A stretch of DNA of 64,000 nucleotides from Alphaproteobacteria bacterium (GTDB lineage: Bacteria; Pseudomonadota; Alphaproteobacteria; Rhizobiales; OSC116), in assembly GCA_002400495.2 (NCBI GenBank), contig NVQL02000076.1, positions 8,722 through 72,721 of the forward strand, given 5' to 3'. The translations under genes were made by a program, and so were the position numbers. Below, in pieces: positions 1-64,000 of this stretch. Numbering within the stretch: the stretch's first letter is position 1; the number at the start of each line of letters is the position of its first letter. Below the pieces are notes generated by a model, which ran no database searches, had not been told where the DNA came from, and worked only from the letters and a program-made list of their open reading frames with translations.

Positions 1-1
1 A

Positions 2-187
2 CTAGACCCTGTAGAATTGCATTGGCAAATATCCGCATTGAGTTTTTTTAACGTGTCAAACAAACCAACTTTTTCGGCACTATTTGATAGTGAACTTTAT
101 TCGGATGAGGGGCAGCGGACACTTCGCGATCACGCTGTTGAAATGATATTGCTATATGTCAGCCATAAACAAGGAACGCAAAAATGA
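2..187 (+). CDS. TetR-family regulator, C-terminal part (truncated by window start)
   Basis: My translation of frame 2 gives LDPVELHWQISALSFFNVSNKPTFSALF...RDHAVEMILLYV, resembling the NicS/RutR-like TetR C-terminal domain; its TGA overlaps the next ATG (ATGA). Confidence 0.7.
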   Translation, partial: LDPVELHWQISALSFFNVSNKPTFSALFDSELYSDEGQRTLRDHAVEMILLYVSHKQGTQK

Positions 188-1113
188 TGAATCCAGAACT
201 GAAACCTTTTCTAAAACGCTGGGATGAGGAATGGGCAAGCCTTAAAATGGGTGCAACGCCCGCAGATCGACGCGCGCATTTTGAAATTTCTGCTCGTAAT
301 ATGCGCCTTCCTACACCAGAGGATGTTGATACAAGTGTTGAATATTGGATCGATAGCCCAAATGAACAGGTGCGTGTGCGCGTATTCCGGCACAATAGTG
401 AAGGAAAACAACCATGTTTGATTTACATGCATGGTGGTGCATTTATGCAGGGATCTCCAGAGACACATTGGGATATAACCTCGCGCATTGCTTCATGGAA
501 TCAACAAACTGTTATAAGCGTGGATTATGCTAAGGCGCCTGAAAAACCTTATCCGAGGGCGATTGACCAAGTAGGTGCGGTTGTTCATTGGGTAAATGAT
601 AATGCAGAAAAACTAAATATTGACCCTGCCAAAATCTCAATTGGTGGCGATAGTGCGGGCGGAAATTTAGCGGCCGCCGCCACTTTGGATACTCGAGGTG
701 ATGTTACTTTGATTGCCCAATTACTTATATATCCGGCTTGTGATTACGATCGGTCAAGACCATCGTATTTGGAAAACCCTAATGGTCCCATTGTAACTGT
801 TGCGGGAATGGCAGCTGTAGATGCAAATTATTGCCCTAATCTAAGTGACAGATTAAGCCCTAGATCAGCACCATTGTTAGCAAAAAGCCATGCTGGTTTG
901 CCACCAGCATTTGTTGCGGTAGCCGAATGCGACCCGCTACGTGATAGTGGTATTGTATATGCTGAGGCGCTAGAGTCAGCAGGGGTTTCTGTCGAACTTG
1001 ACACTGGTGATGGTCTGATTCACGGGTATTTGCGTTCTCTAGATTATTGCGAAGACGCGAATGCCAAGCTTAAAAAAATGGCTGCTTGGTTAAAACAGCT
1101 AAACGACTTGTAA
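184..1113 (+). CDS. Alpha/beta hydrolase, HSL-family esterase/lipase
   Basis: HGGA oxyanion motif, GDSAGG nucleophile elbow, DPLRD and HG catalytic motifs. Confidence 0.9.
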   Translation: MMNPELKPFLKRWDEEWASLKMGATPADRRAHFEISARNMRLPTPEDVDTSVEYWIDSPNEQVRVRVFRHNSEGKQPCLIYMHGGAFMQGSPETHWDITSRIASWNQQTVISVDYAKAPEKPYPRAIDQVGAVVHWVNDNAEKLNIDPAKISIGGDSAGGNLAAAATLDTRGDVTLIAQLLIYPACDYDRSRPSYLENPNGPIVTVAGMAAVDANYCPNLSDRLSPRSAPLLAKSHAGLPPAFVAVAECDPLRDSGIVYAEALESAGVSVELDTGDGLIHGYLRSLDYCEDANAKLKKMAAWLKQLNDL

Positions 1114-1123
1114 ACATAAGAAT

Positions 1124-1150
1124 CTGGCAAGCCTGTCATTGGCTTGCCAG
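1124..1150 (+). other. Intergenic hairpin (mRNA stabiliser or weak terminator)
   Basis: CTGGCAAGCC-7 nt-GGCTTGCCAG perfect 10-bp stem, no U tract. Confidence 0.5.
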
Positions 1151-1166
1151 CCGAAGGAAATATTCT

Positions 1167-2060
1167 GTGATTAATGAATTAAACACCCCAAATATCGAAT
1201 GCGTGGTTTCAGGAAATGATCAATTAGGGGAGACGCCCTTGTGGTGTGACCAAACTCAAAAATTGTGGTGGTTAGATATAGAGAAACCAAAATTGCAGTC
1301 TTTTGACCCCGAAACTGGGAAACATGATTATTTAGCCATGCCAGGAACTTATTTAGGCTCTCAAGCTTTGACAAATTCGGGTGATCACTTGGTGGCCATT
1401 GACTTGGATTTACACTTTTTAAATTTCAAAACGGGTGAAACCAAACCATTTGTTCAAGTTGAGTCTGGTTTTGATAACCGGCTTAATGATGGTCGTGTTG
1501 ATAGTAGAGGACGACTTTGGATTGGGACAATGGATAACCAATATATCCGCCCGAACGGGGGGCTATATAGGGTTGATCCTGATGGCACAGTGACCAAAAT
1601 GTTGGAAGGCATAAATGTCAGTAATGGCATTGCGTTTTCGCCCAACAATGATAAGTTCTATTTTACTGACACTCGCCGTTATCAAACATGGGTTTTTGAT
1701 TTTGATATCGATGAAGGTGTGTTATCTAACCAACGTTTATTTGCAGATTATAGCCAAACAGGAGACCGTCCTGATGGCGCATGTGTTGATGTAGACGGTT
1801 GTTTGTGGACAGCTTTTTTTGCAGGTTCTCGGATTGTTCGTTATCGGCCTGATGGTGAGATCGATAGGATGATTACCTTACCCGTCAGTAATCCGACTTG
1901 TATTTGTTTCGGTGGTCGGGATTTAACAACACTGTACATTTCGACTGCTTCAAAATTTCTGTCAGATGATCAGTTGAAAACTGAACCATTGGCAGGTGCT
2001 CTTTTGGCCATTCACGGATTGGGGCAGGGGCTTGCGGAACACAGATTTGATAGGCATTAG
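1167..2060 (+). CDS. SMP-30/gluconolactonase family protein
   Basis: LGETPLW, NRLNDGRVD, SNGIAFSP and PDGACVD motifs; start moved to the in-frame GTG at 1167. Confidence 0.9.
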   Translation: MINELNTPNIECVVSGNDQLGETPLWCDQTQKLWWLDIEKPKLQSFDPETGKHDYLAMPGTYLGSQALTNSGDHLVAIDLDLHFLNFKTGETKPFVQVESGFDNRLNDGRVDSRGRLWIGTMDNQYIRPNGGLYRVDPDGTVTKMLEGINVSNGIAFSPNNDKFYFTDTRRYQTWVFDFDIDEGVLSNQRLFADYSQTGDRPDGACVDVDGCLWTAFFAGSRIVRYRPDGEIDRMITLPVSNPTCICFGGRDLTTLYISTASKFLSDDQLKTEPLAGALLAIHGLGQGLAEHRFDRH

Positions 2061-2226
2061 TCGGAAGTTTTTTAACTCGAACATTTTGAGTGATTTTAAA
2101 TCAACATTATATATAAATCAATAATACAGCAATAAAGTAGCAGCTGTGGAGCCATTTTTCTCTTGGCCAAAGCCAATGTATTGGTTTGACTGTAGCAGGT
2201 CATTCAATTATTTAAACTAAGTTGTC

Positions 2227-3108
2227 GTGCATATGAATGTAAATTTTTCAAAACCTAGCAATACCAACGGAATTATTTTTGTTATAGCTGCCACTTTTTT
2301 CTTCGCGTTGGGCGATGTTGCTACCAAATATCTTGCAACTAGATATCCTGTTGAGGTTATACTTGCTGTAAGATATGTTCTTAATTTTGGGCTCATTTTT
2401 GTTTTCTTTTATCCTCGAATGAAATCAAGAATTTGGGCTATAAATAGAAGATGGCTTGTATTTTCTCGCGGCCTGTGTTTGGCTATGGCGTCACTTACTC
2501 TGGCTTTGGCCTTACGTGTCATGCCGGTGGGCGAAACAATAGCAATTATTTATCTCGCACCTTTTCTGGTCATGTTGCTGTCACCCTCCTTATTAGGTGA
2601 GAAAGTTCACAAAGGAGTGTGGATTTGGGCCATTGCTGGTTTTATAGGGGTTATCATAATTCTTCGCCCGGGCGCAGGATTGGATCCGATTGGCATTGCG
2701 CTTGCTTTGGCTAATGCAGGTCTTGGGACAGTATATCACCTGCTTACTCGCTTGCTTTCACGAACTGAGAATTCAGTACCATTGCTGTTCCATTCTGCTT
2801 GGGTCGGGTCGGTCATATTTGTGTTATGGAGTATGCCTTTATTGCCCACGCTTCACATCGAAATGGTGGATTTGTGGGTAATGTTGGGCCTTGGTGCAAC
2901 ATATTCTATCGGACATTATCTGTTTACAGTCGCTTATCGAGTTGCACCGCCTGCAATTTTAGCTCCGATCAATTATGTGCATTTGATTTGGGCAGGGGGG
3001 CTGAGCTTTTTTGTGTTCGGAAACCTGCCTGGTATTATCGGGTTGATTGGAATTGGCCTAGTTGGGTTTTCTGGGGTGGCCATTGCAATTGTTACTAGAT
3101 CAAAATAA
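2227..3108 (+). CDS. DMT/EamA-family transporter
   Basis: About 10 hydrophobic segments with LLGEKV and IILRPG motifs. Confidence 0.88.
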   Translation: MHMNVNFSKPSNTNGIIFVIAATFFFALGDVATKYLATRYPVEVILAVRYVLNFGLIFVFFYPRMKSRIWAINRRWLVFSRGLCLAMASLTLALALRVMPVGETIAIIYLAPFLVMLLSPSLLGEKVHKGVWIWAIAGFIGVIIILRPGAGLDPIGIALALANAGLGTVYHLLTRLLSRTENSVPLLFHSAWVGSVIFVLWSMPLLPTLHIEMVDLWVMLGLGATYSIGHYLFTVAYRVAPPAILAPINYVHLIWAGGLSFFVFGNLPGIIGLIGIGLVGFSGVAIAIVTRSK

Positions 3109-3346
3109 TTTTTACTGCGGTGTAAACATATTGGGACTGCGGGTTATTTCTCTGTACTTTCTTTTACAAGGGGAGATGTTTTATGAAACGGGATAAAAAG
3201 TGATTAATCGTAACTTGCATACAGTTTGCCATCTAGGTCGCTTAGTGCATGCTGCACTAGATCTTCGGAATGTCGTATAGTCTAAGAGACAGATTCAATA
3301 AAAATGTTAAAATTTGATGACTGCACCATTTGTACATGAGATTTAA

Positions 3347-3745
3347 TTGCCCCATGATCTAGAAATAGTGAAATATTTACTAACTTGCATGAACTCAAAT
3401 GAGATTTGCAAATTATCGCATGTCATCGCGCCAGATATTGAAATTATAGACCCTATTTTTAAAAAGAAAACATTCGAAGAATATGCAAAACATTTGGCGG
3501 GAATGGTTCAACACGTAGAATCAAAGCTTCTCAATATTCAAAAAATCGGCGGTGTTTATCAAGTGAATATGACTTTTACAATAATAGACAATTCAGACTC
3601 ATATCACTCCAAATTTGACGCTACTTTTCATTTTACAATTGCCAAGCAAATGGTCATTAAATCTGAATTGGTCAGGACGGCCACAAAAGAAGATTACAAA
3701 TATTTTAGGAAATTTGCAAATTTTTATAGTAAAATCAAAATTTAG
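3347..3745 (+). CDS. Hypothetical protein, possible SnoaL/NTF2-like fold
   Basis: 132-aa AT-rich ORF; IAPDIEIIDP resembles the NTF2-like DxxxxDP pattern; start uncertain. Confidence 0.45.
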   Translation: MPHDLEIVKYLLTCMNSNEICKLSHVIAPDIEIIDPIFKKKTFEEYAKHLAGMVQHVESKLLNIQKIGGVYQVNMTFTIIDNSDSYHSKFDATFHFTIAKQMVIKSELVRTATKEDYKYFRKFANFYSKIKI

Positions 3746-4228
3746 AATCAAAAAGGAAAAGGTGACGCCTTTGGCTAAACTTGAAGGAGATGTTTTTGTT
3801 AGGCCTCCTCATTTGAAGGGGCTTTGTCTCTTGTTTAGAATACAAGCCATGCATTATAATCTAAAATGTAAACATGTCCTGGTTCAAGGTGTAATTTAGA
3901 GTTTATTGTTCCAAATATTGGACACCATTCGCGAACTAAGGCAAAACATTTTTATTGGTTGAAAATCCATATGAAATGGAGAAGAATAAGTTTAATCAAA
4001 TTGGGTCTGATTAGGTCTTGAATATTCGGGTTTTAATTTATATAAGTAATTGATTTTGATAGGGAAAATGAATAGATCAAGCGGACTTTAAATAGCTGGT
4101 TTTAGCTGCTAAATTACGATCTTTTTTGCCCTTCACCCGCTCCAATTTTTCTGATTAATATTATTGAATCAATAATTTAGATTTTTTTGGCCCGAAAAAA
4201 AACTTTTTGAAATTGGCGCGGACCAAAA

Positions 4229-4557
4229 CTACCACTCGATTTTGCCCAAACTGGCCATCGTATCTGTCGATAATGACCACCTTTCTACCCCTTTGTATAG
4301 ACCTCAGAAGTCTTCGCTTGAGTGTGTCCATGGATGGCCATAATTTGGTATTGAGTACACCCTGCTTGGGCCAATAAATGACCTGCTGCTTTTCGGATTC
4401 CATGACTGGATAAATTGTAGAATCCAGCTTGATCACAGCACTTGCTAAATAGTTGTCCAAGAGCGTCGGATGTTCTATAAAATTTACCGTAAGCCGATAT
4501 AATGTAAGGCGATTCAGATTTTGCAGTTGCCCGAGTTGTATTGATCAATGAAAGCAA
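4229..4557 (-). pseudogene. Tyrosine recombinase/integrase C-terminal remnant, frameshifted
   Basis: SSHGIRKAAG...IMAIHGH...SEVYT carries the H-x-x-R, H and Y catalytic motifs. The N-terminus is absent. Restoring one G in AAGGGGTAG extends the frame to KGVERWSLSTDTMASLGKIEW*. Confidence 0.85.
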
Positions 4558-4903
4558 TATTAGTCCAATATGCTATGAAAAACTAATGGCTTAAGAAACA
4601 GGTCGTGTCCACTTTTATCAAACAAGTCCAAGTTGGCGAAAAGGGTATTATGCTGAGGTCTCATAACCAAATGAAATACCAAACTTGAGAGAAAAGATTA
4701 AGGCCAAAACAATACAAATGAAGGTTGCGATATCAAATTAATGCTGCATAATTAAACAATAGAGATCAACAAAACTCTGGCTTAATTCAAACAACTATTT
4801 GTCTCAATGCATTTGGAGACGGATGGGTGAATTTTTAGAGCTATGAGTATACCGGTGAAAAATATTTATGACCCTATTTGAGAAGAATTAATTGTAGGAG
4901 CGA

Positions 4904-5947
4904 GTGATGTCGGAACTTGAACTTAAAAAAATCGAAATTATGGCGCGTGAGGTGACGGTCAAGGAGAAGGAACTTGATCACAAAATATCTGCCGCTGATA
5001 AAAGCGCCTGGCGATCGCCTCTAGTTGTGGCTGTTCTTGCGGCCACATTGGCCGCGTTTAGTAATGCTGCTATCACCTATTATAGTTCTCACCTAGATCG
5101 TGAGGCTGCTGCCACCAAATTTGAAAGGGACAATAAGCTAGCTGAAAGTGCCGCCGAACGTGAGCGGATTCTAGAAATGATCAAAATTGGCGAACCTGAA
5201 CAGGTTCAGCGAAATTTGCAATTTCTTGTTGATACTGAGCTTGTTAAAGCCCCCGCGACAGTGGCAAGCCTACAAAATTACTACAAAGATAGAGAGCCCG
5301 GTACTGGTCCAGGTACCTCGCAAACTCAGCTAACCGATAGTGGAGGCTACAGCAGAAGGCAATTGTTTAAAAGTGGCACCACACTTACCTATGCATTTAT
5401 GGAAAAGCCATCTGCCGCCATGTTGGAAGCCGTCGGAGAAGCGGCAAATGAATGGATGCAGCATGCGAATATTCGGCTCGCTTTCATACAAAACGCAAAC
5501 GATGCGATCATCCGAATTATGCCGTCGCGTACTAGAAATGCATCAATGATCGGCAGGAGTGCTCTGAATGCATCGGCCGATAAACCGACAATGTGGTTGT
5601 TCGAACATCCATCTTTTGGCACAAGTGAGAAGGCAGTCATTCTTCACGAATTCGGCCATGCGCTAGGATTTGTACATGAACATCAAAATCCTTCTAGTGA
5701 AATTCCTGAGGATGTTAAGAAGGCTTACGAGTATTACGTAAAAATGTCCCCGAGGAATATGTATCTTCTCAATAAGAGCAATGTTTATCCTTGCATTCGT
5801 GATTTCGATCCAATTTCCATCATGATATCCACAATACCTTCTGAGTTTACTGTTGGTAAAGTCAAGTTCGGTGGAGCTACCGCACTCTCTGAATCTGATA
5901 AGCTATGCATTGCGCAAATGTATCCAAATCATACAGCTGAGGAATGA
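4904..5947 (+). CDS. Metzincin (M12/astacin-like) zinc metallopeptidase with N-terminal TM segment
   Basis: HEFGHALGFVHEH zinc motif, DPISIM Met-turn, LSESD tail; hydrophobic PLVVAVLAATLAAFS segment; AGGAG RBS. Confidence 0.85.
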   Translation: MMSELELKKIEIMAREVTVKEKELDHKISAADKSAWRSPLVVAVLAATLAAFSNAAITYYSSHLDREAAATKFERDNKLAESAAERERILEMIKIGEPEQVQRNLQFLVDTELVKAPATVASLQNYYKDREPGTGPGTSQTQLTDSGGYSRRQLFKSGTTLTYAFMEKPSAAMLEAVGEAANEWMQHANIRLAFIQNANDAIIRIMPSRTRNASMIGRSALNASADKPTMWLFEHPSFGTSEKAVILHEFGHALGFVHEHQNPSSEIPEDVKKAYEYYVKMSPRNMYLLNKSNVYPCIRDFDPISIMISTIPSEFTVGKVKFGGATALSESDKLCIAQMYPNHTAEE

Positions 5948-6710
5948 TGAAACTCATACGTTTTCTGTTGTCGGAAATTTCAGCCCTTTTAGGCGCACTT
6001 CGCCTCGCTTATAGTCAAGCTCATATAAGTTGATTAAACTGATAATATAACATATTCATTAGATTTTCGTCATAAAGTTCTGTCTGTTCGTGAGAAGGAC
6101 GGGCTTGCAATTTCCGAGGTTGCTTTGCGTTTTTATATTGGTTTAGCCAATGTGACTTCGTGAATGGAACAAAATAAAAAACCCACATGAACGGAACCGT
6201 AAGTAATGAAGAGATGGTGGATTTTTTATTTTAATTGTAAAAAAACATGAAATTTAGATACAAAGGCCAGAATAATATTTCCGAATAATTACACAAACAG
6301 TCGATGAAATTTCCTAGTTAATTATATTTAGCTGTCCATCTTCGAATGCTTTGAGATAAATCGGTGATTGAACTAAGCTAGAGCTTGGACTTGCCTGATG
6401 AAAGAGGGCACAACTCGTTTCTTAACCCACTAATTTTTCATAGCGCATTGGGTTGGCATTGCTGCTTCCTGTTTTTTTGTTTCAATTCACTGAAAACCTG
6501 GTTTTCCAAGGAAGCTGCTTTCGAAGCACTTAATCCGCGATGATTAATTTTAACGTTGTAGAAGCTGTATTTCAGCATCTTGAGCGGAATAAACAAAGTA
6601 GATTTTATACAAATGAAAATATATATTGACAATTGTACGGTAATGATGAAAATTATAAATAATTTGTTAGGGTTATTTTTTACCAATATTGTAAATTAAG
6701 TGAAATTTAT

Positions 6711-7544
6711 ATGCAGCAAGGTTTTTTTGACAAAGTAGAAAAATCGGTGGCGAGTATCCACGGGTATAGCACGCTTGTTCCTGAGATTGCGATTGTCACT
6801 GGCACTGGGCTTGGCTCGGTATTGGACGAGATTGAAATTGAAATTGAAATTGCTTATGGTGATATTGAGGGCTTTCCAGTTAGTACGGCGCCAAGTCATG
6901 CGGGTAAATTGATTTTAGGTCGGTTGCACGGATATCGTGTGGTGGCTTTGAGCGGTCGGTTTCATGCTTATGAGGGTTGGTCTGATGATGAGCTGGTTTT
7001 GCCGATTTATGTGTTAAAAATGCTGGGTGCGGATAGATTGATTGTGACCAATGCGGCTGGCGGGTTAAACCCGAATTTTAGTGTGCCAAGTGTTATGTTA
7101 ATTGAAGATCACTTGTCGTTTTTGGGGGTGTTTCCTTTGGCGGGGCCAAATGATGATCGGCTTGGGGTTCGGTTTCCGGATATGAGCCGTGCTTATGATC
7201 TTGATATGAGACATGCAGCCTTGGAGATTGCCGAAAAAGCTGATATTAAAATGGAAACAGGCACTTATATTGCGTGGCATGGGCCTGCGTTAGAGACAAA
7301 TGCTGAACGTAAATTTTGCCGTATGGCTGGTGGGGATGCGGTTGGTATGTCTACAGTTTTGGAAGTGGTTGCTGCCAATCATGCTGGCATTAAAGTGTTG
7401 GGATTTTCGGTCATCGCCAATGCCGCTACGGGCGGGGATGAGCAGCAAGTGGATACGCTTGAAGATATTTTAGTGGGGGTTGATTTGGTGGCTGGAAAAA
7501 TAGGCTACGTTATTGGTCAATTATTGAAAGAGAAGAGAATTTAA
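6711..7544 (+). CDS. Purine-nucleoside phosphorylase (trimeric, PunA/XapA-like)
   Basis: GTGLG, GRFHAYEG, TNAAGG, GPALET and VGMST motifs. Confidence 0.92.
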   Translation: MQQGFFDKVEKSVASIHGYSTLVPEIAIVTGTGLGSVLDEIEIEIEIAYGDIEGFPVSTAPSHAGKLILGRLHGYRVVALSGRFHAYEGWSDDELVLPIYVLKMLGADRLIVTNAAGGLNPNFSVPSVMLIEDHLSFLGVFPLAGPNDDRLGVRFPDMSRAYDLDMRHAALEIAEKADIKMETGTYIAWHGPALETNAERKFCRMAGGDAVGMSTVLEVVAANHAGIKVLGFSVIANAATGGDEQQVDTLEDILVGVDLVAGKIGYVIGQLLKEKRI

Positions 7545-7574
7545 AAAATAGGCAAATACCCGGAGGGAAAAGCC

Positions 7575-8585
7575 ATGAATATGTTTAAGAAAATATTGTC
7601 AACAGCTGTCGTTAGTCTCTGTTTGACGACAGCCGCTACTGCGGCAGAAAAGTCATTTTACTATATTTCGCCCAACCCAATTGGGGTGAATGCATTTTTG
7701 CAAATGGGTGAAGTTGGTATTAAATCTGCGGCCGCACAAAATGATGCTATTGCCAAAATTGTTGAAAGTGATACGCCGCAATCGCGGTTAGAAAATATTA
7801 GTGCAGCGGCCAATGATGGTGCTGATATTGTGGTGGTCTTAGGCTTCGCATTTAATGATATTCTTGAAGAGGTGGCGCCGTTATATCCTGATACGCAATT
7901 TTTAATTGTTGACCAATGTATTTGGGTTGATCGTCCTGAAAACGTGAGTTGTGCTGTGTTCCGCGAGCATGAAGCTTCGTTCTTAATGGGTGCGATTGCT
8001 GGCTTGAATACCAAGAATAATAAAATTGGCGCCGTGTCCGCGATGGACATTCCATTCTTGCATAGATATACAGATTCTTTTGCTGAAGGCGCTAAATATG
8101 TGAACTCAGATGTTGAATTTGAGGTGCGGTATGTTGGTGGGCAAAACCCATTCCAAGACCCAGTTCGTGCCAAAGAAATGGCAATTTCGCTAGCAGCTAG
8201 TGGTGTTGATACATTGTTTGCGGTCACTGCAGGTGGTGATTTTGGTATTTTTGAAGCAGCAGCTGAAAATGGCTTTAAAGTTTTATCGGTTGATGTGAAC
8301 CATTGCCCTGCGGCAGAAGGTCATATCATTGAAGGCACATTGAAGCATGTTGATGCGGTGATTGAGACTTCAATTGAGCGTATTTTGGCTGGCGAAACTA
8401 GTTTTGTTGCTAGCTACGGCCTTAAAGAAGGCGGCATGGGTGCGCAAATATTAAGAAGCGATGCTGAGCTTGCTGATAGTAAATGCCTGGTTGCAGATCA
8501 AGCTGATACGATTAAGGCAGTGCGGGCGATTGCGGCTGAGATTATTGATGGCTCGTTGGTTATCAAAGATCCGATGGCGAATTGA
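7575..8585 (+). CDS. BMP-family (nucleoside) ABC substrate-binding protein
   Basis: Signal peptide; FREHEASFLMGAIAG, FQDP and LKHVD motifs. Confidence 0.9.
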   Translation: MNMFKKILSTAVVSLCLTTAATAAEKSFYYISPNPIGVNAFLQMGEVGIKSAAAQNDAIAKIVESDTPQSRLENISAAANDGADIVVVLGFAFNDILEEVAPLYPDTQFLIVDQCIWVDRPENVSCAVFREHEASFLMGAIAGLNTKNNKIGAVSAMDIPFLHRYTDSFAEGAKYVNSDVEFEVRYVGGQNPFQDPVRAKEMAISLAASGVDTLFAVTAGGDFGIFEAAAENGFKVLSVDVNHCPAAEGHIIEGTLKHVDAVIETSIERILAGETSFVASYGLKEGGMGAQILRSDAELADSKCLVADQADTIKAVRAIAAEIIDGSLVIKDPMAN

Positions 8586-8592
8586 TCCAAAC

Positions 8593-10137
8593 ATGACGAG
8601 GATTGGTTTAAACAAAACTGAGGACAGCAAAGCAGTTTGCTGTCTTTTTAATGTCTGCAAATCGTTTGGCGCTGTGCAAGCGCTTCATCACGTGTCGCTT
8701 GAAATTAGGCGCGGTGAAACCTTGGCGATTGTTGGTGAAAATGGTGCGGGCAAAACCACTTTAATGAATATATTATTTGGTTTAATGGCGCCTGATGAAG
8801 GTAGTATTTCGCTTGATGGCCAAGAGGTTGTGTTTAAAAATGCAGCGCAGGCGATTGATGCTGGGATTGGTATGGTTCATCAACATTTCATGCTTTATCC
8901 GAACCTGACTGTTTTGGAGAATATTCTAATTGGCGCTGAAGGCAAAACGCGGTTTGGTCTGTTGGATTTTGAAAAAAGGCGGACGGAAATTTTAGCGCTG
9001 ATTGATGAATTCGAATTTAAATTGGCGGTTGATAAAAAGGTGTCGGAATTATCGCTCGATGCGCAACAGCAGCTAGAAATTATTAAAATATTATACCGTG
9101 GGTCGCAGATTATTATCTTGGATGAACCGACGGCTATTTTGATTCCTAAAGAAATTGAAGCTTTGTTTAATGTGATTAAGCGCTTAACCGATGAAGGTAA
9201 GTCGGTGATTATTGTCACTCATAAATTAGGTGAAGTGATGGAAAATGCTGATCGGGTGGTCGTGATGCGCAGTGGCGAGGTGGTTGATACGTTATTGATC
9301 AGCCAAACCAGTCAAGCCGAATTGGCAAAATTAATGGTGGGTAGAGAGATTGAACCGCTCAAGAAGATTGCATTCATTAAAGATGATGTGGTGCTTGAAG
9401 TGAACGGTTTGACGGTGCAAGGGACTGGTAAAGTGGCTATGCTTGACAATATATCTTTGCAAATAAAATCGGGTGAGATATTGGGCATTGCGGGTGTTTC
9501 GGGCAGTGGACAAAAGCAATTGGTGGAGGCGTTGGTTGGCTTGCGCAACCCAGATGGCGGTGAGATTTTGTTGGATGGGGTTAACGTGAATTCCAAATCA
9601 GTTAGGCAACGGCGGGATGTTGGGCTGGCGTATATTGCCGAAGATAGAATGATGGTGGGCTTGGCTGTGGATGCATCTGTTGCTGAAAACGCCATAGCAG
9701 GACGTGAGGCGAGTGGTCAATTTACTAAATATGGGCTGTTTAATTTCCAGAAAATTAGAGAATTCACTCGGGATTTAATTGAGCGATTTGACATTCGAAC
9801 CACGGGTTCTGCGCAAATTGTGGATGACCTTTCGGGCGGTAACAAACAGAAAATAATTGTTGCGCGGGAACTGAATGGATCGCCGCGGCTTATCATTGCA
9901 GAAAACCCGTGTTGGGGTGTTGATATTGGCGCGATTAGTTTTATTCAGCGGCAATTGTTAGACTGCGCTAAGGATGGCGCAGCGGTATTATTGATCAGCA
10001 CAGAGTTGGAAGAATTATTTGATTTAAGTGATCGATTGTCGGTTTTTTACGAAGGTCGGATTAGTGCTACATTTACGAGGGCAGAATTGGATATCGGCCG
10101 CGTCGGCGAAGCTATGGCGGGAGGGGAGGCGGCATGA
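8593..10137 (+). CDS. Nucleoside ABC transporter ATP-binding protein (two ABC domains)
   Basis: GENGAGKT, GMVHQHF, LDEPTA, LSGGNKQK; start moved to ATG 8593. Confidence 0.92.
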   Translation: MTRIGLNKTEDSKAVCCLFNVCKSFGAVQALHHVSLEIRRGETLAIVGENGAGKTTLMNILFGLMAPDEGSISLDGQEVVFKNAAQAIDAGIGMVHQHFMLYPNLTVLENILIGAEGKTRFGLLDFEKRRTEILALIDEFEFKLAVDKKVSELSLDAQQQLEIIKILYRGSQIIILDEPTAILIPKEIEALFNVIKRLTDEGKSVIIVTHKLGEVMENADRVVVMRSGEVVDTLLISQTSQAELAKLMVGREIEPLKKIAFIKDDVVLEVNGLTVQGTGKVAMLDNISLQIKSGEILGIAGVSGSGQKQLVEALVGLRNPDGGEILLDGVNVNSKSVRQRRDVGLAYIAEDRMMVGLAVDASVAENAIAGREASGQFTKYGLFNFQKIREFTRDLIERFDIRTTGSAQIVDDLSGGNKQKIIVARELNGSPRLIIAENPCWGVDIGAISFIQRQLLDCAKDGAAVLLISTELEELFDLSDRLSVFYEGRISATFTRAELDIGRVGEAMAGGEAA

Positions 10138-11150
10138 GTGATTTGTTGAAAAAGACTAATCTGGTTGGTGTGGCATCGGCGGCTTTATTGCTGAGTTTGA
10201 TATTGATCATCCCTGCGAGCAGAGACGTGGCTTTTGGTTTTTGGGATGGAGTGGTTGGCGGCAGGAATCATTTTAACCTATGGACAACGCTGAGCCGTGC
10301 GTCAATTATCATCGGCATGGCAATGGCTGCATTGGTGGCGTTTCGGGCGGGCTTGATAAATTTAGGCGGTGAGGGACAGCTGGTTTTGGGTGGGCTGGTT
10401 GCTGCATTGGTTGGTGTTTATGTGGATTTACCGCCAGTGTTATTGGCGGTTGTGGCGCTTGTCTCGGCAATGTTGGCGGCGGGGCTTTGGGCATTGCTAG
10501 CTGGTTGGCTTGACCGTGTGGTTGGTATGCCATTGCTGGTTGCCTCGTTATTATTAAACTATCCTGCGAATTATTTTGCTTCCTATTTGGTGTCTCATCC
10601 CTTGCGCGATGTGATGTCGGGCATATCGCAATCGCATAAAATTGACAAGGCGGCAAGGCTGCCGAGGTTTTCTGGCACTATATTGGATTATGGTATTTTT
10701 ATTGTGATCATTTTGGTGATTTTAATCGTATGGTTAGAGCGGAATTCGATATTTGGATATCGGCTTAGAATGCATGGTTATTCGGCTAAATTTGCTGAAG
10801 TGTCGGGTTTTCCGAGCGGTAAGATATTTTATCAGGCTTTGTTTATCAGCGGGGCGATTGCGGGTTTGGTTGGGTTTTTGGTGGTGTTTGGGTTTTCGCA
10901 GCGCTATATCGATGGGATGCTGACGGTGCCACTTTATGCGTGGACGGGTATTGTTGCGGTTTTGCTGGCAGCGATAACGCCGTGGATAGTGCCGATAACG
11001 GGCTTGTTATTTGCCATTTTGGCAACTGGGGCAGGCGGCATGGAACGGGTTGCGGGTATTCCGCGCGAGGCATCGCAAATTGTGCAGGGCATGATTATTT
11101 TATGGCTGGCGGCAACGGGTAAGCCGTTAAATTCAAAGGATGGACATTGA
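10134..11150 (+). CDS. Nucleoside ABC transporter permease
   Basis: FRAGLINLGGEGQ motif; multiple TM segments. Confidence 0.9.
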   Translation: MSDLLKKTNLVGVASAALLLSLILIIPASRDVAFGFWDGVVGGRNHFNLWTTLSRASIIIGMAMAALVAFRAGLINLGGEGQLVLGGLVAALVGVYVDLPPVLLAVVALVSAMLAAGLWALLAGWLDRVVGMPLLVASLLLNYPANYFASYLVSHPLRDVMSGISQSHKIDKAARLPRFSGTILDYGIFIVIILVILIVWLERNSIFGYRLRMHGYSAKFAEVSGFPSGKIFYQALFISGAIAGLVGFLVVFGFSQRYIDGMLTVPLYAWTGIVAVLLAAITPWIVPITGLLFAILATGAGGMERVAGIPREASQIVQGMIILWLAATGKPLNSKDGH

Positions 11151-12049
11151 ACATGATGCTTGATCCGACTTTTTTTGATTCAATCGCTCGGTTTATCACG
11201 CCGCTTTTGCTGGCTGCGTTGGGCGGGGCGTTATGCGATAGGGCGGCGGTGTTTAACATTGCGCTCGAAGGCATGATGTTGATCGGGGCGTTTTTTGGCG
11301 TGGTTGGCTCTTATTATTTTGGCAGTTGGCAGGCTGGCTTATTGTTTGCCATTTTATCGGGCTTTGCTAGTGGTGTGGTGTTTTCGTGGTTTTCGATCTA
11401 TCGCAAAGGTGATGATATTGTTGTCAGCATTGGTTTTAATATATTGGCATTGGGCTTGACGGTGTTTTTGCTGCGGTATTTGTTCAATACGCGCGGGCAA
11501 TTTGATGATCCTAATATTATTGGCGTGCCGCGCATTAGCATTCCGATTATTTCGGACATTCCTTATATTGGTAATTTATTTGCTAACCAGTCCATCTTAT
11601 TTTACTTCGCGATTATATTGGTGTTTCTGATTCAATTTCTATTATTCAGGCACAAATATGGGTTATATTTGCGGGCTGCTGGTGATAATATTATGGCGCT
11701 GCGCACTGCTGGTCTTTCGCCTGAGTTGATTCAAAGTGGGGCGGTGATTGCTTGCGGAATTTTATGCGCTTTGGCGGGGGCGCAATTGTCGATCTCGAGC
11801 GTGACATTATTTGCTGAGGGCATGAGCGCGGGGCGCGGGTGGATTGCCGTGGTGATCATTATGATGTGTGCGGGGCGGCCGTTGCTTATATTGCCTGCAG
11901 CGATATTTTTTGGCCTGTTGGACGCGATTGGTTTTCGCATTCAAGCTTTTGGTGTGCCGCAACAATTTACCGATTCATTGCCGTATGTTTTGGCCATATT
12001 CATCATGGCCATTGCGATTGGCCGAAGGCGTCGTAAGTTAAATAAATAA
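11147..12049 (+). CDS. Nucleoside ABC transporter permease
   Basis: FNIALEGMML, GRGWIA and LPYV motifs. Confidence 0.9.
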   Translation: MNMMLDPTFFDSIARFITPLLLAALGGALCDRAAVFNIALEGMMLIGAFFGVVGSYYFGSWQAGLLFAILSGFASGVVFSWFSIYRKGDDIVVSIGFNILALGLTVFLLRYLFNTRGQFDDPNIIGVPRISIPIISDIPYIGNLFANQSILFYFAIILVFLIQFLLFRHKYGLYLRAAGDNIMALRTAGLSPELIQSGAVIACGILCALAGAQLSISSVTLFAEGMSAGRGWIAVVIIMMCAGRPLLILPAAIFFGLLDAIGFRIQAFGVPQQFTDSLPYVLAIFIMAIAIGRRRRKLNK

Positions 12050-12077
12050 TTGATTTTATGGATGGGGGAAGATTTAC

Positions 12078-13400
12078 ATGACTGTATTTCCACAGGCAGC
12101 CGATATTTTAGTGCTTGGCGGTGAAATTTTAACCATGGATGGTAAATTTACTAGCTTTGAAGATGGGGCTATTGCGATATCGGACAGTAAAATTGTTGCT
12201 GTTGGGCATCAGGTAGACGCTGCAAATTGCGAGGCTTGTGATACCATAAATGCCGAAGGTATGTTGGTGACGCCTGGCCTGGTCAACACCCATTGCCATG
12301 CAGCCATGACTTTGTTTCGTGGTTTGGCCGATGATGTGCCGTTGGATTTGTTTTTAAAAACCGTATGGGCAGCCGAAGCTGAACATGTCAATTATAACAA
12401 TGTTTTTGCGGGGGCGACATTGGGCATTGCTGAAATGGCAATGGGCGGAATTACGCATTTTGTTGACATGTATATGGAACCCGAAGCGACAATTGCAGCC
12501 TCACGGAAAGTTGGCATTAGTTTAACTTCTGGGCCGATATTTATGGGTATAAATTCGGTGTCTAGCGATGAATGGCAGGAACAGATGCGGGTTGCTGATG
12601 CTTATTTATCGATAGCCAAAGACAAGCCTGACGTGCAGAATATGATTATGCCGCATTCGAGTTATGCGCTGGATATGGCGCAGTTAAAAGACTTGGTTGC
12701 ATTGGCGCAAAAATATGACATTCGGATGCACACTCATGGTGCGGAAGCGCCTTCGGAAATGAAATTGGTCGCGGCGCTGCATGATGGTGCGCGACCAATT
12801 GACGTGTTTGAAAGTGCGGGTGTTTTTGCGCAAGGTGGTACATTGATTGCGCATGCGGTGGATTTAACTGATGAAGAAATTACACGTATGGCGGATTGTG
12901 GCGTTTCGGTTTCTCATTGCCCATTATCTAACAGCAAACTGGCTTCGGGCATGGCGCGGGTGAGGGATTTGCGCGCTGCTGGTGTGACTGTTTCGCTGGG
13001 TACTGATGGAGCGTCTAGTGGAAATGATCTTGATTTGTGGAAGGCCATGCGGCTGGCGAGTTTTGTGTCGGCATTGTTAACCGAGCAGCCTGCGGTTTTG
13101 CCTGCGCGGGAAATATTTGCTATGGCGACACGTGAGGGTGCAAAAGCTCTCGGGCTTGAAGATGAATTTGGTACGCTTGAAGTTGGCAAACGTGCGGATA
13201 TTATGATGATTGATATGTCGGCTTTGCATTTAACGCCTAGCTATGATCCATATTCGTCGCTGGTGTTTGCAGCTGGGCGTGAGGATGTTTGCCATGTGAT
13301 TGCGAACGGTGCGCTAGTGGTCGAAAATAAGCAACTTATTGCCGATATTTCAAGCGAAATTATGCAGGTCAAAAGAGTTGCTGATCAGATATCGGTATAA
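12078..13400 (+). CDS. Amidohydrolase, MtaD/DadD-like nucleoside deaminase
   Basis: PGLVNTHCH, HGAE, AHAV, HCPLSNSKLASG and LGTDG metal-binding motifs; nucleoside operon context. Confidence 0.8.
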   Translation: MTVFPQAADILVLGGEILTMDGKFTSFEDGAIAISDSKIVAVGHQVDAANCEACDTINAEGMLVTPGLVNTHCHAAMTLFRGLADDVPLDLFLKTVWAAEAEHVNYNNVFAGATLGIAEMAMGGITHFVDMYMEPEATIAASRKVGISLTSGPIFMGINSVSSDEWQEQMRVADAYLSIAKDKPDVQNMIMPHSSYALDMAQLKDLVALAQKYDIRMHTHGAEAPSEMKLVAALHDGARPIDVFESAGVFAQGGTLIAHAVDLTDEEITRMADCGVSVSHCPLSNSKLASGMARVRDLRAAGVTVSLGTDGASSGNDLDLWKAMRLASFVSALLTEQPAVLPAREIFAMATREGAKALGLEDEFGTLEVGKRADIMMIDMSALHLTPSYDPYSSLVFAAGREDVCHVIANGALVVENKQLIADISSEIMQVKRVADQISV

Positions 13401-13431
13401 CCGTTGGGTGATGTTTATGGTGTTTTGAGGT

Positions 13432-13471
13432 GCCAAAACAATAGGTCAAGGGGGAGAATTATTGTTTTGGC
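13432..13471. terminator. Hairpin between convergent genes
   Basis: GCCAAAACAATA...TATTGTTTTGGC 12-bp inverted repeat. Confidence 0.5.
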
Positions 13472-13492
13472 TGTCGGGGGATGGAGTGTCTG

Positions 13493-15544
13493 TTAACGTA
13501 GACTGGCTTCGATATTACCGCCGTCAACAGTAAGAATATGGGCTGTCGTGCGCTCACTTTTGGCTAGCATCACAAAACCATCAGCGACATGTTTGGCTTC
13601 TACTTCACGATGTAATAAATTACCAGCCATATAGGTTTTTGTGTCTACGCCGCGGGCTTTGGAGCGGGTTTCGATGAATTCATCATCTAGTAAGCCCGAA
13701 CGAATGCGATCGGCATTAATGCCATTAACACGTATGTTATTTTCGCCTAGCTCTAGCGCGAGTTGTTTGACTAAAAATAGGGTTGTGGCTTTTGGTAGCC
13801 CATAAGCACCAAAACCTTTGCCGGGGTTTACGGCTTGTTTGGAGACGTTAAATAATAATTGCCCGCCAAAATCTTGTGTTTGCAGTATTTTGGCGGTTTG
13901 TTGAGCGAGTTTGTGATGGCTGAAAAAGTTCAAATTGAAGCTAGACATTAGTGTTTCATCATCCATTTCAACCATGCTGCTCTGCCACGCAGCGCCTGCA
14001 TTGCTGACCAAAATATCAACCCCACCAAAACGTTTTACGCACGCGGTCAATATATCATTTGCGGCATTTTCTTGGGTTATATCGCAAACCATATGTGCGT
14101 GGTCTTGGCCAAAATCGGCCTGAACTTGTTTTAAAGCGGCTTCATCTCTATCTACCAGAAACAGGTTTGCGCCTTGGTCTTTAAATGCTTTTGCGCTGGC
14201 TACACCTATGGCACCCGCAGCGCCTGTTACGACGACAATTTTGCCGTTAAAAACTTTGGGTTTTGCGCTGCCTAATTTGGCTTGCTCGAGTGACCAATAT
14301 TCCATTTCGAATAAATCTTTATCGCCAATTGGGTAAAAACCACCATTGGCTTGCGCCCATTGCATAACTTGGCAAGTTTGCTCGCCAATATCGGCGGCAA
14401 TGCGGGCTGCGCTGGCGTTTGCGCCTATGCCTAAAATACCTAGGCCTGGAATCCACGCTAAGTTTGGCGTGGGGCATAGCATTGTTTTGCTGTCTGCGGA
14501 GAGTTTTACTTGTTGGTTGAAATAGGCTTTATATTGTTGAATGAATTCTGCAACGGCGGTTTGAATGCCAGCTTTGCCTTGTGCCAATATATCGGCGGTT
14601 AATAGCAAGGGATGGCCTTTGGTGCGAATGACGTGGTCAGGTGTTGCCACACCGCGTGTCGCCAATTCTGCAAGATCATCACGCATTAAGAATGATAAGT
14701 TTTCGCTTGATGAGCGTAGGTCAAATATGGGAGCGGCACAGTCTGGATCTGCTGTATGTTTGGCAATTTCTGTCGATAAAACGCCACGTAGAATGGGTAA
14801 TATTTCTGAGGCGATTTGGATTTTTTGTGGGGTTTTGATTTCGGGTTTGGTGTTTTTGGTTAGCCAATCCTCGACTAAATTGACATGCTCGATCATTAAA
14901 TCGTATGATTTCTTGGCGCTATTTGCAAAGGTGAAATGCCCATGATTAATAAGCATCATGCCTTCGATATCGGGGTTGGCATCAAATATATCTGCTGCGG
15001 TTTTGGAGAGTGAGAAACCCGGCATAATGTAAGGCACAAGGGCAACGCGATCGCCAAAGATTTGTTTGGTTATTTTCTCGACATCAGGGAGGTTTGCCAA
15101 TGCTAACATCGAGGTTGCGTGGGTATGATCTACAAATTTATGGGGAATATAGGCGTGTAATAAGGTTTCGACTGAAGGGTTGGGTGATTTGCTATCTAAT
15201 AAGTTTGAACGTTGGATATTGACCATATCCTCATCTGATAGAGTTTCTAAATTTCGCAAATTGGCTAATGGTGCCATATTAACAGCGGGCAAGCCTGGGG
15301 CTTGGATGGTTTCTAAATCCCAACCGCTGCCTTTAACATGTAAAACCTTTATTGAGTTTCCAAAAATATCTGTCCGATCGACCTTAACCGAGGTATTCCC
15401 CCCACCATGCATGACGAGATCGGGGTTTTGCCCTAAAAGTTGAGATGTATAAACACGAAGTGCCAATTGTTGGTCTGCTGAATCTTCGCCCGCTTCAGTT
15501 AAAAATTGTTCTGCAATCTTTGTATTCCATAAATTTTCGACCAT
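13493..15544 (-). CDS. Bifunctional class II aldolase / short-chain dehydrogenase (RhaD-like fusion)
   Basis: GGGNTSVK, PSVETLLH, DHTH and NHG in the aldolase domain; TGAAGAIG, NAG and YGLPK in the SDR domain; start moved to ATG 15544 behind AGGAAA. Confidence 0.9.
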   Translation of the reverse strand: MVENLWNTKIAEQFLTEAGEDSADQQLALRVYTSQLLGQNPDLVMHGGGNTSVKVDRTDIFGNSIKVLHVKGSGWDLETIQAPGLPAVNMAPLANLRNLETLSDEDMVNIQRSNLLDSKSPNPSVETLLHAYIPHKFVDHTHATSMLALANLPDVEKITKQIFGDRVALVPYIMPGFSLSKTAADIFDANPDIEGMMLINHGHFTFANSAKKSYDLMIEHVNLVEDWLTKNTKPEIKTPQKIQIASEILPILRGVLSTEIAKHTADPDCAAPIFDLRSSSENLSFLMRDDLAELATRGVATPDHVIRTKGHPLLLTADILAQGKAGIQTAVAEFIQQYKAYFNQQVKLSADSKTMLCPTPNLAWIPGLGILGIGANASAARIAADIGEQTCQVMQWAQANGGFYPIGDKDLFEMEYWSLEQAKLGSAKPKVFNGKIVVVTGAAGAIGVASAKAFKDQGANLFLVDRDEAALKQVQADFGQDHAHMVCDITQENAANDILTACVKRFGGVDILVSNAGAAWQSSMVEMDDETLMSSFNLNFFSHHKLAQQTAKILQTQDFGGQLLFNVSKQAVNPGKGFGAYGLPKATTLFLVKQLALELGENNIRVNGINADRIRSGLLDDEFIETRSKARGVDTKTYMAGNLLHREVEAKHVADGFVMLAKSERTTAHILTVDGGNIEASLR

Positions 15545-15581
15545 TATGACATTTCCTATATATAATTTACCATTACCTCTA

Positions 15582-15610
15582 TTTGACAAATATCAGATAC
15601 ACTTGTCAAA
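15582..15610. promoter_or_regulatory. Palindromic site/divergent promoter, candidate SorC-family operator
   Basis: TTTGACA-N15-TGTCAAA between the divergent aldolase and regulator genes. Confidence 0.45.
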
Positions 15611-15712
15611 TGAAAAATAATAATTTCATACTGATTCTATTGTTGAATATTTTTTTTGGTCGGTTTAAGCTTAATACAAGTATTTGCTGCAAAAAGGAGC
15701 ATTGGGATTTAT

Positions 15713-16699
15713 ATGGCATCGATTAGTAAAAGGCGTTCATCAGGCCAAGTGAGTGGAGACGAAATAGTGGTTGAGACTGCTTGGCTCTACTATCATGACG
15801 AGCTGAACCAAACCGAGATTGCTAAAAAATTAGATGTCTCGCGGGCTACAGTGGTTAATTATTTGCAAGAAGCGCGAGAGAAGGGGTTTATACGCTTAAC
15901 CTTATCTCCCAGTGTGTTTTCTGGGCATAAATTATCGCATATTTTGCGCAAACGTTTTGGCTTGAAGTCGGTTTTGATTATTCCTGATGGGGACAAACAA
16001 GAAGCTCAAAAAAGTGAGCGTGTTGCCCGTGCTGCTGCTGAATGGTTGCCTGATTTATTGGAAGTTGGTGACACATTGGGTGTGGCTTGGGGGCAAACGT
16101 TATTTCAAGTTGCAGATAGCTTGGTGGCTTCACCCATTAAAGATTTAAAAGTTGTGCAATTGATCGGGTCGATGGCAACGCCTTATGGGTTTGATGCTGA
16201 AATTGTATCTGCTAATTTGGCTTTAGGGTTGGGCGCGCAGTGTGTGAACTTGCATGCTCCTGCAGTTTTAACCAGTGTTGAACTGGCCAAACAGCTCAAA
16301 GCTGAGCCGATTATTTCTAAACAATTAGAAGCTTTGAAAGATTGCAATAAAGCGATTTTTGCAGCTGGTTCTTGCACCCCAGAAAGCCATGTGGTTAGCG
16401 GTGGCTTGGCGACGCAGAGTGACCTTAAATATTATATTTCAAAGGGCGCTGTTGGCGTGCTATGTGGGCAATTTATTGATGGCAATGGCAAGGCTGTCGC
16501 AGGGCCGTTAGAAGAAAGAATAATCGGTGTAGAGCTTAAAAATTTGGTTGGGCTTGAAATGGGCTTGTTGGTGTCTGCAGGTGTTGACAAAGCAAGAGCT
16601 ATGCTAGCGGTTATGAAGGGCGGCTACACAACCCACCTTGTGACCAATGCAACCACAGCGGCCAAGATTATTACCTTGGCCGATGAAGAAAATATCTGA
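15713..16699 (+). CDS. SorC/DeoR-type sugar-binding transcriptional regulator
   Basis: AWLYYHDELNQTEIAKKLDVSRATV HTH; LGVAWGQT and GAVG sugar-binding domain motifs. Confidence 0.92.
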   Translation: MASISKRRSSGQVSGDEIVVETAWLYYHDELNQTEIAKKLDVSRATVVNYLQEAREKGFIRLTLSPSVFSGHKLSHILRKRFGLKSVLIIPDGDKQEAQKSERVARAAAEWLPDLLEVGDTLGVAWGQTLFQVADSLVASPIKDLKVVQLIGSMATPYGFDAEIVSANLALGLGAQCVNLHAPAVLTSVELAKQLKAEPIISKQLEALKDCNKAIFAAGSCTPESHVVSGGLATQSDLKYYISKGAVGVLCGQFIDGNGKAVAGPLEERIIGVELKNLVGLEMGLLVSAGVDKARAMLAVMKGGYTTHLVTNATTAAKIITLADEENI

Positions 16700-16701
16700 A
16701 T

Positions 16702-17796
16702 TTAAGCATGCTCTGGAAATAGTTTTAGCATCGCTTCATTATTGGCTGCACATACGCCGCGTTCGGTGATTAAGCCCGTGATTAAGTTTGCTGGTGTTAC
16801 ATCAAACGCAGGGTTGCCGCCTGGTGTGCTATCTGGCGAAATTTGCACAGATGTTACTGTGCCATCTGCCAATTTACCATATACATGCGTAACTTCTTTG
16901 CCTGTTCTCTCCTCAATGGGGATTTCTTTAATGCCATCATTAACCGTCCAGTCGATGGTGGGTGAGGGCAGAGCCACATAGAATGGAACGTTATTGGCTT
17001 TTGCTGCGAGGGCTTTTAAATAGGTGCCAATTTTGTTGCACACATCGCCTTGCGCTGTGGTGCGGTCTGTGCCGACAATCACCAAATCGACTTGCCCATG
17101 TTGCATCAAATGGCCGCCTGCATTATCGACTATTAAGGTATGTGGCACGCCATGGCCTGCCATTTCCCAACTGGTCAATTGTGCGCCTTGGTTACGCGGG
17201 CGGGTTTCATCGACCCATATGTGAATGGGAATGCCAGCTTCTTGGGCATGATACATGGCCGAGGTTGCGGTGCCCCAATCAACAGTTGCGAGCCAGCCAG
17301 CGTTGCAATGGGTGAGGATATTAATGGTTTCCCCCGGCTTTTTCTTGGCGGCAATCTCGCGAATGATAGCGAGGCCATTTTCGCCAATTTTTCGGTTAAT
17401 TTCGACATCTTCATCGCAGATTTCTATGGCTAATTTATAGGCGGCTTCGAGGCGCTCGTTTGGGGCGAGGGGCAATAAGACAGATTTTACACGGTCGAGC
17501 GCCCATCTTAGGTTGATGGCGGTCGGGCGAGTTTTGTTGAGCGCTTGCCAAGATTGTTCTACATATGCATCGCTCGTGTCTTCGGCCATGGCTAAAGCCA
17601 TACCATATGCTGCGGTTGCGCCAATAAGTGGGGCGCCACGCACCAGCATGTCGGCAATGGCTATTTCGGCATCTTTGCGGCTGGTTAAATCTACGATTTT
17701 AAATTCGTGTGGCAATAAGCGTTGTTCAATTATTTTTACAGTGCGCCCATCATCATCAAGCCAGATTGATCTATAATGTTTGTCTTGTACTTTCAT
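16702..17796 (-). CDS. mtnA: S-methyl-5-thioribose-1-phosphate isomerase
   Basis: [41 protein letters not shown] and NPAFDVTP motifs. Confidence 0.95.
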
Positions 17797-19061
17797 AGCT
17801 TGCTGTCTTTCTCAATTTTTACGATAAATTGGTTGATATTGTCTATATTTTCAAATTTTTTGCTTTGAGTTATGAGCTTGCGCCCCATGGCGATGCAGTT
17901 TTTTTCGACATTGGCGCGCGCTTTAATGTCTTCAATTGTATCAATTTCCATAATGTGCGCGAGGCCGATGGTGCGCCTGATCATCTCGGCACCCGCAAAG
18001 CCGATGGCGTCTTGCCAAATTGTGGTTAGCAGTTGGGTCAGAGCCTCGTCGCTAGCGTTTTGATGGCCTTGGTCTTTGAATAATTTGTCTTCAAATAAAA
18101 TACCATTGCGTTCTGTTTGCCAAAGGTTTGAAAATTCTTGGGTAAATGATATCCAAATTTTTTCGACTATTTTTAGAATCCATTTGCGGTAATCATCACG
18201 ATTGTCATCGGTAGTTTGATGACCTTGTTGCGCAAAATAGGCCATCCAAAAATTAGCGAGTAGCATGCCGACATCAAAACCTATAGGACCGTAAGTGGCA
18301 AATTCGGGGTCAATTATCGACGTTTCATTTTGCGTGACCATGATTGATCCTGTATGCAAATCGCCATGCAGTAGGGTTTCATTTTGAGTGAAAAATTTAG
18401 CTTTTAGAATTTGAACGGCTATTTTTAATTCAACGTCTTTACGTAGATCGCTGACCACTGCGTCTAAAGCTGGGGAATTAATATTATTGCTGTCAGCATC
18501 GTAATAGGGGTCGGTAAATACCAGATCTTCAGTTATGTTGCAAAGGGCTACATTGTCGGAAAATATGGCTAAATCGGCCTTAAAAGCAGGAGCGGTCAGT
18601 GAGTAACTTGAGCCTCGAAATAACGTTTGAGCGCAGAATATACCCATATCATGCGCTAGGTTTTTGTGTTTTATGCCGTCTTTTAAGCTATGGCGTAAAA
18701 TAACGTGTGGCTGCATAAATTGCATGACCAAAATAGCTTGTTTTTGGTTGAAATAATAAACCTCTGGAACCAAATTATTTGTGCGCTCTGCTTGACGCAC
18801 TAAAGCCTCATGTTCAAAGAAAGCGCGCTTTAAAGTTAGTGGCCAGCTTTCGCCCACCACGCGGACATAGGGCAGTGCTTGTTTGACGATTAATTTGCCT
18901 TTTGGGCCTTGTACAATGAAAACTAAATTTAAATTGCCATCGCCAACTTCATTTGAAGTCCATAAATTAGGGTCGTCACCAAGCCTTGCTTTTAGCGTGT
19001 TAATGTCGCCCAATCGGGTGCTAAGTGTTTCAATTGTTAACTCTTTATAGTCTTCCGACAT
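17793..19061 (-). CDS. mtnK: S-methyl-5-thioribose kinase
   Basis: [34 protein letters not shown] and EMIRR motifs. Confidence 0.95.
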
Positions 19062-19120
19062 TCAAAACTCCCTTTTATTGAATGTAATTGGTTTTGTTAG
19101 TTTCGCTTGATTTAGCAAGA

Positions 19121-19162
19121 GTGACAAAATTTATATCAATTGTCAATATGATTTGACATTTG
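19121..19162. promoter_or_regulatory. TGACA/TGTCA repeat cluster, candidate operator/promoter
   Basis: TGACA-N14-TGTCAA-N6-TTGACATTTG between the divergent mtnK and ABC genes. Confidence 0.45.
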
Positions 19163-19210
19163 ATATATTTTGCTTTTAAGTTAGGCGAAATAGAGGGACG
19201 ATTAAACCGA

Positions 19211-20764
19211 ATGGGTAAAGTTAATTCATCGATAAAACTAACTGGGCTTGAAAAGAGTTTCGGCTCAAACCGTGTTCTACGCGGCATAGATTTAGATATT
19301 CCTGCAGGGGAGGTCACCATTTTAATGGGCGCAAATGGTGCAGGAAAATCTACCTTGGTTAAAGTTATGTGCGGTGTGCATAAGGCGGATTCTGGCACGA
19401 TATATTTGGCGGGAGAAGAATTTAATCCACAGACACCCGCTGAGGCCATCAAGGCCGGCATCGTGACTGTGCATCAAAATATTAATGATGGTGTGGTGCC
19501 TGATTTAGATGTTGCGTCTAACCTTATGTTGGACGTATTGGCGAACCCTCATAGTTCGGTTTTTTTATTGCCGTCGAAAATTAGAAAATCGGCGAAACAA
19601 GCGGCCGAAAGGCTTGGGCTTGATTTGGATATGAGAGCGCCCGTACACAGCTTATCGCTTGCTGATAAACAGCTTGTTGCAATCACCCGCGCCATGGCTC
19701 ATGAGCCTAATTTACTTATATTGGATGAACCAACTTCGTCGCTGTCTTTATCGGAAACCCAAAGATTATTTGAATTGCTAGATAGGCTGAAAGCGCGTGG
19801 TGTGGCGATATTATATATTTCTCATCGTATGTCAGACATTAAACGTATGGCAGACCGCATTGTTAGTATGCGAGATGGCGAAGTGAGTGGTGTGTTTGAA
19901 GGTGATGATTTAGATTATATCGGTGCGGTAAATGCCATGCTTGGGCGTAAAATAGCGGATGTTGATATACAGATTCCTGAAGTTGGTGCGCCCGTATTGG
20001 AGCTTGAAAATATTCAATTATTGCCTAGCTCGAAGCCATTTTCGTTGGCAGCGCATAAAAACGAAATTATTGTGATTACAGGTTTGGTTGGCGTTGGGAA
20101 ATCGCTACTTGCTTCGGTTTTATTTGGGCGCGAAGCTTTGTTCAAGGGTGAGATATCCTTGAATGGCCAAAAATACAATCCTAAAAATATCACCGATGCG
20201 ATTAATGAAGGGGTGTTTTTATGCGCCAAGGACCGTGGCACGAATGGCATCATTCCAGAATTTAATATCAGTCATAATATATCACTGCCATTTTTATCGA
20301 CATTATCGAAATTTGGCTTTATTGGCCGCGGCGCGGAACGAGGTTTTGCCAAAACCGCCATAAAAGATTTGGGCATTATTTGCCAAGGTGAAGATGACAA
20401 TATTGAAGAACTTTCTGGCGGTAATCAACAAAAGGTCATGGTGGCTAGATGGTTGATGAAAAGCTCAAAATTACTAATTTTAGATGAACCTTTCCAAGGT
20501 GTTGATATTGCAGCGCGGCGCGATATTGGCAATAAATTACGCGAAACCGCCAAGGATAGAGCGACGATTGTTTTTGTCACAGAATTGGATGAGGCGCTTG
20601 AAATAGCCGATCGAATTTTTGTGATGTCAGAACATGGCGTGGTGGGCGAGCATAGAAATATGAATGCGGATGCTGATTTGATATTGGCGCAAGTTTTGGG
20701 TGATCAGGTTATGGATAAACGGATGAATAAGAATATTGGAATTAGTGAAGGAGCTGCCTTGTGA
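19211..20764 (+). CDS. Sugar ABC transporter ATP-binding protein (RbsA-like)
   Basis: GANGAGKST, LDEPTSSL, LSGGNQQK; start moved to ATG 19211. Confidence 0.92.
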   Translation: MGKVNSSIKLTGLEKSFGSNRVLRGIDLDIPAGEVTILMGANGAGKSTLVKVMCGVHKADSGTIYLAGEEFNPQTPAEAIKAGIVTVHQNINDGVVPDLDVASNLMLDVLANPHSSVFLLPSKIRKSAKQAAERLGLDLDMRAPVHSLSLADKQLVAITRAMAHEPNLLILDEPTSSLSLSETQRLFELLDRLKARGVAILYISHRMSDIKRMADRIVSMRDGEVSGVFEGDDLDYIGAVNAMLGRKIADVDIQIPEVGAPVLELENIQLLPSSKPFSLAAHKNEIIVITGLVGVGKSLLASVLFGREALFKGEISLNGQKYNPKNITDAINEGVFLCAKDRGTNGIIPEFNISHNISLPFLSTLSKFGFIGRGAERGFAKTAIKDLGIICQGEDDNIEELSGGNQQKVMVARWLMKSSKLLILDEPFQGVDIAARRDIGNKLRETAKDRATIVFVTELDEALEIADRIFVMSEHGVVGEHRNMNADADLILAQVLGDQVMDKRMNKNIGISEGAAL

Positions 20765-21774
20765 AGCAAGCAAGTTTGAGTAAAGACAAAATTAAAGCTG
20801 TTGCCATTCGCTATGGATTTTTAACCTTGCTCGCTGGGTTGGTGTTGTTTTTTAGCCTATCTGCGCCCGGTTTTGCGACACCGTTTAGTGCGGTGTTTAT
20901 ATTTCAGTCGGTGGCGATTACGGGTATTTTGGCGTTGGGTGTCACTGCAACTTTGGTGGTTGATGGGTTTGATTTGTCAATTGGTTCTATCGCCACATCT
21001 AGCTTGATGTTGTCGGCCTATATTATGGTGGTGCTAGAGCAGAATGCTGTTGTGGCAGTTATTGCTTGTTTGGCCATGGGGGCCATCGTTGGCTTGGTTA
21101 ATGGTGTTTTAATTGTCTATATGCGAGTGCCCGATTTGCTGGCTACTCTTGGTATGATGTTTTTGCTGATTGGTTTACAGCGCATTCCAACCGAAGGCCG
21201 CTCTATTGCTCAAGGCATGACACTACCTGGTGGCGAAACCGCTACGGGGGTGTTTTCTAAGTCATTTTTGGCATTGGGGCGTCATAAATTTGATTTTTTC
21301 ATAGAAAATTTCATTCCATTTTCAGTCATTATATTCGTGGTGATTGCGGTTTTAATTTGGTTGTATTTTGAATTTACCCGTTATGGGCGGGTTATGTATG
21401 CGATTGGCTCTAACGAGCGTGCCGCTGGCTTAGCTGGTGTGCCCGTGCATAAATATAAAATTATTGCCTATATGATTTCAGGCGTTTTGGCCTCAGTTGG
21501 TGGTATCTTGTTGGCTGCGCGTTTGGGTCGGGGGGACATCGCTTCGGGCAATAACCTATTGCTCGATTCGGTGGCGGCGGCGTTGATTGGTTTTGCGGTG
21601 CTTGGAGCGGCAAAACCTAATGCATTTGGCACTGCCATTGGTGCGTTGTTTGTCGGTATTTTATTGCAAGGTATGACGATGATGAACGCGCCTTATTATA
21701 CGCAAGACTTTGTAAAAGGCGCGGTATTGGTTGTGGCTTTGGTGTTTACTTTTTCACTATCAAATCGACGGTAA
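20761..21774 (+). CDS. Sugar ABC transporter permease (RbsC-like)
   Basis: GFDLSIGS, LATLG and YAIGSNERAA motifs. Confidence 0.92.
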   Translation: MKQASLSKDKIKAVAIRYGFLTLLAGLVLFFSLSAPGFATPFSAVFIFQSVAITGILALGVTATLVVDGFDLSIGSIATSSLMLSAYIMVVLEQNAVVAVIACLAMGAIVGLVNGVLIVYMRVPDLLATLGMMFLLIGLQRIPTEGRSIAQGMTLPGGETATGVFSKSFLALGRHKFDFFIENFIPFSVIIFVVIAVLIWLYFEFTRYGRVMYAIGSNERAAGLAGVPVHKYKIIAYMISGVLASVGGILLAARLGRGDIASGNNLLLDSVAAALIGFAVLGAAKPNAFGTAIGALFVGILLQGMTMMNAPYYTQDFVKGAVLVVALVFTFSLSNRR

Positions 21775-21845
21775 TTCAATTCAAAATAATATTAAACCTG
21801 ACCAATTTGATATTTTAAATAAGGTCATTATTAAGGGAGAATAAA

Positions 21846-22898
21846 ATGAAAATAACCAGACGTATATTCACTTCGATGGTAGCAGGCGTGGTGTTAGCCG
21901 CAACTGGGATCATTGGAAGTGTGTCTGCAGCGGATATGCCTGCGCCATTTGACAAGCCAAGCGAAGTGAAAATTGCTTTGGTGCGTTATCTTTCGACGGG
22001 TGATTTTTTCCAAGCTTATTTGGCGGGTGTTGAATCACAAGCCAAAATATTGGGTGTTGATTTGCGTATTTTGGATAGCCGTCAGGACGCGGCTTTGCAA
22101 GCTGATATGGTTGACCAAGCGATTGCCTTGGGTGTCGATGGCATTATTGTGCAACATGGTTTAACAGAATCTATGCAAGAAGCTGTGAAACGGGCGATTG
22201 CCGCTGGCATTAAAGTGGTGGCATTTGATGTGGACGTCGAAAACCCAGATGTGCCACAAATTGAACAGTCTGACTTTATGTTGGCTAAAATGGCGCTAGA
22301 TCAAGCCATTATTGACAATGGCACAACATTTAATGCTGGCTATGTTTATGTTCCGGGCATTGCGCCGCTTGACCGTCGTGATGTGGCGTGGAAAGAAGTT
22401 AAAGACGCCAATCCAGGCATTAAACAACTTGCAGAATTTGGTACGTTGGACAACCCCATCGCCAACTCTGTTGCCAACCAAGCGCGTTCTGTTTTGGCGG
22501 CTAACCCAACCATTACGGTTATGTTTGCACCTTATGACGAATTTGCCAAAGGCGTAAAGATTGCGGTTGATGAAGCGGGTATGACCAGCCAAGTTAAGAT
22601 TTATTCGGCTGATGTTTCGACTTCTGATATTTCTGCAATGCGTGAAGAAGGAAGTGCATGGGCTGCGACGGCTGCGACAAACCCAGCAGTTGTTGGTGAG
22701 GTTTCGGTTCGGGTGTTGGCAATGTTGCTTGCGGGCGAAGATCCTGGTCACAATGTTGTGGTTCCCCCAACTTTGATCACGCAAACAATGCTGAATGATG
22801 GTGACATTAAAAACATGAAAGAGCTATCTGCAAAGATACCTGCATTTGCGCATGCAGATGTGGCTGTTCCAGCATGGATGCCGCTACCTAAACGCTAA
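21846..22898 (+). CDS. Sugar ABC substrate-binding protein
   Basis: Signal peptide, Peripla_BP-type pattern (GIKVVAFD), GGGAG RBS. Confidence 0.9.
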   Translation: MKITRRIFTSMVAGVVLAATGIIGSVSAADMPAPFDKPSEVKIALVRYLSTGDFFQAYLAGVESQAKILGVDLRILDSRQDAALQADMVDQAIALGVDGIIVQHGLTESMQEAVKRAIAAGIKVVAFDVDVENPDVPQIEQSDFMLAKMALDQAIIDNGTTFNAGYVYVPGIAPLDRRDVAWKEVKDANPGIKQLAEFGTLDNPIANSVANQARSVLAANPTITVMFAPYDEFAKGVKIAVDEAGMTSQVKIYSADVSTSDISAMREEGSAWAATAATNPAVVGEVSVRVLAMLLAGEDPGHNVVVPPTLITQTMLNDGDIKNMKELSAKIPAFAHADVAVPAWMPLPKR

Positions 22899-22920
22899 AA
22901 TGTAGTAGATATGAATGATG

Positions 22921-22952
22921 GGTCGACAAATTAATTTTGTCGGCCTTTTTTT
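22921..22952 (+). terminator. Rho-independent terminator
   Basis: GGTCGACAAA-TTAAT-TTTGTCGGCC stem followed by T7. Confidence 0.8.
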
Positions 22953-23037
22953 ATGATTGGTTCAAATTATACAAATGAAAATACTACTTGACATTTGTTG
23001 AATATTCGGCAATTTTAGTTTAAATGAACTGAGGTAT

Positions 23038-23970
23038 ATGATGAAAAATTCAAGAACGACTGAGCAGGTGGCTTTGGGCATTCGGCGTCGAGTGTTTGAA
23101 CATACGATACTTAATAATGGTGGCTATTTAAGCCAAGCTTGTTCATCTGCCGAAATGTTGGCATGGTTGTATAATGAAGCGCTTACTATTGGCGATCCGA
23201 CCTTGCCGATGATACCACGTGATTTTTCAGGCGTGCCTTCGGTTAATAATCCTGACTATGTATCTGGCGCAGGATATAATGGCCCTGCAACGCCAGAATA
23301 TGACCGCTTATTCATTGCGCCCGCGCATTATGCCTTGGTGGCTTATGCCACCTTAATTGAAGTGGGGCGAATGGCACCTGAAGGGCTTGAGATGTTTAAT
23401 AAAGATGGCTCATCGGTCGAAATGATTGGGGCTGACCATTCTCCGGGTATGGAGGTTCATAACGGCACGCTCGGCATTGGCCTTTCGACTGCATCTGGCC
23501 TTGCCTATGGCCGCAGAAAACGCGGCGATAAAGGCGAAGTTTGTGTGTTTATGTCTGACGGTGAAGTGCAAGAGGGGCAAACATGGGAAGCGGTTCAAGC
23601 TTGCGCTCATCACGGTATTGATAATGTTTGGGCGATCATGGATGTGAATAATCAGCAATGCGATGGCGCGATGTCGAGTGTAATGGAAGTGCGCGATATT
23701 GCCACAAAATTCAGAGCTTTTGGCGCGGTTGCGGTGGAAATTGACGCCCATGATTTGGACGCTATGCGCCAAGCCAAAGCGGAGCCACATGAGGGGAAAC
23801 CGCTTATTATTTTGGCGCATTCATCGCCGATGAAAGGCATGAAGAAATTGGAAGAAAGATTCCCACGCCTGCATTATGTGCGTTTTAAAAGCCCAGAAGA
23901 ACGTGCTGAATATAATATATCAATCGCCGCGGAGCTTGGTGTTGACCCCGTTGTATATGAAACACATTAA
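23038..23970 (+). CDS. Transketolase-like ThDP enzyme, N-terminal (PP) subunit, divergent
   Basis: GTLGIGLS and the SDGEVQEGQTWEA...DVNN ThDP-binding motif. Confidence 0.88.
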   Translation: MMKNSRTTEQVALGIRRRVFEHTILNNGGYLSQACSSAEMLAWLYNEALTIGDPTLPMIPRDFSGVPSVNNPDYVSGAGYNGPATPEYDRLFIAPAHYALVAYATLIEVGRMAPEGLEMFNKDGSSVEMIGADHSPGMEVHNGTLGIGLSTASGLAYGRRKRGDKGEVCVFMSDGEVQEGQTWEAVQACAHHGIDNVWAIMDVNNQQCDGAMSSVMEVRDIATKFRAFGAVAVEIDAHDLDAMRQAKAEPHEGKPLIILAHSSPMKGMKKLEERFPRLHYVRFKSPEERAEYNISIAAELGVDPVVYETH

Positions 23971-23999
23971 GAATATGACATACATTAAAGGTAGCAAAC

Positions 24000-25004
24000 A
24001 TGGTTGAAATGGTAACACGCCCGTATGCGGGTGCTTTTGAAAAATACGCTTTGGCAAACCCCGATGTAATTTGTGTATCGGCCGATTTAACATCATCTTG
24101 CGAAATTGATGGTTTTAGAGACCGTCACCCTGAGCAATTTTTATCGATGGGCATGGCTGAACAAAATATGATGAGTTTTGTCGGCGGTTTGAACATGGCG
24201 GGATACAGGCCGTTTGTTCATACATTTGGAGTGTTTACCTATAGACGACCCTATGACCAGCTTATGGCATCCATTGCCTATGGGCGCAGGAAAGTGCGCA
24301 TTATGGGTTTTTTGCCGGGCATCACAACACCGGGCGGTATGACGCATCAGGCGATTGAGGATATTTCGGTCATGCGTGCCATGCCCAATATGACCATATT
24401 AGAAACTGGTGATGCCACCGAAGTTGAGTCTATTTGCGCAGCAGCAGATAGCATTGATGGCCCCGTTTATTGCCGTGTTTTGCGCGGCAATGTGCCTCGA
24501 TTATTTGACACGCCGATAAAAGTCGGCGAAATGCGTGAGTTAAGCTCAGGCAGCGATATATTAGTGGTCACTGCGGGCATCACAACCGAAGAGGCGATGC
24601 GCGCGCGCGCGGCATTACAAGATGCGGGTGTGTCTATACGTCATTTGCATTTAAACACGTTAAAGCCATTCGATTCTGAAACTTTGTTGGATCACTTGCA
24701 GTCGGTAAAATACGGGGTGATCACGCTTGAAAACCATGTCGTTACGGGCGGGATTGGTTCGATAGTTGCGGAAACGATTGCAGATGCGGGTATCGCCAAA
24801 CGGCTTATTCGTTTAGGTTTGCAAGATACTTATGCGCATGGTGGCTCGCGTGCTTATTTAATGCGTTATTATGGCCTAGATGCATTGGCCTTAATACATG
24901 CAATTGATGATATGTTGGGCAACTCGACAGGCATAGGTGAAGAAGATTTGAATGCAGCACGTGTAGACGCTGTGCATTCTCTGGCTAAAGCTGAAGGGTT
25001 ATAA
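24000..25004 (+). CDS. Transketolase-like ThDP enzyme, C-terminal (Pyr/C) subunit
   Basis: SADL, GMAEQNM, RRPYDQ, THQAIED and ENH...GGIGS motifs. Confidence 0.9.
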   Translation: MVEMVTRPYAGAFEKYALANPDVICVSADLTSSCEIDGFRDRHPEQFLSMGMAEQNMMSFVGGLNMAGYRPFVHTFGVFTYRRPYDQLMASIAYGRRKVRIMGFLPGITTPGGMTHQAIEDISVMRAMPNMTILETGDATEVESICAAADSIDGPVYCRVLRGNVPRLFDTPIKVGEMRELSSGSDILVVTAGITTEEAMRARAALQDAGVSIRHLHLNTLKPFDSETLLDHLQSVKYGVITLENHVVTGGIGSIVAETIADAGIAKRLIRLGLQDTYAHGGSRAYLMRYYGLDALALIHAIDDMLGNSTGIGEEDLNAARVDAVHSLAKAEGL

Positions 25005-25006
25005 TC

Positions 25007-26122
25007 ATGTCGCGGTTTAATGTGACCTATAAAATATTTGCGGATAATGATAAACATGCTTTGAGCCGTGCCGAAAATATAGCCTTGGAACAAACTGTAG
25101 AAATACCGCGTGACATCGTGCCAAAAGGTTATATTGAAGACAATATATTGGGCAAACTAGAGGATATAACGCGTGCCGATAACCAGAGTTTTAACGCTCA
25201 AATTAGCTACAGCCCTGACAGCGTAGGCAGCGAATTGCCGCAATTGCTAAATGTGATATTTGGCAATAGCGGCATCCAAAAAGGCTTGAAAGTTATCGAT
25301 CTCGAATTGGGTGATGTTTTATCCCAGCGCTTTACAGGTGCAAAATTTGGTATTGATGGCGTGCGTAAAAAAATTGGCCGTTCAAGCGGCGCATTAATTG
25401 CTGCGGTGATTAAGCCACAAGGGTCGAGTGTTGATGAGTTGGCGTTGATTGCCTATCGCTGTGCGTTGGCTGGTGCGGATATCATTAAAGACGACCATGG
25501 GTTAACCAATCAACATATGGCGCCATTTAAAGAGCGGGTTGAGAAGATTTGTGAAGCGGTGGCAAAAGCCAATTTAGAAACGGGACTCAATTGTTTGTAT
25601 TTCCCGAATATTGCAGGCCATAGCGCGGATTTAGAACGATATGCTGAATTTGCTAAGAATTCGGGCGGTGGTGGCGTGTTGGTTATGCCTGGATTATTTG
25701 GGTTTGATGCGGCTTTGCGTTTGGCAAGGGATGATGATTTTAATTTACCGATTATGACGCATCCGAGCTTTTTAGGGCCGTATATTTTGTCTGAAGACAC
25801 AGGTTTTAGCCATGCGATGATGTTTGGTAAAATACAACGTCTATGCGGTGCTGATATTTCGGTGTTTCCAAATGTTGGCGGTCGGTTTGGTTTTTCTGAG
25901 TTGGAATGCCGATCTATTGCCATTGCTTGCAAATCAGATGATGGCATTGGCAAACCAATCATGCCTAGCCCTGGGGGCGGGATGACCAAGGAACGTGCGG
26001 CAGATTTAAAAACCATGTATGGAGACGATGTGGTTCTTTTGCTGGGTGGTTCGTTGCTGCGTTATGGCGATAAAATTGGTGACGGAATTAAAGAAATGCG
26101 CACGGCGCTTGATGCTGTTTGA
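25007..26122 (+). CDS. RuBisCO-like protein (form IV RLP)
   Basis: IALEQTVE, IKPQG, GADIIKDDHGL, THPS and PSPGGG motifs; 371 aa; lacks canonical KPK and KDDE. Confidence 0.92.
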   Translation: MSRFNVTYKIFADNDKHALSRAENIALEQTVEIPRDIVPKGYIEDNILGKLEDITRADNQSFNAQISYSPDSVGSELPQLLNVIFGNSGIQKGLKVIDLELGDVLSQRFTGAKFGIDGVRKKIGRSSGALIAAVIKPQGSSVDELALIAYRCALAGADIIKDDHGLTNQHMAPFKERVEKICEAVAKANLETGLNCLYFPNIAGHSADLERYAEFAKNSGGGGVLVMPGLFGFDAALRLARDDDFNLPIMTHPSFLGPYILSEDTGFSHAMMFGKIQRLCGADISVFPNVGGRFGFSELECRSIAIACKSDDGIGKPIMPSPGGGMTKERAADLKTMYGDDVVLLLGGSLLRYGDKIGDGIKEMRTALDAV

Positions 26123-26145
26123 GTGTTTAGCAATCAATATGTGTG

Positions 26146-26700
26146 TTAGCAATTCTTGTAAGCTTGGCTTATCCATCCACTTAGCTGCTCATCAACTTCG
26201 TTGATAGAGGTGATGTTAATTCTGTGACTGCACATGTCTTTGACAACCTTGACCCTTGAGTGATTGGTAGAGGCTGGTAAATTAATACCTATTTGAATTC
26301 GTTTTGCTGAAGGCGCTTGGATCAAGGCAAACATTTTGTTTCTGCGAAAGGCAACACCAGTTTTTTGGATGACTTTGGTTATATCATCCCCCATTGCCTC
26401 GCAAATTGCTGCGATCTCATTATATATTGGTAAAAGATGGGCTTTAGAACCTGAATATTGAGTGTTGAAGAGGTTGTCTTTGGATTCGGGACCACCTGCG
26501 CTATATTCGCGAATTCTTGTTGCTAGCAAATTGGCATTTCCATGCCCAAGGCCGTAAGCCGACTTTAAATATTTTAATATTTCCATATGTTTATTCAAAG
26601 AGACAATTTTTGGTTCGGTTGCATGTTGCGCAACTGATTTACCTGTTTGGGTTAAAATATTTGATAACTGCGTTGCGGCAATTTGTTGGTTTTTGTCCAT
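26146..26700 (-). CDS. DUF4287/DUF5655-type protein
   Basis: TGKS...HMEILKYLKSAYGLGHGNAN N-terminal part; CSHRINITSINEVDEQLSGWISQAY C-terminal part. Confidence 0.75.
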   Translation of the reverse strand: MDKNQQIAATQLSNILTQTGKSVAQHATEPKIVSLNKHMEILKYLKSAYGLGHGNANLLATRIREYSAGGPESKDNLFNTQYSGSKAHLLPIYNEIAAICEAMGDDITKVIQKTGVAFRRNKMFALIQAPSAKRIQIGINLPASTNHSRVKVVKDMCSHRINITSINEVDEQLSGWISQAYKNC

Positions 26701-26856
26701 TGTTATTGGTTCCTGAGTGATTGGTTGTTTAAACAGTAATAAATGGGTCGCGCGAATAATTTACAGCTCTGCTTAATTCATATTCCATAAGCATCTGCGT
26801 TGTGTTGAATTTAGATTATCGGAAAATATAAATATGGTATTGTATGAATTTAACAG

Positions 26857-27708
26857 TCAAATTTCTGGTACAAAGCCTGCCGCGCCACTTGCGGTGTTTG
26901 CATTATAGAAAGCTTTTTGTGCCGCTACATATTGAGTGGGCGTATGCCCTGTATGGCGTTTAAAACTTCTAATAAAATGGGCTTGGTCAAACCATCCATT
27001 GTCATTTGAAATGGCTGTCCAATCAATCTCTTTGGAAACATCAAGGCGGTTGAGCACATTTCGCATGCGAAGTAAATTTGACAAGCTTCTTGGGCTTAGC
27101 CCTACCACACGCGTAAATGTACGCACTAACGAGCTGTTCTCCACTCCCATTTTCTGGGCAATATCGGCTATTGGGGTTTTTGGATTGGCTTCTAATATAG
27201 AAACAACGTCGCTACAAAGCTGTTCTCCTACAACTTTCTTGCCAATGTTTTGGCAGAGAAATTGCTCAATTAATCGTGTTTTTTCTTGACCATTATTTAA
27301 TGAGAGTAGCTGCTTCCTCAGGTCCTTAGCGGGTTGCCAAAAATCTAATAATTTTACAATTTTTCCTCTTAATGATGCGGGGGGAATGCCAAATAAACGT
27401 TCCGCACCAATGGCGGTGGCGACGATGCCAACGGCATGGGTTTCGCCAAGGGGTCGGTTGGTTATTGGGGCGTTATGTGGGCCGATAAGCAGGCCTGTTG
27501 AGCTCTGAACTGGTGACTCTAAATGTAATAATGGTGTCTGTTCAATTGCATCACCTAAGATAAATATGGCAACCACCGACCCTGTCGGGGCAATTTTTTC
27601 TTGTTTGTATGGCACGGTGCCTTTGGCAAACCAGATAGATTCAACATAAAGTTTTAAAGTTTCGCTTGGTTTTAATGAATAAAAATCAAATTGAAAATCG
27701 GCTGTCAT
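26857..27708 (-). CDS. AraC-family transcriptional regulator
   Basis: C-terminal GWFDQAHFIRSFKRHTGHTP; VGLSP. Confidence 0.9.
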   Translation of the reverse strand: MTADFQFDFYSLKPSETLKLYVESIWFAKGTVPYKQEKIAPTGSVVAIFILGDAIEQTPLLHLESPVQSSTGLLIGPHNAPITNRPLGETHAVGIVATAIGAERLFGIPPASLRGKIVKLLDFWQPAKDLRKQLLSLNNGQEKTRLIEQFLCQNIGKKVVGEQLCSDVVSILEANPKTPIADIAQKMGVENSSLVRTFTRVVGLSPRSLSNLLRMRNVLNRLDVSKEIDWTAISNDNGWFDQAHFIRSFKRHTGHTPTQYVAAQKAFYNANTASGAAGFVPEI

Positions 27709-27749
27709 ATATTATCCTTTCCATCAATCTTATGTCACATATTCGCTAA

Positions 27750-27778
27750 AAACACGCATTTTTAGTGAATGCGTGTTT
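27750..27778. other. Inverted repeat upstream of the AraC gene
   Basis: AAACACGCATT-N7-AATGCGTGTTT perfect 11-bp arms; function unclear. Confidence 0.4.
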
Positions 27779-28070
27779 CTTAAGGAGTTGACTAAATGAG
27801 AAGCCCATGAGTATTTGATGACGTTCTATACAGAAAAATTATTAGCGATGAATGTTATGAAACCATCAAAGCGGGAGGCGTTGTTACGCGCAGATTAGAG
27901 CTGATTATTTTCATAAAATATAAAATTTGTAATTATAATAAGTAAAGGAAATGACTTTTTGTTCACTATTAACTATGATAAAAGGTAAGAAATTTTAATC
28001 ACTACTAAAAAATTATTTTAGTCCTTGCAATATAATGCCCTAGCAAGTCGTATTACTTAGAGTGTAAACA

Positions 28071-29192
28071 ATGATGGAAATGAGTCATTCTCCGCTATTA
28101 ATTATTGCTTCTTTTGCGCTTGCAATTCTAGGCTCGTTTACAACATTACGTTTAACATCCAACCTTCGAAATTTTGATATAGCAGCTCGTAAAATACGGG
28201 TTGTGCAGGCTGCCTTTGTATTGGGGGTTAGCATATGGTCAATGCATTTTACTGCCATGTTGGCGGTTAAACTTCCTGTTGTTATTAGTTATGATCCAGT
28301 GCTTACATTGTTGTCGGCATTGATGGCGATTTTAGCCATTGAAGTGGTTTTTTTGTTTTTGCATTTTGGCAAGCGCACAAAATCTAAAGTTTTTATTGCG
28401 GGTATCATCACGGGTGCTGGCATTCTTGGTATGCATTATTTGGGCATGAATGCCATTTCTGCGAATGTGGTGATTGTTTATGATCCACTGGGTGTGGTGA
28501 TCACCATTATTGTGGGTGTTTTGTCTTCTATTTTGGCGATGAAGATTGCCTATGGTGGCGAAAGGTCGTTTTCAAATACCGTTTTAGGGGCGATTATTTT
28601 GGGTTTATCAATGTCTGCTATTCATCACACTGCTATGCATTTTACCATGATGAGTAAAAATGATGCGGTGGCAGATTTAGCGCTTTCACTGTTAAATGGC
28701 GAACAATTGGCTTTACTGGTGGCTATCTCGTCATTCACTTTATCTTGTTTGTTTTTACTTTTAGTGGTTCCTGCCGAAAAGCAGGTATTTGGTGCTGGCA
28801 CGAGTGAAGAGGTGGAAGCCCCTGTTGATATGCCGACAGCTGATGAGCCGCCTGTACAAGAAATTCAAATTCCTTATGAGCAAGAAAATTTACAGAGATA
28901 CCTTCCTATGGGTGAGGTTTATTTCATTCGCGCTAGTGGGCATTACACATATATTGATGATGGCACGAAAGAGCTTTTCTGCCCGTGGTCAATCTCGCGT
29001 TTTAAAGATTGTTTAGACCCCTTGTCATTCATTCGCATTCACCGCAGTTACATTGTGAATAAGGATTATATCAAAGGCATTAAGCGCCGTGGTGATAAAT
29101 CTTATTGCGTGGTGAATAATGACAATCAAGATGAAATCCCGATCTCTCGTTCGCGCATTCACGAGTTTAAGAAGATGCTGCAAGCGAATTAA
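28071..29192 (+). CDS. coxC: MHYT-LytTR membrane sensor/regulator (CoxC-like)
   Basis: MHFTAM, MHYLGM and IHHTAM MHYT repeats; C-terminal FIRIHRSYIVN and IPISRSR LytTR domain; directly upstream of coxM. Confidence 0.8.
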   Translation: MMEMSHSPLLIIASFALAILGSFTTLRLTSNLRNFDIAARKIRVVQAAFVLGVSIWSMHFTAMLAVKLPVVISYDPVLTLLSALMAILAIEVVFLFLHFGKRTKSKVFIAGIITGAGILGMHYLGMNAISANVVIVYDPLGVVITIIVGVLSSILAMKIAYGGERSFSNTVLGAIILGLSMSAIHHTAMHFTMMSKNDAVADLALSLLNGEQLALLVAISSFTLSCLFLLLVVPAEKQVFGAGTSEEVEAPVDMPTADEPPVQEIQIPYEQENLQRYLPMGEVYFIRASGHYTYIDDGTKELFCPWSISRFKDCLDPLSFIRIHRSYIVNKDYIKGIKRRGDKSYCVVNNDNQDEIPISRSRIHEFKKMLQAN

Positions 29193-29205
29193 TGCGATTC
29201 TTCCC

Positions 29206-29257
29206 CTGCATTTGGCGCAAAATAACTGCATTTCGTTAAAAACGAGCGGCAATCGTT
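29206..29257 (+). promoter_or_regulatory. Imperfect direct repeats, candidate LytTR binding site for the cox operon
   Basis: CTGCATTTGGCG, CTGCATTTCGTT and GCGGCAATCGTT at 20-bp period. Confidence 0.4.
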
Positions 29258-29361
29258 GCTCTGTGCTTCCTTTTTAGAATGGTTCAAAGGTCTACTCATA
29301 TTAGAGACTTTATAAACTCTAAAAAATTATAATTACGTAGATAATTATTGGGGAGGGACAT

Positions 29362-30225
29362 ATGATACCAGGTAGTTTTGAATACCATAGACCACCGACA
29401 ATTAGTGACGCCGTAGGCTTGCTTGTTTCGTTTGGTGATGATGCACTCATATTGGCGGGAGGTCACAGCCTCATCCCGATGATGAAATTGCGCATGGCAG
29501 TGCCAGAATATTTAATTGATTTGCAAGACATTAGTTCGCTTAAGTCTATTTCGGTTGAAGGCGACCAAATAACACTTGGTGCCATGGTGACGCAGGCTGA
29601 GCTGATTGCCTCTAGCGCACTTAGCGAAAAATGCCCTATATTACAAACCACATCTTTGCAAATTGCTGACCCGCAAATTCGTAATGTTGGCACTATTGGT
29701 GGCAATGTTGCCAATGGCGACCCTGGCAATGATATGCCTGCGGTTATGCAATTGTTGGATGCCACTTATACACTGGTTGGGCCAAATGGTGAACGTGATG
29801 TGAAAGCTCGTGATTTTTATGAAACGGCTTATTTTACTGAACGTGCCGATGACGAAATTTTAACGGCGATTAAATTTACCGCACCCGCTGCGGGACATGG
29901 CTCTGCCTATGAAAAGCAAAAGCGTAAAATTGGTGATTATGCCACGGCTGCGGCTGGCGTTGTGCTCACTATGGCAGATGGCATTTGCACTTCGGCTTCG
30001 ATCGGGCTTACTAATGTTGCTGATACGCCGCTTTGGGCTGAGGCTTCGGCCGCGGCTTTGGTGGGTACGTCAGTTGATGAGCCAGCTATAAAAGCGGCTA
30101 TGGACGCGGCGAAAGCGATTGCTGACCCTGCTCAAGATAGTCGTGGACCGCGTGAGTTCCGCATTCATGTCACGGGCATTATGGTGCAACGTGCCATTCA
30201 GCAAGCTGTTAAAAACGCCCAATAA
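29362..30225 (+). CDS. coxM: Aerobic CO dehydrogenase medium (FAD) subunit
   Basis: [29 protein letters not shown] and KRKIGDYA motifs. Confidence 0.93.
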
Positions 30226-30250
30226 TATAACCCCACAAAGGTTTGAGAAA

Positions 30251-30742
30251 ATGCAAAAATTAGATATTAAAATGAATATCAATGGTGCAGATGTCGAGGT
30301 AAATGTCGATTCGCGCACTTTGCTTATTCATATATTAAGAGAAGAGTTAAATATAACAGGCCCGCATATTGGTTGTGACACTACCCATTGCGGTGCGTGT
30401 ACGGTTGATCTTGATGGTAAATCGGTTAAAGCCTGTACAATATTTGCGGGTCAAGCCAATGGCACGACCATCAAAACTATCGAAGGTATGGCCAATGCAG
30501 ATGGCACATTACATGCGTTGCAGGCTGCTTTTAAAGACAATCATGGTTTGCAATGTGGGTTTTGTACCCCCGGTATGATTGTTCGGGCTTATCGTCTGTT
30601 GAAAGAAAATCCGAACCCGACTGAAACTGAAATTCGCTATGGAATTTCGGGCAATCTTTGCCGATGCACGGGTTATCAAAATATTGTCAAATCGATTCAG
30701 GTTGCCGCAACTGAATTGTCCCAACAGGAGGCAGCAGAATAA
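30251..30742 (+). CDS. coxS: Aerobic CO dehydrogenase small (2Fe-2S) subunit
   Basis: [20 protein letters not shown] and NLCRCTGY motifs; start at ATG 30251. Confidence 0.93.
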
Positions 30743-30743
30743 T

Positions 30744-33167
30744 ATGAATGAACAAGCTCCGATTTCGCGCGATGAACGCGTTAAAAAATTAGAAGGCCTT
30801 GGCAGTTCTCGCAAACGGGTTGAAGATGTACGCTTTACCCAAGGCGCAGGCAACTATGTTGATGACATTAAATTGGATGGCATGTTGTTTGGTGATTTTG
30901 TCCGCAGTCCTTATGGTCATGCGCGCATTAAGTCTATTAATACTGAAGCGGCGCTGGCCGTGCCGGGTGTGCTGGCGGTGATAACCGCTGCTGATTTAAA
31001 GCCACTTAATTTGCATTATATGCCGACGTTAGCGGGCGATGTGCAAGCTGTGTTGGCGGAAGAAAAAGTGTTATTCCAAGGCCAAGAAGTGGCTTTTGTG
31101 GTGGCGACAGACAGATATGCCGCTGCTGATGGTGTTGAACTGGTTGAAGTTGATTATGACGAACTTCCAGTGATTAATGACGCCTTTAAAGCCATGGATG
31201 ATGACGCGCCTGTATTGCGCGAAGACATTCAAGACAAAATGGAAGGCGCCCACGGCACACGTAAACATCACAACCATATTTTCAATTGGCAAGAAGGTGA
31301 CAAAGAGGGCACAGAAAAAGCCCTAGCCGAAGCTGATGTTGTGGTTGAGGAGATGATCACTTATCACCGTGTGCATCCTTGCCCGCTTGAAACTTGTGGC
31401 TCGGTTGCATCGATGGATCCAATCACTGGCAAACTTACCGTTTGGGGTACTTTTCAAGCGCCGCATGTGGTACGGACTGTTGCCGCGTTAATTACCGACA
31501 TTCCAGAACATAAAATCCGCATTATTTCGCCTGATATTGGTGGCGGGTTCGGTAATAAAGTTGGGGTTTATCCCGGTTATATTTGCTCAATTGTTGCGTC
31601 AATCGTTACGGGCAAGCCTGTTAAGTGGGTTGAAGACCGCATTGAGAATTTAATGGCTACGGCTTTTGCGCGTGATTATCATATGACGGGTAAATTATCT
31701 GCGACTAAAGATGGTAAAATTACGGGTTTATCGGCACATGTGTTGGCTGATCATGGTGCGTTTGATGCTTGTGCTGATCCTACAAAATTCCCTGCTGGTT
31801 TCTTTCACATTGTGACAGGTTCTTATGATATTCCTGTGGCTCATGTGTCGGTTGATGGTGTTTATACCAATAAAGCGCCGGGTGGTGTGGCTTATCGTTG
31901 CTCGTTTAGGGTGACCGAGGCGGCTTATTTGATTGAGCGGATGATTGATATTTTGGCACGTAAGTTAGATATGGACCCTGCTGAAATTCGGATGAAGAAT
32001 TTCATTAAGAAAGAACAATTTCCGTATAATTCTGCATTGGGTTGGGAATATGATTCTGGCGATTATCACACTGCATTAGAGCAAGCTTTAAAAGCTGTGA
32101 ATTATGATGATTTACGGGCTGAACAAACTGAAAATCGTGCTGCATTTGAGCGCGGCGAAACCCGCAGCCTGATGGGCATTGGTGTGGCATTCTTTACTGA
32201 GATTGTTGGCGCTGGCCCGGTGAAAAATTGTGACATTCTTGGCCTTGGTATGTTTGACTCGTGCGAAATCCGTATTCACCCAACTGGCTCAGCCACTGTT
32301 CGACTTGGTACGATTAGCCAAGGGCAGGGTCATGCGACGACCTTTGCGCAGATTGTGGCATCGGAAATTGGCATTCCTGCTGAAGCCATTACGTTGGAAG
32401 AGGGTGATACTGACACCGCGCCTTACGGCCTTGGTACATATGGTTCGCGTTCAACCCCTGTGGCTGGTGCTGCGACCGCGATGGCGGCGCGTAAAATTCG
32501 CGCCAAAGCGCAAATGATTGCCGCCTATATGCTTGAAGTGCATGAAGGTGACTTAGAATGGGACATTGATCGTTTCCAAGTTAAGGGCAATCCTGAGCTG
32601 CACAAAACCATGGTGGAAATTGCTTTTGCTGCATACAGCTTGGCCGTTCCTGGCTTAGAACCTGGTTTAGAAGCCGTGTCTTATTATGACCCGCCAAATA
32701 TGACTTATCCATTTGGTGCTTATATTAGTGTCGTCGATATTGATGTTGATACGGGCGTTGCCGATGTGCGGAAATTCTATGCACTTGATGATTGCGGTAC
32801 GCGCATCAACCCAATGGTGATTGAAGGCCAAATTCATGGCGGTCTGACTGAAGCGTTGGCCATAGTGATGGGGCAAGACATTAGCTATGACAAGCATGGC
32901 AACATCACTGGCGGTAGCTTGATGGATTTCTTCCTGCCGACTGCGGTTGAAACACCGACTTGGGAAACTGACTTTACCGTCACCCCGAGCCCGCATCACC
33001 CAATTGGTGCCAAAGGCGTTGGTGAAAGCCCCAATGTTGGCGGTGTGCCCGCGCTGTCAAACGCGGTGCATGATGCTTTTGCGCATAAAGGACTGACGCA
33101 TACCCAAATGCCGCATGACCATTGGCGTGTTTGGAAAACAGCTCAAAGCTTAGGCCTTACTGGGTAA
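30744..33167 (+). CDS. coxL: Aerobic CO dehydrogenase large subunit, form I
   Basis: Form I active-site loop VAYRCSFR; GGGFGNK; M-S-L gene order. Confidence 0.96.
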   Translation: MNEQAPISRDERVKKLEGLGSSRKRVEDVRFTQGAGNYVDDIKLDGMLFGDFVRSPYGHARIKSINTEAALAVPGVLAVITAADLKPLNLHYMPTLAGDVQAVLAEEKVLFQGQEVAFVVATDRYAAADGVELVEVDYDELPVINDAFKAMDDDAPVLREDIQDKMEGAHGTRKHHNHIFNWQEGDKEGTEKALAEADVVVEEMITYHRVHPCPLETCGSVASMDPITGKLTVWGTFQAPHVVRTVAALITDIPEHKIRIISPDIGGGFGNKVGVYPGYICSIVASIVTGKPVKWVEDRIENLMATAFARDYHMTGKLSATKDGKITGLSAHVLADHGAFDACADPTKFPAGFFHIVTGSYDIPVAHVSVDGVYTNKAPGGVAYRCSFRVTEAAYLIERMIDILARKLDMDPAEIRMKNFIKKEQFPYNSALGWEYDSGDYHTALEQALKAVNYDDLRAEQTENRAAFERGETRSLMGIGVAFFTEIVGAGPVKNCDILGLGMFDSCEIRIHPTGSATVRLGTISQGQGHATTFAQIVASEIGIPAEAITLEEGDTDTAPYGLGTYGSRSTPVAGAATAMAARKIRAKAQMIAAYMLEVHEGDLEWDIDRFQVKGNPELHKTMVEIAFAAYSLAVPGLEPGLEAVSYYDPPNMTYPFGAYISVVDIDVDTGVADVRKFYALDDCGTRINPMVIEGQIHGGLTEALAIVMGQDISYDKHGNITGGSLMDFFLPTAVETPTWETDFTVTPSPHHPIGAKGVGESPNVGGVPALSNAVHDAFAHKGLTHTQMPHDHWRVWKTAQSLGLTG

Positions 33168-33176
33168 TATTTAATA

Positions 33177-33220
33177 TTGAGCATTGGCCATCTAGTGATG
33201 TGGCCAATGCTTAATTTTTT
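33177..33220 (+). terminator. Hairpin plus T tract between coxL and coxD
   Basis: TTGAGCATTGGCCA-N10-TGGCCAATGCTTAA followed by T6. Confidence 0.7.
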
Positions 33221-33231
33221 GGATGATTTAT

Positions 33232-34110
33232 ATGAATGAACTAACTGATCTGCAAGATAAATTGGAGAAGGAAAATTATATTGCGGATGAAAATTTAGCC
33301 ATTGCATTGAAATTGTCACTCGACCTTAGACGCCCGTTATTGTTAGAAGGCGAGGCGGGAGTTGGCAAAACTGAAATTGCCAAAATATTAGCCGCTATAT
33401 TAGATACGAAGTTAATTCGCTTGCAATGTTATGAGGGGTTGGATGCCGCCTCGAGTATTTATGAGTGGAATTATCAAAAGCAATTATTATCGATCAAAGC
33501 CTCTGAAAAATTCAGCACTAATGTTGAAGATATTGAAGGCCATATTTTCTCGAAACAATTTTTAATGGAACGGCCATTGCTGCAAGCCATTAGTCAAGAC
33601 AAACCGCCTGTTTTGTTGATTGATGAAATTGACCGTGCGGATATGGAGTTTGAAGCTTATTTGCTCGAAATATTATCTGACTTTCAGGTGACCATACCTG
33701 AATTGGGCACCATTAAAGCCAAATCTATACCCTATGTGATTTTAACCTCAAATGGCACGCGTGAGCTATCAGATGCATTGCGCCGCCGCTGCTTGTATTA
33801 TTATGTCGATTTCCCGACCCAAGAGCAAGAATTGCAAATTATTTTGGCTAAAATGCCAAATATTGGGAGTGATATGGCGTTGCAAATTGTGAAATTTGTT
33901 AAGGCGCTGCGCCAAGAAAATATTGATAAAATACCTGGAATTGCCGAAACGCTAGATTGGGCGGCGGCGCTGTGCAGTTTAAACATTACTGACCTGCAAG
34001 ATGATTTAGACAAAATTCAATCAAGCCTCATTTGCTTGTTAAAGACCGAAGTTGATTTAAGATCCATTCAGGTTGAAGTGACGTCTCGGCTTATTGGTAA
34101 GGCAGTGTGA
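33232..34110 (+). CDS. coxD: MoxR-family AAA+ ATPase, CODH maturation
   Basis: LEGEAGVGKT, RLQCYEGLD, LLIDEIDRAD and LSDALRRRC motifs. Confidence 0.92.
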   Translation: MNELTDLQDKLEKENYIADENLAIALKLSLDLRRPLLLEGEAGVGKTEIAKILAAILDTKLIRLQCYEGLDAASSIYEWNYQKQLLSIKASEKFSTNVEDIEGHIFSKQFLMERPLLQAISQDKPPVLLIDEIDRADMEFEAYLLEILSDFQVTIPELGTIKAKSIPYVILTSNGTRELSDALRRRCLYYYVDFPTQEQELQIILAKMPNIGSDMALQIVKFVKALRQENIDKIPGIAETLDWAAALCSLNITDLQDDLDKIQSSLICLLKTEVDLRSIQVEVTSRLIGKAV

Positions 34111-35297
34111 ATATGACCGTTCCTTCAAACCCTATTTTAATTGGCATGGTCGAATTTATTGAGCATTTGAGGTTTAATGGCTTTGGCTTGGGGGTTTTAG
34201 ATACGCAGCAGGCTCTAAATAGCATTGTTGATACGCGAGGTAATCTGACTACAGACCGCAATTGTTTAAAAATCTTACTGACCAAAACGCACGAAGAATG
34301 GCTGAGATTTGATGATTTGTTTGAAGCCTATTGGTTTGAACGTGGCAAAGTGAAATCGAAACTTCAAAAAGCTTCGCAAAAATCACTTCAAGACAATAAG
34401 GCCGCAAAAAAGCTATCAAAACCTTGGCAAGATCATCTTGATGGTGAACAAGAAAAAGCTGAGTCTGATATTCCGCAAATCGAGGCCACTAAAAAACAAG
34501 ATTTAGATGGCGAAGCTTCGGGGCGGCTGATTGCGGCTGACAAGAGCGTTTTATTTAAAACTGATTTTCGTCAATTTGTTGATCCTGTAGAGATTGCCGA
34601 AGCTGAGCAATTGGCTTATCGGTTGGCATCGGCCATTCGCAACCGCAAAAGTCGCCGTTATATTAGCCAAAAACGGGGTCAAAAAATTGATTTAAGACGC
34701 ACCATTAGAGATAATCTTAAACATGGTGGTGAGATGATTGATTTGCGCATGAAAACCGCGCCAGAAAGGCCGGTTAGAATTGTTACCTTGCTTGATGTCT
34801 CAGGCTCAATGAAGCATTATAGTCGGTTTTTTCTGCAATTTGTTAAGGGCTTGGTTTGCTCGTGGATGGAAAGCGATGCTTATCTTTTTCATACTAAATT
34901 GGTGCGCATCACGGGGGCGATTAAAAATAAAAACTCGCTCAGAGCCATGACCCAGCTATCACTGCTTTCGCATGGTTTTGGCGGTGGTACAAAAATTGGC
35001 GAAAGCCTTGCGGTGTTTAATGAACATTATGCCAAACAGACGGTGAATAACCGCACTGTGGTGATTATTCTAAGCGATGGTTATGACATTGGTGCGCCTG
35101 AGAAAATGGCGCGTGAACTTAAGCAGCTTAAGCGAAGAAAATGTCGGATTATTTGGTTAAACCCTTTGTTGGGTTGGAAAAATTATAAGCCTGTCACCGC
35201 TGCCATGCAAGCTAGCTTGCCGCATATTGATCATTTTTTTGCTGCCAATACGGCGGCATCCTTGGCTAAGATTGAACCCTATTTGGCTCGACTGTAA
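34107..35297 (+). CDS. coxE: VWA-domain CoxE-like protein
   Basis: DVSGSM MIDAS, GGGTKIG, SDGYD and IWLNPL motifs. Confidence 0.9.
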   Translation: MNMTVPSNPILIGMVEFIEHLRFNGFGLGVLDTQQALNSIVDTRGNLTTDRNCLKILLTKTHEEWLRFDDLFEAYWFERGKVKSKLQKASQKSLQDNKAAKKLSKPWQDHLDGEQEKAESDIPQIEATKKQDLDGEASGRLIAADKSVLFKTDFRQFVDPVEIAEAEQLAYRLASAIRNRKSRRYISQKRGQKIDLRRTIRDNLKHGGEMIDLRMKTAPERPVRIVTLLDVSGSMKHYSRFFLQFVKGLVCSWMESDAYLFHTKLVRITGAIKNKNSLRAMTQLSLLSHGFGGGTKIGESLAVFNEHYAKQTVNNRTVVIILSDGYDIGAPEKMARELKQLKRRKCRIIWLNPLLGWKNYKPVTAAMQASLPHIDHFFAANTAASLAKIEPYLARL

Positions 35298-35307
35298 GGA
35301 TAGGAAT

Positions 35308-36117
35308 ATGACAACTACACAAAAAATATTAAATCTCATTGAACAATTACGGCAGCAATCCAAGAGTTTTTGTATCGCCACGGTGATTAATATCTCTGGT
35401 TCGACAGCCGCTGTGGTTGGCACAAAAGCGGTTATCACTGAGGATGGTGAAATGCACGGGTTTATTGGTGGTGGTTGTGTGACGGGGGCGGTCAAACGCA
35501 ATGCCTTGGAATGTTTAGAAAGCGGCACGCCTAAGCTCATTCGGGTTGCGCCTAAAGATAAGCAAAGCTTGGATGACGAGTTAAGCGATATGCAGTTATT
35601 TGTCTCGCATTGTGCCAGCGGTGGGACAACTGATTTCTTTTTAGAACCCATGAGTGCCAGACAAAGATTATTCATTTGCGGCGCGTCGCCAATTGCGCAA
35701 TCATTGCTTAATTTTGCTAAGGATCTTGGCCGTAGGGTTGTTGTCATTGCTGCACAAGATGATCAGGCTAAAATTGTTGGGGCTGATGAATATTATGAGG
35801 ATTATGAATTTGACCGATGGCAGGTTACTGCTGAAGATTCAATTGTCATTGCCACGCAAGGCAAGCAAGATTTAAAAGCTCTGCTTGCCACGCTGCACAG
35901 TTCGGCAGGTTATAAAGCTATGATTTGTAGCACTAAAAAGCTGGTGAGTTTGAAGCAGAAAGTTTTGGCTGAAACTGATGATGATAAAGCTTTATTCTCA
36001 AATTTATATGCGCCAGCGGGGTTGGATATTGGAGCGGTTTCACCAGAGGAAATAGCGCTGGCAATCATGAGCGAAATGGTGGCACACTATCGGAAAACTG
36101 CGGGGGATGGAGCATGA
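35308..36117 (+). CDS. coxF: XdhC/CoxF-family maturation factor
   Basis: GFIGGGCV, CASGG and APAGLDIGAVSPEEIALAI motifs; start at ATG 35308. Confidence 0.85.
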   Translation: MTTTQKILNLIEQLRQQSKSFCIATVINISGSTAAVVGTKAVITEDGEMHGFIGGGCVTGAVKRNALECLESGTPKLIRVAPKDKQSLDDELSDMQLFVSHCASGGTTDFFLEPMSARQRLFICGASPIAQSLLNFAKDLGRRVVVIAAQDDQAKIVGADEYYEDYEFDRWQVTAEDSIVIATQGKQDLKALLATLHSSAGYKAMICSTKKLVSLKQKVLAETDDDKALFSNLYAPAGLDIGAVSPEEIALAIMSEMVAHYRKTAGDGA

Positions 36118-36743
36118 CAGGACAGCAAACTGGATTGCAAATTATTTTACTCGCGGCGGGGCTTTCACGCCGAATGGGGCAGGAGAATAAGTTGTTATTG
36201 CCCTATTTTGGCAAACCAATTGTGCGCCATGTGGTGGAAACCATCATTCAAGCCAAAATTGGCAAATTGAATATTGTGACTGGCTTTGCGGCGGATAAGG
36301 TTGAAGAAGCGCTTGCGGGTTTGGATGTCGCATTTATTCATAATTCTGATTTTGAGCAAGGGCAGATGGGCACCGTAAAGGTAGCATACCAAAATATCGG
36401 CAAGCCAAATGACGATGTCATGATTGCTTTGGCGGACATGCCGCAAATTACCAGCTTGGAATATCAGCAACTTGTTGGGGCCTTTGAGCAGCAACAAAAA
36501 CAAAAGATTATCATTCCATATTTTGGAGATAAACGTGGCAACCCAATCATAATGCCTGCTAAATTTAATGCAGAGATTGGCAATGGCTCAATGAATGCGG
36601 GCTGTCGCCAACTGACTAAAAAACGACCTGCTGATGTTTGCAAATTTTCTGTTTCAAGCGCCGCTTATATTGCCGATATAGACACGCCTGAAGAATATGC
36701 CAATGTCGCGGCAAATCAGTACACATTCCCCATATGCTGTTAA
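36114..36743 (+). CDS. mocA: Molybdenum cofactor cytidylyltransferase (MocA-like)
   Basis: LLAAGLSRRMG, NKLLL, LADMP, RGNP and DIDTPE motifs. Confidence 0.8.
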   Translation: MTGQQTGLQIILLAAGLSRRMGQENKLLLPYFGKPIVRHVVETIIQAKIGKLNIVTGFAADKVEEALAGLDVAFIHNSDFEQGQMGTVKVAYQNIGKPNDDVMIALADMPQITSLEYQQLVGAFEQQQKQKIIIPYFGDKRGNPIIMPAKFNAEIGNGSMNAGCRQLTKKRPADVCKFSVSSAAYIADIDTPEEYANVAANQYTFPICC

Positions 36744-36770
36744 TAAAAATCTAAAATAAGGAAACTAGAT

Positions 36771-37331
36771 ATGGAACTTAAAGATCAACAAAAAATCAAT
36801 GCTTCGCGGGCCATTGTTTATGCGGCGTTGAATGATGCTGAAATTTTGCGCCAATGTATTCCTGGTTGCGAGGCCTTGGAAATGACATCTGAAACTGACA
36901 TGACCGCGACAGTGGTGCTAAAAGTCGGCCCGGTTAAAGCCAAATTTAAAGGGGTTATAAAACTTTCAAATTTAAATCCTCCTGTTAGCTACACGCTGAC
37001 GGGCGAAGGCAAAGGTGGTTCGGCTGGCTCGGTAAAAGGTACAGTCGATGTGAATTTGGAAGAAGATGGCAGTGCGACCATTCTTAATTATGAAGTGAGC
37101 GCTGTGGTGAGCGGAAAATTTGCTCAATTGGGCGGGCGTTTAATCGATTCAACCTCTAAAAAATTGGCAAGTCAGTTTTTCAAAAAATTTGGTGAAATTG
37201 TTGAAAATAGTGAAGGTTCTGCGGCGCAAATTCCTGCTGAAGTAAAATCAGAGTCTGGTATGAATTGGAAGCCAATTGTCATTGGCGGCATTGTTATTAT
37301 TGGTGCGATTATTTATGCCATGTCAAGTTAG
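36771..37331 (+). CDS. coxG: CoxG (SRPBCC) protein with C-terminal membrane anchor
   Basis: LNDAEILRQCIPGCE, GKFAQLGGRLID; hydrophobic C-terminus. Confidence 0.9.
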   Translation: MELKDQQKINASRAIVYAALNDAEILRQCIPGCEALEMTSETDMTATVVLKVGPVKAKFKGVIKLSNLNPPVSYTLTGEGKGGSAGSVKGTVDVNLEEDGSATILNYEVSAVVSGKFAQLGGRLIDSTSKKLASQFFKKFGEIVENSEGSAAQIPAEVKSESGMNWKPIVIGGIVIIGAIIYAMSS

Positions 37332-37334
37332 GTG

Positions 37335-38297
37335 ATGAAATTGTTAGATATTACATATAGTTCCGAACATGAAAATGAAATTGGCGCGCCTCACTCTATC
37401 ATTGAGCAAGTTGGCGCGATGTTAAGAAACCCATCGGCTGCGGTGATGGCAATTATTGTTGGTATTGATGGGCCTGCTTATCGCCCTTTGGGCGCGAGCA
37501 TGGTGTTTTTTGAAGGTGGCAAGCGGCTTGGCAGCTTGTCTTCGGGCTGCATTGAATCTGACCTTACCATTTATGCAAAAGACGCGTTGGTGGATGGAAA
37601 AACCGTGCAATTGCGCTATGGCGAAGGCTCGCGGTTTATTGACATAAGATTGCCTTGTGGTGGTGGTTTAGATATTTTGTTGATTCCGAAACCTGACATT
37701 GAGGCTTTGGAGAAATTACATAGAAATTTACTTTCACGCCAAGAATGCAGCCTTAAGGTGAATGTAAAAACGGGTCAAATTGGCTTAGTTGAAACCTGCG
37801 AAACCCAATCTATTGGTGATGATTTTTATATAAAATTTATGCCAGAAATTAAATTTTTAGTTTTTGGAAAAGGGCCTGAGGCCAGTACGTTTGCGAGCTT
37901 GGTGAATGTATCAAACTATCAGAATATTCTCTTTTCACCTGATGAAGAAACCATTGAAGTTGCCCAAAATAATGGCTGTTTTACGCAGCATTTGGTTAGC
38001 ACTAACATTCCACAAATTGAGCAAGCAGATAAATGGACGGCGATTGTTTTGTTTTTTCATGACCATGATTGGGAACCTGAGATTATTAAACAAGCCTTTA
38101 AAACCGAAGCTTTTTATATCGGTGCGCAAGGCAGTCGGCGCACCAATGAAGCTCGTATTGCGCGTTTGGTAGAGCTTGGGGCTTCATCTGAAGATTTGGT
38201 GCGATTATATGGGCCGATAGGCTTGATAAAATCGGTGAGGGATGCCCGAACCTTAGCGGTTTCGGTGCTTGCAGAAATTTTGGATTTAGCTATATGA
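37335..38297 (+). CDS. XdhC/CoxI-family protein
   Basis: GSLSSGCIE, LPCGG, FHDHDWE, FYIGAQGS and GPIG motifs. Confidence 0.85.
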   Translation: MKLLDITYSSEHENEIGAPHSIIEQVGAMLRNPSAAVMAIIVGIDGPAYRPLGASMVFFEGGKRLGSLSSGCIESDLTIYAKDALVDGKTVQLRYGEGSRFIDIRLPCGGGLDILLIPKPDIEALEKLHRNLLSRQECSLKVNVKTGQIGLVETCETQSIGDDFYIKFMPEIKFLVFGKGPEASTFASLVNVSNYQNILFSPDEETIEVAQNNGCFTQHLVSTNIPQIEQADKWTAIVLFFHDHDWEPEIIKQAFKTEAFYIGAQGSRRTNEARIARLVELGASSEDLVRLYGPIGLIKSVRDARTLAVSVLAEILDLAI

Positions 38298-38366
38298 ATT
38301 GAGTGCTGACATATATTGGTCATCACAGATGCTATCAAGTGGTTTTAACTTAAATGAGATAGCCAA

Positions 38367-38729
38367 ATGATTCCAAATTTATTTATATTATATGTAAAAG
38401 ACCCAATTGTAAGTCAGGTTTTTTATGAAAAGTTGTTTGAATGCAAAGCTGCCACTGCGTTCCCCCCATATGTTGCTTTTACGTTTGAGAACGGCATTAG
38501 CTTGGCTTTATGGTCAATTCATGCTGATAGTTTTGTATCGGGTGGAACGGGTCATAAATCGGAATTTTGTTTTATGTATTCGGAAGAAAGTAAAGTGCGT
38601 GACACTTATCAAAAATGGAAATACATGGGTGTTGAAATTGAACAAGAACCAATGAAAGCGGCTTTTGGATTGACATTTGTAGCGCTTGACCTTGATGGAC
38701 ATCGAATTCGAGTTTGTTTGGATAATTGA
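38367..38729 (+). CDS. VOC/glyoxalase-family protein (EhpR-like)
   Basis: ILYVKD...FYEKL, LALWS and FGLTFVALDLDGHRIRV motifs. Confidence 0.8.
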   Translation: MIPNLFILYVKDPIVSQVFYEKLFECKAATAFPPYVAFTFENGISLALWSIHADSFVSGGTGHKSEFCFMYSEESKVRDTYQKWKYMGVEIEQEPMKAAFGLTFVALDLDGHRIRVCLDN

Positions 38730-38859
38730 TTTATTAAAGTGAGATTTAATCGCTCCATACCAATTTTTATTTAGGCTATATGCATATGCTGAGTTGCTTG
38801 ACTTTGGCATATGTGTGCTTTACTTGACAAGTAACTTGAACTTGCGAAATGTGGCTAAA

Positions 38860-39525
38860 ATGACGATTAAACTTATAATTTTTGACTTTGATGGTGTGCT
38901 GGTCGACAGTGAATATATTGCAGGACAAGTGACCACCGAAGCGCTACGTAAGTATGGCGTAAAAACCGATTTAGACACCACATTAAGACGTTTTGTCGGT
39001 ATGCATGATACCGTAATGCGCGGGCATTTGGCCGAGGATGTTGGCGAAGCGCATGTTGATGAATTTTTAAATTTAGTTAAAGAAAACACACACTTGGCTT
39101 ATCGTGATCAATTAGTGCCACTGCCTGGTGCGGTGGAAATGCTAGCTGAGCTTGATTTGCCGTTGTGTATTGGCTCTAATAGTCGGCTTGCTGGCCTTAA
39201 AAGCAAATTGGAAATTACCAAATTAAATCGCTTTTTTAGTGAAGATAGGCTTTATGTTGGTTCCATGGTGCCAAAACCCAAACCTGCGCCCGACCTGTAT
39301 TTACATGTGGCTGAGCAGCATAATGTATTGCCAGCAGAATGCATAGTGATTGAAGACAGCGCTCATGGCATTAATGCCGCGGTGGATGCCAAAATGCCAG
39401 TTATTGGGTTTTATGGCGCTTCGCATTGTTATGATGGGTATGAGCAAAAGCTAAAGAAGGCTGGCGCTGATATATTGTTTAATCAGCTTCGTGAGATTCC
39501 TAATATAATCAAACAAATGGCTTGA
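38860..39525 (+). CDS. HAD-family phosphatase
   Basis: IFDFDGVLVDSE, KPAPD and VIEDS motifs. Confidence 0.92.
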   Translation: MTIKLIIFDFDGVLVDSEYIAGQVTTEALRKYGVKTDLDTTLRRFVGMHDTVMRGHLAEDVGEAHVDEFLNLVKENTHLAYRDQLVPLPGAVEMLAELDLPLCIGSNSRLAGLKSKLEITKLNRFFSEDRLYVGSMVPKPKPAPDLYLHVAEQHNVLPAECIVIEDSAHGINAAVDAKMPVIGFYGASHCYDGYEQKLKKAGADILFNQLREIPNIIKQMA

Positions 39526-39568
39526 ATCGATCAAAAACAATCAAATATGTGATTGACATTGATTTTTT
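39526..39568 (+). promoter_or_regulatory. Candidate DeoR/LacR-type operator overlapping a TTGACA -35
   Basis: ATCAAAAACAATCAAA direct repeats and inverted TGATTGACATTGATT upstream of the SIS-GatZ-DeoR operon. Confidence 0.45.
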
Positions 39569-39616
39569 TGCCTCATATAGTGTCGTTTAACAGCGATAAA
39601 CTTGTGAGGATTTTGC

Positions 39617-40585
39617 ATGGCGAACCCAACTTTAAACAGTATTTTTGGCCAATTTGGTTTTTGGAAAAAGGCAGAAATGCCCGCGAAATTGGTAGATGAC
39701 TCGCCTTTGCGCGTGGTTGTCGGCTGTGGCACATCTTATAATTTAGCGCTTTCGGTGGCATCAGCACTTAATGCTGCGGGGTTTAGAGCCATTGATGTGC
39801 CTGCTGGTGAATGGATTGTGCGGCCCGAGGCATATGCGCCGCAACAAATGAGCGATATTGAAGTGATTGCTTTGTCGCGCAGTGGCGAAACCACTGAAAC
39901 TGTGCAAGCGGCTAAAATAAGCCAAACGCGCGGGCAAAAAGTGATTGGCATTACTTGTGAACCTGGCTCATCATTAAGTGCAGTATCTGATGTGAAGATT
40001 GAATTTGTAACCCATGCAGAAGAGGGCATTGTGATGACTTGCTCGGCCAGCCTTATGTTGTTGGCTGGTTATGCTTTGGCGGGCCTGAGAATTGATGATG
40101 AACTGGCACAGCGGGCTGAAAAATTGGTATCGGCGATAGATGCTGTGGCAGTTGGCGATTATGCGGGACGTACGCATTTTGTATTTTTGGGTGGCGGCGC
40201 AAATTACGGTGTGGCGTTGGAAGGCGCGCTTAAACTACAAGAAATGGCTATCTGTTATACGCAAGCGTTTCACCCTGGTGAATATCGGCATGGGCCAGTG
40301 AGTTTGGTTGATGAGCGCACTGCCATTATAATGCTTTACCATTCTGATACGGCTGAGGACGAAGCAGTTTTGGTGAAAGAATTACAGGCCAAAGGCGCTT
40401 GGGTGTTGGGGCTTGGTGGGGCAGGTGATGTCGAGTTGAATGTTGCAAGTGACGGCGACCTTGCGGGTGTAGAAATATTACCAGCACTACAATTATTGGG
40501 TGAGCGTTATGCCTTGGCGCATAATATTGATACGACCGCACCACGCCATTTAACCAAAGTTGTGATGTTGGAGGATGGCGAATGA
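39617..40585 (+). CDS. SIS-domain sugar-phosphate isomerase/deaminase (AgaS/GlmS-like)
   Basis: GCGTS, SRSGETTE, ALKLQE, EYRHGP and PRHLTKVV motifs. Confidence 0.88.
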   Translation: MANPTLNSIFGQFGFWKKAEMPAKLVDDSPLRVVVGCGTSYNLALSVASALNAAGFRAIDVPAGEWIVRPEAYAPQQMSDIEVIALSRSGETTETVQAAKISQTRGQKVIGITCEPGSSLSAVSDVKIEFVTHAEEGIVMTCSASLMLLAGYALAGLRIDDELAQRAEKLVSAIDAVAVGDYAGRTHFVFLGGGANYGVALEGALKLQEMAICYTQAFHPGEYRHGPVSLVDERTAIIMLYHSDTAEDEAVLVKELQAKGAWVLGLGGAGDVELNVASDGDLAGVEILPALQLLGERYALAHNIDTTAPRHLTKVVMLEDGE

Positions 40586-41871
40586 ACCAAGCGTTACAAT
40601 ATTTACTTGATTTGCCAGAGCAGCATAATGATGGAGCTGCCCGCGGCATAACATCGGTTTGCAGCGCGCACCCTCTGGTGATTGAAGCGGCTTTAATAGA
40701 AGCGGCTGCAAATAATAGTGTGGCTCTGATTGAAGCAACTTGTAATCAAGTGAACCAAGATGGTGGTTATACGGGTATGCAACCACAAGATTTTAAAGAT
40801 TTTGTGCTAAAAATTGCTAAAAATATAGGGTTTGCGCATGATAATATTTTATTTGGCGGCGATCATTTAGGCCCCAACCCTTGGCGGCATTTAAAGGCTG
40901 ATGAGGCGATGGCAAAGGCCATTGATATGACGGCGGCTTATGCTGCGGCAGGTTTTTCGAAGATTTATTTGGATGCTAGCATGGCTTGCGCCGATGATGA
41001 AAACCCATTGCCAGCGGCAACAATCGCTGAACGTGCTGTTGAACTGGCTGCTTCGGCTGAAGTTACTGCACGGGTTCATGGGCATCCTTTGCCAGCTTAT
41101 ATTATTGGCACTGAAGTGCCAGTGCCAGGTGGTGCATCTGAAGAATTGGATGTGTTAGAGGTGACGACATCCATTAGTGCAACTGAAACATTGTCTCTAC
41201 ATAAGGCAGCTTTTGCGGCAGCAGGGTTAGAAAATGCATTTGCGCGCTCAATCGGTTTGGTTGTGCAGCCTGGGGTTGAGTTTGGCCATGCCAATGTCAT
41301 TCATTTTAAAGTATTCGACGCGCAATTATTATCCGCATGGCGTCCACTAAACCTAAATATTGTGTTTGAAGCGCATTCGACTGATTATCAAACCGCGCAA
41401 GCATTGAGAGAACTGGTTGCTGGTGGTTTTGCTATTCTTAAAGTTGGCCCTGGGCTGACATCTGCTTTGCGTGAGGCTTATTATGGGCTTGACCAAATTG
41501 CGGGTATTGTTTGTAATGGTTATGAAGCGGGCACATTGCCTGCTAAAATGGAACAAATTATGCTGAATCGGCCAGAATATTGGCAGGATTATTATGAGGG
41601 CACTGCGGCAGAAAAATATGTACAGCGCCATTATAGCTATAGTGACCGCATTCGATATTATTGGACAGATGCCGATGCGTTGCAAGCGGTGGATCGGTTA
41701 TTTGCTGCGTTGGATGGAGTCGTAATTGCTGAAACATTGATTAGCCAATATCTACCGCGCCAATATGCGGATATGGCTATAAATGGTGAGGAGGCTAGTG
41801 CAAAAAGCCTGGTTATTGCGGCTGTACGCACGGTGTTGAGCGGTTATTCGGAGGCGTGTGATTTTGATTAG
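40582..41871 (+). CDS. GatZ/KbaZ-family protein (tagatose-6-phosphate 4-epimerase-like)
   Basis: SVCSAHP, EATCNQVNQDGGYTG, GGDHLGP, GTEVPVPGG, FEAHSTDYQ and SDRIRYYW motifs. Confidence 0.9.
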   Translation: MNQALQYLLDLPEQHNDGAARGITSVCSAHPLVIEAALIEAAANNSVALIEATCNQVNQDGGYTGMQPQDFKDFVLKIAKNIGFAHDNILFGGDHLGPNPWRHLKADEAMAKAIDMTAAYAAAGFSKIYLDASMACADDENPLPAATIAERAVELAASAEVTARVHGHPLPAYIIGTEVPVPGGASEELDVLEVTTSISATETLSLHKAAFAAAGLENAFARSIGLVVQPGVEFGHANVIHFKVFDAQLLSAWRPLNLNIVFEAHSTDYQTAQALRELVAGGFAILKVGPGLTSALREAYYGLDQIAGIVCNGYEAGTLPAKMEQIMLNRPEYWQDYYEGTAAEKYVQRHYSYSDRIRYYWTDADALQAVDRLFAALDGVVIAETLISQYLPRQYADMAINGEEASAKSLVIAAVRTVLSGYSEACDFD

Positions 41872-42628
41872 TAATCGTCAGGACATGATCCGCAATTATT
41901 TGTTTGAAAAAGGCCAAACGCCGGTTCAAACCTTAGCTGATGTTTTGGGCGCTTCTTTGGCGACAGTGCGCCGTGATTTGGCTGAAATGGAACAAGCAGG
42001 CTCTATTGAGCGTTTGCATGGTTCGGCTAGAATCGCTAGTGGCGCTCAAGATGAGGTGGCTTTTGATGCGCGCGAAAGCGCCAACTTGCTGGCCAAGCGA
42101 GCGATTGCTTCAGAGGCAGCAAAAAACATAATTGCCGGCAGTACGATATTTTTAGATGCGGGTACGACGGTATTGCAATTGGCAAAGCGTATAAAATTGC
42201 TGGGCATGCCGTTGACGGTGTTTACCAATGGGGTGGTTGTGGCGCAGGAATTGGCGTATATCCCTGAAATTTCGGTAAATTTATTAGGTGGACGCATTCG
42301 GCCAGAAAATATGTCAATTGTCGGGCCATTGGCAGAACGGATGATTGATGACTTGTGGTTTGATCAGTTGTTTTTGGGCGCGAGTGCAATTGCTGATGAT
42401 GGCTGGTTGTCTAGCTATGATGCGGATGAAGCGCGACTGAATGCCTGCATGACAAAGCGCGCTCAAAGCGTCTATATTTTGGCTGATGGTGACAAATTTA
42501 GCAGCCGTGCCACATATAATGTTTTTTGCTTGTCGAATGCTATGAAATTAATCACTGATGTTGCACCCAATCAGGCGTTTGGGAGCTTTGCTCAAAAGGC
42601 AGATTTGGACATTATTTACGCGGAATAA
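41858..42628 (+). CDS. DeoR/GlpR-family regulator
   Basis: SLATVRRDL HTH, IFLDAGTT and LLGG motifs. Confidence 0.92.
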   Translation: MILISNRQDMIRNYLFEKGQTPVQTLADVLGASLATVRRDLAEMEQAGSIERLHGSARIASGAQDEVAFDARESANLLAKRAIASEAAKNIIAGSTIFLDAGTTVLQLAKRIKLLGMPLTVFTNGVVVAQELAYIPEISVNLLGGRIRPENMSIVGPLAERMIDDLWFDQLFLGASAIADDGWLSSYDADEARLNACMTKRAQSVYILADGDKFSSRATYNVFCLSNAMKLITDVAPNQAFGSFAQKADLDIIYAE

Positions 42629-43499
42629 GACCTTGTATGGTTTGTTTGGCTGTGCGGTTTGTGTCACGGGTTTGGCGGGTTTCGTTGCCAAAGGGGGACG
42701 CATCCAAAATCTGCATCATGTCTGCGGCGGCGAGATGAAAACCATTTGGCACACCGACTGACTCAAAAGTTTGAGCTATTTCACGCATTTCTGGCGCCCA
42801 ACGCCCTGCATCTGCAGGCAGGCGCTGAATGTTGGTGGTGGCGCGGATGAAAGTCTCATTTTGGCTGGATTCTAGTTCGGCCAATAATTCATCTAACAGG
42901 CCAAGATTATCGGCGGTTAAAAGTGCGCCTGCTAGTAGGCTGTTGATGCCTTTGGTGATGGCAGCATAGCTCATTTTCATGCCTGAGGCACGGCCAACTT
43001 CATCACCAAGTTGTTTGATTTGAAAAGCCGCGCCCGCCGTTTGGTTGAGCTGTTGGCAATCGGCGCCTGATACATAAAGACAAGGCAAATAGGGTTTATT
43101 ACGGTTGACCAGTGGTGGCCCGCCTATAATACCTGCGTCGACAAATTTAACATCGCTGTCATTAAACAGCTCGGCGATTTCTCGTGTGTGATCTGGCGAG
43201 ATGGCGTTGCATTCGACATAGGTGAATTTAAGGTGCGAGGCTTTGGCTTGTTCTGCCACCTGTGTGGCCAATTCGGTGGCCAAAGCGGGCGGTACGATTG
43301 ATAGGAAAATCTGGCAATCTGATAGCAGGCTTTCAAGATTTGGGCAGTCTTGCATTTGGGCTTGTTTGGCGCGCTCTAGGGTTTCGGGGCTGCGGCCTGT
43401 TAATATTGTGGTGATTTCATAACCTGCATTTGTATATGCTGCGGCAACGCCTGCGCCCATTACGCCCGCTGAAATGATGGAAATTGTTGGCTTGGTCAT
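42612..43499 (-). CDS. NAD(P)-dependent oxidoreductase (6PGD/HIBADH-like, DUF1932)
   Basis: SAGVMG, CNAISP, DAGIIGGPP, ASGMKMSYA and RWAPEMREIA motifs. Confidence 0.85.
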   Translation of the reverse strand: MTKPTISIISAGVMGAGVAAAYTNAGYEITTILTGRSPETLERAKQAQMQDCPNLESLLSDCQIFLSIVPPALATELATQVAEQAKASHLKFTYVECNAISPDHTREIAELFNDSDVKFVDAGIIGGPPLVNRNKPYLPCLYVSGADCQQLNQTAGAAFQIKQLGDEVGRASGMKMSYAAITKGINSLLAGALLTADNLGLLDELLAELESSQNETFIRATTNIQRLPADAGRWAPEMREIAQTFESVGVPNGFHLAAADMMQILDASPFGNETRQTRDTNRTAKQTIQGLIPRK

Positions 43500-43508
43500 G
43501 GTGTTTCC

Positions 43509-44360
43509 TTAAATGTCTTTAATAAAATCGGCATAGGCATCGGCATAATCTGGGTGCCAGCGTGATAGAGGTGGGCGATTTTTGATGATGTCATCTGCCG
43601 CCCAGCGCATGCGTAATTCATCTAGTGGGCGTTTTACATCATTGTCGGGGCAGAGAATGTAGAAATCGCCTTTTTCTAAGCTGGCGATCATGAATTCGGT
43701 AATTTGTTCTGGCAGCCACGCGTCGTCTGGAAGCTCGGTGCGGCCCGGGCAGGAGAGTGGGGTATATACAAAGCCTGGGATGAGCAAATGGGCGCTGATA
43801 TTCGCGCCGTCTGTATTGCGAAATTCATGTTGCAGAGCTTCGGTAAAGGAAATAACGCCGCTTTTGGCGACATTATAAGCAGGGTCACCTGGCGGTGTGG
43901 TGATGCCTTGTTTTGAGCCTGTATTGATGATCAAGCAAGGCCCTTTGCGTTTGAGCATATTGGGTGCGAAAACATGGCAGCCATTGATAACCCCATGTAA
44001 ATTGACATCTAATATACGTTGCCATGTTTGGCTTTTGTTGAGCATATCGCTTCCGGGTTGAACGGCGGCGTTATTCATAAGAATGTCTGTGCCGCCAAAT
44101 CGTTGTTGAACGGCAGCTTCTAAGGCGATTAAATCATCCATTTTACTGACATCGGTTTCGTGTGCCATGACATTATCCGCGCCTTTTGCGGAGGTGGCTG
44201 CAACGGTTTTTACGGCTTGGGCTAACCGATCAGCGCCTATGTCGGCAATGACAACATTTAAGCCCATTTTGGCAAATTGCACGGCGGTGGCCAAGCCAAT
44301 GCCTGATGCGCTGCCTGTGATAACGGCTGTAGAACCAGAAGATAGAGCAGGATGAGTCAT
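43509..44360 (-). CDS. Short-chain dehydrogenase/reductase
   Basis: TGSASGIG, NNA, TGSKQG and YNVAK motifs. Confidence 0.92.
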   Translation of the reverse strand: MTHPALSSGSTAVITGSASGIGLATAVQFAKMGLNVVIADIGADRLAQAVKTVAATSAKGADNVMAHETDVSKMDDLIALEAAVQQRFGGTDILMNNAAVQPGSDMLNKSQTWQRILDVNLHGVINGCHVFAPNMLKRKGPCLIINTGSKQGITTPPGDPAYNVAKSGVISFTEALQHEFRNTDGANISAHLLIPGFVYTPLSCPGRTELPDDAWLPEQITEFMIASLEKGDFYILCPDNDVKRPLDELRMRWAADDIIKNRPPLSRWHPDYADAYADFIKDI

Positions 44361-44474
44361 GAGTTTTCCAATCAGATAGTATAATTTAAGAATTATTGTA
44401 AAATAACATAAATAATAGACATCTGAAAGGTGAATTAACGTTAATCTTGCGGGTTTTTAACTTGGGTGAACGGT

Positions 44475-45386
44475 TTAAGACTTATACTGCGCGCCTATAG
44501 TGCCTAAATAGATGGCATATAGACTGGTAGAAGCGGTGATGAATAAGCGGTTGCCTTTGGGGCCACCAAACTCGACATTGGCGACAAGCTCGCCGATGGG
44601 AATTTCGCCAATTAAGCCGCCATCTGGGGCAAAACATTGCACTGATTTGCCTGCGCTGGTCCAGACATTGCCATTGACATCGAGCCTGAAACCATCGGAT
44701 AAACCGTTTTCAATATGGGTGAAAACACTGCCATTGGCGAGTGTTTTGCCATCTATAACGTCGAATTTTCTGATATATTTGGGGCAACTGTCATTATGGG
44801 TGTTGCCAGTGTCGGAGATGTATAGAATTGTTTCATCGGGCGAGAATGCCAAACCATTTGGTTTGTCGAAATCATCGGCGACCACAGTTAGCTCATTTGT
44901 TTGTGGGTCGAGCCTGAAAACGAAGCAGCCTGCTTGTTCTTGGTCGGCTGTTTTGCCTTCGTAATCGGTTAAAATGCCATAAGGTGGGTCGGTGAACCAT
45001 ATGGTGTCATCGGATTTTACGACCACATCATTGGGTGAGTTGAAGCGTTTGCCTTCAAATTGATCGGCCAAAATTGTGATGCTGCCATCATGCTCGGTGC
45101 GGGTGACGCGGCGGGCTAGATGCTCGCAAGTGATTAAGCGGCCTTGCAAATCTCGGGTGTTGCCATTGCTGTTGTTGGATGGATTGCGAAACACGCGGCT
45201 GCCTGCATCTGGTGTCCATTGATGCATAACATTGCTTGGCACATCGCTATAAAGCAGATAATCACCATGCGGAAAATAAACAGGGCCTTCGCCCCACAAC
45301 ATGCCAGTGGCTAATTTTTCTAAGTTTGCGGTTGGTAGATAGAGGCCTACAAAACGCTCATCGTGAATGATTATACTGTCTGACAC
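44475..45386 (-). CDS. SMP-30/gluconolactonase family protein
   Basis: WGEGP, NSPNDVVV, FTDPPYG, PNGLAFSPD and SDG motifs; start moved to GTG 45386. Confidence 0.9.
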   Translation of the reverse strand: MSDSIIIHDERFVGLYLPTANLEKLATGMLWGEGPVYFPHGDYLLYSDVPSNVMHQWTPDAGSRVFRNPSNNSNGNTRDLQGRLITCEHLARRVTRTEHDGSITILADQFEGKRFNSPNDVVVKSDDTIWFTDPPYGILTDYEGKTADQEQAGCFVFRLDPQTNELTVVADDFDKPNGLAFSPDETILYISDTGNTHNDSCPKYIRKFDVIDGKTLANGSVFTHIENGLSDGFRLDVNGNVWTSAGKSVQCFAPDGGLIGEIPIGELVANVEFGGPKGNRLFITASTSLYAIYLGTIGAQYKS

Positions 45387-45487
45387 ATTATTCTCGCTTT
45401 TATTTTGGTTGATAAAACAATATGCGGATTTATTCAATTGTATGCCTGAATAGCCTGATTGTTGATGCAGCTAATTGCAAAAGACAC

Positions 45488-45502
45488 TGCGGGTATCCGC
45501 AT
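45488..45502. promoter_or_regulatory. Palindromic operator copy 1 (TGCGG-N4-CCGCA)
   Basis: GCGGGTATCCGCAT, identical to 47572-47585. Confidence 0.65.
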
Positions 45503-45591
45503 GAAGTATAGCGGAAAATTGCTTTTTTAATATGTAAATCCCCTTCTTTGTTGAGCTTAACTGTGTATGATGGTTTTGAGGATTATCATCT

Positions 45592-46818
45592 ATGGACAGT
45601 TTGAATAAAGACGCTTTGTTAGACCGTGTATTGGCAATTTCGCATGCCATTGCAGGGCAGTTAGATTACCAAAGCGTGCTGCGTCAAGTGGCGGGCGAAA
45701 TATATGAATTGTTTGAATTTGACCATGTGGATGTGGCAATTATTAACCCAAGTGGCATAGATTTTACGGTTTATGAAGTGGGTATGGAGACGGAGTGGGG
45801 ACGTAATATTAAAGGCAATCATACGATTGTTAACAGTCCTGTGCGTTCGGTATTGCTAGGTGAATTGCCGTTTTTATTGACTGATGATGCGTTGATTGAT
45901 GAGAGGTTTCATTTTGAAGGGGCGTTTGACTCGCCGATTTTTGAAGCCGCGTTGCATAGCCGCATCATTGTGCCGCTGCATGCACATGGTTCATTGTTGG
46001 GCACATTAAATATTAGTAACAAACAGAAGCAAAAATATAACCAGACCGATGTGACTGTTGCCAATTATATTGCGGATTTATTGGCGACTTACTTTTTTGC
46101 TGTCTCACAAGGCGAGGAAGCCAAAGCCGCGGTGATTGCTGAAAACCAAGCTTTGAACCGTGAGAATATGTTGCGTATTGGCGCGTTGCGGCTTACCGAA
46201 GGTATGGAGCAAGAAAGAAAGCGCATTGGTATGGATTTGCACGACCAAACCTTGGCCGATTTAACCCGCACCGTGCGACATATATCGCGCTTACGGCGGC
46301 GCGAGGAGGTGAATGTGCATGATTTGGCATTGCTGGAAGATGAAATTGATACCTGCCTTAAAGAATTGCGTAACATTATTGAAGATACCAAGCCTGGCGT
46401 GTTAGAATTATTTGGCCTGTCGCAAGCCATTGAAGCGCAATTGTTGCGCGCGGTGGCGGGTATAAGGCCGTCTATTTCGATTGGCGTTATTGACAAAACT
46501 GAGGCATATTTAGATGCGGCTGATGAATCGCTGCAAACCACGATATTTAGGATTGTGCAAGAAGCTATTAACAATGCAGTAAAGCATAGCCGACCAACCT
46601 ATTTAAAGGTGGAAATGTCAAAGACCGAAACTGGCGCACGGATAGAGATTATGGATGATGGTGCGGGCATAGATAATGATGCTGATATGACAAGCGGCGG
46701 TTTGGGCAATATGAATGTGCGGGCTGCGTTAATTTCGGCAGAAATATCTTTTTTGCCAGTTAAGGCTGGTGGTACGCATGTGGTGTTAGACATTCCGTTT
46801 GAAGCGGTGGTTCAGTGA
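45592..46818 (+). CDS. Soluble GAF-domain histidine kinase (HisKA_3 type)
   Basis: ERKRIGMDLHD H-box, QEAINNAVKH N-box, DDGAG, GGLGNM; no TM segment evident. Confidence 0.9.
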   Translation: MDSLNKDALLDRVLAISHAIAGQLDYQSVLRQVAGEIYELFEFDHVDVAIINPSGIDFTVYEVGMETEWGRNIKGNHTIVNSPVRSVLLGELPFLLTDDALIDERFHFEGAFDSPIFEAALHSRIIVPLHAHGSLLGTLNISNKQKQKYNQTDVTVANYIADLLATYFFAVSQGEEAKAAVIAENQALNRENMLRIGALRLTEGMEQERKRIGMDLHDQTLADLTRTVRHISRLRRREEVNVHDLALLEDEIDTCLKELRNIIEDTKPGVLELFGLSQAIEAQLLRAVAGIRPSISIGVIDKTEAYLDAADESLQTTIFRIVQEAINNAVKHSRPTYLKVEMSKTETGARIEIMDDGAGIDNDADMTSGGLGNMNVRAALISAEISFLPVKAGGTHVVLDIPFEAVVQ

Positions 46819-46838
46819 ATGAGTGAGAAGAGGGATTT

Positions 46839-47564
46839 ATGGATATATTGATAACAGAAGATGATGCTTTGCATCGCTCGTTTTTACGTGGTGCGGTGGA
46901 GAATGCTTTGCCTGAGCTGGATCGGATTTTTGAGGCCGATGATGGTGATGTCGCGATTGATATTATTAAGAAAAATAGTACAAATTTCGTGGTGATGGAT
47001 TTGCAGATGGAGCGCACCAGTGGGGTTGAGGCGGCCAAGGAAATTTGGCGGTTAGAGCCTGATACACGGATATTATTTTGGTCTAATTATTCGGATGAAG
47101 CCTATGTGCGCGGTATTGCGCGGATTGTGCCTAAAGGTGCCGTTTATGGTTATTTGCTGAAATCGGCCAGTGAAGAAAGCCTAGAGCTAGCGGTGCGCGG
47201 CGTGTTTTTGCAGGATCAATGCATTATCGACCGCGAAGTGCGGGGCGTGCAATTGCGCACGGAGAATCGTTTAGAGGGTTTGACGGATGCTGAATTTGAA
47301 GTGTTGCATGACATTGCGCTTGGCCTGACAGATAAGATGATTGCGTCGATGCGCAAAATGTCGACACGTGGTGTACAGGGGCGGTTGAAACATCTTTATG
47401 ATAAATTGGGCTTGGACGCTAAGAATAATGACCCAGAGCTGGGGCCGATTTATAATTCGCGCACCCGTGCGGTGGCGATTGCATTGTCACGTGGCTTGCT
47501 GAATGTCGAAGGCATTGCCGCCAAACAAGAAAATCTTGATAAGTGGTTGCTGCAGAATAAATAG
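46839..47564 (+). CDS. NarL/LuxR-type response regulator
   Basis: EDD, MDLQM and GYLLK receiver motifs; LTDAEFEVL...GLTDKMIA HTH. Confidence 0.9.
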   Translation: MDILITEDDALHRSFLRGAVENALPELDRIFEADDGDVAIDIIKKNSTNFVVMDLQMERTSGVEAAKEIWRLEPDTRILFWSNYSDEAYVRGIARIVPKGAVYGYLLKSASEESLELAVRGVFLQDQCIIDREVRGVQLRTENRLEGLTDAEFEVLHDIALGLTDKMIASMRKMSTRGVQGRLKHLYDKLGLDAKNNDPELGPIYNSRTRAVAIALSRGLLNVEGIAAKQENLDKWLLQNK

Positions 47565-47571
47565 AGCAGAA

Positions 47572-47585
47572 GCGGGTATCCGCAT
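47572..47585. promoter_or_regulatory. Palindromic operator copy 2
   Basis: GCGGGTATCCGCAT upstream of the ABC operon. Confidence 0.65.
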
Positions 47586-47705
47586 ATTCATAGGTAAATT
47601 GACGCAGTGCAAATGCGCGTGGTGCGGTATATTTTTTGGCGGGAAGAATTAATCTATGTCCACGGTTGAGGGATCGTATGAAATTATAAACGAGGGAGAA
47701 GATTT

Positions 47706-48839
47706 ATGAAAAATTTATTGAAATCAAGCGTTGTTGGTTTGGCATTATGTGCCAGCCTTGGCGTCACAGGTGTCGCTTTTGCTGGCCCTACATATGTTGA
47801 TGGTCCAGGCGCTTTGCCTGCTTGCTTTACACCATGGGCAGAAGATACCAAATTTATGCAATGGGAAAAGAAAGAAGGCCCATTTAAAGTGGCTGTGGTC
47901 AACGGTTTTGTTGGCAATAGTTGGCGCATTCAAATGGTGCAAACTGCCAAAGCTTATGTTGAACAGCCTGAAATTGCATCGCAAATTTCAGAGTTTAAAA
48001 TTGTATCTACGGGTACTGATGCCGCTGCACAATTGGGCGCGATTGAAGATTTTATCAACCAAGGTTATGACGCGATTATTACCATTGCGGTGAGCCCAAC
48101 TGGTTTTGATCGGGCGATTAGAATTGCTGATCGTAATGATGTGGTTTTGGTGCCGTTTGATAACATTCTGGACACTGAAGCGGTGATGATGGTCAACGAA
48201 GATCAGCTTTTGATGGGTGAAATGGCCGCTAATCATTTGATTAAACATATTGGTAATTCAGGTAAAATCCTTGAAGTGCGTGGTTTGGCTGGTAACTCAG
48301 TTGACCGTGATCGTCATTTAGGTTTCCGCAAAATTATGGAAGCTGCTGGCAATGAATTTGAAATCATTGAAGTGGTTGGTAACTGGGATGATGGACAAGC
48401 GCAAAAAGTAACTTCTGATGCGTTGGCTGTGCATGGTTCTTTTGATGCTGTGTTCACACAAGGCGGCTCTACCGGTACAGTGCGGGCGTTTATGGAGGCT
48501 GGTCATAAGTTTGTGCCAACTGCTGGTGAAGCTGAAAATGGTTTCCGTAAATTAATTGCTTTGCATTCAGATGAAGGCCTAAAAGGCTTGTCAATGGGGC
48601 AAACTCCTGGTTTGGGTGCTATATCTATTAAAGCGGCTTTGTCGGCTCTAAATGGCGAAGTGATGCCGCAATTGATCTCTGTGCCAATCCCGTTTGCGGA
48701 TTATAACACTTTGGTGGATGGCGAGAATTTCTGGTCAGACCTTTCTGATAACTTCTTCACTGCCAATGAATTCCCACCTTGTGACGTGAATATTTCGGCG
48801 ATTGAAATTATGGCACAAAGCAAAGATGATTCTCAGTAA
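47706..48839 (+). CDS. Sugar ABC substrate-binding protein
   Basis: Signal peptide; GNSWRIQM and GYDAII; GAGGGAG RBS. Confidence 0.9.
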   Translation: MKNLLKSSVVGLALCASLGVTGVAFAGPTYVDGPGALPACFTPWAEDTKFMQWEKKEGPFKVAVVNGFVGNSWRIQMVQTAKAYVEQPEIASQISEFKIVSTGTDAAAQLGAIEDFINQGYDAIITIAVSPTGFDRAIRIADRNDVVLVPFDNILDTEAVMMVNEDQLLMGEMAANHLIKHIGNSGKILEVRGLAGNSVDRDRHLGFRKIMEAAGNEFEIIEVVGNWDDGQAQKVTSDALAVHGSFDAVFTQGGSTGTVRAFMEAGHKFVPTAGEAENGFRKLIALHSDEGLKGLSMGQTPGLGAISIKAALSALNGEVMPQLISVPIPFADYNTLVDGENFWSDLSDNFFTANEFPPCDVNISAIEIMAQSKDDSQ

Positions 48840-48860
48840 TCTAACACTCTCCTTAGAACG

Positions 48861-48887
48861 CACGACCAGCTTTAACGGCTGGTCGTG
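48861..48887 (+). other. Hairpin after the SBP gene (mRNA stabiliser/terminator)
   Basis: CACGACCAGC-N7-GCTGGTCGTG 10-bp perfect stem. Confidence 0.6.
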
Positions 48888-48919
48888 TTAATTATTTGCA
48901 TATCACCGAGACTTTATAA

Positions 48920-50485
48920 ATGGTTGAACAAGTTGCGCATAAGCGAGCCGATGATTCAGATTTGATTTTGCAGCTCGAAGGCATCAGTAAACGTTATGGC
49001 GGCGTGAAAGCGCTGAGCCAAGTTGATTTTAGCTGCAAAAAAGGCAGTATTCATGCCATTTTAGGCGAGAATGGTGCAGGCAAAAGCACGTTGATTAAAA
49101 TTATATCGGGCGTGGTACAGCCAACAGAAGGCACATTAAAAGTTGCTGGCCAAGTGCAGCAATTTGCTAGCCCCACCCAAGCAAGTGAATATGGGGTTGT
49201 GTGCATATTTCAAGAATTATCTTTAATACCAGACCTATCAGTTGCTGATAACATTTGCATCACCGATCCGCCGCGCAATCGCTTTGGCTTGATTGATAAA
49301 GCTGAGCAAATAAGAGTGGCGACAGACTTATTGGCGCGGGTCAATTGTGCTGATGTCAACCCGCGGGAATTGGTGAAAAATCTGCCGCTTTCGCGCCGCC
49401 AAATGGTGGAGATTGCCAAGGCATTGGGGCGCAAACCTAAATTATTGATATTAGACGAGGCGACATCAGCTCTATCGGCGGCGGATGTTGAAAAAGTATA
49501 TGAGATTTTGCGTGGTCTGCGTGAAGAAGGCCTGACCATGTTGTATATCTCGCATCGGATGCATGAGATTGAAGAGCTGGCCGATCGCTTGTCGGTGTTT
49601 CGTAACGGCGAGCATATTGAAACGTTTGATAAGGGCGCGCGCAGTAATGATGAAATCATTGAAATGATGATTGGCCGCGAATATTCGAGCGTGTTTCCGC
49701 CGAAACCAACTCATGATGATAAATTACTCACTGTGTTAGAAGTAGAGAATCTAAGCTGGGATGGCCGACTTAATAATGTGTCGTTAACGCTGGGTGAAGG
49801 CGAGATTATTGGGCTGGGCGGGTTAGACGGCCAAGGCCAACATGAAATATTGCTCGCGTTATTTGGTGTTTTGCGCGGTTATGAAGGCAAGATTAAATTG
49901 CATGGCAAAGAGGTTGCTATGGGCAGCCCAAAACAGGCAAAATCTGACGGCAGCATTGCTTTGATACCCGAAGATCGTAAAACCGAAGGCTTGATGTTGC
50001 CGATGAGCATTCAGGATAATATTTCAATTGCCACGCTTGATCAGTTAACCAAAGGCCTCATCATTGACAAATCGGCTGAGGCGGCCAAGATTGCCGAAAT
50101 GATCGAAAAAATGAGCATTAAAATTGGCAATGTTGATGATGCCGTGGCGACGCTTTCGGGCGGTAACCAGCAAAAAGTGGTGATTGCCAAATGGCTGATG
50201 ACAGGCGCAAAAATTGTGCTGTTGGACGACCCAACCCGCGGCATTGATGTTGGCACTAAGCAAGAGCTTTACCAATTGTTCCGCGATCTTGCCGATAGTG
50301 GGCATAGCATTATTTTATATTCAACTGATTATGATGAATTGATTGGTTGTTGTGATCGGGTGTCGATTTTCTATCAGGGCGAGATTATTCGCGAGTTAAC
50401 GGGTGATGAGATTAATGAGACTAATATTGTGGCGGCATCGCTGAATATGGAAATATCGGGGCAACAAGCAGGGACGATGCCATGA
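48920..50485 (+). CDS. Sugar ABC ATP-binding protein
   Basis: GENGAGKST, PEDRK, LSGGNQQK and DPTRGIDVG motifs. Confidence 0.93.
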   Translation: MVEQVAHKRADDSDLILQLEGISKRYGGVKALSQVDFSCKKGSIHAILGENGAGKSTLIKIISGVVQPTEGTLKVAGQVQQFASPTQASEYGVVCIFQELSLIPDLSVADNICITDPPRNRFGLIDKAEQIRVATDLLARVNCADVNPRELVKNLPLSRRQMVEIAKALGRKPKLLILDEATSALSAADVEKVYEILRGLREEGLTMLYISHRMHEIEELADRLSVFRNGEHIETFDKGARSNDEIIEMMIGREYSSVFPPKPTHDDKLLTVLEVENLSWDGRLNNVSLTLGEGEIIGLGGLDGQGQHEILLALFGVLRGYEGKIKLHGKEVAMGSPKQAKSDGSIALIPEDRKTEGLMLPMSIQDNISIATLDQLTKGLIIDKSAEAAKIAEMIEKMSIKIGNVDDAVATLSGGNQQKVVIAKWLMTGAKIVLLDDPTRGIDVGTKQELYQLFRDLADSGHSIILYSTDYDELIGCCDRVSIFYQGEIIRELTGDEINETNIVAASLNMEISGQQAGTMP

Positions 50486-51543
50486 GTAATTTTAAGATAT
50501 GGATGGCGAGCAATTGGCGGTTGTTTTTGGCCATTGGCATTTTTTGCCTGATTTATGGCACTTATAGTTTTTTGCATCCAGCAGGTGGCAGTAGCCGCTT
50601 ATTTGTACAAAATTCCAATGAGAGTTTTGTATTGATCAGCGTGGCGATGGCGCAGACTTTGCCCGTGCTCACTGGTGGGTTGGACTTGTCGGTTGGCTCG
50701 GTAATGACCATGATTAATGCGTTGGCCTCTAATGTGGTGAATGGTAGCCCAACCGAAGTGTTTTTGGGCATAATATTATGCTTGTGTTCAGCTGCCTTAG
50801 CGGGTTTTATCAACGGCTGTATCATTGTTTATGGCCGTTTGCAGCCAATCATTGTGACTTTGGCAACGGGTGCGGTGTTTATGGGCATTGCGTTATTTTT
50901 GCGCCCCACACCAGGTGGTGAGGTGGATGGAGATTTATCATTTGCTGCGACGTTTGATTTGAATGAGATTTTCTTCACCTATGGATGGCCTTTGCCAGAA
51001 TGGTTCGAAAATAGTTTAGGGCTTATACCCACGCCTGTTGTGTTGATTGTGATTGTGGTTTTGGTGATCTGGGTGCCGTTTAAAAATAGTGTGACGGGGC
51101 GTGGTTGTTATGCCGTTGGTTCGGCCGAAGGCGCGGCTTATATGTCGGGCTTGAATGTGGATCGCTCGCGTTTGGCAGCCTATACCTTGGCTGGCCTGTT
51201 TGCTGGTATTGGCGGTTTATATCTAGCCTTGCAAACTGGCAGTGGCAATGCTGATATTCCGCAAGCTGGGGCTTATACGCTTAACAGCATTGCGGCTGTG
51301 GTGATTGGCGGTACGTCGCTTTATGGCGGCATCGGCGGGGTGGTTGGCTCTATATTTGGTGCCATGTCATTGCGTGCAATCTCGTTTAATTTCAGGGTGT
51401 TTGATGCTGATGGGCCGTTGGGCTTTATTTCTGACCCGTTATTGCAACCGTTATTTGAAGGCAGTATTTTGTTGATTGCTGTCAGCGCTGGTGCTGCGCG
51501 GGTGTTCAGCATTAAAAACCGCCTCAATCTGTTTGGGAGCTAG
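50482..51543 (+). CDS. Sugar ABC permease
   Basis: GGLDLSVGS and IAAVVIGGTSL motifs. Confidence 0.92.
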   Translation: MSNFKIWMASNWRLFLAIGIFCLIYGTYSFLHPAGGSSRLFVQNSNESFVLISVAMAQTLPVLTGGLDLSVGSVMTMINALASNVVNGSPTEVFLGIILCLCSAALAGFINGCIIVYGRLQPIIVTLATGAVFMGIALFLRPTPGGEVDGDLSFAATFDLNEIFFTYGWPLPEWFENSLGLIPTPVVLIVIVVLVIWVPFKNSVTGRGCYAVGSAEGAAYMSGLNVDRSRLAAYTLAGLFAGIGGLYLALQTGSGNADIPQAGAYTLNSIAAVVIGGTSLYGGIGGVVGSIFGAMSLRAISFNFRVFDADGPLGFISDPLLQPLFEGSILLIAVSAGAARVFSIKNRLNLFGS

Positions 51544-51545
51544 CT

Positions 51546-52496
51546 ATGAAATCATGGATAGAAAATATTGACAAGCCGATAAAATATGCGCTTGGTTTCA
51601 TTGTCTTGGTGCTGATTGTCGGCAATATTTATACGCTGATTAATTTGGGCACAATGCCGTTCTTTTCGCCTAATTATTTGTTGCAACAGCTGCAAGTGGC
51701 TTCATTTTTGGGATTAATTGCCACGGGCATGATGGTGGTGATTTTGCTTGGGCATATCGATTTATCCGTGCCGTGGACATTAACTTGTGCGGCGATGACC
51801 GCCACAGCAGTTGGTGGTGATGGTGCGATGTTGGCAGGTTTAACTGCGGGCTTGATTATCGGCCTGATTAACGGCATCGGCGTGGCGTTTTTGCGGGTGC
51901 CTTCGATGATTTTTACACTGGGTGTTAACACCGTGGTGCAAGGTTTGATGATTGTGCATACGGGTGGCTACGCGCCGCAAACTGCATCAACACCGATTAT
52001 GAATTTTCTAGCCACAGGCTATATTGCGGGCATTCCAACCGCGTTATTTGTATGGGCGGCAATTGGCGGGCTGATTATATTCATGCTTAACCGCACACCG
52101 ATGGGGCGTTATTTATATGCGATGGGCAATCGTGAGGTTGCGGCCTATCTTTCTGGCGTCAATACGCGGCTTATACTGATTGCGGCCTTTGTGATTTGTT
52201 CGTTATGCGCGGCGATGGCGGGTATATTATTGGCGGGCTATTCGGCCAAGGCTTACCAAGGTATGGGTGATTTATATTTATTGCCTGCCATTGCGGCGGT
52301 GGTGATTGGCGGCACTAATATATTGGGTGGCAAAGGCACACTCGCTGGCACTGTTGTTGGGGCGATATTGATTGTTTTGTTGCAATCGGTGTTATCAGTG
52401 ATGCAAATGCCCGAAGCGGGTCGGCAAATTATTTATGGTTCGGTGATTATTGGCATGTTGCTGGTTTATGGCCGCGCAGAGAAAAAAGAAAGCTAG
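51546..52496 (+). CDS. Sugar ABC permease
   Basis: GHIDLSV and IAAVVIGGT motifs. Confidence 0.92.
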   Translation: MKSWIENIDKPIKYALGFIVLVLIVGNIYTLINLGTMPFFSPNYLLQQLQVASFLGLIATGMMVVILLGHIDLSVPWTLTCAAMTATAVGGDGAMLAGLTAGLIIGLINGIGVAFLRVPSMIFTLGVNTVVQGLMIVHTGGYAPQTASTPIMNFLATGYIAGIPTALFVWAAIGGLIIFMLNRTPMGRYLYAMGNREVAAYLSGVNTRLILIAAFVICSLCAAMAGILLAGYSAKAYQGMGDLYLLPAIAAVVIGGTNILGGKGTLAGTVVGAILIVLLQSVLSVMQMPEAGRQIIYGSVIIGMLLVYGRAEKKES

Positions 52497-52511
52497 GGGT
52501 TAGCCTAGCTT
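52490..52511. terminator. Small hairpin between convergent genes
   Basis: AAGCTAGG-GGTTAG-CCTAGCTT. Confidence 0.5.
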
Positions 52512-52521
52512 TCATATTTAT

Positions 52522-53436
52522 TTACATTAAATGTTTTTTGAAATGGTCAATGGTGCGTGTCCATGCCAACTCGGCCATTTTTTCATCATATCTTGGGGTT
52601 GAATCATTATGAAAACCATGATTCACGCCTTCATAAATATAGGCTTCATAATTTGTGCCACTGGCTTTAAGTGCTGCTTCATAGTCAGGCCAGCCTGCAT
52701 TCACGCGGCTGTCTAATTCACCATATTGCATCATCATTGCGGCTTTGATTTTGGGCACATCTTCGGCGCTAGGCTGGCGACCATAAAATGGCACTGAGGC
52801 TTTTAGCTCTGGATAGGCCACAGCTAATGCATTGCACACACCGCCGCCATAACAAAAACCAACACAGCCTACATTGCCCGTGCTGTCGGCGCTTTTGAGT
52901 AGATATTCAGTGCCTGCAAAAAAGTCATTCATTAGCTTTTCGCGGTCAACTGTGCGTTGTAAATCGCGGCCATCGGAGTCATTGCCGGGGTAACCGCCAA
53001 CACTTGTAAGGCCATCGGGTGCTAGTGCCATAAAGCCAGCTTTGGCGGCGCGGCGGGCCACGTCTTTAATATACGGGTTGAGGCCGCGGTTTTCGTGGAT
53101 GACTAAAACAGAAGGTAGTGGCCCTGTGGCATTTGCGGGGCGCACCAAATAGCCTGTCACTTCGCCATGGCCGTTGGGTGAGGGGTAAGTGATGTAAGTG
53201 GCTTTAATATCGGGGTCGTTAAATGAGACTTGCTCAGCAAGTGCATAATCGGGGCTGAGCATATTGAGCAAAGCCAGAGCGGTTACACCGCCTACGGCGA
53301 ATTTGCCCGCGCTATGTAAAAACTCACGCTTGGTGATTTTGCCATGGGCATAAAAATCGTAAAGGTCTAATAATTCTTGATCAAAATCGGCAGCAGTAAG
53401 ACGCTCGGTGCTTTGGCTAATGGCTACGGTATCCAT
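52522..53436 (-). CDS. Dienelactone hydrolase family protein (YghX-like)
   Basis: [22 protein letters not shown] and [11 protein letters not shown] motifs; start ATG 53436 behind GGGAG. Confidence 0.9.
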
Positions 53437-53548
53437 AATATTCTCCCTAAATATTTGTTGGTTTAAGTATATTCGCATTTATACTTAAGCCTAGCATTGT
53501 GACAAAAGTTTGTCGCAACACAATATTGTGAATAGAGAGTATTTGTTT

Positions 53549-54775
53549 TTAAATTACGCCATGTTGCTTGTGTGAAAGGGTGGTGATTATGCCGCGTAAC
53601 TCGGCAAGGCCACGCAAGCGGCCAATGGTTGGATAACCTGGTTGGCCTCTTCTGCCTAAATCTTCCATCAGGTCTTGGCCGTGATCTGGTCTGAACGGTA
53701 TGTTCCAATCGGCGCGGCCTTGGGCTTTGCGCTTTTCTTCTTGTTGCAAAACGGCTGCAATTAGGGTGACCATATCGATATCGCCGCCTAAATGTTCGGA
53801 CTCATAAAATGAGCCTCTGATGCCATCGGGGTCTCTTGGCTCGATGCGTTTTACATTGCGCAAATGTAGGAAATGTACATGCTCGCCTAAGCGTTGCATC
53901 ATGCCAGTTAAGTCGTTATCTGATCTTGCCCCGAGGGAGCCAGAGCATAATGTAATGCCGTTGGCAGGGCTAGATACGGTTTCGACTATATATTTATAGT
54001 CAGACTCAACCGACATGATTCTGGGTAAGCCGAGCAATGAAAATGGTGGATCATCGGGGTGGCAACACATGCGGATGCCCACTTTTTCGGCTGTGGGGAT
54101 GACTTGTTCGAGAAAATCGACAAAATTTGCGCGTAATTTATCTTTATTAATGTCATCATATTCGGCCAAATGGCTGCGGACATCATCTAAGCTTAATGTG
54201 TCGTTAGCGCCAGGTAAGCCGAAGGTGATGTTTTTAGTGAGCAGCGCAATCGTGTCATCATTCATGCTGGCAAAACGTGCATTGGCTTGCTCGATAATCT
54301 CATCAGGAAAATCGGCCTTGGCATTGGGGCGGGCTAGGATGTGAATGTCATAAGCCACAAAGTCGATATAATCATAATGCATGCAAGAGCCGCCATTTTG
54401 AAGCGGCATAACTAAATCTGTGCGTGTCCAATCTAAGATTGGCATGAAATTATAACATACGATTTCGATGCCAGAGGCGGCGATGTTCTCGAGGCTGGTT
54501 TTATAAGCTTCGATGTGAGCGCGCCAATCGCCTTTTTGTTTTTTAATGTCTTCGGATACAGGCACGCTTTCGACCACATCCCATGTCAGGCCAGTTGCTT
54601 TGCCATGTTGGTTGGTGGTGATTTGCTGATGGCGTTTGTCTAGCTCATCTTTGGTCCAAACCTCGCCATTGGGAATGTGGTGTAAAGCCGATACCACAGC
54701 TTCGACGCCGGCTTGTTGCATGTCGCTTGTGCTGGTTAAATCATTAGGGCCGAACCATCGCCATGTTTGTTTCAT
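53549..54775 (-). CDS. uxuA: Mannonate dehydratase
   Basis: TWRWFG, CYNFMP, HPDDPP, RPDHG and GYPTIGRLRGLAE motifs. Confidence 0.95.
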   Translation of the reverse strand: MKQTWRWFGPNDLTSTSDMQQAGVEAVVSALHHIPNGEVWTKDELDKRHQQITTNQHGKATGLTWDVVESVPVSEDIKKQKGDWRAHIEAYKTSLENIAASGIEIVCYNFMPILDWTRTDLVMPLQNGGSCMHYDYIDFVAYDIHILARPNAKADFPDEIIEQANARFASMNDDTIALLTKNITFGLPGANDTLSLDDVRSHLAEYDDINKDKLRANFVDFLEQVIPTAEKVGIRMCCHPDDPPFSLLGLPRIMSVESDYKYIVETVSSPANGITLCSGSLGARSDNDLTGMMQRLGEHVHFLHLRNVKRIEPRDPDGIRGSFYESEHLGGDIDMVTLIAAVLQQEEKRKAQGRADWNIPFRPDHGQDLMEDLGRRGQPGYPTIGRLRGLAELRGIITTLSHKQHGVI

Positions 54776-54786
54776 AGGGTATCTTT

Positions 54787-56070
54787 CTATCGGTTGAACA
54801 CTAAATTAGGCAGGAAGAGGACAACTTCTGGCAAGAAAAGCAGCACTGCCACTAAGCCTAAAATGGCCAACATAAAGGGTAGGGCTTCTTTGACATATTC
54901 TTCAATTTTTACATTGAGCAGGGAGCAAACCGTATACATGGCGACGCCGACGGGTGGGGTCATCGAACCAAAGGTGACGATGGTCATCATTAAAATGCCG
55001 AAATGCACGGGGTCAAAACCAAGTTGTTTGATGATGGGCACAAAGATAGGGGTTAGGAGTAATACCAAAATTGTGCTTTCGAAAAACAAGCCTGCGACAA
55101 ACAGGATGGCTAAAATAACCGCCACAATGGCATAGGGGTTGGTAAGGCCTTCGAGCAAGAATTTAGATAGGTCTTGCGGCATTTGTAAAAAGATGATGGC
55201 AAAACCAATCATGCCTGACATTAAGATGATCAGCATGATGAGGCCAATATCTGCAACGGCGTGAGAAAATGCGGTTTTGATTTTTTCGAAAGTTAAAACT
55301 TTATGGCCAAAAATACCGACAATGAGTGAATAAACCACGGCAAACGCGCCCACTTCGGACGGGGTGAAGAGGCCGCCACGAATAGAGGCGATGAGCAAAA
55401 CAGGGAATAATAATGCCCATTTTGCGTCCCATGCGGCTTGGCCTAAGGCTTTGGCGGTGGGTTTTTCTGCGCCTTCGGATATATAATTGCGTTTTTTAGC
55501 GATGATGTAAGTGGTGACCATGAGTACCAACATCATCAAAATACCTGGCACAATGCCTGCCATGAATAGGCGGCCGATGGACACTTGGCCGACATAGCCA
55601 TAAAGAATGAGGCCAATGCTGGGCGGGATGGTGGCAGTGATAAGTGAGCTTAGGGCAATGACCGCAGCGGTGAAACCTTTGCTATAGCCTTGGGATAGCA
55701 TTTGCGGGCCTAAAATGCGGGCTTCCATCGCGGCATCTGCCACGGCTGAGCCTGATACGCCGCCCATAAGGGTGGAAAGGATGATTGAAACTTGCGCCAA
55801 ACCGCCTGCCATCCACGCCACGGCAACGCGGGAGAATTTGAACAATCTATCGGTGATGTCGCTTTCATTCATTAAGTGGCCTGCTAACACAAAGAAAGGC
55901 ACAGCCAGTAGAGGAAAGCTTTGTGATACGGCGGCAATTTTTTGCACGCCAATGGAGAGCGGCATGATGTCTGAGGTGAGAAAAAACATGAAGCCAGACA
56001 CGCCAATGGCAAAGGCCACAGGTGCGCCAACCAGCAGAAGAACGAAAAATACGATGATTATGAGTAACAT
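54787..56070 (-). CDS. TRAP transporter large permease (DctM)
   Basis: LLAVPFF, GVSGSAVADA, IPPSI and TPPVG motifs. Confidence 0.95.
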   Translation of the reverse strand: MLLIIIVFFVLLLVGAPVAFAIGVSGFMFFLTSDIMPLSIGVQKIAAVSQSFPLLAVPFFVLAGHLMNESDITDRLFKFSRVAVAWMAGGLAQVSIILSTLMGGVSGSAVADAAMEARILGPQMLSQGYSKGFTAAVIALSSLITATIPPSIGLILYGYVGQVSIGRLFMAGIVPGILMMLVLMVTTYIIAKKRNYISEGAEKPTAKALGQAAWDAKWALLFPVLLIASIRGGLFTPSEVGAFAVVYSLIVGIFGHKVLTFEKIKTAFSHAVADIGLIMLIILMSGMIGFAIIFLQMPQDLSKFLLEGLTNPYAIVAVILAILFVAGLFFESTILVLLLTPIFVPIIKQLGFDPVHFGILMMTIVTFGSMTPPVGVAMYTVCSLLNVKIEEYVKEALPFMLAILGLVAVLLFLPEVVLFLPNLVFNR

Positions 56071-56081
56071 ATATGCCGCTC

Positions 56082-56597
56082 CTATAATTGTGTAGTGCCA
56101 TCATCAGATGGCTTAGGGGCGAAAATAAAAACTGGGTCATCAGTGTTGCGACTGCGCCACGCCTCGACCGCATTGGCGATGATGGCTAGTGACAAAAAGA
56201 AGCAACCGACAGACACTGCAATGGTGACATAATAATAAGATATACCGCTATCGCCAAACACCCGCTCTTTATTAAGTACAGCCAATTTATAGCCCTGAAC
56301 GGCGATGACGCTCATGAATGCGAGAAAGATGATGGCTAAAATGGATTCGATGATCAGGCGGTTTTTATGGCCAAGCCGTGCGACTAAATAATCGACACCT
56401 AAATGCGCCCGCAGGCGCATGGCACGTACGGCGCCAGTAAAGCATAACCAGATGAATAATAACTCGGCCAAATCTATCGACCAGATAATGGGGTAGCCAG
56501 CAAAGCGCATAACTGCGGCAATGAAAACTAAGAAGGTAATGATGGCAAGCAGAGTTGCGCCAATGAAAAATTCGATTTTAACCACGAGGGATGACAT
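56082..56597 (-). CDS. TRAP transporter small permease (DctQ)
   Basis: Four TM segments; WSIDLA...FIW and HLGVD motifs. Confidence 0.9.
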   Translation of the reverse strand: MSSLVVKIEFFIGATLLAIITFLVFIAAVMRFAGYPIIWSIDLAELLFIWLCFTGAVRAMRLRAHLGVDYLVARLGHKNRLIIESILAIIFLAFMSVIAVQGYKLAVLNKERVFGDSGISYYYVTIAVSVGCFFLSLAIIANAVEAWRSRNTDDPVFIFAPKPSDDGTTQL

Positions 56598-56622
56598 AGA
56601 ATAACCTAAGATTTTATAAGTT

Positions 56623-56653
56623 AATGGGCGACTTATTCAATAAGCCGCCCATT
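56623..56653 (-). other. Hairpin downstream of dctP
   Basis: AATGGGCGACTTATT...AATAAGCCGCCCATT inverted repeat. Confidence 0.6.
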
Positions 56654-56674
56654 GTTTGTTGTCAATTATATGAT

Positions 56675-57655
56675 TTATTCTGCAGCAATTTTGCGCAATA
56701 CATCACGTAATTCGCCATAACCAAGTAGGTCATATACAGGCGCTGTGGCTTCTTTAAATGGTGTGACATCAACTTCGTTAATGATCACGCCAGAGGCAAT
56801 CAGCTCAGCTTCGATGGTTTCGAATGAATCTCTTGTGCCATATGATGCAATGTCGCCCGCGATGAAACTTTCTTCACGTAGGATTTTTTGCAAATCTTCG
56901 GGTAGAGTGTTAAACCAAGCACCAGATGTAACCAAGCCTGTGATCAGGTTGATATGGCCAGTTTTGGTGATGTATTTAATCACTTCATTCAATTTCGCAC
57001 CACGGATGGCAGGAATTTGAGCTTCAGCACCATCAATTGCATTGGCACTTAGAGCTGAATATACTTCGCCCCAAGGGTATGGTGTTGGTGTGGCGCCCAT
57101 GGCTTTGATGGTTTCGATCCATACAGGTGCGCCAGGTGTCCGCATGCGGATGCCAGCTAGGTCAGCAGGTACTTTTACAGGGGTTTGAGTGAGCAGATGA
57201 CGCTCGCCTTGCCACCAGTTAAAGCTTAGCACTTGTAGGTTTGAACCAGAGTTAAGGTCTTCGACCCAACCTTCAAACATATCAGACATAACCACTTTAC
57301 GAATGCCATCATAGCCGCTAGCTAGGAATGGAGCGCCAAGTACGCCAAATTCGTTTTGGAAAACTGCCAAACGGCCGCCATCAACAACCACAGCTACTGG
57401 CACGCCAGCGCGAGCTTGTTCAAGCACGTCTTCATCAGAACCTAGTTGTGAATTTGGAAATAATTTAATTTCCAAACGGCCACCAGAGGCTTTATCAACA
57501 TTTTCTACCAAGGCTTCTAAACCTGCATATAGCGGGTCATTTGTTGCCAAAGCGGTGTTGACGCTCAGTGTAAAGTCGGCAGCAAGGGCACTGCCAGTTA
57601 CCATAACGGCACCAATTGCGGTGGCCATTAATAATTTTAGTGATTTTAACTTCAT
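56675..57655 (-). CDS. TRAP substrate-binding protein (DctP)
   Basis: FPNSQLG, DLAGIRMRTP (carboxylate-binding Arg), EVYSAL...IDGAE; GGGAGG RBS. Confidence 0.93.
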   Translation of the reverse strand: MKLKSLKLLMATAIGAVMVTGSALAADFTLSVNTALATNDPLYAGLEALVENVDKASGGRLEIKLFPNSQLGSDEDVLEQARAGVPVAVVVDGGRLAVFQNEFGVLGAPFLASGYDGIRKVVMSDMFEGWVEDLNSGSNLQVLSFNWWQGERHLLTQTPVKVPADLAGIRMRTPGAPVWIETIKAMGATPTPYPWGEVYSALSANAIDGAEAQIPAIRGAKLNEVIKYITKTGHINLITGLVTSGAWFNTLPEDLQKILREESFIAGDIASYGTRDSFETIEAELIASGVIINEVDVTPFKEATAPVYDLLGYGELRDVLRKIAAE

Positions 57656-57713
57656 TTTTGTATCCTCCCAGATTATATTCAAATTAAGCCATGAAATTTA
57701 TATCATTTCGTTA

Positions 57714-57727
57714 ACTTGTATGGTAGT
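57714..57727. promoter_or_regulatory. Candidate GntR (UxuR-like) operator, copy 1
   Basis: ACTTGTATGGTAGT; 13/14 identical to 63462-63475. Confidence 0.6.
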
Positions 57728-57753
57728 ATATTTGATAAATTAGGGATGTCAAG

Positions 57754-58464
57754 ATGAAAGTAAAGTTTGAACTGAGTGCTATACAAGATGATCATGGCAA
57801 TAGCCGTCGATCGACTATGGGGTTTCGGGTTTTTGAAATTTTAAAGCAAGCGATTGTGCAAGTGCAATTGCGGCCTGGAAACCTGCTTAGCGAGGCAGAG
57901 GTTGCCAAACAGCTTGGTCTGTCACGCCAACCCGTGCGTGAAGCGTTTATAAAATTAGCCGATGTCGGGCTGGTGGAAATTCGCCCGCAACGCGGCACAT
58001 TTGTGGTGTTTATTTCGGAAGAAGAAGTGAGAAATGCGCGGTTTATTCGTGAGGCGATTGAAGTGGCAATTGTTAAGAAAGCCGCGATGGAGGCGACGGA
58101 TGAAGACATTGCTAATTTGAATGATTTGCTGTTAAAACAGCTTGAAGACGAAAAAACTGGCGATATGTCCGCCTTTTTAGCCCATGACGAAGAGTTTCAT
58201 TTGGCGATTGCTTCAACGGGTGGCTGCCAAAAGGCATGGAGTATTATTGAGAATTTGAAAGCGCAAATGGATAGAGTGCGTTATCTTTCGATGGGCAACC
58301 AAACGCCGATAAAAACGTTGATTGCGCAGCATGAGCTGATTGTGAAAGCCATTGCGGAGCGAGCGCCTGAGCGGGCTGAGGCGGCGATGCGGTTGCATTT
58401 GAGTGAGATTTTGAATTCATTGCCAGGAATTCGCGAAGCCAATGCTGAGCTTTTTGTTGACTAG
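57754..58464 (+). CDS. GntR/FCD-family regulator (hexuronate regulon)
   Basis: LSEAEVA...SRQPVREA...PQRGTFV HTH; DEEFH and QH FCD motifs. Confidence 0.92.
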   Translation: MKVKFELSAIQDDHGNSRRSTMGFRVFEILKQAIVQVQLRPGNLLSEAEVAKQLGLSRQPVREAFIKLADVGLVEIRPQRGTFVVFISEEEVRNARFIREAIEVAIVKKAAMEATDEDIANLNDLLLKQLEDEKTGDMSAFLAHDEEFHLAIASTGGCQKAWSIIENLKAQMDRVRYLSMGNQTPIKTLIAQHELIVKAIAERAPERAEAAMRLHLSEILNSLPGIREANAELFVD

Positions 58465-58470
58465 CAGCAA

Positions 58471-58945
58471 GCTCTGAGTTTCTATCTGCCCGTCCTATCC
58501 ACAACTCCCATTCATTTCCGTGAGTGCGTGTTCGGCCGTTCGCAGCCGCTGAAGACGAACGCGCGGCCAGCTAGTAAGCCCAACTTGTTTGGGATTACGC
58601 ACGCAAGTGCTAACAGAGAGCCTTAAGGCGAACGTGAAAATGCAAACTTCCAGAGCTTAGGCAGGAGATTGCCCAGTGATGGCTGAAAAGTTGTGATGTG
58701 GATGGTTTGTGCAGGAGTTTCGGCGACTGAACCTGCGTTTGCCACTGCAAAGACATAAGAAAGTTAGCAGTCCTGCCTGTACTCAGGTACTTCATTTATA
58801 CGTTCGCTTAAGCTCACTGTTGACACTTGCGTGCGTTCGCTGCGCTCTCTAGCCTGCCGCGCGTAGGCTGACTGGGGCTGCGAATGGCTACTGGACGCGC
58901 TCACCGAAATGCAGGGGTGATTGGGGATAGATAGTGACTCAGAGT
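58471..58945 (+). repeat. ~475-bp imperfect long inverted-repeat element (candidate structured RNA or non-autonomous mobile element)
   Basis: Arms 58471-58672 and 58767-58945 pair colinearly, e.g. CTCTGAGT/ACTCAGAG, GGCCGTTCGCAGCC/GGCTGCGAATGGCT, ACGCACGCAAGTG/CACTTGCGTGCGT, AGGCAGGA/TCCTGCCT. Confidence 0.85.
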
Positions 58946-60363
58946 TAGTTGCGTAACTCGATAAGCGCTTGCGTTACCTTGGTGATGAATTCATCATTTG
59001 TGCCGAGCGCGTCGAAAATGCTAGTGATGGACGCATAGGCTTTGACCATTGTTGCGGCATCAGGCTCTTGGCCGATGAGTTTGAATTGGTCGGCTAATGG
59101 GTCGCGGACGAATATCTCATTGCCTTGTAAGTCTGAGGCACTGGCATATTGCATCCAGCCTGCAACGCATTTGGCCAAGCTGTCATATGGGCGGTTGGCT
59201 TTGATGTTGGCGCGGATCGTGTCGAGAATCCGTTGTGGTAGCTTTTGTGAGCCGTCCATGGCGATTTGCCAGGTTAGGTGGTTGAGTGCTGGGTTTTTAA
59301 AGCGTTCGATGAGTTGGTCGCGATAGGCGGGTAAATCAACATTTGGTAAATCTAGGGTGGGGATGATTTCATTGGTCATCATATTGGTGATTAGGGTTTG
59401 GAATTTTGGTTGCGCCATAACTTCGGCGACGGTCTTATGACCTGCTAGATAGCCGAGATAGGCGATGGTCGAATGGCTGCCATTGAGCATGCGTAATTTC
59501 ATCAATTCATATGGTTCAACATTATCGACCAATTGTGCGCCGACTTTTTCATATGCGGGGCGGGTGTTGCAGAAATTATCTTCGATCACCCATTGGCTGA
59601 ACGGCTCGGCCATGACGGGCCATTTATCTTCATAGCCTATAGCTTGGCTGATTTGTGTGCGGTTGTCATCGGTGGTGGCGGGTACAATGCGGTCAACCAT
59701 AGTGCTTGGGAACGTCACCTTTGCCTCAATCCATTTGGCAAGATCGGCATCATATAATCTGGCATATTGCAAAATGACTTTTTGGGTGACTTTGCCATTC
59801 ATTGGCAGGTTATCGCAGGATAGGACGGTAAAGGGGGCAGTGCCATTTTTGCGCCTTATGCGCAAAGCTTCGACAATATAACCCGCTGCGGTTTTGGGCG
59901 CTGTGGGGTTGGTAAGGTCGGCAATGATGTCGGCATGGTTGGCATCTAAATTGCCCGTTGCGGGGTCATGACAATAGCCTTTTTCGGTGATGGTCAGTGA
60001 GACTATTTTTGTGGCCTCTGCGGTTAAGGCATCCAAAACGGCTTGCGGGTTTTCGGGTGCGGTGATGATGTTAAGCACACTGCCAATGATGCGATTGCTT
60101 TGACCGCTTGCATCATTGGTGGCAACGGTGAACAGATTGTCTTGTGGGTTTAATGCTTTGGTCGTTGTGTTGCTGCGTAACGACACGCCCAATATGCCCC
60201 ATTGTGGTTGTTCGGCAAGCAAGCTGTCAATATAAACAGCTTGGTGGGCGCGATGAAAAGCGCCGATACCCAAATGTACAATACCGACGCTGATTTTTGA
60301 GCGGTCATAATTGGGTGTCTGGGCATCAGCTTGCGTTAGATTTTTGGAGGTTAAACGCATCAT
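58945..60363 (-). CDS. uxuB: Mannitol dehydrogenase family, D-mannonate oxidoreductase (fructuronate reductase)
   Basis: HLGIGAFHRAHQA, TITEKGY, SCDN, MVDRIVP and KLRMLNGSH motifs; next to uxaC. Confidence 0.85.
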   Translation of the reverse strand: MMRLTSKNLTQADAQTPNYDRSKISVGIVHLGIGAFHRAHQAVYIDSLLAEQPQWGILGVSLRSNTTTKALNPQDNLFTVATNDASGQSNRIIGSVLNIITAPENPQAVLDALTAEATKIVSLTITEKGYCHDPATGNLDANHADIIADLTNPTAPKTAAGYIVEALRIRRKNGTAPFTVLSCDNLPMNGKVTQKVILQYARLYDADLAKWIEAKVTFPSTMVDRIVPATTDDNRTQISQAIGYEDKWPVMAEPFSQWVIEDNFCNTRPAYEKVGAQLVDNVEPYELMKLRMLNGSHSTIAYLGYLAGHKTVAEVMAQPKFQTLITNMMTNEIIPTLDLPNVDLPAYRDQLIERFKNPALNHLTWQIAMDGSQKLPQRILDTIRANIKANRPYDSLAKCVAGWMQYASASDLQGNEIFVRDPLADQFKLIGQEPDAATMVKAYASITSIFDALGTNDEFITKVTQALIELRN

Positions 60364-61763
60364 AGTTTATAAGCCTTTTTTGCGAGGCCATAAGTCAACT
60401 CATGGGCTAATACTAAAGCCTCATCTTCATCCAATAAATGGCGTGCGACTTGGTCGGCCAGATAAGCGCAATCGACACGGCGGGCAACATCATGCCGTGC
60501 GGGAATGGAGGGGAAGGCTCTTGTGTCATCATTAAAACCGACAGTGTTATAAAAACCTGCTGTTTCTGTTACTTGCTGGCGGTAACGTAACATGCCTTCG
60601 GGCGCATCGTAAAACCACCATGCAGGCCCGAGTTTTAGTGCCGAATAAACGCCTGCTAATGGGGCTAGTTCGCGCGAATAGGTGCTTTCATCTAAGGTGA
60701 ATATGATGAGCGTGAGCTTGGGGTCAAAGCCATATTTATCGAGTAAGGGTTTGAGTGAGGTGACATAATTGACGCGTTGGGGAATGTCAGTGCCCATATT
60801 GGCGCCGAATTGATTAAAAATGCCTGCATGGTGGCTGCGGTGTGAGCCGCAATGTAATTGCATCACTAAGCCGTCTTCGCAACTCATACCGGCCATTTCG
60901 GTTAGCATTTGGGCGCGGAAAACTTCTATTTCGTCTTTAGAGGCACGCTGCATGATGATGTTTTCATAAAGCTGGGCGGCTTTGTCTTTGGGTAGATCGA
61001 CAGTGCGTGCGGTCGGGTGGCCGTGGTCGGTGGTGGTCGCGCCAAGCGCCTTAAAATACGCGCGGCGGTTGCGATGAGCGGCTAAATAGCCATCCCATGT
61101 GACAATATCTTCGCCCGTAATTTCGCCAAATTTTTGAATGTTTTGTTTGAAATTTGGGGTGTCAGGATCGATGACAATGTCAGGTCGATAGGATGAAATA
61201 ACGCGGCCGCTCCAGCTGCTATCATTGATGGCCTGATGATGAATGAGCGGGTCGAGCGGGGTTTCTGTGGTGCTTAAACATTCGATGTTAAATTGGTCAT
61301 ATAAAGCACGAGGCTTAAAACTGTCTTTGGCTAAATCTTCGGCGATTTTATCGTAATAATCGTTGGCATTTTTGGCGGTTAAGCGTTCGGTGAAACCGAA
61401 TAGGTTTTGGAAGGTATAATCTAACCAAAGCCTTGTGGGCGTGGCGCGGAATAGGTGGTAATTTTCGGCAAATAGTTGCCAAATTTTGCGGCCATTTTTT
61501 TGTTTGGTCACGCCTTTGGTGTCGGGAATGCCCAAATCTTCGAGTTTAATGCCTTGCGATAACAACATACGGAAAATATAATGGTCGGGCACAATTAGCA
61601 ATTGAGCAGGATCTACAAAATTTTCATTTTTGGCGAACCATTCTGGGTCGGTATGGCCATGTGGTGAGATGATGGGTAGGTTTTTAATCTCGCCAAACAG
61701 GCGTCGCGCAATGCTACGGGTGTCTGAATCGGTGGGGAATAATCTATTTTTATTCAGCAACAT
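60360..61763 (-). CDS. uxaC: Glucuronate isomerase
   Basis: ISPHGH, PDHY, GPAWWF and GFNDDTRAF motifs. Confidence 0.95.
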   Translation of the reverse strand: MLLNKNRLFPTDSDTRSIARRLFGEIKNLPIISPHGHTDPEWFAKNENFVDPAQLLIVPDHYIFRMLLSQGIKLEDLGIPDTKGVTKQKNGRKIWQLFAENYHLFRATPTRLWLDYTFQNLFGFTERLTAKNANDYYDKIAEDLAKDSFKPRALYDQFNIECLSTTETPLDPLIHHQAINDSSWSGRVISSYRPDIVIDPDTPNFKQNIQKFGEITGEDIVTWDGYLAAHRNRRAYFKALGATTTDHGHPTARTVDLPKDKAAQLYENIIMQRASKDEIEVFRAQMLTEMAGMSCEDGLVMQLHCGSHRSHHAGIFNQFGANMGTDIPQRVNYVTSLKPLLDKYGFDPKLTLIIFTLDESTYSRELAPLAGVYSALKLGPAWWFYDAPEGMLRYRQQVTETAGFYNTVGFNDDTRAFPSIPARHDVARRVDCAYLADQVARHLLDEDEALVLAHELTYGLAKKAYKL

Positions 61764-61787
61764 AGCGAGATTCCATAAAGTTGTTGT

Positions 61788-62792
61788 TTAGAGTAGGTCG
61801 TTTATTCTGCTGGCGGCGAGGCTTAGGCTTTGCACGGCACTGCCATCATCGGCGGTTTCGAGCATTTTTTCGACTTGTTTGCGGTGCGGTATGGCATTAA
61901 CAGCACCATAATTGGTGACGCAAATGGCCGCTGCTGCACAAGCATATTTTGCGGCTTGTTTGGCATCGTCGGTTTTTAGCAGTTCGGCTAAAAATGCGCC
62001 GCCAAATGTATCGCCAGCTGCGGTGCTATCGACTGCATTGACAGGAAAGGGGGCTATGTCATGGCGTTCATCGCAACAGGATAGGCGGCAGCCATCACTA
62101 CCCAATTTCAGTGCAACAATTTTTGCGCCTAAATCGTGATAAAAATCAATAACCTCATCATTATCAGTGAGGCCGGTCAGCAATGTGGCGTCATCATAGC
62201 TTGGCAAGGCGATGTCAATGTCCTTCATGGCTTGGTGGATTGTGGTTTGGGCATCTTCTAACGACCATAATTTAAGCCGTAAATTGGTATCAACACTGAC
62301 CATAACGCCATTGGCTTTGGCATGTTTAATGGCGGCAAAAACCGCATCACGGGCGCTATGAGATATCGCCAAGCTGATGCCTGAAATGTGCAGGATTTTG
62401 GCGCTGGCAATATAATCGAGCGGCAGGTCATCGGCAGTCATTAAAGCAGCGGCGCTGTTTTTTCTGAAATAAGTATATTCATGGCCATCAGGCACGGGAT
62501 CGACAAAATATATGCCTGTGGGGGCATCCTCACTCAAAGCTACGTGTTTGGTATCGACATTTTCACTGCCCCATAAATCTATCAAGCTTTTGGCAAACGG
62601 GTCATCGCCTAATGCGGTGATGTAGCCAGTGCAGGCGCCTTGGCGTGCGGCTGCGATAACTGCGTTGGATGTATCGCCGCCAAAACCTTGTTTGTAAAAC
62701 GGGCCATGGTCATGATTTTCGCCAATGGCGTCATCACGGCGGACAAATTCGGCCAATGGCTCGCCCATGCATAAAATATCTGGTTGGTTCAT
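61788..62792 (-). CDS. kdgK: PfkB kinase, 2-keto-3-deoxygluconate kinase-like
   Basis: GGDTSN, DTNLRLKLW and DSTAAGDTF motifs; pathway context. Confidence 0.8.
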   Translation of the reverse strand: MNQPDILCMGEPLAEFVRRDDAIGENHDHGPFYKQGFGGDTSNAVIAAARQGACTGYITALGDDPFAKSLIDLWGSENVDTKHVALSEDAPTGIYFVDPVPDGHEYTYFRKNSAAALMTADDLPLDYIASAKILHISGISLAISHSARDAVFAAIKHAKANGVMVSVDTNLRLKLWSLEDAQTTIHQAMKDIDIALPSYDDATLLTGLTDNDEVIDFYHDLGAKIVALKLGSDGCRLSCCDERHDIAPFPVNAVDSTAAGDTFGGAFLAELLKTDDAKQAAKYACAAAAICVTNYGAVNAIPHRKQVEKMLETADDGSAVQSLSLAASRINDLL

Positions 62793-63424
62793 GATGTGGC
62801 TCCTGCCAAAATGGCTTGCACTTGTTGCGCGGCTTTGCGGATCACATCATCATCGCCAGCTTGTAGGGCTTTGTCGTTAACCAGATTGCCGCCCATGCCG
62901 ACACATAACGCGCCAGCGGCTAGATAATCGAGCATATTTTCGGGCGTTACGCCGCCTGTTGGCATAAATATAATATCAGGGAATACGGACAGCATGGTTT
63001 TGACAAAAGCGGGGCCACCGAGCAGGCCTGCGGGGAAGAGTTTTACGACTTCGGCACCATCTGTGTGGGCGCGTAAAACCTCGCTGGGGGTTGATGCGCC
63101 AGGCATATAGGGCAGGCCGAGTTTTTGGCAATCTGCTGCCATGCCATCGACAATGGCGGGGGAGACGATGAATTTTGCACCTGCATCAGCCACCGCGTGC
63201 AGATCGGCTTGGTTTAGCACCGTGCCTGCGCCAACTAAGATACCTGATTTTTGTGATAGGTTCTTGATGATATTGACGGCGTCTGGCGTGGTCATGGTCA
63301 GCTCAAAACAAGTGAAACCTTGTTCGTTGAGAATGTCGACTGCGCGCTCGGCGGCTTTGGCAGTGCTGGTGCGAATGACAGGAACGGTTTTAACGGCGCG
63401 CAATTGGCTTATGATATTTGACAT
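62789..63424 (-). CDS. eda: KDPG/KHG aldolase
   Basis: VPVIR, ELT, GAGTV, VKLFPA and PTGGV motifs; start ATG 63424. Confidence 0.9.
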   Translation of the reverse strand: MSNIISQLRAVKTVPVIRTSTAKAAERAVDILNEQGFTCFELTMTTPDAVNIIKNLSQKSGILVGAGTVLNQADLHAVADAGAKFIVSPAIVDGMAADCQKLGLPYMPGASTPSEVLRAHTDGAEVVKLFPAGLLGGPAFVKTMLSVFPDIIFMPTGGVTPENMLDYLAAGALCVGMGGNLVNDKALQAGDDDVIRKAAQQVQAILAGATS

Positions 63425-63461
63425 AGATCTCTGACCCTCTGGTAATTTAATCAGGTTTAAC

Positions 63462-63475
63462 ACTAGTATGGTAGT
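63462..63475. promoter_or_regulatory. Candidate GntR (UxuR-like) operator, copy 2
   Basis: ACTAGTATGGTAGT upstream of eda-kdgK-uxaC-uxuB. Confidence 0.6.
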
Positions 63476-63532
63476 GATGCAATTTATAATTTTAGCTATA
63501 AACAGTTGATTCATCATACCTTAGTTATGAAT

Positions 63533-64000
63533 CTATTGAGTATCAAATAGTTTTGTATGGTCAAACAGAGTTTCTAGGGTTTTCATGCGTTGTTTGGTGT
63601 CTTCCCACGTGGCGCTTTGCACGCCAGCTAGCAGAGATTCGAGGATAAACATGGTGACGATGTTGCTATCCCAAGCGCTTGGCACCTCGATGCGCGCATG
63701 AAATGCATGATCGGCATATTTGGCAACGGGAGAGCCCCATTGATCGGTGAATAGGATTAGTTTGAGTTTTTTCTTTTTAGCCATTTCGGCTAGATGCAAA
63801 ATGTCGGTTTCATAGCGTCTAATATCAAACGTAATGAGGGTGTCGCCCTCTTGCATATTGATGATATAATGCGCCCATGTGTTGGAATTGGGAGCAATGA
63901 GGGTGAGGCCATCGCGCATCACTTGCATTTGGGTGTAGAAATAATCGGCCAATGAGCGCGTGATGCGGCCACCAACCACATAAATGTCGCTTTTTTTATC
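63533..64000 (-). CDS. MurR/RpiR-family regulator, C-terminal SIS domain (truncated by window end)
   Basis: IYVVGGR, DIRRYE and FTDQWGSP motifs; the frame is open to the window edge. Confidence 0.85.
   Translation of the reverse strand, partial: DKKSDIYVVGGRITRSLADYFYTQMQVMRDGLTLIAPNSNTWAHYIINMQEGDTLITFDIRRYETDILHLAEMAKKKKLKLILFTDQWGSPVAKYADHAFHARIEVPSAWDSNIVTMFILESLLAGVQSATWEDTKQRMKTLETLFDHTKLFDTQ

Follow-up and report, generated by a model that had tools for sequence, protein, structure and literature searches.

A putative 5-methylthioribose and 5-deoxyribose utilization locus of Alphaproteobacteria pairing a RuBisCO-like protein with an atypical split transketolase

The DHAP shunt is an established route of carbon catabolism in E. 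coli (PMC10986504), and the cupin-type RuBisCO-like protein RLP1 of R. palustris has been reported as a proven 5-methylthioribulose-1-phosphate (MTRu-1-P) 1,3-isomerase (PMC5893883). Other RuBisCO-like proteins (RLPs) are described as acting on unrelated sugar acids, for example in apiose catabolism (PMC6302742). For transketolase (TK), work on the E. coli enzyme describes a hydrogen bond between His100 and the terminal hydroxyl of the donor, acceptance of the non-hydroxylated donor pyruvate by the variants H100L/F/T, and control of the acceptor by Asp469 (bioRxiv 10.1101/719906). Conversion of 5-deoxyribose to 7-deoxysedoheptulose by ordinary TK has been reported for a cyanobacterium (PMC8102628).

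We analyzed a stretch of alphaproteobacterial DNA of 64,000 nucleotides (hereafter, the window), part of which had been described from its sequence as a single 19.5 kb supercluster for scavenging by-products of S-adenosylmethionine (SAM). All 17 genes of this preliminary description were recovered at their positions using open reading frames, Pfam, and NCBIfam (Table 1). The region is instead composed of two units of unequal standing, as the nucleoside module (6711-13400) was not conserved together with the core (13493-26122) in 80 RLP loci and four close relatives. The core, which is conserved in Alphaproteobacteria, contains a class II aldolase-SDR fusion, a SorC regulator, MtnA, MtnK, a sugar ABC transporter, a split TK, and the RLP. 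Its arrangement was found again in tens of other genomes and is therefore not due to chance. Hoeflea, Maritalea, and Pannonibacter are among the carriers that have been cultured. We infer that the core serves the use of 5-methylthioribose (MTR) and/or 5-deoxyribose (5dR), taking up and breaking down sugar left-overs of SAM chemistry. The whole explanation that we favor, with a probability of roughly 65%, is such a core with two branches, one of which uses the RLP and then TK cleavage, together with an added nucleoside module. Directly observed are the identity and co-occurrence of the genes, the patterns of residues, and the structure of the clades. The window also carries several other sugar clusters.

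Table 1. Positions of genes and sites in the core and the nucleoside module
Feature	Position	Strand	Match or location
PNP, trimeric-type; candidate 5'-methylthioinosine / 5'-deoxyinosine phosphorylase	6711-7544	+	NF006054, 299.6 bits (cut-off 218)
Bmp/PnrA-family substrate-binding protein, nucleoside-type ABC importer	7575-8585	+	PF02608, 154 bits
ABC ATPase, two cassettes, nucleoside-type importer	8593-10137	+	PF00005, two stretches
Permease, nucleoside importer	10134-11150	+	PF02653 (the two permeases 97.8 and 105.5 bits)
Second permease, nucleoside importer	11147-12049	+	PF02653 (as above)
TRZ/ATZ-family, amidohydrolase-superfamily deaminase; candidate MTA / 5'-deoxyadenosine deaminase	12078-13400	+	4f0r, 235.7 bits
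Class II aldolase + SDR fusion	13493-15589	-	NF006192, 880 bits (cut-off 639)
Palindrome TGACAA-N13-TTGTCA; candidate operator	15584-15608	.	Between divergent aldolase-SDR and SorC genes
SorC/DeoR-type regulator with sugar-phosphate-binding domain	15656-16699	+	PF04198, 193 bits, and HTH
MtnA, 5-methylthioribose-1-P / 5-deoxyribose-1-P isomerase	16702-17796	-	NF004326, 484.9 bits (cut-off 271)
MtnK	17793-19061	-	TIGR01767, 499.5 bits (cut-off 275)
Palindrome, second copy, TGACAA-N12-TTGTCA	19122-19145	.	Between mtnK and sugar ABC operon
Sugar ABC ATPase	19211-20764	+	PF00005, two stretches
Permease, sugar ABC transporter	20761-21774	+	PF02653, 133 bits
Periplasmic binding protein; candidate 5-methylthioribose / 5-deoxyribose binder	21846-22898	+	4ry8
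Terminator-like hairpin and T run	22920-22946	+	Between binding-protein gene and TK genes
TK N-half (TK-N), ThDP-binding	23038-23970	+	6yak (split TK), 111.6 bits
TK C-half (TK-C)	24000-25004	+	6yaj, 188.8 bits
RLP; candidate 5-(methylthio/deoxy)ribulose-1-P 1,3-isomerase	25007-26122	+	3qfw, 221 bits

Co-location was assessed in 80 loci of RLP relatives (55-77% identity), 60 of which had full 10 kb flanks. TK-C was present in 72 of the 80 and, in 71 of these 72, lay no more than 150 nt upstream of the RLP on the same strand; in the window, the RLP starts 3 nt past the TK-C stop. The full-flank loci contained TK (55), MtnK (51), MtnA (52), the binding protein (50), SorC (at least 40), and the aldolase-SDR fusion (at least 36), the last two counts being lower bounds because the fusion lay just beyond the retrieved flank in four of five further genomes checked. 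Over all 80 loci, SorC was found in 46 and the aldolase-SDR gene adjoined the cluster in 45. Among 151 genomes of one family, the 17 that have the RLP are the same 17 that have TK-N (at least 60% identity), and 16 of them carry both genes on a single contig at a distance of about 2 kb. TK was encoded elsewhere in all four tested genomes with a TK-less RLP locus. This evidence makes the RLP and TK an obligate pair. The preliminary description had put them in one branch and left their relation unsaid; the pairing is borne out, and TK can now be seen to stand in the place of the cupin.

It is very unlikely that the substrate of this pair is a pentulose phosphate with no link to SAM by-products and that the pair is just a frequent neighbor of mtnK and mtnA where sugar catabolism genes abound. 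Such a view could draw on the seven of 60 full-flank loci where TK-RLP occurs alongside another ABC system or SorC-like regulator, without MtnK or MtnA within 10 kb, on the RLPs of unrelated sugar acids reported for apiose catabolism (PMC6302742), and on the neighboring sugar clusters of the window. However, MtnK or MtnA accompanies the pair in the other 53 of these loci, a second RLP subclade has the single operon mtnK-mtnA-tkN-tkC-rlp in all four loci fetched, and MtnA can be supplied from elsewhere along with MtnP. Furthermore, the nearest characterized RLP clade acts on MTRu-1-P, and the RLP scores 70.7 bits with the OiaX model versus 205.7 bits with the MtnW model.

A free-sugar route through the ABC transporter, MtnK, and MtnA had been proposed, as had two branches leading from the pentulose-1-phosphate, namely aldolase-SDR and RLP with TK. 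Wide co-occurrence of the route with both branches supports these proposals, as does the binding protein, whose nearest solved relative by sequence is 4ry8 (226.6 bits), entitled '5-methylthioribose transporter solute binding protein TLET_1677'. By structure, 4ry8_B was again the best match (Z 39.6, 37% identity, 314 residues aligned), with ribose binders lower at Z 28-31. The likely start of the sugar ABC ATPase is an in-frame ATG at 19211, which is preceded by GAGGGA. MtnA also exceeds the cut-off of TIGR00512 (423 bits, cut-off 279) and is the sole copy in the genome by tblastn. The free sugar would be imported by the transporter, phosphorylated at C1 by MtnK, and converted by MtnA to the ribulose-1-phosphate. 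The genome's own MTA would enter at the MtnA step via MtnP, which is encoded with apt on another contig.

The first branch would be a DHAP shunt within one polypeptide, in which the class II aldolase domain would release DHAP and methylthioacetaldehyde or acetaldehyde, and the fused SDR domain would next reduce or oxidize this aldehyde. Its sequence makes the fusion a candidate 5-(methylthio/deoxy)ribulose-1-P aldolase and aldehyde oxidoreductase. GGGNTS, HTH155-157, HGH216-218, TGxxGAIG, NAGAA, and YGLPK596-600 are invariant in 33 orthologues, and there was no other candidate aldolase in the genome, which is 91.6% complete. Carbon catabolism, the use suggested earlier for the cluster, is the one already reported for this shunt in E. 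coli (PMC10986504).

The second branch would open with the RLP, which may convert the ribulose-1-phosphate to 1-methylthio-xylulose-5-P, or to 1-deoxy-xylulose-5-P when 5dR is the source. Its best solved match, 3qfw, outscores MtnW (2zvi, 142 bits). A tree built with a quick IQ-TREE version places the RLP as sister of the R. rubrum-type MTRu-1-P isomerases, whose clade is cupin-linked. Within a class sample of 401 genomes, one clade (SH-aLRT 99) unites 16 RLPs with 34-40% identity, and a Cupin_2 gene lies directly downstream of the RLP in 13 of the 16 cupin-clade members. The window-type and cupin-linked RLPs have in common 62 conserved positions, which include a Lys/Lys/Asp/His core and K136, K161, D163, H164, and H252, and differ at nine positions that are conserved within each clade. 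Because identity is only about 35-40%, the substrate or product may differ. As described previously, the window contains no mtnB, mtnC, mtnD, or cupin gene. Genome-wide, MtnD (ARD) had no match, MtnB and MtnN had none above the cut-off (the sole MtnB match being a 3-oxo-tetronate-4-P decarboxylase), and the RLP-linked cupin had no homologue in the genome (13 queries) or in the 80 loci.

TK residues were compared in 53 TK-N (52 orthologues and the window's) and 57 TK-C sequences (56 orthologues and the window's) with E. coli TK as the reference. The GDG/N metal motif and His66 are invariant in all TK-N, as are Glu411, His473, and the phosphate binders Arg358, Ser385, and Arg520 in all TK-C. Conversely, His26 is replaced by Tyr30 and His100 by Met129 in 53/53 sequences, and His461 by Phe104 and Asp469 by Gly112 in 57/57. 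TK-N has a clade-specific insertion of about 40 residues, and the equivalence of His261 comes from a weak alignment. His26 is one of the catalytic histidines of TK, so the cleavage chemistry may differ in ways that an alignment does not reveal. For His100, the assigned role derives from experiments on the E. coli enzyme in which hydroxypyruvate and pyruvate were used rather than ketose phosphates that lack the C1 hydroxyl (bioRxiv 10.1101/719906). We infer from the residue pattern that the substrate cleaved by TK is the 1-methylthio- or 1-deoxy-xylulose-5-P that the RLP would form; this reaction, the order of RLP before TK, and every substrate named here are readings of the same kind. The ketose would serve as donor, cleavage between C2 and C3 would release glyceraldehyde-3-P while a C2 unit stays bound to ThDP, and this unit may leave as an aldehyde, or as an acetyl unit after loss of methanethiol.

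Transketolases normally need an acceptor, and both the fold and the cofactor residues are of the transketolase type. TK could thus be a true transferase that passes a 1-hydroxyethyl or 2-methylthio-1-hydroxyethyl unit of the RLP product on to an aldehyde acceptor, the resulting 1-deoxy or 1-methylthio ketose being a metabolite or signaling sugar and not feed for central metabolism. Replacement of the acceptor-selecting Asp469 by Gly goes with non-hydroxylated acceptors in engineered TKs (bioRxiv 10.1101/719906), and the cyanobacterial formation of 7-deoxysedoheptulose offers a precedent (PMC8102628). We nonetheless consider a transferase unlikely, since genes for an uptake system, a kinase, and a sugar-phosphate repressor of the catabolic type accompany the module, there is no conserved gene nearby to handle a transferase product, and the data name no acceptor. 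For the preferred cleavage by TK, the genome encodes an O-acetylhomoserine sulfhydrylase to capture methanethiol.

The nucleoside module adjoins the core only in this genome. Gene-neighborhood analysis, the check suggested in the preliminary description, confirmed co-occurrence within the core and not that of the module: its ABC genes lay beside the RLP in none of the 80 loci, the deaminase (at least 45% identity) likewise in none, and PNP in two. These two loci, L022 and L027, are a partial parallel, as a deaminase gene accompanies PNP there, immediately upstream of the RLP. The 17-19 kb past the aldolase-SDR gene contained no module genes in four close relatives. The Bmp-type binding protein has solved relatives among the Bmp lipoproteins (for example, 4pev and 2fqw), and the ATPase, listed as an open reading frame from 8461, likely starts at an in-frame ATG (8593) just past the Bmp stop. 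The deaminase best matches 4f0r, a '5-methylthioadenosine/S-adenosylhomocysteine deaminase', and is below the cut-off of all NCBIfam equivalogs (for example, 303 versus 522 for 5'-deoxyadenosine deaminase). PNP, best matched by 6tk9 (232 bits), retains the Asn of the 6-oxopurine type. It has Leu where a paralogous PNP on contig C99 has His and where the PNPs of L022 and L027 have Ile; we take this position to be His257 of human PNP, which binds the 5'-hydroxyl.

That the module is an ordinary purine-nucleoside scavenging operon, a chance neighbor that does not feed the MtnA step, is a serious but less probable alternative. It would fit the missing module in the closest relatives, the lack of the Bmp transporter in the 80 loci, the absence of the core palindrome upstream of PNP, and the score of PNP as an ordinary purine-nucleoside phosphorylase. 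Contig C99, moreover, carries a paralogous SorC-Bmp-PNP operon, so such operons are generic in this genome. Against it stand the MTA/SAH-type relative of the deaminase, the Leu in PNP, and the same His loss in L022 and L027; by sequence, both enzymes look tuned to MTA/5'-deoxyadenosine-type substrates. The reading that we prefer is a lineage-specific addition beside the core, in which the Bmp-type importer probably brings in MTA or 5'-deoxyadenosine, the deaminase forms the inosine derivative, and PNP then yields the same pentose-1-phosphate as the core.

The TGACAA-N12/13-TTGTCA palindrome has two matches in the 64 kb (0.02 expected), both in promoter regions of the core, and is kept in 14 of the 80 RLP loci (L002 and 13 others). 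A SorC-type repressor that answers to a pathway sugar phosphate probably binds both divergent promoter regions; the regulator is below the cut-off of NF053881 DeoR (206.5 bits, cut-off 420). The half-sites at 15584-15608 also look like the -35 boxes of a divergent promoter pair, and the palindrome therefore need not be an operator. The second copy overlaps a promoter-like site (19140-19169). The hairpin after the binding-protein gene (11 pairs, then TTTTTTT) is, as a consensus match, the strongest terminator-like site of the region.

The main interest of the locus is the pairing of a RuBisCO-like enzyme with an unusual transketolase, whose reaction, to our knowledge, has no description to date. 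Compared with the R. rubrum shunt, TK is found here in place of the cupin methylsulfurylase.

Seventeen genes in four transcription blocks occupy positions 6711-26122 of the window, and ORF calls together with Pfam and NCBIfam searches recovered there every gene listed in the preliminary description. Curated NCBIfam cut-offs are exceeded by MtnK (TIGR01767, 499.5 bits against a cut-off of 275), MtnA (NF004326, 484.9 bits against 271), PNP, and a fusion of a class II aldolase with a short-chain dehydrogenase (SDR). None of the two halves of a split transketolase (TK-N and TK-C), the RuBisCO-like protein (RLP), the deaminase, and the SorC/DeoR regulator reaches any NCBIfam equivalog cut-off. The RLP gene starts 3 nt past the TK-C stop. 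Relatives of the window's proteins occur in Alphaproteobacteria such as Maritalea, Hoeflea, Oricola, Roseiarcus, and Paracoccaceae.

Positions and arrangement of the cluster and of neighboring features in the window
Feature	Position	Strand or orientation	Remarks
Metallopeptidase-like protein	4904-5947		347 residues; weak astacin/matrixin-type match (32.9 bits); just upstream of the cluster
AT-rich gap	5948-6710		760 bases, no long ORF; precedes the PNP operon
Promoter-like site	6626-6653		
Imperfect palindrome match	6647-6669		AT-rich, two mismatches
Nucleoside module	6711-13400	+	PNP, Bmp-family binding protein, ABC ATPase (start probably ATG at 8593), two permeases, amidohydrolase-type deaminase
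Core	13493-26122		fusion to RLP gene
Aldolase-SDR fusion		-	698 residues
SorC/DeoR-type regulator		divergent from the fusion	
mtnA, mtnK		convergent on the regulator	
Sugar ABC operon		divergent from mtnK	ATPase, permease, binding protein
Terminator-like hairpin	22920-22946		between the sugar ABC operon and the TK-N, TK-C, and RLP genes
Membrane sensor	28071-29192		MHYT repeats and LytTR domain
Molybdoenzyme set	29362-38297		CoxMSL/xanthine-dehydrogenase type
Further sugar catabolic clusters	39617-42628; 52522-63517		

The host assembly comprises 3.96 Mb in 122 contigs and is 91.6% complete. An ordinary transketolase (tkt) and DXS are encoded elsewhere in the genome, as are O-acetylhomoserine sulfhydrylase and an MTA phosphorylase (MtnP) followed by an adenine phosphoribosyltransferase. 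Within this 91.6%-complete genome, no MTA nucleosidase or MtnB scored above cut-off and no match to MtnD (ARD family) was obtained; the best match to the MtnB model (63 bits against a cut-off of 137) is OtnC. The only other class II aldolase of the genome is a 3-oxo-tetronate-4-phosphate decarboxylase. Endogenous MTA should enter as methylthioribose-1-phosphate through MtnP and therefore needs the MtnA of the window, which is the sole copy found. MtnK is sensible only for sugar of external origin.

TK and RLP form an obligate pair that is tied to MtnK and MtnA, as follows from locus counts, a family sample, relocated TK genes, and the gene runs of a second subclade. Eighty loci with RLPs 55-77% identical to that of the window, 60 of them with full 10 kb flanks, were searched with the window's proteins. 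TK-C or TK is present in 72 loci (55 of the 60 with full flanks), MtnA in 62 (52), the sugar binding protein in 62 (50), and MtnK in 61 (51). The counts for the SorC regulator, at least 46 (at least 40), and for the fusion, at least 45 (at least 36), are lower bounds; a fusion missing from the fetched flank was found just beyond it in four of five genomes checked. Of the 72 loci with TK-C, 71 carry it on the same strand as RLP and no more than 150 nt upstream. TK is missing from eight loci, two of which are cut off upstream of RLP. Four genomes representing the remaining six were examined, and all four carry TK-N elsewhere (75-78% identical). No cupin was found among 14 ORFs beside the RLP of these loci (L004, L012, L017, L022, L027, and L034).

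The relocated TK genes of three genomes have no conserved neighbors, except that in two related genomes (G009 and G012, loci L134 and L136) they adjoin genes for a DUF924 protein and for an AMP-binding acyl-CoA ligase of 601 residues. Since the two genomes are related, this neighborhood counts as one observation; such a ligase would suit an acetate product.

Among 151 genomes from the family of one carrier, RLP was found in 17 and TK-N (at least 60% identity) in exactly those 17, with the two genes about 2 kb apart on one contig in 16. Two further genomes gave TK-N matches of only 38-42%, which are different split transketolases. Six of the 17 carriers belong to a second subclade (RLP 46-49% and TK-N 60-63% identical). 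In all four of its fetched loci (L139-L142, from genomes G553, G525, G487, and G509), mtnK-mtnA-tkN-tkC-rlp is a single same-strand run with the sugar ABC operon divergent from it, and the fusion is adjacent in two. The RLP-TK pair occurs widely among Alphaproteobacteria of marine and soil origin. The proposal of one supercluster is supported for the core but does not extend to the nucleoside module.

Beside RLP, the Bmp transporter and the deaminase were found in none of the 80 loci and PNP in two. Deaminase relatives in 22 carrier genomes do not exceed 39% identity, and in four close relatives the 17-19 kb beyond the fusion gene contain no part of the module. Upstream of PNP, the only match to a palindrome of the core promoters is imperfect and unconvincing. 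A paralogous SorC-Bmp-PNP operon is located at about 350-7352 of C99, another contig of the host genome; its PNP is 39% identical to that of the window and keeps a His where the latter has Leu. The nucleoside module is not part of the conserved unit. It may be an ordinary nucleoside operon, which we regard as unlikely, or it may serve a dedicated role, for which the odds appear slightly better than even. The best solved relative of the deaminase is the MTA/SAH deaminase 4f0r (235.7 bits), with scores of 303 against 522 bits for equivalog NF005557 and 205 against 779 for NF012037. An Asn typical of 6-oxopurine enzymes is retained in the PNP, as would suit a substrate that has been deaminated, and its Leu occupies what we take to be the position at which human PNP binds the 5'-hydroxyl through His257. 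Directly upstream of RLP in L022 and L027 lie a deaminase and a PNP with a change at the same position (Ile). The deaminase relative, the PNP residues, and these two loci point to MTA or 5'-deoxyadenosine as the probable substrates.

The RLP contains the RuBisCO large-subunit catalytic domain (PF00016, 80.6 bits). Its best solved relative is the R. palustris-type protein 3qfw (378 residues, 221 bits), against 142 bits for 2zvi (MtnW), 98 for the C. tepidum RLP, and 93 for RLP2; MtnW enolases do not exceed 142 bits. The KPQG and IKDDHGL motifs are common to RLP and 3qfw, and MtnW has IKDDE in the alignment. The active-site pattern is present, including the Lys of KPQ, with Lys-Asp-Asp-His replacing the Lys-x-Asp-Glu of RuBisCO and MtnW. 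In a class sample of 401 evenly drawn genomes, the window's own included, an RLP of this type occurred in one other genome (66% identity), RLPs with 34-40% identity in 16, and RuBisCO-family proteins with 27-30% in five. A Cupin_2 gene lies directly downstream of 13 of the 16 RLPs in the 34-40% group, as in the MTA-isoprenoid shunt of R. rubrum and R. palustris; at L120, L123, and L127 the ORFs chosen for the cupin check had no Pfam match, reading frames being uncertain in high-GC DNA. A quick maximum-likelihood tree places the cupin-linked RLPs in one clade (SH-aLRT 99, branch length 3.2) apart from all TK-linked ones, with the TK-less loci nested within the TK-linked set. In this tree and by its 34-40% identity, the window's RLP falls outside the clade of characterized cupin-linked enzymes. 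Searches with 13 cupin sequences gave no homologue in the 91.6%-complete genome, the 80 loci, or the four second-subclade loci.

Common to both RLP clades are 62 clade-conserved positions, among them K136, K161, D163, H164, and H252, and only nine positions are conserved within both yet differ between them. Passages of PMC5893883 describe RLP1 of the MTA-isoprenoid shunt as a proven 5-methylthioribulose-1-phosphate 1,3-isomerase, after which the cupin, a methylsulfurylase, strips the methylthio group. We read the RLP of the locus as probably catalyzing the same or a very similar isomerization, with its product taken by a different enzyme. Apiose-type pathways with an RLP and a transketolase were rejected, as the OiaX model gave 70.7 bits against a cut-off of 700.

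The best solved relatives of TK are both chains of the Carboxydothermus split transketolase (6yak/6yaj). Alignment of 53 TK-N and 57 TK-C sequences, those of the window included, against TktA of E. coli and the Tkt and Dxs of the host genome revealed that the residues for cofactor and phosphate binding are retained. The GDG...N cofactor/metal motif (Asp174/Gly175 and Asn204, equivalent to E. coli D155/G156 and N185), the cofactor-activating Glu54(C) (E411), the phosphate binders Arg7(C), Ser33(C), and Arg162(C) (R358, S385, and R520), and E. coli His66 and His473 are all kept and invariant. Four catalytic and specificity residues of the E. coli enzyme are replaced, also invariantly within the clade: His26 by Tyr30, His100 by Met129, His461 by Phe104(C), and Asp469 by Gly112(C). 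The genome's own tkt retains all four. The equivalent of E. coli His261 is probably the His in the invariant motif PRLHYVRFK, which lies in a weakly aligned region, and an insertion of about 40 residues is located near the N terminus of TK-N. The cut-off of NF004559, the best-scoring curated transketolase model, is not reached by either half (134.4 bits for N and 191.6 for C against a cut-off of 488), nor is TIGR00232 (48 and 51 bits against 682). TK-C does not reach the DXS model TIGR00204 (155.7 bits against 466); the real dxs of the genome scores 785.6. Members of the TK-N clade number 3983 proteins at E 1e-30 or better. Databases name the protein only "transketolase", and no paper describing an RLP-transketolase route was found in the full-text literature searched, a search that took in neither subscription journals nor supplements.

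According to passages of bioRxiv 10.1101/719906, His100 of E. coli transketolase forms a hydrogen bond to the terminal hydroxyl of the donor, its replacement by Leu, Phe, or Thr allows the enzyme to accept pyruvate, a donor without that hydroxyl, and Asp469 controls the acceptor. The known RLP product, 1-methylthio-xylulose-5-phosphate, is xylulose-5-phosphate with SCH3 in place of the C1 hydroxyl. Transketolase donors need the threo configuration and a 5-phosphate, and this compound has both. Because the phosphate binders are kept and the hydroxyl binder is hydrophobic, the residue pattern would fit a 1-substituted xylulose-5-phosphate donor of the 1-methylthio or 1-deoxy type.

Several reactions could follow. 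By the same isomerization, RLP would convert 5-deoxyribulose-1-phosphate to 1-deoxy-xylulose-5-phosphate. The C2 unit held by TK might be released as an aldehyde, transferred to an acceptor, or, in the case of the methylthio compound, become an acetyl unit after loss of methanethiol. In the last case, TK would be a natural ThDP enzyme of a new kind, a 1-substituted xylulose-5-phosphate ketolase. It would cleave 1-methylthio-xylulose-5-phosphate to glyceraldehyde-3-phosphate and a ThDP-bound enamine, which would expel methanethiol to leave acetyl-ThDP and then acetate or acetyl phosphate. Phosphoketolase expels water at the equivalent enamine stage. To this methanethiol-expelling, DXP-linking reading as a whole we assign a probability of roughly 0.25. 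If it is true, sulfur and all five carbons of methylthioribose would be recovered independently of glutathione and oxygen, RLP would link a waste sugar of radical-SAM enzymes to the precursor of isoprenoids, thiamine, and pyridoxal, and TK would set the balance between salvage and catabolism.

The binding protein of the sugar ABC operon is closest in sequence to 4RY8 (226.6 bits), an entry titled as a 5-methylthioribose transporter binding protein. Its AlphaFold model (pLDDT 85.4) aligns with 4RY8 over 314 residues at Z 39.6, rmsd 2.9, and 37% identity, against Z 28-31 for ribose-binding proteins. The importer probably serves marine Alphaproteobacteria in taking up methylthioribose or deoxyribose; 5-deoxyribose is an equally good candidate for the ligand. 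An AI-2 (Lsr-like) system was rejected, since the scores of the Lsr models fall far short of their cut-offs and the match of the binding protein is to the methylthioribose binder.

The aldolase domain of the fusion (PF00596, 74 bits) has invariant GGGNTS, HTH, and HGH motifs, and the class II aldolase motifs as well as the cofactor and catalytic motifs of the SDR part are kept in all 33 aligned orthologues. The fusion belongs to family NF006192, which is rhamnulose-1-phosphate aldolase/dehydrogenase-like. As judged from these motifs, it is a candidate for both the cleavage step of the DHAP shunt and the handling of the resulting aldehyde.

The regulator has the domain build of a SorC/DeoR-type sugar-phosphate repressor, with an N-terminal HTH (HTH_11, 30.7 bits) and a SorC sugar-binding domain (PF04198, 193.1 bits), and falls short of the equivalog models for B. 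subtilis DeoR (206.5 against 420 bits) and LsrR (134 against 486). The whole 64 kb contain just two copies of the palindrome TGACAA-N12/13-TTGTCA (0.02 expected), which lie in the two divergent promoter regions of the core. The palindrome recurs at both places in the closest relative, and in 13 further RLP loci. Its label as a putative operator is tentative because the half-sites also resemble -35 boxes. A promoter scan gave 48 sites where 42.9 were expected and was uninformative as a whole.

The window is a catabolic neighborhood. Downstream of the cluster, the MHYT repeats and LytTR DNA-binding domain of the membrane sensor occur without a receiver, an unusual one-component arrangement. The adjoining molybdoenzyme comes with its complete set of accessory genes: FAD, 2Fe-2S, and 842-residue molybdopterin subunits are followed by CoxD-like AAA, CoxE-like VWA, two XdhC, MobA-like, and CoxG genes. 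It could oxidize hypoxanthine released by PNP, or an aldehyde; the set was not seen with the cluster in the other loci. Of the two further sugar clusters, one contains SIS, GatZ/KbaZ-like, and DeoR genes and the other is of the hexuronate type, with UxaC, UxuA, a mannitol-dehydrogenase-type UxuB, KdgK, Eda, a TRAP transporter, and a GntR regulator.

MTA and 5'-deoxyadenosine are produced by every cell, and their sugars reach the environment. The ways in which bacteria dispose of these sugars or live on them are still under study. Two known ideas meet in the locus: the DHAP shunt and, from the MTA-isoprenoid shunt, the RLP route. Its new features are a distinct RLP clade strictly paired with an atypical TK, likewise distinct, that takes the place of the cupin; an aldolase-dehydrogenase fusion in this setting; and the association with a SorC regulator and an ABC importer of the methylthioribose type. 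This suggests a third way to finish the RLP route, with a dedicated transketolase-like enzyme where the cupin would stand. TK carries a natural version of the active-site change engineered for non-hydroxylated donors and is a candidate natural biocatalyst for 1-deoxy ketoses.

Pseudomonas aeruginosa uses a route of MTA deaminase and methylthioinosine phosphorylase. The nucleoside module would likewise put deamination before phosphorolysis, but its phosphorylase is of the trimeric PNP family (NF006054) and not the MTAP family, with 60.7 bits against a cut-off of 223 for the MTI phosphorylase model. TLET_1677 (PDB 4RY8), the best match of the cluster's binding protein in both sequence and structure, belongs to Thermotoga lettingae, a member of a different phylum. 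TK shares the ThDP/metal site, Glu411, His66, His473, and the phosphate binders with canonical transketolases, and its split halves with that of Carboxydothermus hydrogenoformans (6yak/6yaj); it differs from both in the Tyr, Met, Phe, and Gly substitutions and the N-terminal insertion. The hydrophobic swap of the donor-hydroxyl His is shared with engineered E. coli and Geobacillus enzymes (His100/His102 to Leu, Phe, or Thr). Unlike these, the change in the locus is natural, is to Met, and is accompanied by three others, and the presumed donor is a ketose 5-phosphate instead of pyruvate.

With the DHAP shunt (MtnK or MtnP, MtnA, and Ald2; DrdK/DrdI/DrdA in Bacillus thuringiensis; E. coli ATCC 25922), the locus shares the kinase, the isomerase, and the class II aldolase domain. 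Passages of PMC6079011 and PMC10986504 provide a precedent for external 5-deoxyribose or 5'-deoxynucleosides as a carbon source. Whereas Ald2 of that shunt stands alone, the aldolase here is the N-terminal domain of an SDR fusion of about 700 residues, and the ABC importer, the SorC regulator, and the RLP-TK branch are additional. R. palustris also runs a DHAP shunt and an RLP route side by side, as passages of PMC5893883 report. As in the MTA-isoprenoid shunt of R. rubrum and R. palustris (MtnP, MtnA, DeepYkr RLP, and cupin), MtnA would feed an RLP of the same broad lineage, independently of oxygen and of MtnB/C/D. In contrast to that shunt, the RLP of the locus belongs to a sister clade (34-40% identity), no cupin was found in the genome or the 80 loci, the invariable partner of the RLP is an atypical split TK, and free sugar can also enter through the ABC importer and MtnK.

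Follow-up and report, generated by a model that had tools for sequence, protein, structure and literature searches.

Two adjacent genes in the window, a 64,000-nucleotide stretch of alphaproteobacterial DNA that was analysed as a whole, encode the subunits of a split transketolase-like enzyme, TK-N and TK-C, with an altered active site. On balance, we favor the view that this TK pair is a ThDP enzyme taking the step after the RuBisCO-like protein (RLP) in methylthioribose/methylthioadenosine (MTA) salvage. MTA arises in all cells that synthesize polyamines or carry out certain SAM-dependent reactions. Known routes for its salvage include the universal dioxygenase pathway, the isoprenoid shunt with RLP and cupin, and the DHAP shunts; a transketolase-type partner for RLP would add one more. 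The TK pair probably cleaves the sulfur-sugar product of RLP, which would amount to an undescribed recycling of a SAM by-product. An earlier sequence-only reading of this DNA knew of no description of such a reaction, and our literature search likewise found no published one. The full-text search also returned no paper linking transketolase to RLP or methylthioribose; earlier work on the R. rubrum RLP/cupin pair and on DeepYkr proteins might mention TK neighbours.

The TK genes are part of an operon context that comprises a SorC regulator, MtnA, MtnK, a sugar ABC importer, and RLP (Table 1). The front end of methylthioribose salvage is present, with both MtnK and MtnA scoring above their equivalog cut-offs. 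The genome contains one MtnA (a single genomic match) and one RLP, both within this operon. In a wider set of 80 genome loci with the TK pair, MtnK was found within the flanks in 44. The periplasmic binding protein is presumed to be a methylthioribose or 5-deoxyribose receptor. The hairpin that follows its gene might conceivably act as an attenuator; the number of terminator-like sites found in the region by the promoter/terminator scan was not above that in shuffled controls. The start of the ABC ATPase gene is uncertain, since the open reading frame extends from 19160, with its earliest ATG at 19211. Genes located 3′ of RLP, which code for a DUF5655/DUF4287 protein, an AraC regulator, an MHYT-LytTR protein, and a xanthine-dehydrogenase-family aldehyde oxidoreductase, were rejected as parts of the system, as they accompany TK elsewhere in only 0 or 1 of 160 loci.

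Table 1. Features of the operon and its surroundings, in window coordinates.
Feature	Position	Strand	Basis and remarks
SorC/DeoR-type sugar-phosphate-binding transcriptional regulator	15656..16699	+	Pfam Sugar-bind 193 bits and HTH; with the cluster in 31/80 loci
MtnA, S-methyl-5-thioribose-1-phosphate isomerase	16702..17796	-	TIGR00512 423 bits (cut-off 279); NF004326 484.9 bits
MtnK, S-methyl-5-thioribose kinase	17793..19061	-	TIGR01767 499.5 bits (cut-off 275)
Sugar ABC transporter ATPase, two ABC domains	19211..20764	+	ABC_tran 173 bits, two stretches
Sugar ABC transporter permease	20761..21774	+	BPD_transp_2 133 bits
Periplasmic sugar-binding protein, ribose-binding-protein-like	21846..22898	+	Peripla_BP_4 113 bits; orthologue in 49/80 loci
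Terminator-like hairpin, 11-bp stem and T run, after the binding-protein gene	22920..22946	+	Promoter/terminator scan
TK-N, ThDP (PP-domain) subunit	23038..23970	+	310 aa; Pfam, HMMER/MAFFT alignments
TK-C, pyrimidine-binding and C-terminal-domain subunit	24000..25004	+	334 aa; Pfam, HMMER/MAFFT alignments
RLP, TK-linked clade	25007..26122	+	Starts 2 nt after the TK-C stop

All three transketolase domains were found in the pair above their Pfam cut-offs (Transketolase_N, 55.8 bits versus a cut-off of 22; Transket_pyr, 91.6 bits; Transketolase_C, 70.2 bits), and the two open reading frames make up a split enzyme of the transketolase family, as had been proposed from the sequence alone. The closest solved relatives are entries of the Carboxydothermus hydrogenoformans split TK (6yak, E = 3.8e-31; 6yaj, E = 1.3e-54), which has the same two-subunit layout and, like the canonical TKs (TktA 2r5n, yeast, human), shares its fold with the window TK. 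AptAB, which acts on apulose-4-phosphate, and SqwGH, a sulfo-transketolase, are also split TKs of unusual sugar-catabolic operons, a likeness to the window TK by description only; the NCBIfam search of the pair matched no model for either of them. The scores of the two subunits with the NCBIfam transketolase equivalog NF004559 were 134.4 and 191.6 bits versus a cut-off of 488, and every other NCBIfam transketolase cut-off was also above their scores. The XFP (phosphoketolase) family was absent among the Pfam matches of the pair at E ≤ 0.001. About 3,900 homologues were found, the best 120 of which were examined; TK-N is 75–90% identical across families. Only "putative transketolase" clusters were matched in the ESM Atlas, and cluster look-ups for distant TK relatives returned no informative names.

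Active-site residues were mapped using HMMER alignments and a MAFFT alignment with the canonical TK of the same genome, and E. coli numbering was reached by aligning the latter to 2r5n. Work on yeast and E. coli TKs ties positions H26, H100, H461, and D469 to donor binding and catalysis; we take H26, H100, and D469 to be donor-binding/catalytic residues and H461 to belong to the phosphate-binding site. While canonical TKs keep all four, H26 is replaced in the window TK by Y30 of TK-N (GGYLSQ), H461 by L105 of TK-C, and D469 by G112 of TK-C; H100 corresponds to M129 or I130 of TK-N, a one-position ambiguity caused by a loop that is shorter by one residue, with His at neither position. The sequence-only reading had noted, by eye, that the His of GHxG is gone (GGYLS), that the H100 equivalent is a hydrophobic residue (GSSVEMIG), and that the D469 equivalent is lost (TPGGMTHQ); the HMMER and MAFFT alignments restored neither His nor Asp at these sites. 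The change at H461 was absent from that list. Two active-site loops of the pair are one residue shorter than in canonical TK, and the H100 loop carries a conserved Glu (E128) and a conserved His (H134).

Other parts of the catalytic apparatus are common to the pair and canonical TKs. The equivalents of D155 and N185 are present in TK-N, preserving the ThDP/Mg motif GDG...N (SDGE...DVNN), and the cofactor-activating Glu, E411 in E. coli, is E54 of TK-C. The equivalents of H66 (H97 of TK-N), H261 (H279 of TK-N), H473 (H116 of TK-C), R358 (R7 of TK-C), R520 (R162 of TK-C), and S385 are likewise retained; H279 and R7 were assigned by means of the conserved motifs LH and TR, respectively, the MAFFT alignment being offset by one column at both sites. 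The earlier statement that the ThDP motif and the other histidines are kept was thus borne out by alignment.

The genome's own DXP synthase (DXS; 785 bits versus a cut-off of 466), encoded elsewhere, has Phe at the H100 column of the MAFFT alignment, in agreement with what the sequence-only reading had stated for this enzyme. Both DXS, whose substrate is a C1-methyl ketose, and the window TK are thus transketolase-family enzymes with a hydrophobic residue at this column. However, DXS is a single chain that retains the equivalents of H26 and D469, with Arg in the column of H461: the DXS positions H49, D427, and R420 are H53, D434, and R427 in the genome's own enzyme and Tyr, Gly, and Leu in the TK pair. 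The likeness at the H100 site, and the fact that enzymes of this family normally transfer a C2 unit, would suit an enzyme that transfers the C2 unit, or runs synthetically as DXS does, to form another 1-methylthio- or 1-deoxy-ketose phosphate. We consider this improbable, because the DXS equivalents of H26 and D469 are not retained, the score of TK-C with the dxs model TIGR00204 (155.7 bits) is far under the cut-off of 466, and the product would still bear the methylthio group and require more enzymes, none of which is conserved in the operon.

The residue pattern is nearly invariant. Ten TK-N sites, eight signature residues and two Mg ligands (Y30, Q33, H97, E128, M129, I130, H134, D174, N204, and H279), are identical in all 80 genome loci. 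Among the TK-C signature residues, S27 and E54 are present in 80 of 80 loci, L105 in 78, and R7 in 77 (Lys in the other three), while P111, G112, H116, and R162 are present in 77, the remainder being lost at contig ends. Since the same sites are constant across 80 loci, the changes are due neither to chance nor to sequencing error, and this constancy speaks for selection on an active enzyme. The loss of several canonical catalytic residues would suit a transketolase relic that is catalytically dead or has a purely structural or regulatory role; such a relic is nonetheless highly improbable given that the ThDP/Mg motif, the activating Glu, and three His residues persist across the 80 loci (H116 with the contig-end losses mentioned above), that the cross-family identity of TK-N is 75–90%, that there are thousands of homologues, and that fusion proteins (see below) are maintained in diatoms.

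The RLP encoded next to the TK pair has as its best solved match 3qfw (221 bits), which we take to be R. palustris RLP1, versus 143 bits for the MtnW enolase 2zvi, and its scores with MtnW models are below the cut-offs (205.7 versus 409 and 160.7 versus 513.6 bits). Fifty-two columns that are invariant in cupin-linked RLPs, including K136, K161-D163-H164, and G324-G325, are retained by 90% or more of the 65 TK-linked RLPs. In fold and catalytic core, the window RLP therefore resembles DeepYkr-type RLPs, being closer to the isomerase type than to MtnW; it lies outside the cupin-linked clade and has a TK pair, rather than a cupin, beside it. In a FastTree phylogeny (support values are local and SH-like only), cupin-linked rows grouped in a single clade (100% local support), separate from TK-linked and fused rows; the cupin gene was verified for 11 of the 16 rows bearing the cupin-linked label. 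The window RLP belongs to a TK-linked clade, the sister group of the cupin-linked (DeepYkr, R. rubrum-type) RLPs, and is presumed to be a 5-methylthioribulose-1-P 1,3-isomerase. The earlier suggestion that the adjacent RLP is of the type that makes 1-methylthio-xylulose-5-P is consistent with both the 3qfw match and the shared invariant columns.

The link between RLP and TK is very strong, and is seen in synteny, in fusions of the two, and in the presence of the TK pair in the place of the cupin. RLP adjoins TK-N/TK-C in 54 of the 80 genome loci, 42 of which also have MtnK in the flanks. Among more distant relatives, whose TK-N is 46–59% identical to that of the window, the RLP link was observed in 8 of 80 metagenome loci, many of them on short contigs; two of the eight have both MtnK and MtnA. 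One protein, P0128, is a fusion of RLP and TK-N, and the proteins P0290 (1130 aa) and P0307 (1066 aa), from two diatoms, have the domain order RLP+TK-N+Pyr+TK-C. The RLP domains of the diatom fusions are 40–44% identical to the window RLP, and their TK part bears the same residue signature in the MAFFT alignment. A related RLP was found in 17 of 400 sampled alphaproteobacterial genomes: one, at 66% identity, is TK-linked, and the other 16 are at 34–40% identity, with a Cupin_2 gene directly 3′ of RLP in all 11 examined. As related RLPs are followed by either a TK pair or a cupin, we read the TK as substituting for the cupin. In the MTA-isoprenoid shunt of Rhodospirillum rubrum and Rhodopseudomonas palustris, as described in PMC5893883, a DeepYkr RLP is followed by the cupin 1-methylthio-xylulose-5-P methylsulfurylase. 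In both systems MtnA feeds the same broad RLP type (KDDH motif) and the second enzyme is encoded directly beside RLP. That neighbour is a glutathione-dependent cupin in the shunt, which yields DXP, and a ThDP enzyme in the window, where glyceraldehyde-3-P and a C2 unit would be expected.

The TK clade is not confined to RLP operons. In 17 of the 80 loci an orthologous TK with the same residues is found without RLP, beside a BisC-family S/N-oxide reductase and genes for a Zn-ADH, a XylB-like kinase, and an AraD-like epimerase, and RLP-type and reductase-type rows are intermixed in the TK tree (FastTree). In five of five reductase-type genomes there was no RuBisCO_large match and no MtnA or MtnK above cut-off. 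The TK is therefore independent of an RLP product, and the substrates of the clade must extend beyond those that RLPs make. Members that are more distant but carry the same signature are found in PTS/polyol and UlaE/AraD-type operons, in which there was no hint of a sulfur or deoxy sugar; the altered residues may therefore be due to a feature besides the C1 substituent. The operons of relatives encode a UlaE-like 3-epimerase (222.9 bits, cut-off 200) and an AraD-like 4-epimerase (255 bits, cut-off 251), as well as XylB-like kinases, PTS components, and Zn-ADH, and would end in an ordinary xylulose-5-P skeleton. The sequence-only reading had deduced from the loss of the H100 equivalent that the donor lacks a C1-OH. 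This deduction is left unsupported, since the same residues are found both in genomes without RLP, MtnA, and MtnK and in operons of the latter kind.

The same observations could mean that the enzyme is a TK with ordinary ketose phosphates as substrates (xylulose-5-P or something closely akin to it), dedicated to pentose-phosphate entry in pentose/pentitol catabolic operons, with changes due to lineage drift or altered acceptor preference. Relatives encoded beside enzymes that form D-xylulose-5-P, reductase-type genomes devoid of RLP and MtnA, and the retention of the phosphate-binding Arg and of the cofactor machinery are all in line with such an activity. However, four residues that we take to be donor-binding or catalytic are replaced in every member, the genome already encodes a canonical TK (816 bits versus a cut-off of 682), and the transketolase equivalog scores of the pair are far under the cut-off. 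An ordinary TK would also leave the RLP fusions and the replacement of the cupin unexplained, and we regard it as unlikely. A role downstream of RLP has a gap of its own: D469→G and H461→L relate to the distal end of the substrate, a part common to 1-methylthio-xylulose-5-P and xylulose-5-P, and so both changes are left unexplained by the proposed substrate.

We infer the following route for the favored post-RLP role from gene content, alongside the observed residue pattern, contexts, fusions, and cupin/TK alternation. Methylthioribose would be imported by the ABC transporter and phosphorylated by MtnK, or methylthioribose-1-P would be derived from the cell's own MTA by MtnP, which is encoded in the genome; a FucU-like mutarotase is present in many relatives. 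MtnA would then produce 5-methylthioribulose-1-P, and RLP would convert it to 1-methylthio-D-xylulose-5-P (by analogy, 5-deoxyribulose-1-P might be converted to 1-deoxyxylulose-5-P). ThDP of the TK-like enzyme would attack C2, and the C2–C3 bond would be broken with the release of glyceraldehyde-3-P, leaving CH3S-CH2-C(OH)=ThDP. In this 91.6% complete genome, no MtnB was found above its cut-off and MtnD/ARD was not found. Among the loci compared, no further conserved enzyme gene is present 3′ in RLP-type operons, which fits products that enter central metabolism directly.

A different substrate would be a ketose-1-phosphate such as 5-methylthioribulose-1-P, on which the TK would act in parallel to or before RLP, with C2–C3 cleavage and expulsion of phosphate to give acetyl-ThDP. 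The MtnA product is at hand in the same operon, phosphate is a good leaving group, and the loss of the His that binds the C1-OH fits a C1 phosphate ester as well. This we consider quite improbable, given that the distal phosphate-binding Arg pair is retained, that RLP-free contexts contain C5 kinases (XylB-like) and 5-phosphate epimerases with no 1-phosphate chemistry, and that the TK is in the genomic place of the cupin, which, according to PMC5893883, acts after RLP. The same source describes a DHAP shunt consisting of MtnK/MtnP, MtnA, and the class II aldolase Ald2, in which C–C cleavage yields triose phosphate and a methylthio-C2 fragment. The favored window route resembles it in the first steps and in this type of cleavage; however, the shunt gives DHAP by means of an aldolase, while the window route would isomerize with RLP, cleave with ThDP, and give glyceraldehyde-3-P.

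As to the C2 fragment, our first preference is that methanethiol would be lost by β-elimination, leaving acetyl-ThDP that would become acetate or acetyl-phosphate, and that the freed methanethiol would be made into methionine by the O-acetylhomoserine sulfhydrylase encoded in the genome. As a matter of chemical reasoning, such elimination would follow the logic of phosphoketolase and sulfoacetaldehyde acetyltransferase (Xsc). These enzymes form acetyl-ThDP when the two-carbon carbanion on ThDP loses water or sulfite as the β leaving group; both are mechanistic analogues only of the chemistry proposed for methanethiol, and the ThDP fold family of Xsc is a different one. The pta/ack genes are not conserved next to TK among the loci compared. 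The second preference is protonation and release of 2-(methylthio)acetaldehyde, and the third is transfer to an aldose acceptor. In one marine context an aldehyde dehydrogenase gene adjoins TK, which is a better fit with aldehyde release than with β-elimination.

In its most specific form, which we put forward only tentatively, the proposal is that the TK may be a ThDP-dependent 1-methylthio-xylulose-5-phosphate lyase yielding glyceraldehyde-3-P, an acetyl unit (acetate or acetyl-phosphate via acetyl-ThDP), and methanethiol, the wider clade being "C1-substituted xylulose-5-P lyases". If so, MtnK/MtnP, MtnA, RLP, and TK would together return all carbon and sulfur of MTA and methylthioribose to central metabolism independently of O2, in many marine alphaproteobacteria and, as a single RLP–TK fusion protein, in diatoms. 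The wider clade would then handle 5-thio, 5-deoxy, and perhaps other 5-substituted pentoses, with one branch first reducing a sulfoxide. A function would also be given to a large, highly conserved protein group that is labelled just "transketolase" in databases and whose genes annotation pipelines count, probably wrongly, as those of pentose-phosphate transketolases. The pair would further provide a natural case of transketolase active-site re-tooling relevant to ThDP enzyme engineering, and it may bear on the marine exchange and recycling of reduced sulfur (methylthioribose, methanethiol). Among bacteria associated with algae, the TK pair is common in the Roseobacter group and the Hyphomicrobiales.

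In the window, a two-subunit transketolase-like enzyme is encoded in a compact gene cluster at 15.6–26.1 kb, together with a RuBisCO-like protein (RLP), S-methyl-5-thioribose kinase (MtnK), S-methyl-5-thioribose-1-phosphate isomerase (MtnA), a regulator, and a sugar ABC importer. TK-N, the ThDP-binding (PP-domain) subunit, and TK-C, which carries the pyrimidine-binding and C-terminal domains, match all three transketolase Pfam domains above cut-off, and their closest solved structures are those of the Carboxydothermus hydrogenoformans split transketolase (6yak, E 3.8e-31; 6yaj, E 1.3e-54). The NCBIfam equivalog cut-offs were missed by far, both for transketolase (134 and 192 bits vs. 488) and for DXS (156 bits vs. 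466). Downstream of the cluster lies a three-subunit xanthine-dehydrogenase-family oxidoreductase, whose FAD subunit scores 259 bits with a “glyceraldehyde dehydrogenase beta” model (cut-off 350), and which is not conserved near TK at other loci. The three genes between operon and oxidoreductase are likewise not conserved with TK.

Features of the window and loci of related gene sets
Feature	Position	Strand	Remark
Weak MTA phosphorylase-family match	about 6903-7457 (host genome G000:C43:15624-16178)	+	62 bits, below cut-off
SorC/DeoR-type regulator	15656-16699	+	
MtnA	16702-17796	-	TIGR00512, 423 bits (cut-off 279)
MtnK	17793-19061	-	TIGR01767, 499.5 bits (cut-off 275)
Sugar ABC importer ATPase	about 19211-20764		
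Sugar ABC importer permease	20761-21774		
Sugar ABC importer binding protein	21846-22898		
TK-N	23038-23970		
TK-C	24000-25004		
RLP	25007-26122		starts two bases past the TK-C stop
MHYT-repeat membrane protein with fused LytTR DNA-binding domain, DUF4287/DUF5655 protein, AraC-family regulator	28071-29192, 26146-27708	+, -	
Xanthine-dehydrogenase-family oxidoreductase	29362-33167	+	3 kb downstream of RLP
Reductase-type gene set 1	e.g. L040:1379-11633		L035, L036, L039, L040, L043, L053, L055, L058, L068, L071
Reductase-type gene set 2	e.g. L037:31-9947		L026, L037, L051, L062, L063
Third context	e.g. L102:99-10293		L102, L106, L107, L108, L116

For E. coli numbering, the canonical transketolase of the host (contig C118, 816 bits) was aligned to 2r5n with HMMER, and then with the split enzyme, the host DXS, and relatives. 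The multiple alignment was consistent with pairwise HMMER alignments of the split enzyme to 6yak/6yaj and human transketolase. The sequence-only reading had proposed that the GHxG histidine, H100, and D469 are lost; the alignments bear this out, with no His or Asp restored: H26 is replaced by Y30, H100 by M129 or I130, and D469 by G112. A fourth replacement, H461 by L105, was found in addition. The H100 loop lacks one residue relative to canonical enzymes, leaving its register uncertain by one; His is present at neither candidate position. The ThDP motif and the remaining histidines are kept, as had been claimed: the Mg/ThDP ligands (SDGE...DVNN), H66 (H97), H261 (H279), and H473 (H116) are retained, together with E411 (E54), R520 (R162), S385, and the “TR” motif of R358 (H261 and R358, offset by one column in the multiple alignment, were read from conserved motifs). 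The host DXS (785 bits vs. 466) does have the expected Phe in the H100 column.

The ten sites compared in TK-N are identical in 80/80 related genome loci, and the eight in TK-C in 77–80 of 80; three Lys-for-Arg substitutions at R7 and contig ends account for the missing cases. E128 and H134 of the H100 loop, which lack a counterpart in canonical enzymes, are also invariant. In 80 metagenome loci, His was absent from positions 129 and 130 throughout; Tyr occupies position 30 in every one of the 72 loci covering it, and among the 68 with a TK-C match, 105 is never His and 112 never Asp. The residue pattern is not noise. By sequence, the enzyme belongs to the transketolase fold family but has neither the residue set nor the scores of canonical transketolase or DXS, the families spanned by the comparison. 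Most of loci L123–L164 form a distant subgroup (TK-N 31–35% identical) that keeps Y30, Q33, and H97. The H100 loop of this subgroup reads P-M-S...Y, and G-Y replaces P-G ahead of THQ in TK-C.

About 3,900 homologues emerged from a word-index search; the 120 top-ranked ones are 77–90% identical and annotated at most as “transketolase”. The 80 genome loci belong to Rhodobacterales and Hyphomicrobiales of marine or saline origin (e.g., Hoeflea, Maritalea, Pannonibacter, Paracoccus, Ruegeria, Ahrensia); in the TK tree, the pairs nearest to that of the window are from an alphaproteobacterial MAG and Maritalea. Four independent lines link RLP and TK: synteny, fusion, displacement, and genome logic. 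An RLP adjoins TK-N/TK-C in 54/80 loci. The 8-kb flanks of 42 of these include MtnK, mostly accompanied by the same ABC importer; MtnA and the SorC regulator are present in many. A FucU/RbsD-type mutarotase also occurs in 25 loci. Synteny extends to more distant relatives: an RLP was found in 8/80 metagenome loci whose TK-N is only 46–59% identical to that of the window, many of the contigs being short, and two of the eight carry both MtnK and MtnA.

An exhaustive representative search revealed a metagenomic RLP+TK-N fusion (P0128, 730 aa) whose cluster mates include proteins of two diatoms, P0290 (1130 aa, Conticribra (Thalassiosira) weissflogii transcriptome) and P0307 (1066 aa, Discostella pseudostelligera genome). 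The domain order in both is RuBisCO_large, Transketolase_N, Transket_pyr, and Transketolase_C. The diatom RLP domains are 40–44% identical to the window RLP and share its IIKDDHGL motif, and the transketolase part has the same signature residues as the window enzyme. In the diatom proteins, a linker of about 40–60 residues separates the RLP from the complete rewired transketolase; P0131/P0289 are partial members of the set.

Among 400 evenly sampled alphaproteobacterial genomes, 17 contained an RLP related to that of the window. In the only one with 66% identity, the TK pair comes before the RLP. For the remaining 16, identity is 34–40%, and in 11/11 examined a Cupin_2 gene of roughly 150 aa lies directly 3′ of the RLP (a glutathione S-transferase and a hybrid sensor kinase each flank 2 of these 11 loci, from L167–L182). 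The same RLP–cupin pairing is seen in the MTA-isoprenoid shunt (PMC5893883), where the DeepYkr RLP converts 5-methylthioribulose-1-P to 1-methylthio-xylulose-5-P, with the ribulose epimer formed alongside (3:1), and a cupin methylsulfurylase consumes 1-methylthio-xylulose-5-P. In a 44-row RLP tree, the 16 cupin-type rows (cupin adjacency confirmed for 11) make up a single clade (local support 100%), and all TK-linked and fused RLPs fall opposite it. Fifty-two columns that do not vary among cupin-type RLPs, including K136, K161-D163-H164, H252, and the Gly pairs, are conserved in ≥90% of 65 TK-linked RLPs. The closest solved match of the window RLP is 3qfw (221 bits vs. 143 for MtnW enolase). 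Given this common core and the alternating neighbours, closely comparable RLPs pair with either the cupin or this transketolase.

The host genome (91.6% complete) encodes a single MtnA and a single RLP, each within the TK operon, while MtnP scores over its cut-off on another contig and an O-acetylhomoserine sulfhydrylase scores 616 bits. It yielded no MtnB or MtnN above cut-off, and ARD/MtnD was not found. As far as found, the host steps beyond MtnA run via RLP and TK. The weak phosphorylase-family match in the window is probably another purine nucleoside phosphorylase.

As the main reading, we consider it somewhat more likely than not that this non-canonical transketolase follows the RLP in methylthioribose salvage and cleaves the RLP product. 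After import, MtnK would phosphorylate methylthioribose; alternatively, MtnP would supply MTR-1-P. MtnA would form 5-methylthioribulose-1-P, and RLP 1-methylthio-D-xylulose-5-P. ThDP of the TK-like enzyme would then attack C2, with cleavage of C2–C3 and release of glyceraldehyde-3-P. In yeast and E. coli transketolases, H100 normally holds the C1 hydroxyl; by analogy with the DXS Phe, a hydrophobic residue at this site fits CH2-S-CH3 or CH3 at C1. The ThDP-bound fragment, with its thioether beta to the carbanion, would most plausibly expel methanethiolate, giving enol-acetyl-ThDP and then acetyl-ThDP; phosphoketolase expels water, and sulfoacetaldehyde acetyltransferase expels sulfite, by the same logic. 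Methanethiol expulsion is favoured because it needs no extra enzyme, none being conserved in RLP-type operons, and because the freed methanethiol could be used by the host sulfhydrylase. Methanethiol is likewise taken up by a sulfhydrylase in the known shunts (PMC5893883). Less plausibly, the C2 fragment could be released as 2-(methylthio)acetaldehyde or passed to an acceptor; an aldehyde dehydrogenase adjoins TK in one marine low-GC context. The proposed pathway parallels the MTA-isoprenoid shunt as far as the RLP reaction and, in its net yield of a triose phosphate and a methylthio-C2 unit, the DHAP shunt; the enzyme proposed for the cleavage and the products expected are different. A full-text literature search returned no link of transketolase with RLP, methylthioribose, or 1-methylthio-xylulose-5-P, and no account of the diatom fusion; the original R. 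rubrum papers or a thesis on the DeepYkr family may already mention one.

The core of the earlier proposal of a 1-methylthio or 1-deoxy donor, that a non-canonical transketolase works with the RLP on its product, is well supported, but its scope was too narrow, because the same residues occur in loci without RLP and the enzyme clade serves RLP-free pathways too. In 17/80 loci, an orthologous TK with identical signature residues lacks an RLP and divergently adjoins a cytoplasmic BisC-family S/N-oxide reductase (858 bits; subfamily cut-off 1017). One gene set comprises a SorC regulator, an AraD-like L-ribulose-5-P 4-epimerase (244.5 vs. 251), a Zn-dependent polyol dehydrogenase, an XylB-like kinase (277 vs. 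380), and sometimes a sulfatase co-oriented with TK-C; the other, a second sugar ABC importer and a Zn-ADH. Two hybrid loci (L046, L054) have reductase and RLP modules around a single TK pair. In the 82-row TK tree, reductase-type rows are nested within RLP-type rows, and the well-supported branches require at least seven switches between contexts. Five reductase-type genomes gave no RuBisCO_large match (0/5) and no MtnA or MtnK above cut-off (0/5); MtnP is present in 3/5.

Common to the RLP-free settings are enzymes ending at a D-xylulose-5-phosphate-type skeleton, which fits the proposed cleavage site; the C1 substituent need not always be sulfur or hydrogen. The presence of the S-oxide reductase is a hint that the starting compound may be a pentose or pentitol bearing a sulfoxide, e.g., oxidised methylthioribose, with a candidate route from it to 1-methylthio-xylulose-5-P via dehydrogenase, kinase, and 4-epimerase. 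The reductase-type loci look like a second feeder pathway into the same enzyme.

A third context was seen on marine contigs of about 33% GC, which carry no RLP: TK-N (67–74% identical) and TK-C accompany an aldehyde dehydrogenase, a FucU-like mutarotase, a BtpA/SgcQ-family protein, an M42 (SgcX-like) peptidase-family protein, an XylB-like kinase, and ABC permeases. Four further loci (L091, L096, L095, L119) have TK-N 45–54% identical to that of the window, with the same signature residues, in PTS (EIIC-GAT, EIIA)/SorC/Zn-ADH/class II aldolase-epimerase operons; in L095 the companions of TK are epimerases of UlaE-like and AraD-like type, a PfkB kinase, and an MFS transporter.

What the first reader, a model, noticed from the sequence alone, without database searches (positions are those of the whole stretch)
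25007..26122. KDDH-type RuBisCO-like protein coupled to a ThDP enzyme rather than a cupin
Seen: IKPQG and DIIKDDHG in place of KPKLG and KDDE; it starts 2 bp after the transketolase stop. From memory, these signatures match the R. rubrum-type (DeepYkr) RLP, a methylthioribulose-1-P 1,3-isomerase normally followed by a cupin methylsulfurylase. Inference: the same isomerisation with a new downstream step; with 5-deoxyribulose-1-P the product would be DXP, linking radical-SAM waste to isoprenoid or central metabolism.
Basis: partly seen in the sequence, partly recalled or inferred. Interest (0 to 1): 0.7.

Follow-up and report, generated by a model that had tools for sequence, protein, structure and literature searches.

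The report
RuBisCO-like isomerase paired with odd transketolase
This gene encodes a RuBisCO-like enzyme of the methylthioribose-recycling kind that is partnered with a re-tooled thiamine enzyme instead of its usual sulfur-releasing cupin, which points to an undescribed and widespread way of salvaging the sugar left-overs of S-adenosylmethionine.

Summary
Window 25007-26122 (+) is an intact 371-aa RuBisCO-like protein (RLP) with IKPQG and DIIKDDHG, starting 2 bases after the stop of a split transketolase.

It belongs to the DeepYkr family. The best solved match is 3qfw, and MtnW and apionate RLPs are outgroups. It sits in a separate clade, only 33-40% identical to cupin-linked members.

Of clade loci with enough upstream DNA, 58 of 60 carry the two transketolase genes directly upstream. 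None of 84 has the cupin. All 16 cupin-type loci have the cupin and no transketolase. No such cupin was found in this genome. A natural RLP-transketolase fusion exists.

The transketolase keeps its cofactor and phosphate sites but has lost four canonical substrate residues.

The locus is a methylthioribose/5-deoxyribose island: ABC importer, MtnK, MtnA, aldolase-dehydrogenase fusion and a nucleoside module.

Most likely the RLP isomerises methylthioribulose-1-P and the thiamine enzyme cleaves the product. This is inferred, not shown.

My ten paper searches found no description. Earlier notes of this scan report the same pair in other genomes.

The parts
25007..26122 (+). RuBisCO-like protein, DeepYkr family, transketolase-linked clade (371 aa; KPQG and KDDH motifs)
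24000..25004 (+). C-terminal subunit of the atypical split ThDP enzyme (Transket_pyr + Transketolase_C). The His461- and Asp469-equivalents are hydrophobic (Phe104/Leu105) and Gly112.
23038..23970 (+). N-terminal subunit of the atypical split ThDP enzyme (Transketolase_N). The His26-equivalent is Tyr30 and the His100-equivalent is Met129/Ile130. The ThDP/metal motif is kept.
22972..22993 (+). Exact copy of CAAATG-N10-TTGACA, 45 nt upstream of the transketolase start; candidate operator
22920..22946 (+). Terminator-like hairpin (11 pairs plus a T run) just after the binding-protein gene
21846..22898 (+). Periplasmic sugar-binding protein of the ABC importer; best solved relative is 4ry8 (226.6 bits)
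20761..21774 (+). ABC importer permease (ribose type)
19160..20764 (+). ABC importer ATPase (two ABC domains)
19141..19162 (-). Exact copy of CAAATG-N10-TTGACA in the divergent mtnK/ABC promoter region; overlaps a TGTCAA-N6-TTGACA palindrome
17793..19061 (-). MtnK, 5-methylthioribose kinase (TIGR01767 499.5 bits, cut-off 275); the only copy found in the genome
16702..17796 (-). MtnA, methylthioribose-1-P isomerase (TIGR00512 423 bits, cut-off 279); the only copy found in the genome
15656..16699 (+). SorC/DeoR-type sugar-phosphate-binding regulator
13493..15589 (-). Bifunctional class II aldolase / short-chain dehydrogenase (NF006192 880 bits, cut-off 639); conserved neighbour of the cluster
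12078..13400 (+). TRZ/ATZ amidohydrolase resembling 5'-deoxyadenosine / methylthioadenosine deaminases (all models below cut-off)
7575..12049 (+). BMP-family (nucleoside-type) ABC transporter: binding protein, ATPase, two permeases
6711..7544 (+). Purine nucleoside phosphorylase (NF006054 299.6 bits, cut-off 218)
6610..6631 (+). Third exact copy of CAAATG-N10-TTGACA, 80 nt upstream of the phosphorylase gene

Best explanation
The gene encodes a form-IV RuBisCO-like protein of the DeepYkr family (the family of the Rhodospirillum rubrum / Rhodopseudomonas palustris RLP1 methylthioribulose-1-P 1,3-isomerase). It belongs to a distinct clade whose fixed partner is an atypical split thiamine-diphosphate (ThDP) enzyme rather than the cupin methylsulfurylase.

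Proposed pathway:
1. The ABC importer takes up free 5-methylthioribose, and probably 5-deoxyribose.
2. MtnK phosphorylates it at C1. Endogenous methylthioadenosine enters through MtnP or the deaminase-phosphorylase module.
3. MtnA makes the ribulose-1-phosphate.
4. The RLP moves the carbonyl to give 1-methylthio-xylulose-5-P (or 1-deoxyxylulose-5-P).
5. The transketolase-like enzyme cleaves this xylulose-configured ketose between C2 and C3. The products are glyceraldehyde-3-P and a ThDP-bound two-carbon fragment.
6. That fragment is either released as (methylthio)acetaldehyde or loses methanethiol to leave an acetyl unit.
7. The neighbouring aldolase-dehydrogenase provides a parallel DHAP-shunt branch from the same ribulose-1-P.

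Shown here: family placement, gene linkage, loss of the cupin, remodelling of the transketolase, and the surrounding salvage genes.

Inferred: every chemical step of the RLP and of the ThDP enzyme.

My odds:
- The pair works in methylthioribose/5-deoxyribose salvage: 0.85.
- The RLP is the 1,3-isomerase: 0.6.
- The ThDP enzyme cleaves its product to glyceraldehyde-3-P: 0.45.
For: Family.
- The best solved relative is 3qfw (221 bits); MtnW scores 143 bits.
- In an IQ-TREE of 81 rows, MtnW is sister to the whole family (aLRT 99). The query lies in a 23-row clade (aLRT 100). That clade is nested beside cupin-fused relatives.
- A cupin-linked RLP (L014) matches 3qfw at 407 bits, and its cupin matches 3jzv 'Rru_A2000' at 199 bits.
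- Passages of PMC5893883 state that RLP1 (RPA2169) is the isomerase and RPA2170 the cupin.

Linkage.
- 58 of 60 clade loci with at least 2100 nt upstream have both transketolase genes. 0 of 84 have the cupin.
- 16 of 16 cupin-type loci have the cupin and 0 of 16 a transketolase.
- Rhizobium rosettiformans and Shinella plasmids carry one mtnK-mtnA-tkN-tkC-rlp operon.
- Ponticoccus carries phosphorylase-amidohydrolase-mtnA-reductase-tkN-tkC-rlp.
- P0298 (1115 aa) is a natural RLP-TK_N-TK_C fusion with the same motifs.

Context.
- Of 29 loci with at least 9 kb on both sides, 26 have MtnK and MtnA, 25 the binding protein and 19 the aldolase-dehydrogenase.

Own genome.
- One RLP and no RLP-type cupin.
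- MtnP present, and no MtnN over the cut-off.
- No MtnD, and no MtnB over the cut-off.
- Single MtnA and MtnK.
- An O-acetylhomoserine sulfhydrylase that could use methanethiol.

Transketolase residues.
- Tyr at the His26-equivalent in 64 of 64 sequences.
- Met at the His100-equivalent in 61 of 64.
- Phe at the His461-equivalent in 72 of 72.
- Gly at the Asp469-equivalent in 72 of 72.
- The ThDP/metal motif, the activating Glu, and the Arg358-, Arg520- and Ser385-equivalents are kept (HMMER alignments).

Sulfur link.
- BisC-family S/N-oxide reductases abut the pair in two unrelated loci.
Against: No activity was measured.

The RLP is only 33-40% identical to cupin-linked members. It differs at conserved positions: Gly128 for Arg, Gly323 for Ala/Ser, His269 and Arg352. 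A changed substrate or product is therefore possible.

An aldolase-family gene accompanies the pair in both the main and the variant loci. This could mean one sequential pathway that I have not understood, rather than two branches. If the ThDP enzyme merely released methylthioacetaldehyde it would duplicate the aldolase.

Variant loci (L022, L025, L037, L073) pair the same two genes with a PfkB kinase and another ABC importer; two of them (L025, L037) also carry an AraD-like protein. None has MtnK or MtnA within 10 kb. So the pair is not tied to MtnK/MtnA everywhere.

Two loci (L032, L045) have the RLP without a transketolase within 10 kb upstream.

The roles of the transketolase residues, and their E. 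coli numbering, are my recollection, not a tool result. Two of the equivalences shift by one residue between alignments.

The loci are not independent samples. Many are near-copies from marine metagenomes.
Confidence: 0.5

Rival explanations
1. The pair is specialised for 5-deoxyribose, the radical-SAM by-product. The RLP turns 5-deoxyribulose-1-P into 1-deoxyxylulose-5-P. That product feeds isoprenoid synthesis or is split by the ThDP enzyme (a DXP-synthase-like half reaction in reverse) into glyceraldehyde-3-P and acetaldehyde. The aldolase-dehydrogenase handles methylthioribulose-1-P.
For: The C-terminal subunit resembles DXP synthases almost as well as transketolases (TIGR00204 155.7 bits; PDB DXS chains at about 100 bits). 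RefSeq labels one orthologue a 'DXP synthase N-terminal domain' protein. Loss of the residue I recall as binding the donor C1 hydroxyl fits a 1-deoxy donor as well as a 1-methylthio donor. The deaminase resembles 5'-deoxyadenosine deaminase.
Against: Sulfoxide-reductase genes next to the pair in two loci point to sulfur compounds. The genome already has a full DXS (785.6 bits). Cleaving DXP to the same products as the aldolase would be redundant. The only characterised activity in the family is on the methylthio substrate (PMC5893883 passages).
Confidence: 0.15
2. The pair performs different chemistry or acts in a different order. Examples: the ThDP enzyme builds or trims a sugar phosphate that the RLP then enolises, epimerises or decarboxylates; or the aldolase-family protein, the dehydrogenase, the RLP and the ThDP enzyme form one linear route to a product other than glyceraldehyde-3-P.
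For: Variant loci combine the pair with a PfkB kinase and another importer, and two of them also with an AraD-like protein; none has MtnK or MtnA nearby. An aldolase-family gene is close to the pair in most long loci. The clade differs from characterised RLPs at conserved positions and keeps an MtnW-like loop with an invariant His269. RLPs are known to catalyse several reaction types: OiaX is in NCBIfam; the other examples are from my recollection.
Against: The clade is nested among cupin-linked and cupin-fused RLPs, so the ancestral substrate was probably methylthioribulose-1-P. The catalytic Lys, Lys, Asp, His set is unchanged. Single operons mtnK-mtnA-tkN-tkC-rlp exist. The xylulose configuration that PMC5893883 reports for the major RLP product is, as I recall, the one that transketolase donors need.
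Confidence: 0.25
3. It is an MtnW-type diketo-methylthiopentyl-1-P enolase of the classical oxygen-dependent methionine salvage pathway.
For: The highest NCBIfam hits are MtnW models. It has an MtnW-like loop.
Against: Both MtnW models score far below their cut-offs. The motif is KDDH, not KDDE. MtnW is an outgroup. No MtnD was found, and no MtnB over the cut-off, in the genome.
Confidence: 0.02

Closest known systems
MTA-isoprenoid shunt of Rhodospirillum rubrum and Rhodopseudomonas palustris (MtnP, MtnA, DeepYkr RLP1, cupin methylsulfurylase)
   Same: Same RLP family with the same catalytic motif set. MtnA and MtnP are present. An O-acetylhomoserine sulfhydrylase is available for methanethiol. 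An aldolase branch co-exists with the RLP branch, as PMC5893883 describes for R. palustris.
   Different: No cupin next to the gene or found elsewhere in the genome. An atypical split ThDP enzyme sits directly upstream instead. The RLP is only 33-40% identical and forms its own clade. The locus adds an importer and MtnK for external methylthioribose.
DHAP shunt for 5'-methylthioadenosine and 5'-deoxyadenosine (MtnK/MtnP, MtnA, class II aldolase Ald2); known to me from recollection and from PMC5893883 passages
   Same: MtnK, MtnA and a class II aldolase lie in one island. The fused dehydrogenase could do the aldehyde reduction that PMC5893883 assigns to a separate alcohol dehydrogenase.
   Different: The aldolase is fused to a short-chain dehydrogenase and is of the RhaD type. 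The island also carries the RLP-ThDP pair, which the DHAP shunt lacks.
Split transketolase of Carboxydothermus hydrogenoformans (PDB 6yak/6yaj)
   Same: Two-gene architecture and fold: 111.6 and 188.8 bits. The ThDP and phosphate sites are kept.
   Different: The solved enzyme has His at the two N-subunit positions and His and Asp at the two C-subunit positions, where this family has Tyr, Met/Ile, Phe/Leu and Gly. NCBIfam transketolase models are not reached (134.4 and 191.6 against 488).
MtnW (YkrW) RLP enolase of Bacillus
   Same: RuBisCO fold and a methylthio-sugar phosphate substrate class. It is the sister group in the tree.
   Different: KDDE versus KDDH. It is below the model cut-offs. 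The genome lacks its pathway partners.
ThDP enzymes that expel a leaving group next to the ThDP-bound carbon: phosphoketolase and sulfoacetaldehyde acetyltransferase (recollection, not tested)
   Same: They are a chemical precedent for losing methanethiol from a ThDP-bound methylthio-hydroxyethyl fragment to give an acetyl unit.
   Different: No sequence relationship beyond the ThDP fold was shown here. No phosphate or CoA acceptor step is evident in this window.

Membership tests
DeepYkr RLP (methylthioribulose-1-P 1,3-isomerase family) | RuBisCO large-subunit catalytic domain | tested here: met
   PF00016 80.6 bits against cut-off 30.1
DeepYkr RLP (methylthioribulose-1-P 1,3-isomerase family) | Groups with R. 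rubrum / R. palustris RLP1-type sequences rather than MtnW, OiaX-type RLPs or true RuBisCO | tested here: met
   3qfw is the best PDB hit. The family node has aLRT 99 with MtnW outside. However, the query is in a separate subclade from the cupin-adjacent alphaproteobacterial sequences. That 3qfw is the R. palustris protein is my recollection.
DeepYkr RLP (methylthioribulose-1-P 1,3-isomerase family) | Active-site set Lys(KPxG), Lys-Asp-Asp-His, His252- and Arg293-equivalents, Gly-Gly phosphate site | tested here: met
   All are conserved at 85% or more in both the 66 transketolase-linked and the 43 cupin-linked sequences
DeepYkr RLP (methylthioribulose-1-P 1,3-isomerase family) | Followed by, or fused to, the cupin 1-methylthioxylulose-5-P methylsulfurylase | tested here: not met
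   0 of 84 clade loci have it. None was found in the own genome: best profile hit 21 bits, and no phmmer hit at E 1e-5.
DeepYkr RLP (methylthioribulose-1-P 1,3-isomerase family) | Converts methylthioribulose-1-P to 1-methylthioxylulose-5-P | not testable with these tools
   Needs an enzyme assay
MtnW enolase | Reaches the NCBIfam equivalog cut-off; KDDE motif; MtnB, MtnX and MtnD partners | tested here: not met
   205.7 against 409 and 160.7 against 513.6; KDDH; no ARD, and no MtnB over the cut-off
Canonical transketolase (for the partner enzyme) | ThDP/metal-binding motif and cofactor-activating Glu | tested here: met
   The Asp, Asn and Glu equivalents are invariant in 64 TK_N and 72 TK_C sequences
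Canonical transketolase (for the partner enzyme) | Substrate-binding His26, His100, His461 and Asp469 (E. coli numbering, recalled) | tested here: not met
   Tyr 64/64, Met 61/64, Phe 72/72 and Gly 72/72. The same replacements appear in HMMER alignments to 6yak, 6yaj and human transketolase. Models are below cut-off.
DXP synthase (for the partner enzyme) | Reaches the TIGR00204 cut-off as one chain | tested here: not met
   155.7 against 465.95 for the C subunit only. A full DXS lies elsewhere in the genome.
DHAP shunt | MtnK (or MtnP), MtnA and a class II aldolase clustered together | tested here: met
   TIGR01767 499.5, TIGR00512 423 and NF006192 880 bits, all above their cut-offs. The substrate of the aldolase domain was not tested.

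The most novel reading that the evidence does not exclude
The remodelled split transketolase is a new kind of carbon-sulfur-releasing ThDP lyase. It cleaves 1-methylthioxylulose-5-P to glyceraldehyde-3-P. It then expels methanethiol from the ThDP-bound two-carbon fragment, leaving an acetyl unit. In this way it replaces the glutathione-dependent cupin with an oxygen- and thiol-independent route of methionine-sulfur salvage. That route would be common in marine alphaproteobacteria and, by earlier notes of this scan, in actinobacteria, clostridia and algae.
Probability: 0.25. Interest if true: 0.85.

Novelty: new variant of a known kind. Interest (0 to 1): 0.65.

Why it matters
Methylthioadenosine and 5'-deoxyadenosine are unavoidable by-products of S-adenosylmethionine chemistry. 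Their sugars are shed into the environment.

Known bacterial routes end in the oxygen-dependent MtnD step, the cupin-dependent isoprenoid shunt or the aldolase (DHAP) shunt. This locus type would add a fourth solution, built on an RLP and a re-tooled thiamine enzyme.

It is common. 367 metagenome stretches encoded a relative in one scan, among them ocean-survey contigs.

This genome has no MtnD and no MtnB over the cut-off. Its only MtnA and MtnK lie in this island.

If the enzyme releases methanethiol, it bears on marine volatile-sulfur budgets. It would also give the RuBisCO and transketolase superfamilies a new reaction pairing that is directly testable with two or three purified proteins.

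Tried and rejected
- **True RuBisCO or MtnW.** Rejected by model cut-offs, motifs and the tree.
- **Apionate-type RLP.** OiaX scores 70.7 bits against a cut-off of 700, and it is an outgroup.
- **Cupin elsewhere in the genome.** A profile of 7 RLP-linked cupins against all six-frame ORFs gave only two generic 21-bit hits. phmmer with one cupin gave nothing. The genome is 91.6% complete, so absence is not proven.
- **Canonical transketolase or DXS as the partner.** Rejected.
- **First ORF calling in high-GC loci.** My first greedy calling mis-called genes: 3 of 7 supposed cupins had no Pfam hit. I replaced it with tblastn, which found the cupin in 16 of 16 loci.
- **Adjacency script.** It counted 59 of 69 for TK_C. 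Seven of the ten 'misses' are overlaps of the stop and start codons, and one is the split RLP of L003. By reading the table the figure is 67 of 69.
- **Monophyly of all transketolase-linked RLPs.** FastTree split off a second small clade (L078, P0125, L103, L104) with weak placement. IQ-TREE joined the two together with four rows of unknown context (aLRT 90). This is unresolved.
- **Shared operator in front of the transketolase genes.** It is exact in this window, but only 8 of 57 other loci have it within 250 nt at one mismatch or fewer. That is weak as a general rule.
- **Identity of PDB 4ry8.** I recall it as a methylthioribose-binding protein, but I could not verify this.
- **Key papers.** Erb 2012 and Warlick 2012 could not be opened, so any remark there on transketolase neighbours is unseen. 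Warlick's thesis was also not seen.
- **Not run.** No structure or complex prediction was run.
Full report
**Observation.** The ORF at 25007-26122 (+) is intact and encodes 371 residues. IKPQG is residues 135-139 and DIIKDDHG is residues 158-165. The upstream ORF ends with TAA at 25002-25004, and the ATG follows two bases later. Pfam gives RuBisCO_large (E 1.6e-22) for this ORF. It gives Transket_pyr plus Transketolase_C for 24000-25004 and Transketolase_N for 23038-23970.

**Which RLP it is.**
- NCBIfam's MtnW, form III and OiaX models all score far below their cut-offs (205.7/409, 160.7/513.6, 124.3/497, 70.7/700).
- The best solved relative is 3qfw (221 bits, also KDDH), ahead of MtnW structures (143 bits and lower). 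I recall 3qfw as the R. palustris RLP; the tool gives only a generic name.
- An even sample of 401 genomes of the same class gave 18 with a match at E 1e-30 or better. Two were at 66-100% identity (the own genome and G014). Sixteen were at 34-40%.
- All 16 of the latter have a cupin gene directly downstream. One of them (L014) matches 3qfw at 407 bits, and its cupin matches PDB 3jzv 'uncharacterized protein Rru_A2000' at 199 bits.
[quoted passage not shown] The 34-40% group is therefore the characterised type.

**Trees.**
- A FastTree of 230 rows put the query in a clade of 76 (local support 99). The rows were the query, 94 sequences cut from loci (among them three named plasmid RLPs and five plasmid outgroups) and 135 cluster representatives of 330 aa or more. 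The clade held 63 rows with a transketolase neighbour, 10 rows from contigs where no transketolase was seen (mostly too short, plus L032 and L045) and 3 representatives of unknown context.
- A second, four-row transketolase-linked clade (L078, P0125, and the Rhizobium rosettiformans and Shinella plasmids) was placed elsewhere with weak support.
- An IQ-TREE (LG+G4, short search) of 81 rows that I chose gave this order: form I RuBisCO at the root; then OiaX and two four-carbon-acid-kinase-linked RLPs; then MtnW as sister (aLRT 99) to the whole family.
- Inside the family, one clade holds the 14 cupin-adjacent and 8 cupin-fused rows (aLRT 98). The other (aLRT 99) holds all 27 rows that I labelled transketolase-type plus four rows of unknown context (aLRT 90). 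That group sits beside a 10-row clade of long cupin fusions (aLRT 100).
- P0121, P0122 and P0125 carry the transketolase label only from their tree position.
- Reading: the transketolase-linked RLPs are nested among cupin-linked ones. The cupin partner is probably ancestral and was replaced. One or two replacements cannot be told apart.

**Linkage.** I compared 84 loci of the clade (3 genome records, G014 and 80 metagenome contigs) by tblastn with the window's proteins.
- Of 60 loci with at least 2100 nt upstream of the RLP, 58 have both transketolase genes.
- Of 69 loci with at least 1100 nt upstream, 67 have the C-terminal subunit directly upstream. This is my reading of the table; the script's figure of 59 missed start-stop overlaps and the split RLP of L003.
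- The exceptions are L032 and L045, from one project.
- None of the 84 has the cupin. None of the 16 cupin-type loci has a transketolase.
- Of 29 loci with at least 9 kb on both sides, 27 have the transketolase genes, 26 have MtnK and MtnA, 25 the binding protein, 25 a SorC regulator, 19 the aldolase-dehydrogenase and 9 an RbsD/FucU mutarotase.
- These loci are related to one another and many are near-copies, so the counts show conservation, not independent events.
- Named examples: Rhizobium rosettiformans p1 and Shinella peSHIWSC3 carry a single operon mtnK-mtnA-tkN-tkC-rlp beside the importer and the aldolase-dehydrogenase. Ponticoccus alexandrii p-SCP4 carries phosphorylase-amidohydrolase-mtnA-molybdoenzyme-tkN-tkC-rlp beside a nucleoside-type importer.
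- A search for longer relatives found 30 proteins. Twenty-two are RLP-cupin fusions by their precomputed Pfam domains, 7 list only the RuBisCO domain, and one, P0298 (1115 aa), is RLP-TK_N-TK_C. P0298 has KDDH and the same atypical transketolase motifs, and is 41, 45 and 58% identical to the three window proteins. I confirmed that one exists, but not its organism.

**The partner enzyme.** I aligned it with the genome's own full-length transketolase, and then tallied 64 N-subunits and 72 C-subunits from the loci.
- Kept: the ThDP/metal motif, the cofactor-activating Glu, the equivalents of His66, His261 and His473, and the phosphate-binding Arg358, Ser385 and Arg520.
- Replaced: the His26-equivalent is Tyr (64/64). 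The His100-equivalent is Met (61/64, Gln in 3). The His461-equivalent is Phe (72/72). The Asp469-equivalent is Gly (72/72).
- HMMER alignments to the solved split transketolase 6yak/6yaj and to human transketolase show the same replacements. In those alignments the His100- and His461-equivalents fall one residue later, on Ile130 and Leu105, which are still hydrophobic.
- The E. coli numbering, and the roles of these residues, are from my memory, not from a tool. I recall the donor C1 and C3 hydroxyls, the sugar-phosphate tail and the C4 hydroxyl that sets D-threo specificity.
- If that recollection is right, the enzyme still binds ThDP and a phosphorylated sugar, but it no longer reads a normal hydroxymethyl ketose donor. 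This fits a 1-methylthio or 1-deoxy ketose.

**The island in this window.**
- Upstream lie a purine nucleoside phosphorylase (6711-7544) and a BMP-family ABC transporter (7575-12049).
- Next is a TRZ/ATZ amidohydrolase resembling 5'-deoxyadenosine and methylthioadenosine deaminases (12078-13400; all models below cut-off).
- Next is a bifunctional class II aldolase / short-chain dehydrogenase (13493-15589, minus strand; NF006192 880 bits against 639).
- That aldolase gene is also adjacent to the cluster in three of four other genomes searched.
- The binding protein of the importer is closest to PDB 4ry8 (226.6 bits). I recall 4ry8 as a methylthioribose-binding protein but could not verify this.
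- Genome-wide (3.96 Mb, 91.6% complete): one RLP; MtnP present (295.7 against 274.85); no MtnN over the cut-off; DXS present; no MtnD; no MtnB over the cut-off; single MtnA and MtnK, both in the island; and an O-acetylhomoserine sulfhydrylase (615.7 against 495.1).
- MtnP yields methylthioribose-1-P directly, so MtnK makes sense mainly for imported free methylthioribose.
- No classical salvage pathway was found. The island holds the only route seen here beyond MtnP.

**Regulation.**
- CAAATG-N10-TTGACA occurs exactly three times in the 64-kb window. The sites are 80 nt before the phosphorylase gene (6610), in the divergent mtnK/importer region (19141) and 45 nt before the transketolase gene (22972).
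- I derived the pattern from the latter two regions, so only the first is an independent hit.
- Across 67 related loci, 37 of 56 matches (one mismatch or fewer) lie in the MtnK/importer intergenic region. Only 8 of 57 loci have a match within 250 nt upstream of the transketolase gene.
- An exact 12-mer (TTGTTGAATATT) is shared by the regions before the regulator gene and before the transketolase gene.
- A strong hairpin follows the binding-protein gene.
- In this window the transketolase-RLP pair thus looks like its own unit within a common regulon. The evidence is modest.

**Mechanism.**
- *Shown:* family, linkage, fusion, loss of the cupin, remodelling of the ThDP enzyme, and the salvage context.
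- *Inferred:* methylthioribose (or 5-deoxyribose) is imported, phosphorylated by MtnK and isomerised by MtnA. The RLP converts the ribulose-1-P to the xylulose-5-P form. PMC5893883 reports a 3:1 xylulose:ribulose product ratio for the family. The ThDP enzyme attacks C2 of this D-threo ketose and cleaves C2-C3, releasing glyceraldehyde-3-P.
- *The two-carbon fragment* could be protonated and leave as (methylthio)acetaldehyde or acetaldehyde. It could lose methanethiol by beta-elimination to give acetyl-ThDP; phosphoketolase and sulfoacetaldehyde acetyltransferase are the precedents I recall. Or it could be passed to an acceptor.
- I favour elimination for the methylthio substrate for two reasons. 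It would reproduce the cupin's job (freeing methanethiol for the sulfhydrylase). And simple aldehyde release would duplicate the neighbouring aldolase.
- *Sulfur link:* BisC-family S/N-oxide reductases lie directly beside the pair in two unrelated loci (L037 at 866 bits and Ponticoccus at 901 bits to TIGR00509, both below the 1017 cut-off). This ties the pair to organosulfur substrates.
- *The aldolase-dehydrogenase* is best read as a fused DHAP-shunt branch. PMC5893883 describes the RLP and aldolase branches running side by side in R. palustris.

**What argues against this.**
- No chemistry was tested.
- The RLP differs from cupin-linked members at conserved positions: Gly128 for Arg, Val134 for Ala, Gly323 for Ala (Ser in RuBisCO and MtnW), an invariant His269 in an MtnW-like loop, and Arg352 near the phosphate site.
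- Variant loci (L022, L025, L037, L073) join the pair to a PfkB kinase and another importer without MtnK or MtnA within 10 kb. L025 and L037 also carry an AraD-like class II aldolase-family protein (NF005123 238-245 bits against 251). L073 also has an LsrF-like DeoC/LacD protein.
- The steady company of an aldolase-family gene may mean one pathway that I have not decoded.

**Literature.** Ten full-text searches combined RLP, DeepYkr, methylthioribulose, methylsulfurylase, 5-deoxyribose and mtnK/mtnA with transketolase, plus one for 4RY8. They found no paper that links an RLP with a transketolase in this salvage. I saw only listings, apart from passages of PMC5893883. Erb 2012 and Warlick 2012 are not held. 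Warlick's thesis was not seen, and any of these might mention the neighbourhood.

**Earlier notes of this scan.** At least a dozen AI notes on other genomes describe the same RLP-atypical-transketolase cluster and likewise found it undescribed. By their own descriptions those genomes include freshwater actinobacteria, Acidimicrobiia and soil bacteria, and one note says the pair recurs from clostridia to diatoms. My reading was formed before I saw them. They gave me the fusion lead and the shared-operator idea, both of which I tested here.

**Verdict.** The finding is real. The family call and the 'ThDP enzyme instead of cupin' reading are supported at the genomic level. The biochemical reading is plausible but untested. 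It is a new variant of a known kind of pathway: not novel within this scan, but apparently undescribed in print.

Noticed in passing
window 6610-13400: A nucleoside module (phosphorylase, BMP-type ABC transporter, deaminase-like amidohydrolase) lies next to the methylthioribose island. It carries the same CAAATG-N10-TTGACA motif upstream. The same three enzymes form one operon with mtnA and the transketolase-RLP pair on a Ponticoccus plasmid (L102).
   Followed up: partly
L037:11129-13438 and L102:8785-11061: BisC-family molybdenum S/N-oxide reductases lie directly beside the transketolase-RLP pair in two unrelated loci. This may point to sulfoxide forms of methylthio-sugars or nucleosides as inputs.
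   Followed up: partly
L022, L025, L037, L073: These variant loci pair the same transketolase-RLP genes with a PfkB kinase, a second type of CUT2 importer and a SorC regulator. They have no MtnK or MtnA within 10 kb. L025 and L037 also carry an AraD-like class II aldolase-family protein. Their substrate is unknown.
   Followed up: partly
L032 and L045 (metagenome contigs of one project): An RLP of this clade sits beside the importer, MtnK, MtnA and the aldolase-dehydrogenase, but no transketolase genes lie within 10 kb upstream.
   Followed up: no
L003:10001-11115: In a Methyloligellaceae MAG the RLP reads as two ORFs (134 and 201 aa). This is either a frameshift or an assembly error. The pair there is followed by an acyl-CoA dehydrogenase and a CoA-transferase, and the genome lacks the aldolase-dehydrogenase.
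   Followed up: no
P0189, P0272, P0271, P0129, P0144: Other long RLP fusions exist. One has an inositol-monophosphatase domain in front of the RLP. Several have 200-470-residue N-terminal extensions with no solid Pfam match (P0272 has one faint sub-threshold hit).
   Followed up: no
window 22920-22946: A strong terminator-like hairpin (11 pairs plus a T run) lies between the binding-protein gene and the transketolase gene. It could raise binding-protein transcript levels or separate two transcription units.
   Followed up: no
window 29362-33167: About 3 kb downstream lie genes for a three-subunit molybdenum hydroxylase. The flavoprotein subunit resembles glyceraldehyde dehydrogenase beta (258.9 bits, below cut-off 350). 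Unrelated genes separate it from the RLP, and no link was tested.
   Followed up: no
window 28071-29192: A membrane MHYT sensor domain is fused to a LytTR DNA-binding domain, making a one-component regulator.
   Followed up: no
L002:7469-7954 and L005:6905-7357 (and 9 of 29 long loci): An RbsD/FucU-type mutarotase gene is inserted between the binding-protein and transketolase genes in some relatives. It is absent at that place in this window; the genome's one RbsD-like ORF lies on another contig (C14).
   Followed up: partly
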